NCBI GenBank assembly: GCA_043228905.1
Contig: JBHGNT010000015.1
Location: 19,096,001 to 19,160,000 of the forward strand
Direction of reading: 5' to 3'
From: Azolla caroliniana
Taxonomy: Eukaryota; Plantae; Polypodiophyta
Length of the DNA: 64,000 nt
This document shows, one piece after another, positions 1-64,000 of the stretch; within the stretch, counting starts at the first letter, position 1, and every line of letters begins with the position of its first letter. The notes below the pieces were generated by a model. That model saw nothing but the letters and a program-made list of their open reading frames with translations, was not told the origin of the DNA and did no database searches. Position numbers and translations under genes: made by a program.

Positions 1-617
1 AGAGTGTGTGAATATTTTATAGAAAAAAAACGCAAGCAACTAAAAAGTGACTCGTGCACATCTAGCGTGCATGAGCACTATATTTAGCAAATAAAAGCAA
101 GGATTAGAAAAGCATCACATGCATATTTAGTGTGCATGAACATATTAGAAAAAAAAGCATGTAGCTATGCTTAGTCTCTCCCATCACTACATAAGGATGG
201 GGAGCACAATGTAATAGTGTGAAAAATATTTGGGAAATTGGATATATTTCCTAAAACACCAACAATCAATAAAATATACTCGTGGGATTCACGAAGTTTA
301 AGATAATCTATCTCTTTCAATCTAAATTCATATTCTTACATAAATATTGATTAATGTAATACTTGTGGGATTCACAAGGTTTGATCTCTTTTCTCAATCT
401 ACTCTAATCTATTCTAAATTATTTCAATTTATTACTACGATTTAGATAAACTAAAACAATTATACTTGTGGGATTCACAAGTTTCTATATCTCTTTCTTA
501 TAATCTATTCATATTCATAACTAGATTAGCCTCAAATTCTTCCTCCTCCTAGTCCAAAACCTCGGCGGTTCCCACCCGACTCACGCAACGATCCGGAGCC
601 GAAAGGCACGACACAGT

Positions 618-635
618 TGGTGAACCCGACGTGAA
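618..635 (+). promoter_or_regulatory. Primer-binding site complementary to the 3' end of tRNA-Trp
   Basis: TGGTGAACCCGACGTGAA, 4 nt after the LTR end, is the reverse complement of TTCACGTCGGGTTCACCA (plant tRNA-Trp 3' end, from memory). Confidence 0.85.
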
Positions 636-651
636 GGCGGGTGGCAAGGAG

Positions 652-2676
652 ATGGAGAATCAACAAGAGGCGATGAACATGATGATGATAATGTTTGAGC
701 GGATGCAACAAGAACAACGTGCGATGTCGGAGATGAAGGCGGCAGTAGAGCGGCTTCTGCGACGAAACGGGGAATTCAACGGTAAGGGTGTGTCACGCTA
801 CCTACGTGAATATAAGGCGGAGATGATGCAATATCGGATACCGGAAGGATTGCAAGTGATATCCTTTAGTCGGGTGGCCTCGGACGAACTACAAGAGAGA
901 ATCCACAAGATACAACAACAAAACTCGACATGGGAGTCCTTTGAAGAAGCTTTACGGGAGGCATATGACTATGAGAGATGGACGGGACGAGATCGACGAG
1001 AATTCGACGAATGGGTGGCGTCGGAGAAGACTCACCGAAGTGCAACGCAAGCGTTCCTAGAGTTCGAGCATCGTTTTGCTCGACTCTCGGAGCGGGAACG
1101 AAGATTGGTGGGAGGAGATAAAGTCTTAATGTTCGTAAGATCGATCGATCGGAAAGAAAGGATGGACATTGGGATCGAACTCGAAGATGATGACGGTGCG
1201 AACGGTCTTACCGAGGATTGGGCCAAAGTCGAAAGGGTATGCCGAAGACATGATGAAAGGAAGCTGAGAATCTCGTCAACAACGACATGGCCCATGAAGG
1301 ATGGTCGATTGAGGAAAAACGATGAAGCCGATATGAAGGCCGAAATACAACATGATGGTGCGACGGAAGAGGGTGTAAAACAAGCTACCCTCTTGTCTTG
1401 TGAAAGAACGATGGCGAAGGATAAGGCCGATAATTCAAGTGTAGAAGGAAATTTCGGGATACAAGTGCCCGAGACATCGGGTCAAAAAGGGGTAAGCATA
1501 ATAGATGTTTGCATAATTGATGCAGATAAAGAGTGTGAAGCGGATGTGATTAAGGAGGTAGCCACAAAAGACGAAATCGAATCGGAGGTGGCTATGGACG
1601 AATCAATGGCGGATTGCCATATCGAGACTTCCCCACCACTGATTCCAGAGACTCCGGCGGTTGCGATCGAAAGGCAACGTGAGACCGAAGAGACGGAAGG
1701 TGGCGGAGAGAAAACGAATGTCGAAGCCGACGAATACGATGAAGAGATAGCCGAGAAGAATGCTAAGGGTGAAACTACGAAAGAAGGTAATACCGAGGAT
1801 TCATGCCAACAATATCTAGAGACTTCGGCGGTTGTGTCCGAGAACCAACGTGAGACCGGAGAGACGGGAGATGGCGGCGAGGAAGGTAAAGTCGGAAGTC
1901 GGTTCGGATGGAAAATGATCCATCCGAAATTCCAATCTAAAAGAAAGTGCGACAATGCGGAGGTCGGGTCTACGACGGGAGAAGCGCGTAATACAGAGCA
2001 CGCTCTACGGCGAATAAAGAAACGCGTGTTATGGCGAATAAAGAAGCACGCGCTACGGCGAGAAAAGAAGCATGCATTACAACCACACGAGGATCGAACA
2101 ACGAGCACATATCGGAGGACCTACGTGGCGAACAACGGAAAGAAGTGCCGAAAGTCGAACCGGACAAGGCAGGTGAAAACGAAGAAAAGAAAGCAAATCC
2201 GGACGAAAAGAAAAGAAAAGAAACCGACCCGAAAGAGCACTGAATCGGTAAAAACCGATCAACCGAGTCCGGATCGACCGAATACAAATCGGAAAGGAAG
2301 CCGAACTAAACGAAAGACGATCCGACGAGACCGAATCGGAAGTAAGCTAATCCGACTAAACCGAAGATCCGGAAAAAAGTCAAGGTTGATGAAGACAAGA
2401 AAGAGCCCAGTAAAAGACACTACCACGAATGAACAAAGAATATGGTGGATCGGATGGCAACAATGGTTCGGTTGGAAAGAATGGGTCTACTCAAAATGGA
2501 GAGACAAAGTTGACATAGCGGGACAAACGGAGGATGAAGGGGAGACAACGAGCATCGGCAACTTCGGCACATACCGGAGGATGTGCGGGTTCGGAGGGGG
2601 CGAGTGTCGTAGTGTATTTCGTACACTACGTGAAAAAGTAAAAAATAATATAACCGATTTAATTACATATAAATAA
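652..2676 (+). CDS. Retrotransposon Gag-like protein with long acidic then basic low-complexity tail (674 aa from first ATG)
   Basis: Uninterrupted ORF (track 631..2676, first ATG 652). The N-terminal ~200 aa align by eye with the Gag at 49441..50274 (GEFNGKGVSRYL vs GRFSGKDATSYL; EFEHRFARLS vs EFEERFARLS; GLTEDWAKVERV vs GLMADWAMVKRV). Confidence 0.85.
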   Translation: MENQQEAMNMMMIMFERMQQEQRAMSEMKAAVERLLRRNGEFNGKGVSRYLREYKAEMMQYRIPEGLQVISFSRVASDELQERIHKIQQQNSTWESFEEALREAYDYERWTGRDRREFDEWVASEKTHRSATQAFLEFEHRFARLSERERRLVGGDKVLMFVRSIDRKERMDIGIELEDDDGANGLTEDWAKVERVCRRHDERKLRISSTTTWPMKDGRLRKNDEADMKAEIQHDGATEEGVKQATLLSCERTMAKDKADNSSVEGNFGIQVPETSGQKGVSIIDVCIIDADKECEADVIKEVATKDEIESEVAMDESMADCHIETSPPLIPETPAVAIERQRETEETEGGGEKTNVEADEYDEEIAEKNAKGETTKEGNTEDSCQQYLETSAVVSENQRETGETGDGGEEGKVGSRFGWKMIHPKFQSKRKCDNAEVGSTTGEARNTEHALRRIKKRVLWRIKKHALRREKKHALQPHEDRTTSTYRRTYVANNGKKCRKSNRTRQVKTKKRKQIRTKRKEKKPTRKSTESVKTDQPSPDRPNTNRKGSRTKRKTIRRDRIGSKLIRLNRRSGKKSRLMKTRKSPVKDTTTNEQRIWWIGWQQWFGWKEWVYSKWRDKVDIAGQTEDEGETTSIGNFGTYRRMCGFGGGECRSVFRTLREKVKNNITDLITYK

Positions 2677-3473
2677 ATAAAATAATATATCAAGATATTT
2701 ATCACGTGCATAGGGCAGGATTTGAACCCTGTACCTCCACGTAGCCAAACCTCAACTTTACCATTATACTACCTTATCTTTAGTGTTCTATAAATAGATT
2801 TAATAACTATAACTACTTTATTTGCGCCTACCTTTATTAAAAGGTAAATCGTGCATTTTTAGAGTGTGTGAATATTTTATAGAAAAAAAACGCAAGCAAC
2901 TAAAAAGTGACTCGTGCACATCTAGCGTGCATGAGCACTATATTTAGCAAATAAAAGCAAGGATTAGAAAAGCATCACATGCATATTTAGTGTGCATGAA
3001 CATATTAGAAAAAAAAGCATGTAGCTATGCTTAGTCTCTCCCATCACTACATAAGGATGGGGAGCACAATGTAATAGTGTGAAAAATATTTGGGAAATTG
3101 GATATATTTCCTAAAACACCAACAATCAATAAAATATACTCGTGGGATTCACGAAGTTTAAGATAATCTATCTCTTTCAATCTAAATTCATATTCTTACA
3201 TAAATATTGATTAATGTAATACTTGTGGGATTCACAAGGTTTGATCTCTTTTCTCAATCTACTCTAATCTATTCTAAATTATTTCAATTTATTACTACGA
3301 TTTAGATAAACTAAAACAATTATACTTGTGGGATTCACAAGTTTCTATATCTCTTTCTTATAATCTATTCATATTCATAACTAGATTAGCCTCAAATTCT
3401 TCCTCCTCCTAGTCCAAAACCTCGGCGGTTCCCACCCGACTCACGCAACGATCCGGAGCCGAAAGGCACGACA
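2605..3473 (+). repeat. 3' LTR (869 bp) of the Gag-only element
   Basis: TG...CA ends with 6-bp terminal inverted repeat, preceded by the PPT, direct repeat of the window start. Confidence 0.9.
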
Positions 3474-3479
3474 ACGATC

Positions 3480-3997
3480 TTTTGAATGTGTAAAAATGGG
3501 AAGCACCATTTTTTATTTGACTAGTGGTTAAGGTGATAGACTCGAAATCAATTGGGCATTGCGTGCGTAGGTTCGAATCCTATAGTCAACACATTGTTAT
3601 TATGGAACATAAAAATTTGCGATTAAGAGCTACCATATAAGATAATTGATTTGTAAAAATGATAAGCACTATTGTTGACTTGGTGGAGTAGTTTAGGCGA
3701 TAGACTCGAAATCAGTTGGGCATTGCTTGTGTAGGTTCGAATCCTATAGTCAAAGCATTGTTATTATGGAACATAAACATTTGCGATTAAGAGCTACCAT
3801 ATTAAGATAATTGATGTGTAAAAATGGTAAAAAGCACCATCTTTGATTTGACCAGTGGATAAGGTGATACACTCGAAACCAGTTGGGCATTGCCTACATA
3901 CGTTCGAATCCTATAGTCAACGCATTGTTATTATGGAACATAAAAATTTGCGATGAAGAGCTACCATATAAGATAATTGATGTGTAAAAATCATAAG
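3480..3997 (+). repeat. tRNA-Ser-derived tandem array, block 1 (3 degenerate units)
   Basis: Units at ~3514, ~3674 and ~3841 with AGTGGTTAAGG / ACTCGAAA / GGTTCGAATCC and the same spacer as the main block. Confidence 0.85.
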
Positions 3998-4345
3998 TGT
4001 GAAAGTGTTTTTAGAATCTAAGCCATTGAACATTAGAAGAATATAAAGTATGGATAACTCACATTTAGAGGCTAAGAACACGAACCAAGACCTTAGGAAG
4101 AAGTCAAAAGTAAAAGTAAGAAACCAAGAGAAAAGTAAAAAGAGAAAAAGCGGACCATAAAAAATAGTAAAAAAGAAATGGTCATAACTCACTCATTCGT
4201 TATTCACCCAAATATTATGTTTAAATATAGATTAGAAAGCTTGTAAAGAGAGCTATCTATATCTTTTTCAATCACTAAATTTGGAGCTTTGAAGAGGGAG
4301 ATATGACAATTAGAAGGTCACTGGGTCTTAGCTAAAAATAAGTCT

Positions 4346-7300
4346 CATTCGAAACAGGTAATATGTCGCATTCTCTTTTTCATATCTTAGTGAGATGTTA
4401 AAAAATGCCTTATTTAAGTAGAATTTCAACAAGGCACGACGCATGTGTATGTGGTTTATGAAAACATAGCGAAAAAAAGAACTAACTAATATCACGTCAA
4501 CAAAATCATCCGACGTATATTCTATCTACCATGTTTTTGTCCAAATCTTAGACAGGGGTGTATTTGTCAACACAAGTATAATAGTAACACGGGTCCTTGT
4601 GCATATTCTAAAAAGCATGCCCCATTGAATAAGTGGCTTCTTCTAATTATGTGTGTATATTTAAATATAATACATCTTAAAGCAAATTGTGAACCTTGCA
4701 ATTAAGAGATACTACTATGTCAAGAGAAAATTTCCATTGACATGTGATACATGACACTGTCAATGTATAAATAAACTAGTCTACAATAACATTCTAATCA
4801 TACGAGTAAATGATAGAGTATAAACTTATCTCCGATATACCCCAAATGATAAAGGAGAGTTTAGATAACATGTACACATACAAGTATACTTAATTTCTAA
4901 GTTCAATGATTGTTACACGAAAATTATAAGTAAGCTCAACTTATATATTACGTCAAAATTTAACAATTCATATTGTTCAAAATTTACAATAAGCCATAAC
5001 CATTCAATTGAATAATAAGTTTGGTAAAGCCGTCTACTTAGGATTAGCTCTTTCATCAGGATTGTCCTCATTGGCTTCGTCAGTACGCTAAGTTGAATTG
5101 TTAGTATGTTCAGACTCTGAAACGTCTTCTAATTCAACAAGTTGCCCTGCGTCTTCATCTATAGTTCCACAAGTTTTCTAAAAGTCATCTGGAACATCTA
5201 AGTTTTATTGATATGCTTTGCCCCAACTTCTTGGTCTTGATCAGGACAACCCCAGATACCTTGGATCCTCATTTTGATGACATTAACTTGCTCAAGGTCC
5301 TTCTCTAATGCAACAGAGTTCCTGATAATCTTTAAGGCGTATGTTTTAGTAGTACATGACGGTAGAATGAAATTGCACAGGTAACATCAAACTGAAGAAT
5401 AGAATATAACGTTAATCTAAATTGATGTAAGTTTTATATTATATACCTGTGTCAGAAAACTAATCTAAAACCCATTGAAAATTTGAAAAAATAAAAAATC
5501 TTGGATTTTTAATTGGAATCCAATGCGATGCACTAGATTTCAGTTGAAAATCCAAGTTTTTTTTTTTTGTAATTTTAAAATTTTTTTCCATTAAAAAATA
5601 AAAAATGGATTTTCAGCTAAAACACTATGCACTACATTATATTTTAGTATATATAGTTAGAATCTAATGCAATGCGTTGGATTAGAGTCGAAAATACATT
5701 TTTCTTTTTTCTTTTTCCAATGTTATTTATTTATTTATTTTCCATAAAAAAAAAAAATAAACGGCTTTTCAACTAAAATCCGATACACTACATCAGATTG
5801 TAGTCTATACAGCTAGACATTGATGCATTGCATTAGATTTTAGTTGGCAATCCTCTTTCTTTTCAATTGTTTTTCATTTTTTCAAAAAATAAATAAAAAT
5901 ATATTAAAAAAGTGGATTTCCAACAGAAATCTAATGCACTACATCGAATTTCAATTAAAAATCCAAATTTCTTTTAGGTTTTTCATAAAACAATGAGATA
6001 ATAAAAAAATATTACATTTTCAACAAAATCTGAACCATTGAGTCGGATTTCAATTGCAAATTAATGTTTTATGAAAAAACATAAGAAAAATATTGGACTT
6101 TCAATGGAAATCCGATGCACTGCATCAGATTTCTGTTGAAACTCAGTGATTTTGAACGGAAATCCGATGCAGTGCATCGGATTTCCATTGAAAATCCTGT
6201 TGAAAATGATCTGTTTTCAACGGGAATCCGATGCACTGCATCGGATTCCCGTTGAAAACACATCATTTTAAATGGAGAAAATCACAATTTGTTTATTTTT
6301 AACACGTTTTTAGAGAAAAATATAAACAAATAAGAAAATTTGTAAACAAACAAGAAAAAGTGGACTTTCAATGGAAATCCGATGCAGTGCATCGGATTTC
6401 CGTTGAAAATCCATTTTTTTCAATTCCTATATATTTATTTATGATAAAAACAAAAACAATTCAAAACAAATACAAAAACAAATTCAAAATATCTGAAAAA
6501 TTGGAAACAAATAAGACAAAATGGATTTTCAATAGAAATCCGATGTAGTGCATCGGATTTCTGTTGAAAACCCATTTTTTGCAATTTTTATTTATTTATT
6601 TATGGGAAAAAATGAAAAAAAATTTAAAAAATACAAAAAAATATTTTAAAATATGAAAATTTGGTAACAAATAGCAAAAAGTGGACTTTCAATAGAAATC
6701 CGATGCATTGCATCGGATTTCCTTTGAAAATTCATTTTTTCAATTTCTATATAGTTATTTATGAGAAAATAGACAAACAAAATACCAAAAAATTTCTAAA
6801 AACTATGAAAATTTGGAAAAAAATAAGAAAAAGTGGATTTTCTACGGAAATCCGATGTAGTGCATCGGATTTCCATTGAAAATCTATTTTTTCAATACTT
6901 ATTTATTTTTTATAGAAAAAATTCAAAAAAATTCAAAGAAAAAAGAAAATTTGGAAAAAAATACGTAAAAGTGGACTTTCAACCAAAATCCGATGCAGTG
7001 CATCGGATTTCCGTTGGAAATCCATTTTTTCAATTTTTATTTATTTATTTATGGGAAAAATAAAAACAAATTCAAAAACAATTCAAAAAATAAGAAAATT
7101 TTCAAAAAAATTAGAGAAATTGGATTTTCAATTGAATCCAATGCACGGAATTGGATTTCCATTTAAATCTAATTTTTAAATTTTTATTTATTTATTTATG
7201 AGTAAAATAAAAAATGTTTATTTATTTATTTATGGGAAAATGTTTTATTTTTTCAATTTGTATTTATTTATGTATTTTCGGGAAATCCATGCAATGTATC

Positions 7301-8242
7301 ATATTTTTGTCTATGTAGCTAGAATTCAATGCAATGAATTAAAATGCAAAAGTATTTTTTTAATGGAAATTTTAAAAAAAATTCCAAGACTTACAGGAAT
7401 CTGATGCATTATATCCAATTCTAGATGTATAGAGTAAAATTCGACATGTTGCGTCAAATCTGGATGGAATGAATCGGATTTCTGTACGACATCAAAGGCT
7501 TACTATGAGAATCTAAGAAAAATGGAAAACATCTTTAAGACATTTTTTAGATTCTAATGATTTTGGTAGAAAGCTTCTCTCACATAATCTAATCTTGTAA
7601 ATGGAAAGTACATAATGAAATATCATAACCAAAAAGTGAGGAGGAAAGATGCATCAAGCACATCTACTCTTACATTGGATAATGTTTATATATTAGTGTA
7701 TGACTTATCTTTGACCAAAACAAGTTACCTGTGACAGACCACAATGAAGATACTAAAAGAGGATCTGGAATGTGGCTTCAGACACAACACAAAGACAAAC
7801 AAGAAGCATGACTCATAAACTCGATGAGGTTGGATTGCAATTGGATCAACACAATGCATTAGTTGCCATTGATGATGAGGATGAGACCTCATAAACTCGT
7901 ACTAGTTCATCTAATGGGTATGAGGATGATGACATAAACTTGAAAAATGATTGTCCTGATACGTTAACTATAAATATTGTATTGCACATCAAGATTTGGA
8001 TTCAGAATTTCTATAAATATTGGGGTTAGTCATTTTGGACATTCATTTGTAAGTTTGGCATGTCCATTATTTAGGCATTTTTTTGAACACCTAAATTTCC
8101 GTACATGTTAAAAATCAATATATTTTTGGGTCATTTTTAAAATTCCTTTACGCATGCGGCACCCCTTTTTGTGAATCACCCTAATTTGTGTCATTTTTTG
8201 ATGGACAGTTCTCAAAATGCGACATATTACCTGTTTCAAATG
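4346..8242. mobile_element. Non-autonomous TIR (DNA transposon-like) element nested in the solo LTR
   Basis: 27-bp TIR CATTCGAAACAGGTAATATGTCGCATT (4346-4372) vs its reverse complement at 8216-8242, 1 mismatch. No intact ORF. TSD ambiguous (GTCTC/GTCCC if the ends are moved in by 1 nt). Confidence 0.7.
5500..7480. repeat. Array of ~50-bp palindromes (core GGAAATCCGATGCA-S-TGCATCGGATTTCC) separated by A/T-rich spacers
   Basis: Clear copies near 6095, 6150, 6215, 6361, 6522, 6682, 6833 and 6972; decayed copies at 5500-6060 and 7120-7480. Confidence 0.9.
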
Positions 8243-10437
8243 TCCCGGTGTTTAAGAGATAAAAAGCTTCTAAAAATAGCGTGAACAAGGAAGAAGAAGT
8301 GGAGGTTAAAAGAAGAAGTGGAGGTCCTAATAGAGGAGGAGGAGTCTTAGGAAGAAGTATCTTAGAGGAAGAAGATGGTTCTTAATAGTGGGTTTGAGTG
8401 ATGGGTAGCAGTAAGAAGGTCTTTGGTTTTTAAGTTCATTGTGGACTTTATCCTCTTTGTATTGACTTCAAGTGGAATATTATAACATTCTTATCTCTTT
8501 CTTATCTTCCCTACCTTTTATCTTAATTTCTTGAGTTTTCCTCTCTAAATCGTAGTTACCTAGATCTATATAATCTATTATAATTCACAACTCCATCTAA
8601 TTAGTTTGGTCTAGCCCCCATATTCTGTATGAATATCCCTTGTCTTATACACCCTATCAATAAGCACTATCGTTGACTTCGTCGAGTGGTTTATGCGATA
8701 GACTCGAAATAGTTGGGTATTACTTGCATAGGTTCGAATTCTATAGTCAAAGCATTGTTATTATGGAACATAAAAATTTGCGATTAAAAGCTACCATATT
8801 AACATGATTGATGTATAACAATGATAAGCACCATTGTTGGCTTGGACGAGTGATTAAGGCGAGTTCGAATCCTACAATCAAAGCATTGTTATTATGGAAC
8901 ATAAAAATTTGCGATTAACGGCTATCATATTAAGATGATTGATGTGTAAAAACAATAAGCACCATCGTTGACTTGGCCGAGTGGTTAAGGTGATAGACTC
9001 AAAATTTGTTGGGCATTGACTGCAGAGGTTCGAATCCTACAATCAAAGCATTATAATTGTACATCATAAAAGAGTTGGATTTTATGACACTTGATGGCAT
9101 CATTGACTTGTTTGAATAGTTAAGGTGATAGACTTGAACCGTATTGGGCATTGGCTGTGTAGGTTCGAATTCTATAGTCAACACATTATTATTGTGCAAC
9201 ATAAAAAATTGTGATGAGGGCTATAATATAAGTTACTTAATTTTCATAAAAGTGGTAAGCACTCATTGTTGACTTGGCTGAGTGCTTAAGGTGATAGACT
9301 CGAAATCTATTGGGCATTGCCTGCGTAGGTTCAAATCCTACAATCAATGCATTGTTAGTGTGGAACATAAAAATTTGAAATTAAGAGCTACCGTATAAGA
9401 TAATTAATGTGTAAAAATGGTAAGCACCACGTTTGATTTGACTAGTGGTTAAGGTGATAGACTCGAAATCAGTTGGGCATTGCCAACGTAGGTTCGAATC
9501 GTATAGTCAACGCATTGTTATTATAGAACATAAGAATTTGCGATTAAGAGCTACCACATAAGATAATTGATGTATAAAAGTGGTATGACAAAGCACCCAT
9601 CGTTGACTTGGCCGAGTTGTTAAGGCGATAGACTTGAAATCTATTGGGCATTGCCTACGTAGGTTCGAATCCTACAATCAACGCATTATTACTGTGGAAC
9701 ATAAAAATTTGCGATTAAGAGCTACCATATAAGATAATTAATGTGTAAAAATGGTAAGCACGACGTTTGATTTGACCAGTGCTTAAGGTGATAGACTCGA
9801 AATCAGTTGGGCATTGACGACGTAGGTTGGAATCCTATAGTCAACACATTGTTATTATAGAACATAAGAATTTGCGATTAAGATCTACAACATAAGATAA
9901 TTGACCTATAAAAGTGGTACGACTAAGCACCCATCGTTGACGTGGTCGAGTGGTTAAGGCGATAGACTCGAAATCTATTGGGCATTGCCTGCGTAGGTTC
10001 GAATCCTACAATCAATGCATTGTTAGTGTGGAACATAAAAATTTCCGATTAAGAGGTACCGTATAAGATGGTTAATGTATAAAAATAGTAAGCACTATCT
10101 TTGATTTGATCAGTGGTTAAAAACAATAAGCACCATCGTTCACTTGGCCAAGTGGTTAAGGCGATAGACTCAAAATCTATTGGGCATTGCTTGCATAGGT
10201 TCGAATCCTACAATCAAAGCATTATAATTGTACATTATATAACAACTGGATTTTAAGACACTTGACAACCTCATTGACTTGTTCGAGTAGTCAAGGCGAT
10301 AGACTTGAACCCTATTGGGCATTGCCTGTGAAGGTTCGAATACTATAGTCAACACATTATTATTGCGCAACATAAAAAATTGTGATTAGAGCTACAATAT
10401 AAGTTACTTAATTTGTATAAATGTGGAAGCACCCATT

Positions 10438-10519
10438 GTTAACTTGGCCGAGTGGTTAAGGCGATAGACTCAAAATCTATCGAGCATTGCCTGCGTAGGT
10501 TCGAATCCTACAGTCAATG
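10438..10519 (+). pseudogene. tRNA-Ser-body copy with CAA anticodon (possible pseudogene or mis-decoding variant)
   Basis: ATAGA-CTCAAAA-TCTAT anticodon arm; D and T arms intact; one A-C mismatch and a G-U pair in the acceptor stem; one mismatch in the variable arm. Confidence 0.6.
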
Positions 10520-10786
10520 CATTGTTAGTGTTGAACATAAAATTTTGCGATTAAGATCAACCGTATAAGAGAATTAATGTCTAAAAATGGTAAGCACCTC
10601 GTTTGTTTTGATCAGTGGTTAAGGTGATACACTCAAAATCAGTTGGGCATTGCCGATGTAGGTTCGAATCCTACAGTGAACGTATTGTTATTATGGAACA
10701 TAAGAATTTGTGATTAAGAGCTATCATATAAGATAATTGACGTATAAAATTGGTATGATCAGTGATTAAAAATGATAAGCACCATC

Positions 10787-10868
10787 GTTGACTTGGCCGA
10801 GTGGTTAAGGCGATAGACTCGAAATCTATTGGGCATTGCCTACGTAGGTTCGAATCCTACAGTCAACG
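10787..10868 (+). tRNA. trnS-CGA: tRNA-Ser(CGA), intact cloverleaf
   Basis: Acceptor GTTGACT/AGTCAAC, D arm GCC..GGC, anticodon arm ATAGA-CTCGAAA-TCTAT, long variable arm GGGC-ATT-GCCT, T arm GTAGG-TTCGAAT-CCTAC, discriminator G. Confidence 0.85.
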
Positions 10869-11119
10869 CATTATTATTGTGGAACATAAAAATTTACGAT
10901 TAATAGCTACCATATAAGATAATTAATGCGTAAAAAATGTAAGTACCATGTTTGATTTGACTAGTGGTTAAGGTCATAGACTCGAAATCAGTTGGGCATT
11001 GCCTGCGTAGGTTCGAATCCTACAATCAATGCATTGTTATTATGGAACATAAGAATTTGCGATTAAGAGCTATTACATAAATACTTGATGTATAAAAGCG
11101 GTACAACTAAGCACCCATC

Positions 11120-11201
11120 GTTGACTTGGCCGAGTGGTTAAGGCGATAGACTCGAAATCTATTGGGCATTGCCTGCGTAGGTTCGAATCCTACAGTCAAC
11201 G
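11120..11201 (+). tRNA. trnS-CGA: tRNA-Ser(CGA), consensus copy
   Basis: GTTGACTTGGCCGAGTGGTTAAGGCGATAGACTCGAAATCTATTGGGCATTGCCTGCGTAGGTTCGAATCCTACAGTCAACG; all stems pair, A and B boxes intact. Confidence 0.9.
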
Positions 11202-12096
11202 AATAACTAGTGTGGAACATAAACATTTGTGATTAAGAGCTACCATATAAGATAGTTAATGTGTAACAATGGTAAGTACTATCTTTGATTTAACGACTTA
11301 TTAAAATTGATAAGCACCATCGTTGACTTGGCCGAGTGGTTAAAGCGATAGACTCGAAATCTATTGGGCATTGCCTGCGTAGGTTTGAATCCTACAGTCA
11401 ACGCATTGTTACTATGGAACATAAAAAATTGCGATTAAGAGCTTGCGAATAAGATAAATAATGTGTAAAAAGTTTAAGGACCATGTTTGATTTGACCAGT
11501 GGTTAAGGTGATAGCCTCGAAACCAGTTGGGCATTTTCGAATCTTATAGTCAACGCATTGTTATTATGGAACATAAAAATTTGCGATTAAGAGCTACCAT
11601 ATAAGATAATTTATGTGTAAAAATGATAAGCACTATGATTGACTTGGTCGAGTTGTTTAGGCGATAGACTCAAAATAGTTGGGCATTGATTGTAGGTTCG
11701 AATCTTATAGTAAACACAATGTTATTATGGAACAGAAAAATTTGTGATTAAGAGCTATGATATTGAGAGCATTGATGTGTAAAAATGATAAACACCATCG
11801 TTGACTTGGCCCTGTGGTTAAGGTGATAGGCTCAAAATATGTTGGGCATTGCCTGCCTAGGTTTGAATCCTACAATCAAAGCATTACAATTGTGCATCAT
11901 AAAATAACTGGATTTTAAGACGCTTGACGATAACGTTGACTTGTTCGAGTAGTGAAGGCCATAGACTTTAACCCTATTGGCCGTAGGTTGTGTACGAATC
12001 CTATACTCAACACATTATTATTGTGCAACATAAGAAATTGTGATTAGAGCTACAATATAAGTTACTTAATTTGCATAAAATGGACAAGCATTGATC

Positions 12097-12178
12097 GTTG
12101 ACTTGGCCGAGTGGTTAAGGTGATAGACTCGAAATCTATTGGGCATTGCTTGCGTAGGTTCGAATCCTACAGTCAACG
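12097..12178 (+). tRNA. trnS-CGA: tRNA-Ser(CGA), near-intact
   Basis: Two C>T changes relative to consensus, both giving G-U pairs. Confidence 0.7.
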
Positions 12179-12631
12179 CATTATTAGTGTGGAACATAAA
12201 AATTTGCGATTAAGAGCTTTCGTATAAGACAATTAATGTAGAAAGAGCGTAAGCACCTGTTTGATTTGACTAGTGGTTAAGGTGATAGACTCGAAATCAA
12301 TTGGGCATTGCCAGCATAGGTTCGAATCCTACAGTCAACACATTGTTATTATGGAAGATAAAACTTTGGGTTTAAGAGCTATCACATAAGATAATTGACC
12401 TATAAAAGTGGTATGAGAATACACCCATCGTTGACTTGGCCGAGAGGTTAAGGCGATAGACTCGAAATCTATTGGGCATTGCCTACGTAGGTTCGAATCC
12501 TGCAATCAACGCATTGTTAGTGTGGAACATAAAAATTTGCGATTAAGAGCTACCATATAAGATAGTTAATGTGTGAAAATGGTAAGCACTTTCTTTGATT
12601 TGACCAATGATTAAAAACGATAAGCACCACT

Positions 12632-12713
12632 GTTGGCTTGGCCGAGTGGTTAAGGCGATAGACTCGAAATCTATTGGGCATTGCCTGCGTAGGTTCGAAT
12701 CCTACAGTCAACG
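12632..12713 (+). tRNA. trnS-CGA: tRNA-Ser(CGA), intact
   Basis: One A>G change in the acceptor stem (G-U pair); otherwise consensus. Confidence 0.8.
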
Positions 12714-14321
12714 CATTGTTACTGTGGAACATAAAAATTTGCGATTAACAGCTTGCGTATAAGATAATTAATGTGTAAAAACGGTAAGCACCACGTTTGA
12801 TTTAACCAATGGTTAAGGTGATACTACAGTCAACACATTGTTATTATGCAACATAAGAATTTGCTATTAAGAACTATCACATAAGTTAATTGATGTATAA
12901 AAGTGGTAGGTCTAAGCATCCATCGTTGACTTGGCCGACTGGTGAAGGCGATAGACTCGAAATCTATTGGGAATTGCCTGCGTGGGTTCAAATCCTACAA
13001 TCAAAACATTGTTAGTGTGGAACATAAAAAATTGCGATCAAGAGCTACCATATAAGATAATTAATGTGTAAAAATGGTAAGCACTATATTTGATTTGACC
13101 AATGATTAAAAACGATAAGCACCATCGTTGACTTGGCCGAGTGGTTAAAGCGATAAACTCGAAATCTATTGGGCATTGCCTCCGTAGGTACGAATCCTAC
13201 AGTCAACGCATTATTACTGTGGAACATAAAAGTTTGTGATTAAGAGCTTCCGTATAAGATAAATAATGTGTAAAAAGTTTAAGGACCATGTTTGATTTCA
13301 CCAGTGGTTAAGGTGATAGCCTCGAAACCAGTTGGGCATTGCCTACGTAGATTCGAATCCTATAGTCAACGCATTGTTATTACGGAACATAGAAATTTGC
13401 GATTAAGAGCTGCATATAAGATAATTTACATAAAAAATTGCGATTAAGAGCTTGCGAATAAGATAAATAATGTGTAAAAAGTTTAAGGACCATGTTTGAT
13501 TTGACCAGTGGTTAAGGTGATAGCCTCGAAACCAGTTGGGCATTGCCTACGTAGATTCGAATCCTATAGTCAATGCATTGTTATTACGGAACATAGAAAT
13601 TTGCGATTAAGAGCTACCATATAAGATAATTTACATAAAAAATTGTGATTAAGAGCTTGCGAATAAGATAAATAATGTGTAAAAAGTTTAAGGATCATGT
13701 TTGATTTGACCAGTGGTTAAGGTGATAGCCTCGAAACCAGTTGGGCATTGCCTACGTAGATTCCAATCCTATAGTCAACGCATTGTTATTACGGAACATA
13801 GAAATTTGCGATTAAGATCTACCATATAAGATAATTTATGTGTAAAAATGATAAGCACTATGATTAACTTGGTCGAGTTGTTTAGGCGATAGACTCAAAA
13901 TAGTTGGGCATTGCTTCTAGGTTCGAATCCTATAGTAAACGCATTGTTATTATGGAACATAAAAATTTGTGATTAAGAACTATGATAGTGAGAGGATTGA
14001 TTTGTAAAAATGATAAGCACCATCGTTGACTTGGCCGAGTGGATAAGGTGATAGGCTCGAAATTTGTTGGGCATTGCCTGCCTAGGTTTGAATCCTACAA
14101 TCAAAGCATTACAATTGTGCTTTATAAAATAACTGGATTTTAAGACGCTTGACGATAACGTTGACTTGTTCGAGTAGTTAAGGCCATAGACTTGAACCCT
14201 ATTGGGCATTGGTTGTCTATGAATCCTATACTCAACATATTATTATTGTGCAACATAAAAAATTGTGATTAGAGCTACAATATAAGTTACTTAATTTGCA
14301 TAAAATGGGCAAGCATTGATC

Positions 14322-14403
14322 GTTGACTTGGCCGAGTGGTTAAGGCGATAGACTCGAAATCTATTGGGCATTGCCTGCGTAGGTTCGAATCCTACAGTCA
14401 ACG
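14322..14403 (+). tRNA. trnS-CGA: tRNA-Ser(CGA), consensus copy
   Basis: Identical by eye to 11120-11201. Confidence 0.9.
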
Positions 14404-14867
14404 CATTATTAGTGTGAAACATAAAAATTTGCGATTAAGATCTTCCGTATAAGATAATTAATGTGTAAAAATGGTAAGCACCACGTTTGATTTGACCAGA
14501 GGTTAAGGTGATAGACTCGAAATCAATTGGGCATTGCCGGCGTAGGGTCAAATCCTACAGTCAACGCATTGTTATTGTGGAACATAAGAATTTGCGATTA
14601 AGATATTATGGAACATAAGAATTTGCGATTAAGAGCTATCACATAAGATAATTGACGTACCCATTGTTGACTTGGCCAAGTGGTTAAGGCGATAGACTCG
14701 AAATCTATTGGGCATTGCCTACGTAGGCTCGAATCCTACAATCAACGCATTGTTAGTGTGGAACATAAAAATTTGCGATTATGAGCTACCATATAAGATA
14801 GTTAATGTGTAAAAATGGTAAGCAGTATCTTTGATTTGACCAGTGATTAAAAATGATAAGTACCATC

Positions 14868-14949
14868 GTTGACTTGGCCGAGTGGTTAAGGCGATAGACT
14901 CGAAATCTATTGGGCATTGCCTGCGTAGGTTCGAATCCTACAGTCAACG
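14868..14949 (+). tRNA. trnS-CGA: tRNA-Ser(CGA), consensus copy
   Basis: Identical by eye to 11120-11201. Confidence 0.9.
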
Positions 14950-17900
14950 CATTGTTACTTTGGAACATGAAAATTTGCGATTAAGTGCTTCCATAAAAGT
15001 AAATTAATGTGTAAAAATGGTAAGCACCACGTTTGATTTGACCAGTGATTAAAAATGATAAGCACCATCGTTGACTTGGCTGAGTGGTTAAGGCGATAGA
15101 CTCGAAATTAGTTGGGCATTGCCGGCGTAGGTTTGAATCCTATAGTCAACACATTGTTATTATGGAACATAAGAATTTGTGATTAAGAGCTAATAGATAA
15201 GATAATTGACGTATAAAAGTGGTACCACTAAGCACCCATCGTGGACTTGGTCGAGTGGTTAAGGCGATAGACTCGAAATCTATTGGGCATTGCCTGCGTA
15301 GATTCGAATCCTACAATCAACGCATTGTTATTACGGAACATAGAAATTTGCGATTAAGAGCTACATATAAGATAGTTAATGTGTAAAAATGGTAAGCAGT
15401 ATCTTTGATTTGACCAGTGATTAAAAACGATAAGCACCATCGTTGACTTGGCCGAGTGGTTAAGGCGATAGAATCGAAATCTATTGGGCATTGCCTGCGT
15501 AGGCTCGAATCCTACAGTCAACGCATTGTTAGTGTGGAACATAAAAATTTACGATTAAGAGATACTATATAAGATAATTAAAGTGTAAAAAATTTAAGGA
15601 ACATGTTTGATTTGACTAGTGGTTAAGGTGATAGACTCGAAACCAGTTAGGCATTGCCTACGTAGATTTGAATCCTATAGTCAATGCATTGTTATTACGG
15701 AATATAAAAATTTGTGATTAAGAGCTACCATATAAGATAATTTATGTGTAAAAATGATAAGCACTATGATTAACTTGGTCGAGTTGTTTAGGCGATAGAC
15801 TCAAAATAGTTGGGCATTGCTTCTAGGTTCGAATCCTATAGCAAACGCATTGTTATTATGGAACATAAAAATTTGTGATTAAGAGCTATGATATTAAGAG
15901 GATTGATGTGTAAAAATGATAAGCACCATCATTGACTTGGCTGAGTGGTTAAGGTGATAGGCTCGAAATCTGTTGGGCATTGCCTGCCTAGGTTTGAATC
16001 CTACAATCAAAGCATTACAATTGTGCATCATAAAATAACTGGATTTTAAGACGTTTGACGACAACGTTGACTTGTTTGAGTAGTTAAGGCCATAGACTTG
16101 AACCATATTGGGCATTGGTTGTGTACGAATCCTATACTCAACACATTATTATTGTGCAACATAAAAACTTGTGATTAGAGCTACAATATAAGTTACTTAA
16201 TTTGCATAAAATGGGCAAGCACCGATCATTGACTTGGCCGAGTTGTTAAGGTGATAGACTCGAAATCTATTGGGCATTGCCTGCGTAGGTTCGAATCCTA
16301 CAATCAACGAATTATTAGTGTGGAATATAAAAATTTGTGATTAAGAGCTACAGTATAAGATAAATAATGTGTAAAAATGGTAAGCACCACGTTTGATTTG
16401 ACCAGTGGTTAAGGTGATAGACTCGAAATCAGTTGGGCATTGCCGGCGTAGGTTCGAATCCTATAGTCAACACATTGTTATAATGGAACATAAGAATTTG
16501 CGATTAAGAGCTACCACATAAGATAATTGATCTATAAAAGTGGTACGACTAAGCACCCATCGTGGACTTGGCCGAGTGGTTAAGGCAATACACTTGAAAT
16601 CTTTGGGGCATTGGCTGCGTAGGTTCGAATTCTACAATCAACGCATTGTTAGTGTGGAACATAAACATTTGCGATTAAGAGCTACCTTATAAGATAATTA
16701 ATGTGTAAGGATGGTAAGTGCCATCTTTGACTTGACTAGTGATTAAGGCAATAAACTCGAAATCAATTGGGCATTGCATGCGTAGGTTCGAGTCGTATAG
16801 TCAACGCATTGTTATTGTGGAATATAAAAAATTGCTATTAAGAGCTACCATATAAGATAATTGATGTGTAAAAATGATAAGCACTATCATTGACTTGGTC
16901 GAGTGGTTTGGTTGATAGACTCGAGATTAGTTGGGCATTGCTTGCCTTTGTTCGAATCCTATAGTCAACGCATTGTTATTATGGAACATTCAAATTTGTG
17001 ATAAGAGCTACCATATTAATGTAATTGATGTTAAAAATGGTAAAAAGCACCATCTTTGATTTGACTAGTGGTTAAGGTGATAGGCTCGAAAACCGTTGGG
17101 CATTGCCTACATAGGTTCGAATCCTATAGTCAACGTATTTTTATTATCGGACATGAAAATTTTCGATGAAGTGCTACCATTTAAGATAATTGATGTGTAT
17201 AAATGAAAAGCACTATCGTTGACTTTGTCGAGTGGTTAAGGCGATAGACTTGAAGTAGTTGGGCATTGCTTACATAGGCTCGAATCCTATAGTCAACGCA
17301 TTGTTATTATGGAACATAATTTTTTTTGATTAAGAGCTACCATATTAAGATGATTGATAAAATGATAAGCACCAGTGTTGACTTGGCCGAGTGGTTAAGG
17401 CAATAAACTCGAAATCAGTTGGGTATTGCCTACGTAGGTTTGAATCCTATAGTCAGCGCATTGTTATTTTTTGTAGAACATAAATATTTGTGATTAAGAG
17501 CTACCATAGAGAAAGGATAAGCACCATCGTTGATTTTACCGAGTGGTTTAGTTGATAGACTCAAAATCAATTCGGCATTGTTTGCGTAGGTTCGAACAGA
17601 AAATTTTGTGACTAAGAGCTACAATATAAGATACTTGATGGGTAATAAAAATGCTAAGCACCATTATTGACTTGTTCGAGTAGTTAAGCCGATAGACTTG
17701 AACCTTATTGGGCATTGGCTATGTCGGTTTGAAATTGCGATTAGGAGCTACTTGATTTGTAATAAAAATGGTAAGCACCCACCGTTGACTTGGCCAAGTG
17801 GTCAAGGCAATAGACTCGAAATCTATTGGGCATTACCTGTGTAGGTTCGAATCTTACAGTCAACACATTATTGTTGTGGAACGTAAAAATTTGTGATTAA

Positions 17901-19856
17901 GAGCTACCATATAAGATAATTGATGTGTAAAAATGGTAAGCACTATCTTTGACTTGGTCGAGTGGTTAAGGCGATAGACTCGAAATCAGTTGGGAATTGC
18001 TTGTGTAGGTTCAAATGCTATAGTCAATGTACTGTTATTGTGGACATTAAAATGTGTAATTAAGAGCTATCATATAAGATATACCTTATGTGTAAAAATG
18101 ATATAACTTGGCCAGGTGGTTAGGGCGATAGACCTGAAATAAGTTGGGCATTGCCTGCGTAGGATCGTATCCTATAGTCAATGCATTGTTATTGTGGAAC
18201 ATAAAAATTTGCGATTAAGAGCTACCATATAAGCTAATTGATATGTAAAAATAATAAGCACCATCGTTGACTTGGCCGAGTGGCTAAAAATTTGAAACTA
18301 AGAGCTACAATATGTTCTCACCTGGAGAGTGATCAACCTAATGCATTGTCTAATACCATGTAATTGTGTTACTAGCTGATGACGAAATGATCTTAGGTGA
18401 GGGAGATACGAGTCCAAAGCATGATCATGAAGACATATTTATTACACTTCCAGGTACATTTCAAAAGCCCTCTAAGAAAACAATGATTTAGATCATAACA
18501 ACCCTATTATAGTGGTGCTTTTGGTGCATTCTATAGATACTATTATGAAAGCTTCTGTTGACAACATGGTTGTTTACGTACCCGTATTTAACGTTTAAAT
18601 ACGGATAGTACCTCATCATTTGTATAGTACGTATTGTACCTCAATGTTGTTCAGTCAAATATCATGTACATTTGTCCAATATGGTATTTAACGTATTTAT
18701 AAAAAAACAAGTATAATACGTAGTTATAAAGAAAACGTAAGTAAAACCCCAACAAAAAGCTAAAGAAAAAAAAAGATTTTAGTGAAAAAGAAGCCAAAGG
18801 AAGGAAGAAAGAAGAATAGAAGAGACGACGATGAAGAAGATGAAGAAGAAGAAGAAGAGAGAAAAGAAGACATAAACCTGTCCTGACTTGGAGTGTGATA
18901 ATCATAGAAGATAGTTCAAAAGAAGAAGAAGAACGAAGAAAAGAGAAACCTATCATGAGTGTGATAATCGTAGACGATTCCTCAATCTATGAAGGCATAA
19001 TTGTAAATAATTTCAATTTGATGTAGAATATCGTGATACACACTTACACTGATTTATAGAATAAGTATTTTAGGATGTGAAATGTTCAAATGTCTTATAT
19101 GCATTTTAGGATGTAGAACTATCCTTTACATCACAAAATTGTGTAAACATAGATGTTTTTTACAATATTATAGATATTTTTTAGAAAGGTAAATAATTTT
19201 CAAATTCTAGAAGTATTTGACGTACTATACGTATTTTATAAGTATTTAACATATTAAGAAAATGTATTTAACGTATTTTTAAATTGGGAGGTACTATACA
19301 CATATTAATACATTATATACGTATGGTATCCATACCGTACCTAACGAACCTAACAAACTTGATTGACAATGAGCTCCAACCTACGATTGGCACCATCCCT
19401 AAATCTGATGAACACTTAGATGTTGTGGAGAAGATGACTGACCCTACCACTTGCAATGGGTTGTCTACGGTTGTACAGTATGACGATGTAACAATATGTA
19501 AAAATGAGGCTATTAACCTCCTATGTTCATAGTTGCTGGTATGTTCGCAAACTTTTGAGTATGTGAGTTGATACTAATATTCTCTGGGATCCCATTATTT
19601 AGGCTTACAAGAGTAGTTAGATTCCCAACTACAATCAAACGAATCGGGAACTATATGGAGCACAAGTGAAGAGTAAGATTCTGGGACTAACCTTTGCACG
19701 GAGGCAGACTCTGGAAGCACATCTTCCACACATGAGGACTGTGAAAAGAAGGAAGTAGGAGCATTCATATTTGAAGAGCACCTGGCATGTACAAACAACA
19801 ATTTGTCTAAAGAAGCCCATGAGGAGTGTGGAAAGAATATCCCTAGTACTGAAGAG

Positions 19857-20325
19857 GAGCCTGATTGTACTGAGAACGAGCATACTAGCATCACCCATGA
19901 GGATCGGGCAATAAAGACCACCCAAGAAGGGGGGCACAATTGTCTTAAGAATGAGGTGACAACCACCGTACAAGAGGAATTGACCATGAGTACTGCCAGA
20001 GCCCACATACAACAGCCTGATTGTACTAAGAATTTGCTTACTAGCATCACCCATGAGGATAGGGCAATAAAGACCACCCAAGAAGGGGAGGATGGTGGTC
20101 TTAAGAATGAGTTGACTATCACCAGCCAAGAGGAGTTCACCATGAGTATTGCTACAACCCACATACATGAGCCTAATTGTACTGAGAACGAGCATACTAG
20201 CATCACCCATGAGGATAGGGCAATAAAGACCACCCAGGAAGAGGAGCATGGTGGTCTTAAGAATGAGATGACTATCATCATCAGTCAGGACTTGACCATG
20301 AGTACTACCACAACCCACATATAGG
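19857..20325 (+). repeat. Three tandem 156-bp (52-codon) repeats within a decayed acidic/Thr-rich ORF (19803..20324)
   Basis: CCTGATTGTAC-type motif at 19860, 20016 and 20172; peptide TSITHEDRAIKTTQE occurs three times. Confidence 0.85.
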
Positions 20326-20656
20326 ATCAACAACATGTGGAGAACAAGATGAGTGATAATTTGACTATCAACAGTAACTTTGTAGATGTGTGTACAAGCA
20401 TTGCAGTTACAGAAAACATAGTTGCTCTCTCAAGCTTGCCACTGGTACAAGGTGCCCGTACATCCAACATTGTCTCTGATGCCTCTGATGATGAAGTGCC
20501 ACTTAGTAAACTGATACCTAAAGTCTTTAAGATAAAGAAGAATGTAAAATCACAAAAGACTGGCACCAATAACAAGCGCATTACAAGATCGACGAATTTG
20601 TGAAATGGTGCCTGATTGCCTTTCTATTGAGAAGTTTGTACTTGAACTATAGCTAA

Positions 20657-21049
20657 ACTGTTAGTGATGTTTGTACTTGAACTATTGGTAATACCAAAAT
20701 ATTGTCTAAATTGCTAATGTGAAATGCTGAACTGACTCCAGTTCACTCATCTAGTGTTGTTAGCGTAATGTGAAATTCTATATTGCTAATTGTAGAGAAT
20801 GAGAATGTACTCTATTGTCAATTGTCATGCAACCATGATTGTGTTGAACTACAGTTGAACTGTTAGTGATGTTTGTACTTGAACTATTTGTAATACCAAA
20901 ATACTGTCTAAATTGCGAATGTGAAATGTTGTATTGACTCCAGTTCACTCATCTAGTGTTGTAAGCGTAATGTGAAATTCTATATTGCTAATTGTAGAGA
21001 ATGAGAATGTATTCTATTGTCAATTGTCATGCAACCATGATTGTGTTGA
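20657..21049. repeat. Tandem duplication of ~200 bp
   Basis: ACTGTTAGTGATGTTTGTACTTGAAC...CATGCAACCATGATTGTGTTGA occurs at ~20657 and ~20859. Confidence 0.85.
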
Positions 21050-22083
21050 TTTCAAATAAGATACTATCTCCGTCTGTGTATTTGGGAACATTTGACATTC
21101 ATATTAGTACTAAACTAAGATGTATGTATCTGTGAACATTTGACATTCATATCAGTATTATAATGACATATGTTATATCCGTCTAACTGAGAAAAGTTGG
21201 GAGACTACTATGTATTAGTGAACATTTGACATTCACATTTGTACTAAACTAATATGTATATTGTAATAAGTTTGGGACATAGTCAGAGTTGAATAGAGAC
21301 TTAGCACAATAGGGATTAGACTATTGGTATTGATACTTGAATAAGTTTGGGCCATATTTATGCTACTAAGTATTGATACTTGAATAAAGACTTCACACCC
21401 TTAACCCTAGAAACAAGCAACTCTATAATTACCATGAACACTTACAAAACAAGCGCAATAAATACTCTAAACACTTTAGAAGAAAGATGAAATATATCGA
21501 TTCACTTGTCAATCATCCAAATTAATAACCGATCTAGATACAATGTACAAATAGTGAACTACTAGAGGATGTTTTTCAGTTGCCAACTACAATGTATTAA
21601 TAGGGCGCCTTTCAAGCATTAAACAGAGAGACCTCCCCCAATATGTGCTCATGAACCTCATGTATTATAGTCCAGTGTTATGTTCTAACCAACACATCCA
21701 AATACATAGTCATGTTATGTATATCTTAGTATATTATTACTAGATTATATATTTAAGTTGTAGGAGTTTTTAGAAAGTTCAAGAGGGTTTTAGAATATTC
21801 TCGAGAATATTCTAACACATATACTTCAACTCACAGTATAAATACTTGTAACCTCCTTAGTCCCTTTCAAGGGATTCAACACCAGACACTGACACGTCGA
21901 TCTAGTATTCTTGTTTAGCCCCATCTTCTCTCCTTGATTTAAATCTCTGTCTTTATGCTCTTGTATTGTTCCCAATGTCTTAAGCTCATCATCTTGTTGC
22001 TCCCAACTTCCCGAGTTTCTATCCCCATCATGTCGAGTTCCACATTTGTAACCTTATCGGTTGTAGTCTCGTCATCAGCGCTT

Positions 22084-23647
22084 TGTCATAGTCTAGGGTG
22101 AGAATGGGAAAAACCGACGAAAAGGGGGGTCAAAATGTGCATGTGCAATGTGTGTGCACACAAACGCAATTAATTGTGCACATGTAAAAGAAAGGGTGGA
22201 AAGGAGGTATAGAAGCTTGTGTAAAAAGTAAGAGAGAGGAGAGATAAAAAGTAGAGGGGAGACATGCTCTGAATTTGTAGATATAGAATTAGAGAGTTAA
22301 TGGACTAGTGGGTAGTCACCTTGACTTCTAGCTAGAGGTGTATGGTTCAAATTTGGTCTTACAATGCAACGTGATTTAAGAAACTTTATTCCTTTTGCAT
22401 TGAAGACAAAATTGGCGACCTCCCTTCTTTTTTTCCTATAAAAGGAGGTCGAGGGGGGCTCATTTGGAAGAACGTTTTGGGAGGAGGAGACTATCGCCAT
22501 TTTTCCTTCGGAGCTCTTCATCTTCATCTTCACCATTTCTCTTCATCTCATACCCCTTCATCCCCTAATCGCCACGTGCTCGTCTTCTTCGCGTTGGCAG
22601 TCGAAGTGCTTGTTTATGGTTCTGTTGAGCCCGAGCTTAGTTGGTTCGACGTTGCTTCGCCCCTGTTTGTCGTTGCGAGCCCGTGTGCTCGCCGTTCGGG
22701 TGGTCGTGGTTCGTTGGGGTCGGCATTTTTGTGGTGCTCGTGTGTTCGTCTTCTTCGTGTTCGTGCTTCGTGTTTGGATTTGCTTTTGTCTCTAAGAGCA
22801 TTTAGTATTTATGTTTTGTTGAGCTTGTGGTTAACTAGAAGTTGCAACATTGTAATCAAACCCTATTTTATAAAGGGCCCTCTTGTGTTGGAATCGAACA
22901 CACATATATTTCTTTGGCCAAAATCATTCGTGTTTTTTCTTTCTTTCTTTATTTGTTCTCGTCCCCTTGTACGTTCGGCCTTCTTGTGACAAGGGAGAGT
23001 TTCGGGTGTGCCCATGCACCTCTCCTCCTCATAAAGGTGCACGAGCATTTGTGCGTGTGTTTTGTGTCTTCCTTGTACGTTCGGTCGTCTTGTGACGATG
23101 GAGCGTTCGGGCTTGCCCATGCATCTCTCCTCCTCATAAAGGCGTACGAGCATTTATGCGTGTGTTTTGTGTCTTCCTTGTACGTTTGATGTCTTGTTAC
23201 AAGGGAGTGTACGGGCATGCCCATGCACCTCTCCTCCTCATAAAGACGTACGAGCATTCGTGTTTGTATTCTCGTCCCTTTCCTTGTACGTTCGGCGTCT
23301 TGTGACGAGGCAGCCTTCAGGCGTGCCCATGCACCTCTCCTCCTCATAAAGATGTACGAGCATTCGTGTTTGTGTTATCGTCCCCTTGTGCCTTCACCTT
23401 GCGTGCTCATCTTTGCTTGTACCCATTTGATCACTTGGCTCGTGCGATGATCTCGAAAACTCGACGAGTCGTGATCAACGAAAGCCACCGGCCCCACAAT
23501 AGGGGCAATGAGCCCTTGGTCGGGAAGGGGTTGGGAAGTAGTATTGCCGTAAAGCAAACCTCGGGTCTTCTCTATCCCTTCGTACTCTCTAGTCCAAGAC
23601 CCCCGTGGTCCCGCCCAAGTAACACACGTGCGCGAAGCTTCGCGACA
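22084..23647 (+). mobile_element. Probable LTR remnant with internal ~105-bp tandem repeats
   Basis: TGTCAT...GCGACA ends, TATA-like CCTATAAAAGG at ~22435, four ~105-bp repeats at 22960-23390. No matching TSD found, so boundaries are uncertain. Confidence 0.45.
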
Positions 23648-24302
23648 ACAAGTACTTTACATCCATTAATACTGATTTAGTACAGATACAACACAGAGTA
23701 CAGTACAATGTGCCCATGGAGAACTATCAACATAGATTAAAAGATAATTAGTGCAAACTTTTAAGAATGGACAATAATATGAGTACAAGACGAGTACTTT
23801 ATATCCTTCAACACTCTACTGATTTAGTACAGATACATCACACAACACAGTACAATGTGTCTATGGAGAACACTCTACAGGGATTAAGAGATAATAAACA
23901 TAGATTCACGTGAAAGGATAGTACTATGTGATCAATCAAGAACACTTAAAATAGTTACAAGCATAATTAGTATGCATGCATCCGTTTGAATAGTACCGTG
24001 TTGTCTATCAAGAGTTTTTTATGTAGCTAAAAACATAAAATAGTATTGATGCACAAGGGCGGATAGAACTAAGTTGGAGGTGACATGATAGGAGAATACC
24101 CACTTGTCTTGCAAGAATACAGTTAGTGTGTAGATAATTAGTACAAACGCAATAGGGAGTACCATATTAAGATGTAAACTTTGAACCCAACAAGTAGGAG
24201 AATTACAAGTAGTATTGATTCACGTGAAGGATGAGCACTGACACAATAATTACTTCCTTAGACATTGCATTATAAGTACTAAACATATGGATTAAAAATT
24301 AC

Positions 24303-24648
24303 TTAGCGATAAAGTAGAACGATCGTGCCGCTTTAAACTACGAGGCAACACCATCAAACCAGACCCAATGGCGGATAAAGCTAAACCCTAGAGACAATAA
24401 ATCTGCATGGTGAAGCTTAAAACAATGTTGAACAAATAATGTATCATGCTTTTTATCATCTGAAATCTAAAATATTGATTTCTTATGTAACTCACCGTCT
24501 TGTCTCCAATAGCAATTATGTACAAGTATTGTACATTGATCATTGTACCAATGCATTGATTGAACCTCATTTTGAACATTAAATGTATAGTTTTTTGCAA
24601 AGTCAATAACGGATATGATGACATCCGGTGGTAGGTTATTAATACATT
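24303..24648 (-). pseudogene. Sola2-like DDD transposase fragment (catalytic region)
   Basis: Reads CINNLPPDVIISVIDFAKNYTFNVQNEVQSMHW...ISDDKKHDTLFV...WVWFDGVAS*FK, matching DF(S/A)ENY..Q.E.QS.HW and DG.A.Q(F/Y)K motifs. In-frame stops; GT donor at 24302. Confidence 0.7.
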
Positions 24649-24984
24649 TGTTACTCCTTGGGGTAGGACTAGCCCTAACACAGGGTGTCCCTCTAGGACA
24701 CTTCACCAAAGGGGTGGTGCAAGTGGGGTAGGCGTAGACCGTGATACAAATGTTTCCTAACCGGCTACTAACCGGCGTGGTTAATGATCACAATACACGC
24801 GTAAGATAGATTCTATTAAGCACAAAACGGTAATTAACTAAAGCTTCAAAGATTAAACAAGATTTAGAACAACAACACTTTCATTAATTAACCGCTTTGT
24901 GCTGAATAGAATCTATCTTACGCGTGTATTACGATCATTAACCATGCCGGTTAGTAGCCGGTTAGGAATACGTTTGTATCACGG

Positions 24985-27900
24985 TGACGAGTTGTTACGC
25001 TCTTTGCGTGTGGAAAGAGGCGGGACCGCGGGGGCCTTGAACCAAGGAGCGTGAGGAAGAAGAGAGAGAGAGAAACCAGCTTGTAGAAACACAAAGGGAG
25101 AAAGAGGGAGAGAACAAAGTCTTAATTACAAAATCAATAACGATTACAACCGGCAAGCTGGCAACGGACCCAACTCAAGTGAACACACACACACACACAC
25201 GATGCTCACACATGCACATAACCCCGACTGCATTGTGGAGCCTCTGTCGGAAGCACACGGGCTGTCCACGAAGCAGAGGCAACTCAGTCCAAAATCCTGC
25301 AGAGAATGACGAACGATGGAGGAGAGAGCTCAGTCCCAGTCCGACAACACTTCCCCCTCGCTCCCAAAACGCGATAGCTTTATCCGCCTTCTTCCTTCCC
25401 TTTTGTAGGCCGTCGAGGCAGACCGTTGCACCCTCGTTTTCCTCCATTTATTCTCTGTCCTTCCGGACAGAGATACTCTTCGATTTCCTAGACATTCAGT
25501 GCATCACATCTCGTCTATTTACACCCATCGTCCTATTCCTCGTTATGTACAAGGTATTAATTGGTGTGGAAAAGTGTAGGGCTGGTTCATGCGCCCTGCT
25601 TCGCCGATTCCGCTTTTGGCCAGTTTTCTTCACGACATCCACCCCCACCAAACCGCGCATCCACCGGTATGCACCGGAGAGGGACAGATACCGGAGAAAA
25701 CCGGTTCACTCGCCGCTCTCCGAACTATCAGCGTCCCCGAACCGATCGTCGTCGTTATCGCTCCCCCGCTCCGGCTCGTCTTCGTACCACTTCTTGAACG
25801 CTTTAATCCGCTTCCCGGCTACCAGCACTGCCAATCGTGTCCCGTCGAGCTCCGTAAGATGGTACGTGTCGTTGTCGTTAGTGCTTGTCACCGTGTAGGG
25901 CCCGAACCATCTCCTTGCAAATTTGCAGGTCCCCTTGTGCTGGTTGTTGAGGCTGCTGTCGTAAACCAGCACCCAGTCACCTTCCTCGATCTTCTTTAGT
26001 TGTAGCCGGTGCGTCCGGTCGAACCAGGCTTTGTTTCGTTCCCTTGCCGTGCGCAGCTTCTCCTTCGCCCGTTCCACGTCCTTCGGCCTCTGCTCAAGTT
26101 GCCGGATCCACGCCGTCAACAACTCTTCCCGGCTCATTTCATCCTTCCAGCCCACCGCGGCCCACGAAGAAATCGTCCGTTCCACTAGCATGATCGGCTT
26201 CTGCTCGTACATTAGTTCTGCCGGCATGAACCCCGTTACCGAACTGTGCATAGTCCGGTCTGCCCACAACGCATAGGGTAACAACTGCGGCCAGTTTCCG
26301 ACTTTGCTTTGACGATCGGTCTGTGTCTGTGTTCCACCTTCCCGTTAGCCTCCAGATTGTACGCCGTGGTGAGCGAGAGTTTAACCCCTAGCCAGTCAAA
26401 TAACTCCTCAGCCTCTTGCGTGTCTAGTTCTCCGTGGTGGGCTACAATCTTGCCGATGCATCCAGACCGGCATACCACATCTTCGATTAGAAACCGGCAC
26501 ACGGCCGCGATCATTTTGTTCTACAATGCTCGGCCTTCCACCTGGTTCGTCAGGTCCTCCCGAGCCAGCACCAGATATCGCATCTGCCCTACCCCCATCA
26601 ACATCGTGACCAGATCCACCATCCACTTGAAGTGGATGGTCGGAGGGTAGGTCGGGTGAAGCTCGTCTCGATGTCGGACTATGGAGTACATCTGACAGCT
26701 TTCGCAAGTCATTACGAACCAATGCAAGTCCCGGTATAGTCCCGACCACCAGTACTTCCCCTTTAGCTTCTCGAATGTGGCCCACGTCCCGTGGTATTTG
26801 GCCCAGGGACTCTCGTGGTATGCCGTCAACAACGCTTTCTGCTCGTCCTCCCTCGCCACTACGCAGAGTGCGGTGCCACTTTGCTTCTTTGGGTGCTTCC
26901 ATATGCGCCCTTCCCGTAGGAAGAACCGGTACGCCCTCTTCCGCATTTGGCAGGCCTCTTCTCTCGTCCACGCCGCGTCCGGCGTCATTGTCCGTAGGAA
27001 CCTCCCGATTCAGAGCCACTCTTCGTTGTACTCGCTCTCGTCGAACTCGTTTAGCGCCGGAGTGCTCCCCTTTCTTGTTGTTACGTTGGCTGACCCGAAG
27101 AAGTTCTCACTGACTTCCTCGTTATCCGAAACCATGTTGTCCTCGTCGTTGAACCGTGCCCCTGAAAGCATATCAGCCATGGCATTATCCTTCCCAGAGA
27201 TGTGCCGTATCTTAGGGTTCAGGGACTTGATATACGCGATCCACCTGAGCATCGCCAGGTCTGGACTCGCGCATCCGGAGACCATACCCAGAATCGGTAG
27301 GCAGTTCGGATCGATGATCACTTCCGTCCCGATCAGATAGTCCTTGTCGGCCTTGACTGCCGAAACGATACCCCATAGCTCGCGCTTAACTTGGGCGTAT
27401 CCTCGCTGCCGCTCCCTCAATACCTTCGCCCTGAACCGGATCGGGAACCGTACACGGTCCTTGTCCTCCTGACTGACCACCCACCCGATCCCGGTTGGGC
27501 TCGTGTCCACCGTCACGTAGATGGGGACTTCCTTGCCGTAAACCGCTTTCCGGAGAGCCAATGCTGCGGCGAGCACCTCCTTCAGTCTCCGGACCGACTC
27601 CGTGTGCTCCGTCCTCAACTCAAACCTACGCCCTTTCTTCAATAGCCCGTAGAGCGGTTCCGCGACATGTGCGTAGTGTGGAATCCAGGTGTGATAGAAC
27701 GCGCATGCACCCAAGAGTCTGCGGACCTCCGTAACCGACCCGCAATCGTCCTTCATGACGGAGATGGCTTCTACCTTTGCCGGGGACGGTTTTTGGCCAT
27801 AGGGCCCGCACAGGTGTCCGACTACCAAGATCTCTGTCTGCCCGAACGCTGATTTCTCTCCGGAGAAGGTGAGCCGCGCGCTCTCGAGCCTCTGAAGCAC

Positions 27901-30900
27901 CTTATCGCAGTCGTTGATGTGGTTCACAACAAACCTCCGGCATCCGTTCGGCCCGATTGTTTCGTCTGCACCCTCCGCTTGACACCCTTTTATCGGTACG
28001 TCGTCTAGGAACGACATAGTGATGTCTGGGATGCAGCTCCTCAACACCTTGTTCATTGCGTTCACCATGTGCGCCACCGAATTCGTTCCTCCTTGCGGTA
28101 GGGTACACATCCGCACCAAGCCGAGAGGAGTCCGCATTGTCGTGATGTCCCTGCTCTCTACGGCTAGTTGGAACTGGTCGTACCCCGAGTATAAGTCACT
28201 GATTGAATAGATCGACCTTCCGGCGAAGGCCTCCGCGAACTCGTCTATGGTCGGCCCGGTTGCAGGTCTTGTATGAAGCGTAACGTGCCATTCTTCTTTG
28301 GCACCGTGAACCACCAATTCGAGTATGGGGCACTCGACGCTTCGAGGATGCCCATATCCACCTTCTGCTTCAGTAGCTCCATCAACATTGGGATGTGAGC
28401 TCTAGGCACCGGAATCAGTTTGAGATTCCACGGCACATGCGGTACCGTGAAGATCACCATTGGCTCGACGATTGTTGGGTTTACGCACTCGATTTCCTCC
28501 GGAAAGAATGCGAAGGCCTTCCCGTACCTTCTGAGCATCCTCTGAAACCGGTCCTCCTCCTCCGGCAGTAGAAAGCCACCCCCACCAACCTTGAGCTCTC
28601 GTAGAGTTATGTCGGTGAACCGGTGCCCTATGCCGCTTGGATTCCGTAAACTTGGGTCCGACGCAACCCCTTTTATCCGCTCTTCGCTGCCCTCGGACAA
28701 GGGTGCCGCAACTAGCCTCACCTTCCGGTCCACAGTCTTATACTTTGTATCCACGCAGGCCGTTCGATCCGACCCGATCCTCTCCCCGAAGTCCGCGATG
28801 ACTTCGTACATTCCCATCGATCTAACCGGAACGGTTCGGTCTTTGCTAAGGCCTTCACCGACCACCTTTCGTAATTTGCCCAAGGTGTCGTCAAAAGAGA
28901 CCGCCTCCACGGTGCCGCTAATTTCTTCGTCGAGGGAGAGGACTCCACACACCGTAAGTCGTCTCTCCGCTCGCTTCCTCTCTTGGCTACTGATGCCGGT
29001 TAACGTATAACCTCCGTTTTCGGAGAACCAAAATTTCCTACCTATAATACATGTGTGGGGTTCTTCCGGGGTGTTCGGACTATCGCGGCCCCATGCCTTG
29101 ATAGCCCTCTCTAAAAATCCCCTTGGCTGTCCCCGCCGAGGGTCTTGCGGTTTCGCTCGTGGTTGGGTCGCACTGTCATGAATTGGACGGAATGCCGACC
29201 GTCTTGGCTCTTGACGCACGCATACGCCGAACCATTGTCCAGTACTTTCGTCTCCATGCGTGCTGCCGTAATGTACGGTTCGCCGAGAATTACCAAGTGC
29301 GAGGAAGTCTCTTGCACGAAGAAATGTTGATCTATCTCGACGTTGCCGATCTTCATGCCTACATTCGAGCACGCACCATGCAGCTCCTTTGTAGCGGGTG
29401 TCGCCGCGTGTATCTTCCACCCGTGCTTGGTGTTGATCGGCCATTTCCCCCTTTTATAGAAGTCCATGGACATCAGGTTGATCTCCAAACCGTGGTCTAC
29501 CAATGCCACCACCGGCTCCTGGATGTCGCCGATCTGAATAGGGGTTTCCGTTGTGGCCCTAGCCCAATGCGGCTTTGCGTAGTGGCTTTCTGCCAACTCG
29601 TCCTCTAGGGCCGTGTCTTCTAAATGCACCGTCCGCACTTCCACTGGCCTGTCCGGTTCCGGCTCCGCTGAGAGCCTCTTTCGCTTCACCAAGTCCACGA
29701 TGGATTCATGGAACTCCTTCTTGGCGATTCCCAGCACCTCTCGTAACGACAGCTCGACCTTGCTGTTGAGAATTCTCTCTTCCAGGACCTTCCGCAGGTA
29801 CGTTGTTCGTTCTATTTTGGTGCTCAGCGGGAAACCGGCTTGCTCTCCGGTGAGTTGGCGTTGGCAGCCTCATTTGGCTTCGGTCCGAATCGAGTCTTGT
29901 ACCGCTACGAGGGGCCGCCCCCTCTGGCCTTTCCCGCGCGCTTGTCTTATACCAGAACCTCGTAGTTCTGGCATGCGGCTGCCACGAAGTCAGTCTTTTC
30001 TTCCAACGGGTCATCCCATCCGGTAACCTCCCAAATCTGTTGTTCCACGCGGTTTGCCTCTTCCTTCTTTAGCCCTAGTCCGTAGAGACCCTCTAGCACC
30101 AGCGGCCAGAATCCAGAGTCTTTCGCTTTCCGGGCCTCATCGCCCCCGACCCGGATTCCCGCCAATGCCGAGTAGTTAACGGCCTCTACATGTCGTGCCA
30201 CGGCCTCTTCCATCAACCGCTTCATTCCGCCACGGCTCGTATTAAACTCTAGGGCTTTCCGGGTCTCGCTTGTGTGCACCCGGTCGTTCCAGAGGTACAC
30301 CACGTTGGTCCTGAGTGCCTCGACGAAATGCGCACATTCTTTCCGAATATCGCCGACCGCCTCGCACCACATGCACCGCTACCCCGCCGGCGGCCTTCGG
30401 TCACGAGACTGTTCACCGCTTTCCCTCCGGGCCTGTGTGATTTGGAGATCTTACACCATCTGCGACAACTCTTCTAGAGCCGTGTCTCCGGAGGGACCTT
30501 TGACCACTCCGCTCGGGGCTGAGCCCGTCTCAAACCAACTCTGAGTTTCTTCCTTCCTAGCCAGTACCGACACCGGCTCCTCGAGCTCCCTCGTTGGGAC
30601 CGGCCTTGCCGCCGACGAGCCCTCGTCGTTCCACTCGTGCTGCTTGTCAAAACGACTGCAAACCCTCCTTACCATGGCCTAGTCTGCCGTGAGCCCTTCA
30701 TTCATTTCCAACAGGAGACCCACCTTCTCCCGGTTCATGGCGTCCACCAACTTGACGAATAGAAGTACCCGGCTTGTGTCGAGCATGGCCCGGTCCAGCG
30801 TCGACAGCCGTGTGAACCGTTTTTCTAACTCCTAGAGGAGTGCCGACGTGTTCCTCCCCTTCCCAGGGCTGTTAACCCACGCCATGAAGTCTCGCTTGGA

Positions 30901-31919
30901 CAGCCGAAGCGAGTCATCAAACCCATACATCTCGAGGAGCCGCAGCTCGAACTCCTCCCAAGTCTGGCATTCGGCCAACACCTCTGCGTGGATGCTCGGC
31001 GTCAGCACCCGAGGGAATCCGGAAAACCGCCTGTCCACCGAGATATCCCTCATGATCATTTCGGCCTGGTAGGCCTCCAAGTAGCTCGTGGCATTCTTCC
31101 CACCGAATCGACCTATGGGGCCGACGATCGACTCAATGGCCCTGTCGAGGGCACCCATTCCCTCGTGAGCGTTCACTAGCCGGTCGACGGCTACGGCCAT
31201 AGCTTCAGCAAGCTCGGATCCCCTCATCCTTCACTCCTTTGCCGCCTGTTCATGTCGGGTTCACCAAATATGTCGAGTTGTTACGCTCTTCGCGTGTGGA
31301 AAGAGGCGGGACCGCGGGGGCCTTGAACCAAGGAGCGTGAGGAAGAAGAGAGAGACAGACACCAGCTTGCAGAAACACAGAGGGAGAAAGAGGGAGAGAA
31401 CAAAGTATTAATTACAAAATCAATAACGATTACAACCGGCAAGCCGGCAACGGACCCAACTCAGGCGAACACACACACACACGATGCTCACGCATGCACA
31501 CAGCCCTGACTGCATTGTGGAGCCTCTGCCGGAAGCACACGGGCTGTCCACGAAGCAGAGGCAACTCAGTTCAAAATCCTGCAGAGAATGACGAACGATG
31601 GAGGAGAGAGCTTGGTCCCAGTTTGACAACAATTCCCCCTCGGTCCCAAAATGCGATAGCTTTATCCGCCTTCTTCCTTCCCTTTTGTAGGCCGTCGAGG
31701 CAGGCCATTGCACCCTCGTTTTCTTCCATTTATTCTCTGTCCTTCCGGACAGAGATACTCTGCGATTTCCTAGACATTCAATGCATCATATCTCGTCTAT
31801 TTACACCCACCGTCCTACTCCTAGTTATGGACAAGGTATTAATTGGTGTGGAAAAGTGTAGGGCCGGTTCATGCGCCCTGCTTCGCTGATTCCACTTTTG
31901 TCCGGTTTTCTTCACGACA
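24985..31919 (-). mobile_element. Full-length Ty3/gypsy LTR retrotransposon (no chromodomain seen, tRNA-Trp primed), pseudogenised
   Basis: LTRs 24985-25637 and 31271-31919, 4-bp TSD ACGG, PBS 31249-31266, PPT next to 25638. Domain order gag, PR (VALVDHG), RT (DLYSGYDQF, FLDD), RH (VDTS), INT (WMVDLV, RRWFGPY). Confidence 0.95.
25706..31227 (-). pseudogene. gag-pro / pol coding region of Ty3/gypsy copy 1 (stops and frameshifts)
   Basis: ORF fragments 30832..31227, 29947..30372, 29111..29737, 28245..29444, 27010..28317, 26521..26988 and 25706..26284. Confidence 0.9.
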
Positions 31920-33390
31920 ACGGTCTACGTCTACCCCACTTGCACCACCCCTTTGGTGAAGTGTCCTAGAGGGACACCCAGTGTTAAGGGTAGTCCTACC
32001 CCAAGGAGTAACACAATTTTTGGTTTGGTCGCTCTACAACTGTTGCTCTGTCACAGCTTGTTTTGCTCCGATCGCTCTCCAATTGCCGCTCTATCACCGC
32101 TTGTTCGCTGCCATTGTCAAGACACCGCTCCTATGGCCGTTGTCCCTGCTTAGGGTTTTTGGCTGCCTCTTTGAATTCTGGTCGTTGGTCCAACTGTTGT
32201 CTGTCTGTCCAGCTTGTTGATGTCTATTCGGTCGTTTTTCCGGTCCTGTCGTTCGTTTTTTCTAGAAGTGTTTGTTTGGTAATATGTGAATAGAAATGCA
32301 TTCTCTCACATTTGGAAGATACGGCTTGTGACGGTTGGGTCCCTCTCTCCTCTTTGGTAGTATGTGAATAGAAATGCATTCTCTCACATTTGGAAGATAC
32401 GGCTTGTGACGGTTGGGTCCCTCTCTCCTCTACACTTCCATTGATATAAACATTAGTTCGTAGAATCGTGCCACAATCGATTTGCCATTTCCCACTTCTC
32501 ATGCACATCATCGTTGCCATTTGTTGCACATCGTCATCAATTCCATTTCTCGCAGATCATCTCCACATATCATTCTTCATCTTCCTTGCGCATAACATCA
32601 CGGTGTTGCATTCCTCGACGACTTTCAATCACCATCACCATTTCTCGCACATCATCGATTTGATTTCTTGCACATTTCATTGTTGCCATGGCTTTGCCGC
32701 GTATTAGTCTTCAACTTCATCTTCAAAGGGGGGGTCGCCTTAGTGGTCGCCGAAAGGTGTTGTAGGTTTTAGGGTTAGGGTTAGTGATAATTATGATAAA
32801 GATAGACATGGTGAGTGTGATGATAGCAATGGAGATGGTGGGTTGAGAGATCAAGCTCAACTTAGCTTAGTTAGTCAACACATGTAACTTAGTAGTTACC
32901 TACATAGAATCTAGTTAGCGTGTTGACCATAAAACCTTAAATAGGATTTTGTACTCGAGTGGGATACATTGTAGATCCACCACTCCATGCTCATTTAATA
33001 TAGGACTTACACGTTGTACCTATATTCTCCTAGCACATGTGCACCCTTGCACATGAAATCTATATATATCTCATTGAAGGTATTTTTGTATTTTGATGAT
33101 AGTTGATGATATTTACCTTTTAATATACTTTATCATCCCCCATCTTGTTTTTGTGTTCATAAGTGTACTTCTCTCTCTCTTCCTCTCACGCACACATACA
33201 CGCACATATCACTTAATCTTCCGCTACATAATCTCTTAACTTAATCACATAATTAGGTAATAATTATTCCTTAATTAATTACCTAATCCTTAACATGGGG
33301 ATTGGTGCGGGATGTGCATTGAGAAGCATTGTGGGGTGGGGGGTGGTGCCTAGAATGGCTCCACCCCCCTCCCAAGGGGGTTCAACGTTA

Positions 33391-33400
33391 GGGAGAGGGA

Positions 33401-33439
<39 letters not shown>

Positions 33440-33457
33440 GAGAGAGAGATTGAGAGA
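33391..33457. repeat. (GA)n microsatellite
   Basis: Visible run of AG dinucleotides. Confidence 0.9.
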
Positions 33458-33711
33458 GAAATGATCCTTGTTTTCATCCATTCCCCATAAGGGGGGTTAA
33501 ATAGTTACAAAAGGGTAGATACACAAGGGTGCAAGCCCCTTGGCCATTCACACCTAGTCACCCACTCACACCTGTTTGTATCCACCACACTCACACTTAC
33601 ATTAACACTCATAATCGTATAACAATACACATACATATCAACACATTACATCTTTCACCCTCACTTATCACACTTATCAATCACCCGTACATCTCGTACG
33701 GTAACAACATT

Positions 33712-34990
33712 CCTTGAACTATGAATTTTGCCAATAACTCTGGAAGTTATGTGGAATGAACTCTCCAAGTTGTTTCTTAAATTATCAGACAAGGGTAGCA
33801 GCGCATTTCTCCTTATATACTTCCTTGATATGCTTACTAACAAGTCCCTTGCCAATATTTTCAGTCACATACTCTAAATATTTCCATTTCACAATATGAT
33901 TGTTTCCCAAATCAAGCTCATGGCTACAAAATAATGGTAACGGACAAACCTTACATGTTCTTTAAAAGACATGTACGACGATGTCACTCACATTATGGTT
34001 CTTTTTCACAAATACAAGACCTTCATAACTCAGAAACGGATGCATAAGTCATATTTTGTGCATTACACCTATTATCCTCCCCATTTGTGCAAACACATAA
34101 TTCCCCGTGTATACCTTTAGAATCAGTATGCATTGCAGTCACTCCAAGCCTTAACATGTCCATCTTCACGTGGTACACACAACAACATGTATTCCTCTCA
34201 TTTAATTTAATGACATAATATGGTTTCAAACCTTGGAACTTGAGAAATCCAAGAGTCATGCTTGGATGTTGGTCTTTAAAGTTCATGTACAATTTAGCCT
34301 ACATCAACCAATGTATAGCAAACATTAATATACACTTGGTCAAAACATAAATTTATGGAATGTGAATTGATATAAAAAAATGGAATACCTCAGTCACCTC
34401 CAAAAAGTGTCTAGGGTGAATCTGGTACTTACCCCGACTTATTCGTTGTCTACACATGTCCTTATTTTGTGAGACACTTGTATTTTTTGCCCAAAACGAA
34501 TCCACTTTCTCAATAATCTCTCGAGACAAGGCATCACATCGTCGTCTACGTCCCAACCCCAACCACTTGAATTGGCTTGAGTGTATATTTCGACAATGTT
34601 TCCTCAAGTTCCTTCTTTGAATACCCAGGGCTAAGGCAACTTTAGTATCACTATAGTTTTTTTCTCTCGCACCGTTCACAACCATGTGTAGGGTTGCCCT
34701 CTTTGCAGTAAGTTTGTTTATGCTCTCTACACCTTTCACTAAGTCTAGGGATGACTTCATAGACTCTACAATCTCTTCTGAAACACATTGGTCCCTAAAT
34801 TTTATTCTCCCCATGTCTTCATTCAAACATTGATGGTATAACACTCTACATATAATATCCCTACGATCATCTTTAGTAAATCTCTTCGTTATTTCTACCA
34901 AATAACGGACTATGTGGAGAACCACTCATCTCTTGGTCCTTTCGGATATACATGAGTTACTTGACAACTCACTCTCGTTGGGAACTATCA
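33712..34990 (-). pseudogene. Sola2-like transposase, N-terminal part with a 90-bp GT-AG intron (34299-34388)
   Basis: Spliced reading HPRHFLEVTE|AKLYMNFKDQHPSMTLGFLKFQGLKPYYVIKLNERNTCCCVYH (F..L.P..V...C.C..H motif); continues with stops to EFIPHNFQSYWQNS*FKEC. Confidence 0.7.
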
Positions 34991-35299
34991 TGGTCACTAA
35001 ATTTGTCCAAAAAAATTAAGTGTCTTGCGAGAGTAGTTAATGTTATATAGACTACACTAAGAAATCACAGTCAAATGTTTTTAAATGCGGCCTGCAAATT
35101 GAGAAATCATTCGTTTCGGACATTAGAAATATGTTTCAAAAATGACAAATAATCATTTCTTCATTCACAAATTTCTGAAAATGAAAAAATTTAGTATTGA
35201 AAATGAAAAAATAGATTTACGAATATGAGACTATAGAATTCTAAAAATGTCAAAATTAAGAATAGGAGTGCTTACCAAATAAATCAATTATCGCCGAAG

Positions 35300-36070
35300 T
35301 CTCAAACAAGTATTGGAATACTTTCAAATGAGTGGAAGAAGTGGCGAAGATGAATGCAGTATTGTGCCTCCAATTGGTGGACAAACCTTCAAATCGATGG
35401 AGAATGCCTCCTATTTCAGCGATAATATGCCTCAAATCAGTGGAAGGAACTTCAAATTGGTGGAGGGAACCTCGAATCTGTGTGATATTCTGCCTCGATT
35501 CGGTGGAAGGATCCTCGCCTTAGTGGAATAAGTCTCAAATCACTGCAAGATAAACTGCAATTGGTGGAAGAAGTAAGAAAATCGTTCTCGAAGAAGTCAC
35601 TATTGGCTATTTTAAGAGGCCTCCGAACAGTCTCTAATCCTCAACTCAAACCCTAAAACATGTTTAGCATTGAAGCACCAAAATATTTGAGATAGGGTTT
35701 ACGCACTCTAATGATATACGTGCGTAACAAACCTCTGAGATGCGAGGACAACCAGAAACCTGACATGGATGTCTGAGATGAAGAGCTTAAAGAAACTCAA
35801 AGGGATAGAGGGAGAGGAGTTGGTTTGAGGGGAAGGGCCAAAAAACGTTTAAATCCACGTGAGGGGAAAATAGCCCTAAAAATGGAAAGAACATCTCCTC
35901 ACGTGTTCCCCCCACTCCTTGTCTTAAATGTCACTTGTACGACACTCACCCCACTCCCCAAAATTGATTTTTTTCTCTAATTTTTTTTCAATTATTTAGT
36001 ACTAACAATATAGAAAGGACTGCCATTTTTTGTGGCCAAAAACATGGTACATTGTAGCATGCTTCCACCC
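35300..36070 (-). mobile_element. 5' terminal region of the Sola2-like transposon
   Basis: Minus-strand end GGGTGGAAGCATGC (fits the 5'-GRG Sola2 terminus) abuts the resumed array at 36071. Degenerate ~22-bp repeats at 35300-35580. The opposite TIR was not found. Confidence 0.5.
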
Positions 36071-38698
36071 ATAAGATACTTGATGGGTAATAAAAATGCT
36101 AAGTATCATCATTGACTTGTTGAAGTAGTTAAGGCGATAGATTTCAACCCTATAGGGCATTGTCTATGTAGGTTCGAATCCTATAGTCAACGCATTATTA
36201 TTGTGCAACATACAAATTTGCGATTAAGAGCTACAATATGTTACTTGATTTGTAATAAAAATGGTAAGCACCCACCGTTGAGTTGGCTGAGTGGTTAAGG
36301 TGATAGACTCGAAATAAGTTGGGCATTACTTCCATAGGTTTGAATCCTATAGCCAACGCATTGTTATTATGGAACATAAAAATCTGTGATTAAGAGCTAC
36401 CATATAAGATAATTGATGTGCAAAAATGATAAGCACCATCATTTACTTGGCCGAGTGGTTAAGGCAATAGACTCAAAATCAGTTGGGCATTGTTTGCTAG
36501 GTTCGAATCGTATAGTCAACCCATTATGTTATTCTAGAACATAAAAATTTGCGATTAAGAGCTAGCATATTAAGATAATTGATGTGTAAAAATAATAACC
36601 ACCATCCTTGACTTGGCCAAGTGGTTAAGGTGATAGACTCAAAATCAGTTGGGCATTGCCTGCATAGGTTTGAATCCTGTAGTCAACGCATAATGATAAA
36701 ATTTCCAACTAAGAGCTACAATATAGTCAACACATAATTATTGTGGAACATAAAAATTTGCGACTACGAGCTACAATATAAGATACTTGATGGGTAATAA
36801 AAATGCTAAGTACCATCGTTGACTTGTTCGAGTATATAAGGCGATAGACTTGAACCCTATTGCAATAAAAAGCCACAGTATAACTACGACGCCACAGTCA
36901 ACGCATTATTATCGTGGAACATAAAAATTTGCAATTAAGAGCTGTCATATAAGATAATTGATGTGTAAAAATGGTAAGCACCATCGTTGACTTGGTTGAG
37001 TGGTTAAGGCGATAGACTCGAAATCATTTCGGCATTGCCGAAGTAGGTTCGAATCTTATAGTCAATGCATAATTATTGTGGAACATAAAAAATTTCGACT
37101 AAGAGCTACAATATGCGAGATCACATTGGTCCAGTCCCCGCATAGCCAGTGGAAGGGTGAGGTGCATCCACTCAGATAGCATGGGGAGGTCGAATGACTA
37201 CGGCCACGTCAATCCACTTCTTTTCTTTTCTTGTTGGGCATGGGTAATAAAAATGCTAAGTACCATCGTTGACTTGTTCTAGTAGTTAAGGCGATGGCCT
37301 TGAAACCTGTTGAGGATTCTTATTTCAGAACTATTTCGGCTCAGCTCATCAACGCATTATAATCGTGCAACATAGAAATTTGCGATTTTACTTGATTTGT
37401 AATAAAAATTGTAAATGTCCATCATTGACTTGGTCGAGTGGTTAAAGTGATAGACTTGAAATTAGTTGGGCATTGCCTGCGTAGGTTCGAATCCTATTGT
37501 CAACGCATAATAATAAAAAGTTGTGACTAAGAGCTTCAATAAAGTCAACATATAATTATGGTTATGGAACATAAAAATTTGCGACTAAGAGCTACAATAT
37601 AAGATACTTGATGGACCATAATAAAAATGTTAAGGCGATAGACTTCAACCCTATTGGGCATTGGCTATGTAGGTTCAAATCCTATAGTCAACACATTATT
37701 ATTGTGCAACATAGACATTTGTGATTAAGTGCTACAATATAAGTTACTTGATTTGTAACAAAAATGATGAGCATTGTCGTTGACTTTGCTGAGTGGTTAA
37801 GGCGATAGATTCGAAATCAATTGGGCATTGCTTGTATAGGTTCGAATCCTATAGTCAACGCATAATTATTGTGGAAGATAAAAATTTGCGACTAAGAGCT
37901 ACAATATAAGATACTTAATGGGCAATAAAAATGCTAAGTGCCATCGTTGACTTGTTCTAGTAGTTAAGGCGATAGCCTTAAAACCTGTTGGGCATTGCTT
38001 GCGTATGTTCAAATCCTACCATCAACACATTTTTATTGTGCAACATAGAAATGTGCGATTAAGAGCTATAATATAAGTTACTTGATTTGCAATAAAAATT
38101 GTAAGCATCCACAGTTTACTTGGTCGAGTGGTCTAGTAGTTAAGGCGATAGCCTTGAAACCCGTTGGGCATTGCTTGCATACATTCAAATCCTACAATCA
38201 ACGCATTATTATTGTGCAACATAGAAATGTGTTTAAGAGCAACCATATAAGTTACTTGATTTGTAATAAAAATGGTAAGCACCCAACATTGAGATGGCCA
38301 AGTGGTTAAGGCGATAGACTCGAAATCTATCAGCAATGCGCATTATTATTGTGCAACATAGAAATACGTGATTAAGGCTACCATATTGTGAAATGCACAT
38401 AAGAGGTCCAAACTAGTCTACTTTGCTTCTTACTTCTTGCCCAATTTATAGTCCATACAAAAGGCCCATTTGGGTTGGCTTCGCTACATGCATGCTAAAA
38501 AGGGTGTGCTAAAAGTGTGGGTTGGCTTTGCTACATGCATACTAAAAAGGGTGTGCTAAAGGGTGGCACAAAGGAACACATGCACACCACAATATAAGTT
38601 ACTTGATTTGTAATAAAAATAGTAAGCACCTACCGTTGTCATGGCCAAGTGGTTACCAAGTGGTTAAGGCGATAGACTCGAAATCTATTGGCTATTGC
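36071..38698 (+). repeat. tRNA-Ser-derived array, block 3 (~14 degenerate units with small foreign inserts)
   Basis: Same unit as the main array, no fully paired cloverleaf seen; inserts at ~37115-37240 and ~38387-38587. Confidence 0.9.
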
Positions 38699-40640
38699 CG
38701 ATTCGCCTCCGTGTACAACATTTTGCTATCAGTGGGCTTGTATTGTTAATGTACCTGCGTTTCTTCTACGAGGAGCATCGATTGCAACTCGAAGAAGGAA
38801 GATGTTTTCTCTCTCGTGCAGACCGCCGTTTGGAATGATCCAAACTTCTACACCAAACCTCTGATGCAAACTTGAACCATCTCGTTCTCTTCAACCATCA
38901 CTTTGATAGACCCAACTAAGTCACAAATATCTTTTATCTTGAAGGTGTAATCGACCATTGTTCCGTTGTCTGATGTTGTTCAACTCCTATCTCAATTGCA
39001 ACTTCTGTTGGGAGACAGGTCCCTCCGGATGGGAAGGGAGAAGAACAGTGCCGATGAACAAACTCGGCCGAGGCCAATAGGCGGAGGCCGAGACCGGATG
39101 AGGAATACTCGGCTACGGAGAGCCGGATGATACAGACCCGGTGAGACCGGATGAGGAGTACCCGGCTACGGAGAGCCGGATGATACAGACCCGGTGAAGA
39201 CCAGATGAGGAGTACCCGGCTACGGAGAGCCGGATGATACAGACCTGGTGAAGACCGGATGAGGAGTACCCGGCTACGGAGAGCCGGATGATACAAACCC
39301 GGTGAAGACCGGATGAGGAGTACCCGGTTACGGAGAACCGGATGGTACAGACCCGGTGAGAACCGGACGAAGAGACATATTCGTAAATATGTTTCTGAGA
39401 GCCCATCGAGGCTATATTTGTAAATAGCCTAAAAGTCATATTAGTATAAATATGACTTAGGGCAAACTATTATTGTTGTTGTCATTTTCTGTTTTGCACG
39501 AGATCAGTGTGCGTAACTGTACAGAGAGAGAGAGAGAGAGAGAAAGAGAAAGAGGTTGCTGCCTCTGTTGTAACCGCCGCCTGTGGCGAAGATCTGTGAG
39601 CACGAGGTCGTTGCCTCAGTGAGCTCACTATTGTACATTCTTACATAGTGACAATTTGCAGCCTGTGGGCTGCCGTGGTTTTTCCCCTAGTTTGGGGTTT
39701 TCCACGTAAACCTCCTGTGTATCTTCCTCTTCTTTGTGTCATGTTTTATTTCCCGTTTTTTCTGTGTATCATTCTAAGCTCGGTTGTGGCAGAGCGTTGC
39801 GCATAAGGAACGACCAGTTCCCGTCAACTTCTTGGCCGTTGTGCTTGCGGCGAAAATCTTCTTAAGATTGCCCCAAGCATTCTTTGGCGTTTTGACATCC
39901 CGCATGTAGTTGAGCATATGATCGCTCACACAAGATATAAAGTAGTATAAGACTTTGCTTGCCACATGTTCCCAAGCTAGGAAATCCCTGTGTGTTGGAT
40001 CCGATGCTGCATTGTTTGCTCCTTTCACGTAACTCCAATAGCCGTGTCCAAGCAGGTACTGATGCTTCTTGTATGCCCAAGATGTAGTTGCTCCTATCAT
40101 GTTTTTCCGACGGCAATGAGCTACCCATTCCTCTATCCATGTTCCTATCAATCTTTTTCCGGATGTAAAAAGGCTATGTGTCTGTATTGAAACGCTTGAC
40201 ATCGGTTGCAGTGGATTCTACTAAACCCACACGCGTTGATACCATATAAAAGTTTGCATGTGTAGAAGCTTGTAAGTTAACAGACACAACCGGCTTGGTC
40301 AGACAATTATAGAAGACGGTTATGAATACACAAAGAACAAAGTACACAATGAGAGAAGACTGAGTTGGCAGACCACAAGAAAATTTCTATTCAAAATGTT
40401 CCCAATACTGAATACTTACAAATGTGCTCACAGAGCACTTTATATAGAAGCCCTTTATCACGTGCTGACACAAGTACTGGTAAGTACTTGAATGCTCTTT
40501 AACGATCCTTTGACACTAATTTCCTACAATATTCCTATTATAAAAATAGGAATATAGGCCTCTAACAGCCTATCGGCTCCCAACCAATCCGATTGTCGGC
40601 TTCCTCAGCCAATCCGTCATGTTGAGCTTGTCACTCAACA
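38699..40640 (-). mobile_element. Truncated Ty1/copia element (5' LTR, PBS and part of gag) inserted in a tRNA copy
   Basis: LTR 40245-40640, PBS TGGTATCAACGC adjacent to 40244, gag fragment (HQYLLGHGYW...AWGNLKKIFAASTTAKKL) homologous to 53715..54140. Confidence 0.75.
39006..39826 (+). mobile_element. Solo LTR of the same family as the copia element at 54565-59570, with ~6 tandem 49-bp units
   Basis: TGTTGG...CCGTCA, TSD ACTTC (39001-39005 / 39827-39831), reverse-complement homology to 58950-59570. Confidence 0.9.
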
Positions 40641-41612
40641 GGTTTGAATCCTATAGTCAACACATAATTATTGTGGAACATAAAAATTTGTGATTAAGAG
40701 CTGGAGCATAAGATACTAGACATGCAATAGAAATGGTAACCATCGTTGTTGATTTGGGGGAGTGGTTAAGGTGATAGACTTGAAATCTATTGGGCATTAC
40801 CTGTGTAGGTTGGAATCCTACAATCAACGCATAATTTTTGTGCAACATAAAATTTACAATTTACTTGATCGGTAATTAAAATGGCAAGCACCATTGTTGA
40901 CTTGGTTGAGTGGTTAAGGCGAAAGACTCGAAATTTGTTGGGCATTGCTTGCGTAGGTTTGAATCCTATAGTAAATGCATTATTATTGTGCACATTAAAA
41001 TTTACGATTTACTTGATATGTAATAAAATGGTAAGCATCATTATTGACTTGACCGAGTGGTTAAGACAATAGACTCAAAACTGGTTGGGCATTGCCTGCA
41101 TAGGTTTGAATCCTATAGTCAACGCATTATATTGTGCAACTTAAAAAAGTGTGATTAAGAGCGCAGTATAAGTTACTTGGTTTGTAATGAGAACCATGGA
41201 CCCATTGTTAACTTGGCCGAGGGGTTAAGGAGATAAACTCAAAATCTGTTGGGCATTGCCTGTGTAGGTTCGAATCCTACAACGCATAATTATTGTGCAA
41301 CATAAAATTTACGATTTACTTGATATGTAATAAAAATGGTAACCAACGTCTTTTACTTGGTCGAGTGGTTAAGGAGATAGACTCGAAATCCATTGGACAT
41401 TGCCTACATACGTTCGAATCCTGCAAACAATGCATTATTATTGTGCAACATAAAATTTGTGATTAAGAACTCCAATATAAGTTATTACCATTGAAATAAA
41501 AATGGTAAGCACCCACCATTGGCTTGGCCAAGTGGTTAAGGTGATAAACTCGAAATCTGTAGGACATTTTTTTCGTAGGTTCGAATCCTACAATCAATGC
41601 ATTATTATTGTG
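40641..41612 (+). repeat. tRNA-Ser-derived array, block 4 (~6 degenerate units)
   Basis: Units at ~40748, 40896, 41043, 41207, 41351 and 41518. Confidence 0.9.
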
Positions 41613-41662
41613 TGTAATGAATCGTGGTATGATTCTATGGAGTGGAATAGATTAGAGATGTG

Positions 41663-41705
<43 letters not shown>

Positions 41706-43925
41706 ACAAAGAGAGGAGAGGAGAGAAACACAAGATAGATAGAAAATAGAATTACTCAAGAAGATTGTATATTACAAAGGAGATTAACCGACTTATTACA
41801 AAGTAGGAGGAGGGTGCTTTATATAGTCACCCTCTCTCTTCATTAACTACCGAAGCTCATCGGTCATGGGGAATGTGGAAACTCACTAGTTATGTCTCAT
41901 AGAATATGATTCTATGACACATAGTTAATGCTACAAAAGTAGTGGTGACTTTTGACCTTTGAGTGTTCACACTAGAGTAGGTTGAGCTTGATTCTCAATA
42001 TCCCCCTCAAGCTCAACTTTGGTCGGTTGTCTGAAGATTTGTGTTGATGTGTTGAAGGTTGACATCTCCAGCTTGAACATGCTCTTAGATGAAGTGGTAG
42101 TGTACTCCGATATGCTTCTTGTGCGCGTGGAACACCAAGTTCCGAGCCAGATAAATATTGCTCATGTTGTCGAAGTAAAGGGGAGTTGGATCCTTGATGG
42201 GAACACCCAGATCCTCAAAATCCTCTCGAGCCATATGGCTTCACATGTAGCCACAATTGCGCCCCTGTATTCAGCCTCTGTCCTCGAGAGAGCGACGGTT
42301 GGTTGCTTCTTGTTACTCCAAGATATTGCTCCACTGCCAAGGGAGAAAACAAATCTAGAGGTCAATCGTCGATCGGCTTTGTAGTCGGCCCAATCGGCAT
42401 CCATGTACCCTTCGAGTTGAATTGGCGTGGCCGACTTATAGAGAATGCCATAGTTCATCGTTCCACTCACGTATCGTAGCACTCTCTTACCACAATCCAA
42501 AAGGATATCTCGTGGAGTTTGCATGAATTGGCCAAGGAGGCCAACCAGATAGCTCAGGTCAGGTCGAGTGATTGTGAGGTAGATGAGGGTCCCGATCAGT
42601 TGTCGATACTGAGTTCGCTCACACTCTGTAGTGCCGGAATCATCATCCTGTTTGAGGTTTCGATCGAGAGGGGTTGTCACAGATTTACACTCAATCATCC
42701 CGAACTTGTATAACAAGTTGAGGATGTAGTGTCGTTGAGAGATCATTAAGCCGGTTGGAGTCTGGATTACCTCGATGCCAAGGAAGTAATGGAGCTCCTT
42801 CATGTCCATCATCTCAAATTTGTTGGAGAGGGACTTCACCTTGTTGATGTCGACTAAATGCTCACCTCCAATAACCAGATAATCCATGTATAGTATGATG
42901 ACAATCAAGCTTCTAGAGTTGTTTCGTACGTAGAGGGAGTTGTCGGATTTCGACATTCGAAAGCTGATTTGATAAAGATATTGCGTTGTCTTCTAATGCC
43001 AAGAATGTGATGCTTGCTTAAGGCCTTAGAGAGGCTTCTTGAGTTGGTAGACGACTTTCGGATGAATGTCGGATTCCAAGCCGGGTGGTTGTACCATGTA
43101 CACCTTCTCTAAGACTTCTAATTTGCCTTGAAGAAAGGCATTCTTGATGTCCATCTAGTGGAGATGTCACCCTTTCGTTGTTGCGAGTGTGATCACGGTC
43201 TACACAGTCGTCATCTTTACCACCGGGGCAAATGTCTCTTCGTAGTCGACTCCATGTGTCTATACGTATCCTTTTGCTAAGAGTCGAGCTTTGTAGTGGT
43301 TGACGGAACTGTCGGCATTATACTTCACTTTGTATATCCATCTGCAACCGATTGCATTCCTGTGAGGCGAGTGGGGGACGAGATCCCATGTCTCATTCTT
43401 GCTAAGAGCTTGCATCTCCTCGTTCATCGCTTCGACCCATTGCAGATCTTTAACTACTTCATAAAGGCATAGTGATATGCCATATAGTCGTTGTAGCCAA
43501 ATCGGCTAAGTGGATTCTTCTCACAGGTGGAGTGACGGAGTTTCTCATTTGCAAATGTGAGTGCTTTCTTAACTCTGGGTGACCTCATAAGAGGCACATC
43601 AAAGCTACTGAACTCACTATCGGGTGACTGAGTCGATTCGTTGCGGTCGAATTGATCGTCTTCATATTCCGACAGTTTGACCTTCCCTTTGTCCATCTTT
43701 GGACTCAACCGAGATGTGCTTTGGTTGCTCGGGGGCTCTTGTGGCCCACTCAGCCTCGTCGTGATCAAACTTTCTTCGAACATATGTTGTAGTCGATCTT
43801 CGTCTTCTATCTCTTGGTTGACCAAGTTCGGGTCGACTGGAAATGTTTCGGGAGGAGTTGGCTCCGATTTGTAACATGATGCTGATTCGTCGAAGATGAC
43901 TTCTTGACTTACACGAGCCTTCCGT

Positions 43926-46900
43926 TGTCGCGTCGTTACGCGCGTGCGTGGAGAACAAGGCGGGACCACTAGGGTCTTGGACCGAGGAATAGGTGAGAAG
44001 AGGGAGAGGGAGAGAGAGAGAGAGACGCTCACACACGTATAGACAGAGGAATGGACGCGGCCCAACAACACAGGAGACACGAGTTGAGAACACTAGCGTA
44101 TGTATATAAATGTATGCAGATGACTCGAACGGCTACAGCCGACTAGGTCGGCGAGGTGGATGCTGACGCCTGATCACCCACGCACACAGGAGAGCAAGAT
44201 GGAGATCCTACCAGAAGCACACGGGTGTTCCACAGAGTAGGATCAGCCTCCTGAGAACCTGCGCAAAAGAAAGCTATGGAGAATGATAGAGAAGAAGAGC
44301 TCGGTCCCAGTCCGGCAGCACTTCGTCCCCTCTAGCGCGCGATCCCCGTCTCTCGCCCCGTCTCCCTCTCCTTTATAGCTCAAGGAGGGAGGTCGTTCAC
44401 CCGTTTACATCACATTAATTCTCTGTCCTTTCGGACAGAGATACTCCTCGATTTCCCCTATAGAATATTGCTACCTAGGATTTAACCTTTGTGCCTACCT
44501 ATCTACTATACAACAAGGGTCGTGCCCACGTGTAAGGGCCGGTTCACACACACTATACACGGTTTGCGCCTGGGGACGGTTTTCTTCACGACATCCGCCC
44601 CCACCTAACCGCGCATCCACCGGTATGCGCCAAAAATTGGGTTCTTATGGGAGAAAACCGATCCTTGCTTTTATTCCTCGTTTACCGGTTCATCCTCCGC
44701 CTCGGGCTGCTCGTCGTCGCTATCCATGCCCCCTAGCCTCGGCTCCCTGTCGTGCCGTTTCTTGAATGCTTTGATCCTCTTCCCCCCTACCGGTATCGCC
44801 ATTCTCGTACCGTCGAGCTCCGCGAGATGGTACGTCCCATTGCCGTTGGCGCCTGTTACTACATAAGGCCCGAACCACCTCCTCACAAACTTCCGCGTGG
44901 CCCTGTGTTGATTGTCGAGGCTGTTGTCGTAGACTAGCACCCAGTCGCCTTCCTCGATCTTCCTTGGCCGGAGCCGGTATGTTCGGTTGAATCGGGCTTT
45001 GTTCCTTATCCTCGCTACTCGAAGTTTCTCCGCGGCCCGTTCTACGTCCTCTAGCCTCCGCTCAAGCTATCGAATCCACGCCGCCAACAGTTCCTCCCGG
45101 CTCATCTCATCCCTCCAATCCACCGTGGCCCACGAGGAGATCGTTCGCTCTGTTGGCATGATCGGCTTCTGTCCGAACATCAGCTCGGCCGGCATGAACC
45201 CGGTTACCGAACTGTGCGTAGTCCGGTGCGCCCACAAGGCATAAGGTAGCAGTCGTGGCCAGTCCCTGACTCGGCCTCCGCACGCCCGTACTAGCGCTTT
45301 GACAATCGGCATGTGCCCGCGCTCCACCTTCCCGTTCGCCTCTGAATTGTACGCTGTGGTGAGCGAAAGTTTGACTCCTAGCCGGCCGAACAGCTCTTCG
45401 GCCTCTTCTGCGTCCAACTCACCACGGTCAGCCACGATCTTCCCTACGCACCCGTATCGGCATACTACATCCTCAATCAAAAACCGGCACACGGTTGCCG
45501 TCGTCTTGTTCTGCAGGGCTCGGCCTTCAACCTGGTTCGTTAGATCTTCCCGAGCCAGCACCAGATACCGCATCTGTCCTACCCTCATTGGCATCGTCAC
45601 CAAATCCACCATCCACTTAAAGTGGACGGTCGGAGGGTAGGTCGGGTGAAGCGTGTCCCGATGTCGGATCATGGAGTGCACCTGGCAACTTTCGCAAGTC
45701 GTCACAAACCGATGCACGTCCCGGTATAGTCCCGGCCACCAGTACTTCCCCTTTAGCTTTTCGAACGTGGCCCACGTTCCACGGTGTCCAACCCACGGGC
45801 TATCGTGGTACGCCACCAGCAATTCGTCCTGTTCCTCCTTCTTCGCCACCACTCGGAGCGGGATGTCGTTCCTCTTCTTCGGGTGCTTCCAGATGTATTC
45901 GTCCCGGAGAAAGAATCGGTAGGCTTTCTTCCGAATCCGGTTGACCTCGTCCGTTGTCCATGCCGCGTCCGATGTCATTGTTTTCAGGAACCCGCCGATC
46001 TGCAGCCACTCCCCGTCGTACTTGCTCTCGTCGAAGTCGTTAAGCGTTGGAGAGCATTCCCCGTTGGATGTCACGTAAGCCGCCTCGAAGAAGTCCACGT
46101 CGACTTCCTCGTCCTCTGAAACCATGCCGCCATCATTTTCGAACCTCGCCCTCGAAAGCATGTCGGCCATGGCGTTGTCTTTCCCGGAAATGTGTCGTAT
46201 TTCCGGATCCAGGGACTTGATGTACGCTATCCACCTGAGCATCGCCAGGTCCGGCGTCGCGCATCTGGAAACCATGCCAAGAATTGGCAGGCAGTCCGTC
46301 TCGATAATTACCTCTGCCCCGATCAGGTAGTCTTTGTCGGCCTTTACCGCCGAAACGATACCCCAGAGCTCGCGTTTAACCTGGGCGTATCCTTGTTGTT
46401 GCTCACTGAGGACCTTCGTGCCGAACCAGATCGGGGAACGCATGTCGTCCTCGTCCTCCTGGTTGACAACCCATCCGATCCGGTTGGACTCGTGTCTACC
46501 GTTACGTAAATTGGAGTGCTCTTTCCGTAGACAACCTTTCGGAGCGCCGGAGCCGCGGCAAGTGCTTCCTTCATCTTCCGGACAGACTCCGTATGCTCGT
46601 CTCTCCACTCGAATCTTCGCCCCCTTTTCAGCAACCCATATAACGGCTCCGCGACGTGAGCGTACTACGGGATCCATATGTGGTAGAACGCGCATGCTCC
46701 CAAGAACCTCCAAACCTCCGTGACCGAGCTGCAGTCGTTCTTCATCGCAGCGATGGCTTCTACCTTAGCCAGAGACGGTTTCCGGCCGTATGGTCCGCAT
46801 AGGTGCCCGACGACCATGATCTCTGATTGCCCGAAGGCCGACTTTCCCCCGGAGAAGGTGAGCCTCGCTCCCTCCAACCTCTACAACACCGTTTCGCAGT

Positions 46901-49900
46901 CGTCGATGTGCGTCGCCACGAATTTCCGGCATCCGTCCGGTCCGATCGTCTCGTCCCTTTCCTCCACCGGGCATCCCTTGATCGGGACGTCGTCCAAAAA
47001 CGGCATGGTGATGTCCAGGATGCAATCCCTCAGCACTTTGTTCATTGCGTTCACCATGTGAGCCATTGAGTTCGTCCCTCCTTGCGGCAAGGTACACATC
47101 CGTACTAGGCCGAGAGGAGTCCGCATTGTCGTGATGTCGCTATTCTCTACGGCAAGCTGGAACTGATCGTACCCCGAGTAGAGATCACCGACCGAATAAA
47201 TCGACCTTCCGGCGAAGGCCTCCGCGAACTCGTCTATTGTCGGTTTGATTCCTGCGTTTCGAATGGTCACCTTGTTGACCGGCTGCAGGTCTTGAATAAA
47301 GCGCAGCGTGTCGTCCTTCTTCGGCACGGTAAACCACCGATTCGAGTATGGGGCACTCGACGGTTTGAGGATTCCCATCTCGACCTTCTGCTTTAACAGC
47401 TCCATCAGCTTCGGGATGTGAGCTCTGGGTACTTGAATCGGTTTGAGATTCCACGGCACATGCGGTACCGTGAATATCACCATCGGTTCCACAACTGTCG
47501 GGTCTACGCACTTGATCTCCTCCGGTGAAAATGCGAAGGCCTTCCCATGCCTTTCGAGCATTTCCCGAAAACGGTCCTCTTCCGCCAGCAGTAGGAAGCC
47601 GCGATTTTGAGCTCGCGCAGCGTTATGTCGATGAACGTGTGTCCTATGCGGGCCAGATTTCATAAACTTGGGTCCGACGCAACCCCCTTTATTCGCAACT
47701 CGCTGCCCTCCGGCAAGGGAGTCGCAACTGGCCTCACCTTCCGGTCCATAGTCTTGTACCTCATGTCCACCCGGGCCGTCCGATCCGACTCGAGCCCTCT
47801 ACTAAAGTCGGCGATGACTTCGTACATCCTTTCTGAACATACCGGAATCGTCCGGTCCTCTTTAAGGACTCCTCCGACTACCTCTCGCAGCTCCCCCAAG
47901 GTATCGTCGAAAGAGACCGCCTCCACGGCTCCGTTGATTTCCTCTCCGAGGCCAAGGATACCACATGCCCGAAGTCGCTCCTCTGCCCTTTTCTTCTTCC
48001 GTCCAACAACGTCGACTATCGTACACCCTCCGTTGTCGGAGAACCAAAATTTCCTACTTATAGTACAGGTCTTCTCCGCTATCGTACATTTGTGGGGTTT
48101 TCCCGGAGTGTCCGGACTATCGTAGCCCCACGCCTTGATAGCCCTCTCTAAAAATCCTCTCGGCTTTCGCCCCCGAGGGTCTCGCGGTTCCGCTCATGGT
48201 TCAGTCTCACCGTCAGGAACTGGACCGAGTGACGCCCATCCTGGCTCTTGACCCTTGCAAAGGCCGAGCCATTGTCCAGCACCTTGGTCTCCATCCGTGC
48301 TGCCGTGATGTACGGTTCTCCTAGTATAACCGGATGTGAGGGCGTCTCCTGCACGAAGAAGTGTTGGTCAATCTCGACATCGCCGATCTTTACTCGTACG
48401 TTCGGGCAAGCTCCATGCAGCTCTTCGGTGGCACGCGTCACAGCCCGTATTTTCCACCCGTGCTTGGTGTTAATCGGCCATTTTCCCTTCTTATAAAAGT
48501 CCATGGACATCAAATTGATTTCTGAACCGTGGTCCACCAACACCACCACTGGTTCATGAACATCTCCGATCTTCACGGGGGTCTTCGTAGTCGCTCTGGC
48601 CCAGTGCGGCCTCGAATAGTGGCTCTCCGCCAACTCGTCTTCCAGCGCCATGTCCTCTATGTGCGTCGTCCGCACCTCCACCGGCTTCTCCGGTTCTGTC
48701 TCTGTCGACAGCCTCTTCCTCTTCACCAAGTCTACGATGGAGTCGTGAAACTCCTTCTTGGCGATCCCAAGCACTTCCCTCAACGACAGTTCCACCTTGC
48801 TGTCGAGGATTCGTTCTTCCAGGACCTTTCGTAGGTCCGTGGATCTTTCGATTTCTGTACCCAACCGGTACCCGCCCTTCTTGGGATTATCCTGGGCATC
48901 GAGTACACCGGCCTCATTCCGCCTTTGCCCGAATCAAGTTTCATATCGCTGCGAGGGCCCGGTCCCTCCGGTTTTCCCTACCCGCTTGTCCTCTACCAGA
49001 GCCTCATAGTTTTGACAAGCGGCTTCGACGAAGCCCGTCTTTTCTTCCACCGGGGCACTCCACCTGGTCACCTTCCGGACCCGTTTTTCTGCGCGGTCCA
49101 CCTCTTCTTTCCTCAGCCGCGCGCCGTCGAGGCCTTCCAGCATCGTCGGCCAGAACCCGGCTTTGTCCGTCTTCGGGGCCTTGCCACCTCCGACCCGAAT
49201 ACCAGCTAACGCCGAGTAGTGGACGGTCTCCGCGTGACGAGCCACCGCCTCCTCCATCAACCTTTTCATGCCCACTCGCCCGACGTTCAGGTTCAGGGCC
49301 GTTCGGGTCTCGCTGGCGTGCACCCGACCGTTCCACAGGTACACCACGTTGCTTCGATTCGTCTCGGCGAAGTCCCCGCAGTCCTTTCGGATGTGCCCAA
49401 CCGCGTCACACCACATGCACCTGTTTTCCGCCAGAGGTCGTCAGTCACGGGCTTGTTTGCCACCATCCCTCCGTGCCTGGGCGATCTGGAGATCCTTTAC
49501 CATCCGCGTCAGCTCCTCCAGAGCTGCTCCCCCGGACGAGCCCTTGACCATGTCGGTTGAGGCTGACCCGGTCTTGAGCCAATCTCGGGTCTCTTCCCTT
49601 CGTGTTGGTGGTGTTGGCTCGAGCTTCTTTGCTGCGACAGAGCCTGCCCCTGTCGATCCTTTGTCAACCCATTCCTGTCGTTTGTCGAAACGGCCATAGA
49701 CCCTTTTCACCATAGCCCAGTCGGCCATCAGCCCGTCATCAGTCTCCAATAGGAGGCCTACCTGCTCCCGATCCCGCTCGTCAACCGACTTAACAAACAA
49801 TAGGACACGGCTTGTGTCCAGAACGGTCCGGTCAAGCATCGAGAGGCGCGCGAAGCGTTCCTCAAACTCCCGAAGGAGCACTGACGCGTTCCTTCCTTTG

Positions 49901-50995
49901 TCGGGGGTCTCCACCCACTCCATGAAGTCCCGCTTCGAAAGTCGAAGCGCATCTTCAAGCCCGTATCTTTCGAGGATCCGATCTTCGAACTCCTCCCAGG
50001 TCCGGCTCTCGACCCATACCTCGAGCACCTCCGTATGGATACCCGGCATCGCCACTCGAGGGAACCCGGCTAGACGCCTCTCTTCTGGAATGTCCCTCAT
50101 TACCATCTCAACCCGGTAGGACGCCAAGTAGCTCGTGGCATCCTTTCCACTAAACCGGCCGATCGTACCGACAACCGCCTCGATAGCCCTATCAAGGGCG
50201 CTAGTGCCTTCGCGCACACTCACTATACGGTCTACCGCCGAAGCCATGGCTTCTGCAAGGTCCGACCCCCTCATCTTCTACCCCTCTACCGCCTATTCAC
50301 GTCGGGTTCACCAAATATGTTGCGTCATTACGTGCGTGCGTGGAGAACAAGGCGGGACCACTAGGGTCTTGGACCGAGGAATAGGTGAGAAGAGGGAGAG
50401 AGAGAGAGAGAGAGAGAGAGACGCTCACACACGTATAGACAGAGGAATGCACGGGGACGCGGCCCAACAACACAGGAGACACGAGTTGAGAACACTAGCG
50501 TATGTATATAAATGTATGCAGATGACTCGAACGGCTATAGCTGACCAGGTCAGCGAGGTGGATTCTGACGCCTGATCACCCACGCACACAGGAGAGCAAG
50601 ATGGAGATCCTGCCGGAAGCACACGGGCGTTCCATAGAGCAGGATCAGCCTCCTGAGAACCTGCGCAAAAGAAAGCTATGGAGAATGACAGAGAAGAAGA
50701 GCTCGGTCCCAGTCCGGCAGCACTTCGTCCCCTCTAGCGCGCGATCCCCATCTCTCGCCCCGTCTCCCTCTCCTTTATAGCTCAAGGAGGGAGGCCGTTC
50801 ACCCGTTTACATCACATTAATTCTCTGTCCTTTCAGACAAAGATACTTCTCGATTTCCCCTATAGAATATTGCTACCTAGGATTTAACCTTTGTGCCTAC
50901 CTATCTACTATACAACAAGGGTCGTGCCCATGTGTAAGGGCCGGTTCACACACACTATACACGGTTTGCGCCTGGGGACGGTTTTCTTCACGACA
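43926..50995 (-). mobile_element. Full-length Ty3/gypsy LTR retrotransposon copy 2 (same lineage as 24985-31919), pseudogenised
   Basis: LTRs 43926-44593 and 50318-50995, 4-bp TSD CCGT, 19-nt Trp PBS 50295-50313. Gag with CMWCDAVGHIRKDC knuckle, PR (VDHGS), RT (FLDD), RH, INT (RRWFGPY). Confidence 0.95.
44671..50274 (-). pseudogene. gag-pro / pol coding region of Ty3/gypsy copy 2
   Basis: ORF fragments 49441..50274, 48934..49416, 48148..48864, 46881..47663, 45067..46713 and 44671..44940. Confidence 0.9.
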
Positions 50996-51117
50996 CCGTG
51001 TAGAGGGGTTGAAGCATTTGTACCTTTTTTGCTCCAGTGAGTATCCTACAATGATACATTTCTCCGACTTGGGATCTAGCTTTTGTCGCTTTTCATTGGG
51101 GATGTGCACGTATGCAA

Positions 51118-51642
51118 TGTTAGGAATCGACCAACCACAACCGGTTCCATGTTCGTATTCATGTGCAGAAACCAAGAACTAGTACATAGACAGAAAAACG
51201 TGAAGACACAGAGACACTAATCTTTTACGTGGAAAACCCAAAATGGGAAAAACCACGAGGGTCGACAAACCCTAAGAAACAGATCACTATAGTAGAGAGG
51301 AAGTACAAATACGAAACTCAGAGGCAACGACCTCGAGTTCTCCTTCGTCTGACAGACGGCTACAGAGTTACACTCTCACTCTCTCACTCACGGTTACAGA
51401 GACAACTACCTCATTCTAACTTTACAATAACGATCACTAACTACATCTATTACTAAAGTTTGCCCTAGTTGATTATAAACAAAAGCAACTTTCTGGCTAT
51501 TTGCAAGTATAGCCCCCCATGAGGCATTTTAGACTATTTACAATTATAGTCTTCCGAAACAATTTCGATTTTCGATTTCGATTTCGAGATACTCACCAAC
51601 ACGGTACTTCTCTTCCCATCCGAAGGGACATGCTTCCCAACA
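51118..51642 (-). mobile_element. Solo LTR (525 bp), copia-type, related to the LTRs at 54565/58950
   Basis: TGTT...AACA, TSD TGCAA; shares TTTACGTGGAAAACCC and TTCCCATCC..AGGGAC..CCCAACA motifs. Confidence 0.85.
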
Positions 51643-53413
51643 TGCAATGGAGCCGAATATCCTTACATGGGATAGGTCCGGCTTCTTTCCATAATACTTC
51701 TCATGAGGAGTGACCTCGTGCAGTCCAGATGTTGTGCACCGGTTCATGAGGTAGACATCAGTATTTGTAGCTTCTATCCAATATGACTTGGGCATATGCT
51801 TCTCGTTTAGCATAGCCCTTGCTACTTCAACGATGTGTCAATTCTTGCGTTTAGCTACACTATTCTGTTGTGGTGTGTGTCGGCAAGTGAATTCTCGTCG
51901 AATTCCTTCTTGGCGAAGGTATGTCGTGAATGCATATGAGAAGTATTCCTTTCCTCCATCCGACCCAAGACATCATACATGGTGACCAATTGTCTTTTCA
52001 ATTTCGCTTTTAAAATTTTGAAAGTGTGGAAACACTTCGCTCTTCATTCTCATGGGAAAGATCCACGTGTATCTAGAGAAGTCGTCAATGAAGGTAACAT
52101 AGTACCGACATCCTCTGAATGTGGCCGTCTCTCCCGGTCCCCACACATCCGAGTGGACTACGTCCAATAGGCCTTTGCTCACATTCCTCTCCTTCCGGAA
52201 TGGGTGCCAATGTTTCTTGTCGAATTGGCATGCTCCACATACTCCTTCAATCTCTTTCTCTTTGTACGTCGAAAGTCCAATGACGACTCCTTTCGATTGC
52301 ATCGCCTTGAGTTTGTTGAGATTGATATAGCTGATTCTTTTATGTCATAGCTCTATGTCGTTGTCAGCTTTGAGACCCTTTGCAAATATGGCCAATTTTA
52401 CCTCTTTCGATTCAAGGATAAATGTTCGGCCTTCCCTTCAACCATGAGTAATTAGTCAGCCTTCCTTCTCGATGAAGCAACCACCTTGGTTGAATCGAAC
52501 TTGCATTCCTTGCTCCACAATTTGGCCGATCGAGACCAAAATTTTTGTTATGGTGGGTACATGCAAGACATTTTTGTTACAAGTTTGTTCACCTTCTTTC
52601 CCGAATGGGACATTGTCGACATGCCGAATCGGGTGAGTGGTGTCATCTCCAGTCTCGACATAATCGGGTCGATTTGGCTCTCGAAGGTCTTGGAACCATT
52701 CTTGATGGGACGTCATATGGTTCGAGGCACCAAAGTCGACGAACTATACATCTTCCAGATTTGAGGCATTTGTCGAAGTACAGCCCGACATAGAATTTCT
52801 TCTATGTCTCATCATGAACATTCCGCCATGGTCTTCATAATCGGAGTTGGTGGCGTAATTTGTGAGTTTTCGGCTTGTGGAAGTCAACTCATGCTTCTTC
52901 TTTCGGCACTCTTCTTCATGGTGGCTGAGTATACCATAATATCCAAATTCGATTGGATTGTTTTGTCAGTTTCAACCAACATGGAAACTCCCCCTTCTTC
53001 CAAACGTTCCTCGATTGTTGTCGTGTTCTTGCCTAAATTGGGATTTGTTTTCGTAAGTCAAACCTCGTCCGCCTCCTCCTTGGCCGAATCGGCCACTTGC
53101 TCGGCCATGTCCTCTTCCTTCGTTCGAATGTGTGTAGAGCATGTGTCCTTCCAAGGCATTGCCGTTAGTTCAAACATGATTTTCTTCAACCAATAGCATT
53201 GATTGAAGATCGAAGAAAGAGGGATTCTCCCTTGCTAGAACGGAGGTTCTCATCACGTTAAACCGTGGTGTGAGGCCACCGAGGCATATTTGCACCATCT
53301 CGTCATCATCCACATTGACGCTTATTGAGCCGAGCGAGTCACAAAGCTCCGTGATCTTCAAGGTGTAGCACGTGATGGACATGTCCAGTTGTTGGATGTT
53401 CAAGTCTTGGCGG

Positions 53414-53812
53414 TGTCATGAACACATGACCATTATGGCGTCACTCGAACTTGAACCTCGAACCTTGTAATCCATAATTGAAAACCTCAACCATTAAGAT
53501 AGCTTATTTTCATATGAGAGGATAAAAGCTACTTTTTGTATTAGATTGATTATTGTAAAAACTCTAGATCATTCTAGAACATTATAGAAATCTCTAAGCT
53601 ATTCTATAGGAACCTATAAATAAGGGCATACATGTATTCTCAAATCAATTCGAATCAACACCAGTCTTTAGCTCTCATTGCATATATTGTATCCATTCTC
53701 TTTCTTTCTCTATCTTAATACACCCATTCTTCTCTTAGAATTTCGTTCCTTTCTTCTCGTGTTCCCTTATATCCTTCTTCCATCACTTTATCTTTTATTC
53801 TTGGTTCTGACA
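53414..53812. mobile_element. Solo LTR (399 bp) inserted in the gag of the host copia element
   Basis: TGTCA...TGACA; flanks GGCGG / GGCAA (decayed 5-bp TSD); host gag rejoins as RKLQLRQ. Confidence 0.75.
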
Positions 53813-54340
53813 GGCAAAGTTGAAGCTTTCTTGCGGTTATGTTAGCCGTGAAAATCTTCCTTAGATTCTCCCATGCTTCCTTTGGCGTTGTGGCTTCTCG
53901 AATGTAGCCGAGCATGTGGTCATGAACACATGTCGCCAAGCAATATATTACTCGACTCACCGCTTGCTCCAATGTTGAGTAGTCGGCGTCCTTTGGGTCG
54001 GGTCGATTTTCTTGTGCTTCTTTGATGTAGATCCAATATCCTTGACCGACAAGGTATTGGTGCATCTTGTACTCCCAAGATGCAAAGTTATTTCGATCCA
54101 ACTTCTCGCTAGGGAGAGTGCTCCCCATATGAGTATTCATTGTCGATGAAGCTTTGTTTCTTCTTTTCCTTCTCTCTCGAACACGAGCTATGTAGTCACA
54201 CTACGATAGCGATGAGCCGGTTCTTCTTGAACATTGGCGTAGAACACAACACACGCGGATGGGCTAGATCGAGCTACCAAACCACTCTAATACCATGTAA
54301 TGAATCATGGTATGATTTTGTGCAATGGAATAGATTAGAG

Positions 54341-54387
<47 letters not shown>

Positions 54388-54564
54388 ACAAAGAGAGGAG
54401 AGGAGAGAAACACAAGATAAATAGAAAATAGAATTACTCAAGAAGATTGTATATTACAAAGGAGATTAACTGACTTATTACAAAGTAGGAGGAGGGTGCT
54501 TTATATAGTCACCATGTCTCTTCATTAACTATCAAAGCTCATCGGTCATGGGGAATGTGGAAAC

Positions 54565-57500
54565 TGACGCGAACTACACGTCCCGTATGCGCAACGCTCA
54601 GCCACAACCGAGCTTAGAATCATACACAAAAAAAAAATAGGAATGAATGCACAACACAGTGAAAAAGAAGAGTACATAGGATGTTTACGTGGAAAACCCA
54701 AACTAGGGAAAAAACCACGGCAGCCCACAGGCTGCAAACTATCACTATGTTACAGTGTACAACAGTAAAGCACCGAGGCAACGACCTCTTCCTCTCTCTC
54801 TCTCTCTCTCTGTACATAGTTACGCGCTCTGATCTCGCGCAAACAAGAATGACAACACTCTCTAAAAGTTTGCCCTAAGTCATATTTATACTAATATGAC
54901 TTTTCGGCTATTTACAAATATAGCCATGATGGACTCTTAGAAACCTATTTACGAATATGTCTCTTCATCTAGTGAGCACTCCTCACCGGGTCTGCACCAT
55001 CCGGCTCTCCGTAGCCGGGTACTCCTCATCCGGTTCTCACTGGGTCTGCACCATCCGGCTCTCTGTAGCCGAGTACTCCTCATCTGGTTCTCATCGGGTC
55101 TGCACCATCCGGCACTCCGTAGCCGAGTACTCCTCATCCGGTTTTGGCCTCGGCTGAGTTTGCTCATCAGCACTGTTCTTCTCCCTTCCCATCCAGAGGG
55201 ACCTGTCTCCCAACAAACTCCCCATTCACTCTGGCATGGGGTGTCTTACTAGTCCGATCCGCTTCCGGCATGCATCCAGCTTGTCGGGTATCAACACTTT
55301 GGTCAGCATATCTGACCCGTTCTCAGCCGTGTGGATCTTCGTCAGCGCAAACTCCTGGTCATCTACTCTTTCTCAAATCCAGTGATACCTACGATAGATA
55401 TGCTTTGTCCGGGAATGGTAGGCCGCATTCTTAGCAAGGTGGATGGCACTTTGACTGTTGCAATAGAGCCGATATTCATCTTGTCGTATACCGAGCTCTC
55501 CGATGAAGTCCTTCATCCATAATATTTCCTTGCCGGCTTCCACAGCCGCCATGTACTCCGCCTCCGTGGTTGACAACGCAACCGTCTTCTGCAGTCTCGA
55601 CTGCCACGAAACAGCTCCCCCTGCATATGTCATTACATACCCGGATGTAGATCGGCTGGTATCCACATCAGCCGACATGTCCGAATCGGTGAAACCATCA
55701 AGTTGAGGTTTTCTGGAGCCGAATCGGAGACACATATTGGTAGTGCCCTTCAAGTACCGGAGTATCCATTTGACCGCGTTCCAGTGCTCATTGTCGGGAT
55801 TGCTCATAAACCGGCTCACCACTCCGACTGCGTATCCTATATCTGGTCGGGTACAAACCATTGCGTACATCAAGCTCCCGACGGCAGAGGCATATGGAAA
55901 CTTCATCATATCCGCCTTCTCTGCTTTTGTCTTCGGGCTTTGCTTACCGGATAGCCTGTAGTTTGCCGGAAGTGTCGATCTGACCGGTTTCGCATCTAAC
56001 ATGTTGAACCGCTGAAGCACCTTTGTCACCTACTTCTCCTGTGACAACCACAATTGCTTCATTGACCGGTTCTGAATAATATGCATCCCCAACATCTGTC
56101 TTGCCGAACCCAAGTCTTTCATTGAGAAGGTCCGGTTGAGAGCCTTCTTCAGCATCCGTATTTTGGCTTGGTCCCATCCGACGATCAACATGTCGTCCAC
56201 GTACAGAAGGAGTATCAGGAAGTCGCCTCCTTCGAACTTCTTCACAAACACGCAGTGATCGGCTTGCGTCTTGTGGTACCCTTGATCGGTCATGAAGGAG
56301 TCAAACTTCTGGTACCATTGTCGGGGAGCCTGCTTCAGTCCGTACAGGCTCTTCTTCAACCGGCAAACCAAATGCTCCTTCCCTTTCTCCACAAATCCTT
56401 CCGGTTGCTACATGTAGATCTCCTCTTCAAGGTCACCGTGAAGGAATGCCCGTCTTCATGTTTAGCTGCTCTACCTCGAGGTCCATGCTTGCTGCTATAC
56501 TCAGCACCGTCCGGATGGAGGTCATCTTTACTACCGGGGCAAATATCTCGTCGAAGTCCACGCCCTTCTTCTGCTGGAACCCCTTCACCACGATCCTGAC
56601 TTTGTATCTCGAGGGATTGCCAGCATCTCCCGGTTTCAACTTGTACACCCACTTATTTCGGAGTGCCCGCTTTCCTTTCGGCAATTCCACCAATTCGTAC
56701 GTATGGTTCTCATGCAGGGAATCCATCTCATCCTGCATGGCACTTAACCATTTTCGACTGTGGGTGTCATCCTTCGCTTCTTCGAAGCTTTCCGGCTCCC
56801 CCTCATCGGTCAGCAGAACATGCTCTGCATCCGGAAATCTCCCAGGGGGGCCTTCTCTCTCTGAGAGGATATCTCCGTCTTCGGGCTTCGGTAACCGGCT
56901 CCTCCATTTGCTCTTCATCCGAATCCGATTCGGGGTCTTGTCCGGTTCCGGATTCGGCTTCCTCTACTTCTTCTTTAGCCTGTTCGGTATCCTCCACCGT
57001 AACTGGCTGGTTCCTCGAGTGCTAACCGGTCTCTTGCCGGTTGGGTCTACTCATCGTAGAATCTATCCTTACCGGTCGACTCAAAGTTCATTATCTTCTT
57101 CTCCGACTCCCAGTCGGCGAGCGTCTTGTCCTCCATGAAGATAATATCTCGACTCCGGAATACCTTCTTGTCGACCAGGTCCCACACTCGGTAGCCGAAC
57201 TCATCGTCGTCGTAACCGAGGAATATGCATGGTCGGGTCTTCGGATCTAGTTTTCCTCTCCGGTCCTTAGCTACATGCACATATGCAAGACACCCGAATA
57301 CTTTCAGATGTTGGTAGGACACTTCCTTACCGGTCCAGACTCTCTGTGGCATGTCTCCGTCCAAGGGTACTGAGGGTGATCTGTTTATCACATATGTCGC
57401 CATCGATAGTGCCTCAGTTTTGCATGCGCTAGCATACTCCGAACCCTCTCCATTATGGTCTGGTTCATCCTCTCGGCCAGCCCGTTTAGTTCCGGCGTCT

Positions 57501-59223
57501 TCAGCACGGTGAATTCGAGTCGGATTCCCTTCGAGCGACAGTACTCCTCGAACTGCCCCCGGTATTCACCTCTATTGTCTGCTCGAACCGCCTTCAACTT
57601 CCGGTCGGTTTCTCTTTCCACTCTCGCGTGGAGCTCTTTGAAGACGGATAGCACCTGATCCTTCGTCTTCAATGGTGTGGCCAACAACTTCCGGTTGTGG
57701 TCATCTATGAATGTCACGAAGTACTGCGATCCTGCATGTGACTTCGTGTCCACTTGACACACATCAATATGCACCACCTCCAATGGTGCATTACGTCTCA
57801 TCAGTCGAACCTCCGGAACGTGTCGGACATCCTTCAGCAGCAACTTGCATCCGGTTGGTGTTGTCAGCCACACGTCTCCTATGCCGACAATTCGGCATGT
57901 ACCTTCATTCCCCATCCGGACACAGCCGTGATCACCGGTTGAGTAGGATGAGAAGCATTTCTGGTCCGGGGTAAGGTGGAACGACGCTCCAGAGTCTACC
58001 ACCCAGGTCATCTCGTCGCCGGCAAGGTTTATCTCACTCTCCTCGGTGATGAGCATCAACTCTTCTTCACTTGCCGCGATTGCCGTCGTTCCCTTCTGGT
58101 CCGGCCCCCTCCGGTCTTTACCGTTCCGGTCCGGGGTCCGCTTCGAATCGGTACCGTCGGTCTCCTTGTCTTTTCGGAAATGCCGACAATTCTTCTGGAA
58201 GTGTCCCGGCTTGCCGCAATAGAAGCAAGTAGGCCTCCCCCTTGACTTTGACCGTGTCCCCGACTTTTCCCGGTTTTGGGGACTACGGTTTCTGTGTCTT
58301 CCGCGTTCCGATTTGGTAAGGAGCGATTTGGAGTCGGAGCTCGTATCCTTATCTTTCCAACGCGCCTCCTCATCCAGCAAGCTCGACTTCACTCTTGCTA
58401 GGGATAACCATTTTCCTTCCGGCCCGGCGTTGCCCAAAGTGACAACCAACGTCTCCCAGCTATCCGGGAGGGAACCGAGCAGGAGTAGCGCTAGTACCTC
58501 ATCGGCGAGAGGTACTTCCAATGATGTTGCCTAGTGGATCAACCCCTAGAAGGCATTCATGTGCTCCGCCATGCCGGAGCCATCTTGGTACCAGAGTCTT
58601 ACTAGCTTCCGGAATACTGAAACCTGATTAACAGCATTTTTGTTTTGAAACATAATGTCGATCTTCTCCTAGAGCTCATGAGCCTTGCTCTCTTCATTGA
58701 AGTTGTTGTATAGGCTCATGTCGATGAAGCACCGTATGTGCGCCGTTGTCTTCATGTGCATCACCTCCCATATCGTGGCGTCGATTTTGTCCGGTCTCTT
58801 GTCCCCGAACTGAACCGGCAACCAAATATCTTTAACCACGAGCATGTCCCTCATCTTCGACTTCCACACCGAATAGTTGGAGCCGGTGAGCTTGAACATG
58901 CCTCCCAACGAATCGTCCATTTTCTGTGTCGTTTTGCTCTAATACCACTTGACACAAACTACACGTCCCGTATGCGCAACGCTCGGCCACAACCGAGCTT
59001 AGAATCATACACAAAAAAAAACAGGAATGAATGCACAACACAATGAAAAAGAAGAGTACACTGGATGTTTACGTGGAAAACCCAAACTAGGGAAAAAACC
59101 ATAGCAGCCCACAGGCTGCAAACTATCACTATGTTACAGTGTACAATAGTAAAGCACTGAGGCAACGACCTCGAGCTTTCTATCTTCACCACAAGCGGCG
59201 GTTACAACAGAGGCAACAACCTC

Positions 59224-59277
<54 letters not shown>

Positions 59278-59570
59278 CACAGTTACGCGCTCTGATCTCG
59301 CACAAACAAGAATGACAACACTCTCTAAAAGTTTGCCCTAAGTCATATTTATACTAATATGACTTTTCGGCTATTTACAAATATAGCCACGATGGACTCT
59401 TAGAAACATATTTACGAATATGTCTCTTCATCCGGTGAGCACTCCTCACCGGGTCTGCACCATCCGGCTCTCCGTAGCCGGGTACTCCTCATCCGGTTTC
59501 GGCCTCGGCCGAGTTTGCTCATCAGCACTGTTCTTCTCCCTTCCCATCCAGAGGGACCTGTCTCCCAACA
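54565..59570 (-). mobile_element. Full-length Ty1/copia (Tnt1/Tork-like) element nested in the host 5' LTR, pseudogenised
   Basis: LTRs 54565-55215 and 58950-59570, TSD GAAAC, PBS TGGTATTAGAGC at 58936-58947, PPT after 55215. Motifs CFYCGKPGHFQKNC, WVVDSGAS, NGLAERMN, LYVDDML, GFTDSD, EAEYMA. Confidence 0.95.
55373..58920 (-). pseudogene. gag-pol of the inner copia element (stops, frameshifts, deletion between protease and integrase core)
   Basis: ORF fragments 58669..58920, 57388..58521, 57047..57403, 56433..56918, 56030..56392 and 55373..56029. Confidence 0.9.
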
Positions 59571-60004
59571 GAAACTCACTAGGTATGTGTCATACAATAC
59601 GATTCTATGACACATAGTTAATGCTACAAAAGTAGTGGTGACTTTTGACCTTTGAGTGTTCATACACTCTCAAGGGTGTGTTCACACACTAGACTAGGTT
59701 GAGCTTGATTCTCAACATTGTGGAACATAAAAATTTGCAATTAAGAGCTATAATATAAGATAATTGAATAGGCTCCTTCCTATTTTCTACTTGGCGTTCA
59801 CCAAGTGTCGGTTCCGCCTTAGGAGGGTAGGCAGTTGGTATGGGCCCTCTAACTTCTTTCTGGGGCTTTCCTCTCACTAAAGATCTCACCAGTTTTACCT
59901 GCGGATGGTTGGGACCATAATAAGATAAGAGTTGAAAGGTCCCACTTTGCTTGGCTTGTCGGGATGTCGTTCAATCTTTCATCCCCAATAGAATAGATAG
60001 GTAA

Positions 60005-60815
60005 TGTTACGGGCATGACCATATAATATCCCGTTATCGCGTTGCTACGCGCGTGCGTGGAGAAGGGCGGAACCACGGGGGTCTTGGACTAAGGAGTAGA
60101 GGAGAGAGAAGGAATAGGACATGGAATGGAAGCTTTGCTCAAGAAGAAGAAGAATGAACAAGAGATAGGATCGAACAAGAGGAAGATGGAGACAAGATGA
60201 TCAACAAGATATATAAAAACGAAATGAATGATTACCAAAATGGTGGCCGCATAGGCCGCACCAAACGACTACTCGAAACCCTAACCGACGAAGATGAAGA
60301 TAAAGATAAAGAAACCCTAACCCTAACGCTCGGCCTATGTGGTATACCTCGCACACTCAAAATAGGCAACCCCCACAATGGTGCCTTCCCTCTCCTTTTA
60401 TAGCACAAGGAGGGAAGACCGTTTACCAAAGTGAGACTAAAATATCCCCTTTCATTCAAAAGGGATATTTGCCTTGATTTGGGGAGGGTGAGATTGATGG
60501 CCCCTTAACTCCCACCTCCACACAAACAACTAGGTACCTATGTACCACATAGTACCTCTCTCTCTCTCTCACGTGGATGTGCGCACAAGACCACATCACC
60601 TTTATACCTTAGGGATCTTATGGGGCATTTCTAGCACCATACACTTTACCCTTATTACTATTACAAATACATTATGTACGTGTGCAACGTTGCACATCGC
60701 TCTTTGGCTCTCGTTGCTCGGGTTTCCGCTTGTGGACGAAAATCTTCACGACACCGTGGTGAGAATTTATCGTACTATTCTCACCATGGGATAATATATG
60801 GTCATGCCCGTAACA
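60005..60815. mobile_element. 88-bp hairpin mini-element (TGTTAC...GTAACA, 5-bp TSD GGTAA) interrupted by a solo LTR
   Basis: Removing 60035-60757 gives 39-bp arms (2 mismatches) and a 10-nt loop; TSD at 60000-60004 / 60816-60820. Confidence 0.88.
60035..60753 (-). mobile_element. Solo LTR of the Trp-primed Ty3/gypsy lineage
   Basis: TATCGCG (TG decayed)...CTTCACGACA; start homologous to the LTR at 43926; 4-bp TSD CCGT. Confidence 0.85.
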
Positions 60816-60859
60816 GGTAACCTGCTCTCATGCTTACTATAAACTTTCGTACAATAGTC

Positions 60860-61565
60860 CCATTGTTGACTTGGTCGAGTGGTTTAGGCAATAGACTCGA
60901 AATCTGTTGAGCATTGCTTGCGTAGGTTTGAATCCTACAATCAATGTATTATTATTATGTAACATAAAATTTACGATTTACTTGATGTGTAATAAAAATG
61001 GTAAGTACTTGTACAACATAAATATTGTGATTTACTTGATGTAATAAAACTAGTAAGACGCACCATCTTTGACATGGCCAAGTGGTTAAGGCGATAGATT
61101 CGAAATCTATTGGGCATTGCCTGGATAGGTTCAAATCCTATGGTTGATGCATTATTATTGTGCAATATAAAATTTGTGATTAACCGTTATAGGATACTTG
61201 ATATGTAATAATACAAGAAGCGACATCGTTGACGTGGCCGAGTGGTTAAGGCGATAGACTCGAAATCTATTGGGCATTGCCTGCGTAGGTTCAAATTTTA
61301 CAACGAATGCGTAATTATTGTCCAACATAAAATTTGTGATCAATAGTTGGGATGTAAGATACTTGACGTGTAATAAAAAATGGTTAACCACCATCATTCA
61401 CTTGGTCAAGTGGTTAAGGTGATAGACTTGAAATCTATTGGGATTACTTGCGTAGGTTCAAATCGTACTTGAAATCTATTGGGCATTGCTTGCGTAGGTT
61501 CAAATATTACAGTCAACGCATTATTATTGTGTAAAACATAAAATTTGTGATTAACGCTATAGTGT
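60860..61565 (+). repeat. tRNA-Ser-derived array, final block (4-5 degenerate units)
   Basis: Units at ~60865, 61068, 61228 and 61395 plus a duplicated 3' half. Confidence 0.88.
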
Positions 61566-61969
61566 AAGAATCAAGATACTACGTAATAATTTGTCCAAAA
61601 AGACTCAAACCTTATTTCTCTTTAGGTATTGGCATTCTATGCCATGTAGCAACAAAATGATTATTATTGTGTAAAACATAATATTTGTGATTAACAGGTA
61701 TAGTGTAAGAATCAAGATACTATGTAATAATTTGACCAAAAAGACTCAAACCTTATTTCTCTTTAGGTATTGGCATTCTATGCCATGTAGCAACAAAATG
61801 ACTGCAATATTATAGGTCATTAAATGTCATGTTGATTATCCTTTGGATGATTGGGAGGGACAATTGATGCCATGTAGCAACACAATGATTGCAATATTAT
61901 AGGGTCATTATATGTCTTGTTGATTATCTTTTGGATCAAATTGATAGTAACATTATATTATAGGGTCAT

Positions 61970-62240
61970 TATATGTGTAGGAAAGCATGTGGTAGCATTA
62001 GAGCTACATTAGCATGCAATGAAATTCACAAGGATATTGTACAAAAAGTTGTTGAAATATATTATTTCATTGGTAATACATTAGTAGATATGTAGGCGAA
62101 ATGTGGGTCACTTGCCGAGGCACAGGTAGTATTTCATAGGCTTTCAGCCTAGGAACAAGTTTCTTGGAATGCATGATGATATGCTGAGAATGGGAAATTT
62201 GAGGAAATACTCAATCAATTTCATCAAACGAAGGATCCAT
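61970..62240 (+). pseudogene. PLS-class pentatricopeptide repeat pseudogene fragment
   Basis: Manual translation from 61982: KACGSIRATLACNEIHKDIVQK...FIGNTLVDM*AKCGSLAEAQVVFHRLSA*EQVSWNA**YAENG. Confidence 0.85.
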
Positions 62241-62606
62241 GGCTAGTCATTCTCTTACACAAGATGAGTTTGGGAAGGATAGTCACTTCCTTTCCAACTA
62301 TTTGGTATTTTGTCGTTGATATGCCTTTTTTAAAACTAATGGAAGGATATGTTGTTTAGAAAAAAAAAAAGAGGAAGAGAGGATACTTGAAAACGATGTA
62401 TTATCTATTATCATCGATAAAATAGAAACAATGAAAAATGGTATTGATTGATGTACTGATGTGGCTATTAAGGGCATTCAAAAGCTAAACGTTGAGAAAC
62501 CAATTTGTCGATATCGTTTCTAGTTGGGATTTGGGAGGTGGTGAGCTGCGTTGGAGCCATGTGTGAATCAAGATGAAACTCAATAAGGGCCTCAGCCAAG
62601 GGGGAA

Positions 62607-63575
62607 TGTTACGTGCATAACCAAAATTGATCATGAGATTGGTTTTCCATAGTTTCCGTTAATCTGTTGATTAGTATATGTGTATTAATTTTGAAAGGAA
62701 CGGGGGTATGAATTTTGAATAAATTTTGAATATTACAATTCATATGGTGTGGGATAACGGTTAAGTGTGTTATCACTTGATCACTTCACATTAAGTATCA
62801 AGTGTGTACAGACTAAGGCTTAGGATTTCAGCCTTTATAAGAAGGCTAGTTACCTTATTATCAGGGGAGGCTTGACTTACATTGACGCTATGTCAATATG
62901 GCAACGACTCTTGTTAGCTAAGCATGTTCAATCCTTGCAGAACCCAAGGTACAACTCACATCAGCCATCGAAGGTACGAGACATCAAGGAGGTTCGGGTC
63001 AGTCTCATGTTGTCGCGAAGGGGGGGTGGTCGGGGGTTTGACACCCCACTCTCCTTTCTTTGGTCTATAATTCCTTAATGATTTTACGTAACTGATAAGC
63101 GAGACTCTAACAACAGGGGAAGCCATGGGAAGGGCCTCGGATGCAGCAGAAGGAACTAAAGTGGCCTAAGGACAATTTACAAGTCAATAGTAAATAAGTT
63201 CTATCTTTGTAGAGAAAAACTCTATAATGGCTATGGACCCAACAAATGTGTTACTCCAAGAAGAAACTCTTCTCTTGGGGATATGTACATATATAGTAAG
63301 AAACATCAACCTCTCTTGTGACACTCTGTTCCTCTTAGACAATGGAGCTCCATTGCAAGCCCTACAAAGAGACCAATTTCTTGCTGGAGGAGAACCTCAA
63401 GGATCCTTCACAATTTTTGGACTGCAGACACAGTAGTAAGGTAAGCTACATTCATCCCCCCTTCACCATCTATAATTCTTGTTCTGAAGTTCTGCTCATT
63501 TCAAACAAGTCTCTGTTTTCCTTACACATATCACAGAGAAACCCTCAACCCCCGGATTTCAGACATAAACAAACA
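62607..63575. mobile_element. Solo LTR (969 bp)
   Basis: TGTT...AACA with perfect TSD GGGAA (62602-62606 / 63576-63580). Confidence 0.8.
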
Positions 63576-64000
63576 GGGAAATTTCTACGGATCCACGCAA
63601 GGTATAATCCTCCTTACATCAAAAAACTAGAACTTGCCTGTAGAAAAGATGCAACTTTTGTAAATAACCGTGATGGTATTGATATGCCAAACGGGCAAAT
63701 TTGGAATCAAACCGAGGTTTTGAATATGTTAAAATTGTGCCAGAAAAAGAAGGACATATGTAAGACAAAAAAGATACATGCCTATGTGCTTGAGAGAAGC
63801 TCGATCTATGCAAAGGATGCTTATATTGCCTCCGCCTTGATTACTACATATGCCAAATGTGGTGCTATGGAGAAAGCAGGAGAAGTATTCGAGCAACTTC
63901 CAGTGAGAAATATTGTTACTTGGAATGCCCTTATCACTGGATATGCCCAAAACGGCCTCGGTAATGAAGCATTGCAATGTTTCCAGAACATGAAAGATTC
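63576..64000 (+). CDS. PLS-class PPR protein, 5' part (open to window end; ATGs at 63684 and 63726)
   Basis: Manual translation: MLKLCQKKKDICKTKKIHAYVLERSSIYAKDAYIASALITTYAKCGAMEKAGEVFEQLPVRNIVTWNALITGYAQNGLGNEALQCFQNMKD. Absent from the ORF track because there is no stop in the window. Confidence 0.85.

What the first reader, a model, noticed from the sequence alone, without database searches (positions are those of the whole stretch)
3480..61565. A satellite built from a single tRNA-Ser(CGA) gene: ~85 head-to-tail copies of a ~165-bp unit
Seen: all five blocks share one unit, and where TSDs survive the blocks rejoin exactly once TEs are removed, so they were probably one array of roughly 14 kb. 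The consensus folds into a complete serine-type cloverleaf and at least three copies are identical. Known: tandem tRNA clusters exist in plants (Arabidopsis Ser-Tyr-Tyr and Pro clusters) and are often methylated and silent. Inference: a mono-isoacceptor, nucleosome-length array of the usually low-copy CGA isoacceptor may be a tRNA gene turning into satellite DNA, a dosage amplifier for UCG decoding, or a source of tRNA-derived small RNAs.
Basis: partly seen in the sequence, partly recalled or inferred. Interest (0 to 1): 0.78.

Follow-up and report, generated by a model that had tools for sequence, protein, structure and literature searches.

The report
Decaying serine tRNA gene array, fern
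About 86 head-to-tail copies of one serine tRNA gene form a 14-kb array, likely in a fern; most copies are broken in a pattern that likely reflects DNA methylation, while six intact copies were likely preserved by selection, making it a larger, tighter and more decayed example of the tRNA gene clusters known from flowering plants.

Summary
The array is real: 86 tRNA-Ser(CGA)-derived copies, all on one strand, median unit 164 bp, about 14.0 kb in blocks split by seven insertions. Two insertions have exact 5-bp target duplications and a third rejoins in register. Contigs from two runs of other studies cover the core, so it is not an assembly expansion. The host is likely a fern. The founder was a working tRNA: its 12 differences from the commonest homologue all keep the structure. 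Only 6 of 86 copies are intact, all in the 9.65-kb core, which is a ~2-kb higher-order repeat mixing near-intact and dead unit types. Changes concentrate at CG/CHG sites. Three identical tRNA bodies have spacers 9-14 of 53 bases apart, which suggests selection or conversion; damage in the other near-intact copies looks unselected. No intact copy has a TTTT terminator within 300 bases. This is a plant tRNA homocluster decaying towards satellite, like the Arabidopsis Ser-Tyr-Tyr array. I found no Ser(CGA) or fern cluster described, and the scan had not found this before on other DNA. Expression is untested.

The parts
3480..3997 (+). Array block 1: three damaged units
   Evidence: ends in TSD ATAAG
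3998..8659 (.). Insertion 1, TG...CA ends, 5-bp TSD ATAAG; contains a ~161-bp AT-rich tandem repeat
8660..18313 (+). Array block 2 (core): 59 copies, higher-order repeat with offsets 1906 and 2225 bp, all six intact copies, no insertion
10787..10868 (+). Intact tRNA-Ser(CGA), 1 difference from founder
11120..11201 (+). Intact tRNA-Ser(CGA), founder sequence
12097..12178 (+). Intact tRNA-Ser(CGA), two changes to G-U pairs
12632..12713 (+). Intact tRNA-Ser(CGA), one change to a G-U pair
14322..14403 (+). Intact tRNA-Ser(CGA), founder sequence
14868..14949 (+). Intact tRNA-Ser(CGA), founder sequence
10438..10519 (+). Serine tRNA body with CAA (Leu) anticodon; A/B boxes kept, two stem pairs broken, TTTT 24 nt downstream
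   Evidence: (57.2 bits)
18314..36071 (.). Insertion 2: nested elements, including a Gypsy element at 24985-31919 (LTRs 5.9% apart)
36072..38699 (+). Array block 3: 14 damaged or partial units, interrupted by short inserts at about 37115-37239 and 38387-38589
38700..40640 (.). Insertion with Copia-related LTR sequence; right end CA, no TSD
40641..41612 (+). Array block 4: six damaged units; ends in TSD TTGTG
41613..59717 (-). Copia element with a nested Gypsy (43926-50995) and a nested Copia (54565-59577); TSD TTGTG
59718..59767 (+). Spacer fragment continuing block 4
60856..61569 (+). Array block 5: four damaged units, the last with an internal duplication

Best explanation
This is a tandem cluster of one tRNA-Ser(CGA) gene that likely grew by unequal crossing-over, is likely methylated and mostly silent, and has largely decayed into pseudogenes, while one lineage of units was likely kept intact by purifying selection until recently. 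Shown: the founder was a structurally valid tRNA with an 82-bp spacer; units diverged into types (near-intact A; dead B, B', C, D, E) that were then duplicated together as ~2-kb blocks; transposons split the outer parts; 6 of 86 copies remain intact, all in the core. Inferred: unequal crossing-over as the route, methylation as the mutagen, selection on type A, and present-day silence of most copies.
For: Founder validity: 12 differences from the commonest homologue (59 of 121 matches) are 5 two-sided pair changes, 1 G-U to G-C and 1 loop base; a single-copy gene in L098 differs by 1 base. Block duplication: offsets 1906, 2225 and 4131 bp, block identity up to 91%; unit types form clades across blocks. 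Methylation-type decay in 75 of 86 copies (11 truncated ones dropped): CG 232/952, CHG 132/368, CHH 163/1710, A/T 178/3063 changed. Selection: 17 units classed as A by one spacer base alone differ from the founder at 59/1394 tRNA sites against 366/2659 in the other 33 core units; class consensus changes are 0-1 for three A classes and 7-13 for five others; three identical bodies would be expected to carry about 26 changes on the spacer clock (Poisson P 4e-12, 2.6e-7 after correcting for all triples). All 7 insertions lie outside the 9.65-kb core (P about 0.0025 for uniform breaks). Intact centre and dead ends match the Arabidopsis SYY array (PMC2886086 section 17).
Against: Changes carried by A copies are not enriched for harmless ones (33 of 59 harmful, against 312 of 594 in others). 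The per-copy tRNA/spacer ratio differs only at P 0.066. Copies share ancestry, so site counts are not independent. Recombination can decouple bodies from spacers, so conversion can mimic selection. 11 of 17 spacer-defined A copies fail my intactness filter. Methylation and silence were not measured. No intact copy has a nearby terminator, which is odd for a selected gene, although L098 lacks one too.
Confidence: 0.62

Rival explanations
1. A wholly neutral tRNA-derived mini-satellite: no copy works, and intact bodies are refreshed by gene conversion from a dispersed functional gene or survive through recent block duplication.
For: Damage in A copies looks unselected; no terminators; the Arabidopsis SYY array was judged to drift in copy number (PMC2886086 abstract).
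Against: The three identical bodies sit in three A sub-lineages with spacers 17-26% apart, so recent duplication alone does not explain them. They carry A at position 73 where the single-copy gene in L098 has G; if L098 resembles the host's dispersed gene (unknown), that gene is not the donor.
Confidence: 0.2
2. An active, possibly tissue-specific supply of UCG-reading tRNA, made as multi-unit Pol III read-through transcripts that end at the TTTT in the type-D spacer of each higher-order repeat and are cut into tRNAs.
For: Intact copies have their first TTTT 333-1960 nt downstream, and all five D units have one 32 nt behind them; 31 of 86 copies keep A- and B-box invariants; the SYY cluster is reactivated in root-cap cells despite methylation (PMC12308677 abstract).
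Against: 80 of 86 copies are damaged; CG/CHG decay implies long methylation; Arabidopsis clusters are silent in most tissues (PMC7544208 passages); the D-spacer TTTT is one inherited event, not five.
Confidence: 0.13
3. A concatemer of a tRNA-derived SINE.
Against: The unit is a complete tRNA with paired changes, not a degenerate head; no run of 8 or more A in the array; no copy outside the blocks or on the - strand; array depth is far below that of the flanking elements in three runs.
Confidence: 0.03
4. An assembly expansion of a shorter array.
For: No listed contig spans the whole core, so copy number and order are unconfirmed.
Against: The longest exact repeat in the core is under 120 bp and the best long repeat is 91% identical; runs X2 and X3 from other studies cover 30 of 30 bins, with 157 of 395 and 232 of 597 contigs at 99% or more.
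Confidence: 0.02

Closest known systems
Arabidopsis Ser-Tyr-Tyr (SYY) tRNA array (PMC2886086 abstract and section 17; PMC7544208 passages; PMC12308677 abstract and section 7)
   Same: Same-strand tandem tRNA genes, growth modelled by unequal crossing-over, functional copies in the centre and pseudogenes at the ends.
   Different: Here one gene per unit, 164 bp per gene against about 500 (76 genes in 39 kb), Ser(CGA) not Ser(AGA), about 93% of copies damaged (13 of 54 Tyr copies in SYY), and no terminator, whereas most Arabidopsis clustered genes keep poly-T.
Plant tRNA homoclusters (Hummel et al. 2026, PMC13437025, section 10 and Table S3; Monloy and Planta 2024, PMC11700998 passages)
   Same: One isotype repeated in tandem; meets the threshold of 5 or more genes in 5 kb. 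Maize has 39 Ile genes in 18 kb; Brassica napus has 26 Ile genes in 4 kb, a similar spacing.
   Different: No plant cluster in Table S3 has anticodon CGA (27 hits, all fly, human or mouse); no fern is named among the groups in that chromosome-scale analysis; here dead unit types are built into a higher-order repeat.
Plant satellites proposed to derive from tRNA genes (Benslimane et al. 1986; title seen only in the reference list of PMC4411372)
   Same: Short tandem unit of tRNA origin.
   Different: Here the tRNA is still complete, six copies are intact, and the array is 14 kb rather than a genome-wide satellite.
Entamoeba tRNA arrays (PMC2652664, search listing only)
   Same: Tandem arrays of tRNA gene units.
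   Different: Those hold nearly all tRNA genes of the genome and have STR spacers; this is one mostly dead locus.

Membership tests
Plant tRNA homocluster | At least 5 tRNA genes within 5 kb | tested here: met
   29 ARAGORN calls in the 9.65-kb core; 5 of the 6 strictly intact copies lie within 3.9 kb (11120-14949)
Plant tRNA homocluster | One isotype, same orientation, tandem units | tested here: met
   All hits on + strand; all derive from one Ser body, anticodon changes are mostly C>T or G>A at its CpG
Plant tRNA homocluster | Methylated and mostly silent (as in Arabidopsis) | not testable with these tools
   Only the indirect CG/CHG mutation excess
Functional nuclear tRNA-Ser gene | Cloverleaf with long variable arm, G discriminator, A and B boxes | tested here: met
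   6 of 86 copies pass all stems and invariants; 65.4 bits on RF00005. Identity elements recalled, not from a call
Functional nuclear tRNA-Ser gene | Poly-T terminator just downstream | tested here: not met
   0 of 6 intact copies within 300 nt; 113 of 117 homologues have TTTT within 28 nt; 67-72% of angiosperm genes within 50 nt, so the feature is not universal
tRNA-derived SINE | Dispersed copies with A-rich or simple-repeat tail and TSD per unit | tested here: not met
   Within the window only; depth contrast. No whole genome was held
Centromeric or high-copy satellite | Long, high-copy arrays | tested here: not met
   14 kb here; array bins 37-241 against 2404 and 9586 in flanking elements for run X1 (order of magnitude only, not a copy number)
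Centromeric or high-copy satellite | CENH3 binding or nucleosome phasing | not testable with these tools
   No chromatin data

The most novel reading that the evidence does not exclude
The core is a terminator-less, multi-gene Pol III transcription unit: polymerase starts at intact type-A copies, reads through dead neighbours to the TTTT in each higher-order repeat, and processing releases serine tRNAs, including serine bodies whose CpG anticodon has mutated to CAA and that would put serine at leucine UUG codons whenever silencing lifts. The array would then be a methylation-gated source of both extra tRNA and mistranslation.
Probability: 0.08. Interest if true: 0.78.

Novelty: new member of a known kind. 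Interest (0 to 1): 0.36.

Why it matters
It extends tandem tRNA clusters to a likely fern and to an anticodon not listed in any plant cluster I could check. It shows the gene-to-satellite path in mid-course, with intact, dead and truncated unit types built into one higher-order repeat. Whether such clusters are selected or are by-products is called unresolved in a 2026 review (PMC13578239, passage). This array suits that question because nearly every copy has its own SNPs, so methylation, Pol III binding and RNA can be mapped copy by copy. It also shows how tRNA counts in repeat-rich plant genomes inflate: 39 predicted genes, 6 intact.

Tried and rejected
No whole genome is held, so genome-wide copy number, dispersed Ser(CGA) genes and any continuation left of the window are open. 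Sequencing runs: no RNA holder listed; run X13 (RNA is a guess) laid 2 contigs, both in the flanking element; neither is evidence on expression. Reads were laid on 8450-18600 only, so block 1, insertion 1 and blocks 3-5 have no read support. Of 32 contig variants tested (40 shown, 152 more not shown), 13 matched other window copies and 19 did not: a weak hint of alleles or further units, since unlisted neighbouring variants could break the match. Primer supply for the local LTR elements: rejected, no site matches the array tRNA's 3' end. Spacer homology to the 120 metagenome loci, including L098: none beyond chance. UCG demand: UCG is 21-46% of Ser codons in six transposon ORFs, but no host gene set was available, so not used. 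Two tRNA-like stretches seen by eye (near 2700 and 22300) gave no Rfam hit. Minimum-energy folding of the intact copy did not give the full cloverleaf; I relied on the covariance model and pair checks. Supplements of PMC6786969 held as text gave nothing on tRNA arrays; text not held may bear on novelty. Earlier scan notes: nothing near this locus, only unrelated Naegleria notes by sequence.
Full report
OBSERVATION. BLAST with the copy at 14868 gave 86 hits, all on the + strand. A profile of the whole unit gave 99 hits covering 13,178 bases, in blocks that add up to 14,038 bases. The majority unit is 164 bp: an 82-nt tRNA and an 82-nt spacer; median spacing is 164. ARAGORN genes and Rfam 39. 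I analysed 86 copies: the BLAST hits minus one internal duplicate, plus one deleted copy found by the profile. Bodies at 11120, 14322 and 14868 are identical.

ONE ARRAY. Seven insertions break it. Two have TG...CA ends and exact 5-bp duplications (ATAAG; TTGTG). One has a 6-bp duplication with a mismatch. The 17.8-kb gap rejoins in register without a duplication and recreates the intact junction at 17605-17665. Three lose about 10, 6 and 19 bases (my reading of the printed junctions). The inserts include Gypsy and Copia elements (Pfam) with LTR pairs 3.1-6.8% apart (some pairs compared in part only).

NOT AN ARTEFACT, NOT HIGH-COPY. The longest exact repeat in the core is 110-119 bp and the best long repeat is 91% identical. 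Ten of 15 listed runs, from 5 studies, hold words of the core. Laid on 8450-18600, X1, X2 and X3 each cover 30 of 30 bins. X1 may be the source sample; X2 and X3 are other studies, and X3 bears another organism label. No contig spans the core. Array bins have depth 37-241 in X1 against 2404 and 9586 in the two flanking-element bins; the tool says this is no copy number, so I use it only to say that the unit is not as abundant as those elements.

HOST. The PPR fragment at the window's end has its best named relatives in Adiantum and Ceratopteris at about 40-52% identity. A fern is likely; PPR repeats place it only loosely.

THE FOUNDER WAS A WORKING tRNA. A pattern scan of metagenome contigs gave 120 loci with 121 full-length genes; the commonest sequence occurs 59 times (that it is the usual flowering-plant form is recalled). 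The array's intact body differs from it at 12 sites: five pairs changed on both sides, one G-U to G-C, one loop base. A single-copy gene in L098 differs by one base (G for A at position 73 of the 82) and shares no flank.

INTERNAL STRUCTURE. A tree of 75 units (11 truncated ones left out) recovers types that recur along the core: a 19-unit near-intact clade A (support 98/92) and dead types B, B', C, D, E. They repeat as blocks with offsets of 1906, 2225 and 4131 bp. This is what unequal crossing-over produces (inference; same model as for the Arabidopsis array, PMC2886086 abstract).

DECAY. Six copies keep all 24 scored pairs and the invariant bases; two more break one pair. All six are in the core; 25 scored outer copies carry 7-16 changes each. 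Relative to the founder, 24% of CG, 36% of CHG, 9.5% of CHH and 5.8% of A/T site-copies are changed, at CG and CHG mostly C>T or G>A (75 copies). Within classes the order holds (non-A: 15%, 20%, 6%, 2%). This is the expected trace of plant CG and CHG methylation; methylation was not measured. The anticodon is a CpG: 51 CGA, 16 TGA, 14 CAA, 5 other.

SELECTION, FOR AND AGAINST. To avoid circularity I defined A by one spacer base (17 units). Their bodies differ from the founder at 4.2% of sites against 13.8% in the other 33 core units; spacers differ at 7.5% and 11.5% (that script stopped later on an error and was rerun). Class consensus bodies carry 0-1 changes in three A classes and 7-13 in five others. 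The three identical bodies have spacers 9, 14 and 11 of 53 sites apart; a shared clock predicts about 26 body changes (P 4e-12; 2.6e-7 over all triples). All insertions miss the 9.65-kb core (P 0.0025), though core blocks are not obviously younger than the dated LTRs. Against: changes in A copies are as often harmful (33 of 59) as elsewhere (312 of 594), the per-copy ratio test gives P 0.066, copies are related, and conversion can decouple bodies from spacers. I read this as selection on type A through most of the array's history, now on a few copies at most.

TERMINATION. The unit has no TTTT. The first lies 666, 333, 1960, 1425, 1641 and 1095 nt behind the six intact copies; all five D units have one 32 nt downstream. 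Among the metagenome genes 113 of 117 have TTTT within 28 nt; L098 has none in 264 nt. In angiosperms 67-72% have one within 50 nt (PMC11700998 passages), and non-flowering plants are less T-rich there (PMC13578239 section 20). If transcribed, intact copies would give multi-unit precursors. Seryl-tRNA synthetase does not read the anticodon (PMC11415595 passages), so CAA copies would be Leu-to-Ser mistranslators if matured; six keep their A and B boxes but none is intact, the best (10438) breaking two pairs.

COMPARISON. Tandem tRNA clusters are established in plants. Table S3 of PMC13437025 (part 1 of the summary sheet read; whole file searched for CGA) lists maize Ile (39 genes, 18 kb), B. 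napus Ile (26 genes, 4 kb), Arabidopsis SYY (76 genes, 39 kb) and apple Ser(GCT) (5-6 genes), and no plant cluster with CGA. Arabidopsis clusters are methylated and silent (PMC7544208 passages), with functional copies central (PMC2886086 section 17; PMC12308677 section 7) and root-cap reactivation (abstract). Nine searches showed no fern tRNA array; subscription papers and unheld supplements may. One fern is known for more than 7500 annotated tRNA genes (PMC13578239 passage), so arrays like this may sit unremarked in annotations.

VERDICT. A real, well-resolved new member of a known kind: a tRNA homocluster far along the way to satellite-like DNA, with a likely selected core. Its unusual traits are the anticodon, the lineage, the share of dead copies, the higher-order repeat and the missing terminator. 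Interest 0.36.

Noticed in passing
window 1-3473: Very young LTR element abutting the array's left end: 613 of 613 LTR bases identical, primer site like that of the two Gypsy elements (Trp-type, recalled), a 707-codon frame with no Pfam hit. The array may continue beyond it, outside the window.
   Followed up: partly
window 24649-32013: A small foldback element (94-bp terminal and 89-bp inner inverted repeats) that hosts the first Gypsy element.
   Followed up: partly
window 60005-60815: An 811-bp LTR-like solo element with 28-bp terminal inverted repeats and TSD GGTAA.
   Followed up: partly
window 6160-7241: AT-rich ~161-bp tandem repeat with a palindromic core, inside insertion 1.
   Followed up: no
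window 25636-25665 and 44592-44620: Both Gypsy elements have a purine-rich tract at the 3' LTR, unlike the PPT-less lineage noted elsewhere in this genome.
   Followed up: partly
L098 289-370: Single tRNA-Ser(CGA) gene one base from the array founder, also without TTTT in 264 nt downstream; organism unknown.
   Followed up: partly
L007, L015, L024, L055, L056, L059, L078, L094: Short tandem Ser(CGA) pairs or CGA/TGA runs spaced 153-257 bp in other plant-like contigs, so closely spaced Ser genes are not rare starting points.
   Followed up: no
window 63339-64000: 5' part of a PPR gene about 2 kb downstream of the array's last unit.
   Followed up: partly
window 553-2673, 27013-29453, 45070-47798, 57391-58530: UCG is 21-46% of serine codons in six transposon ORFs.
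   Followed up: no
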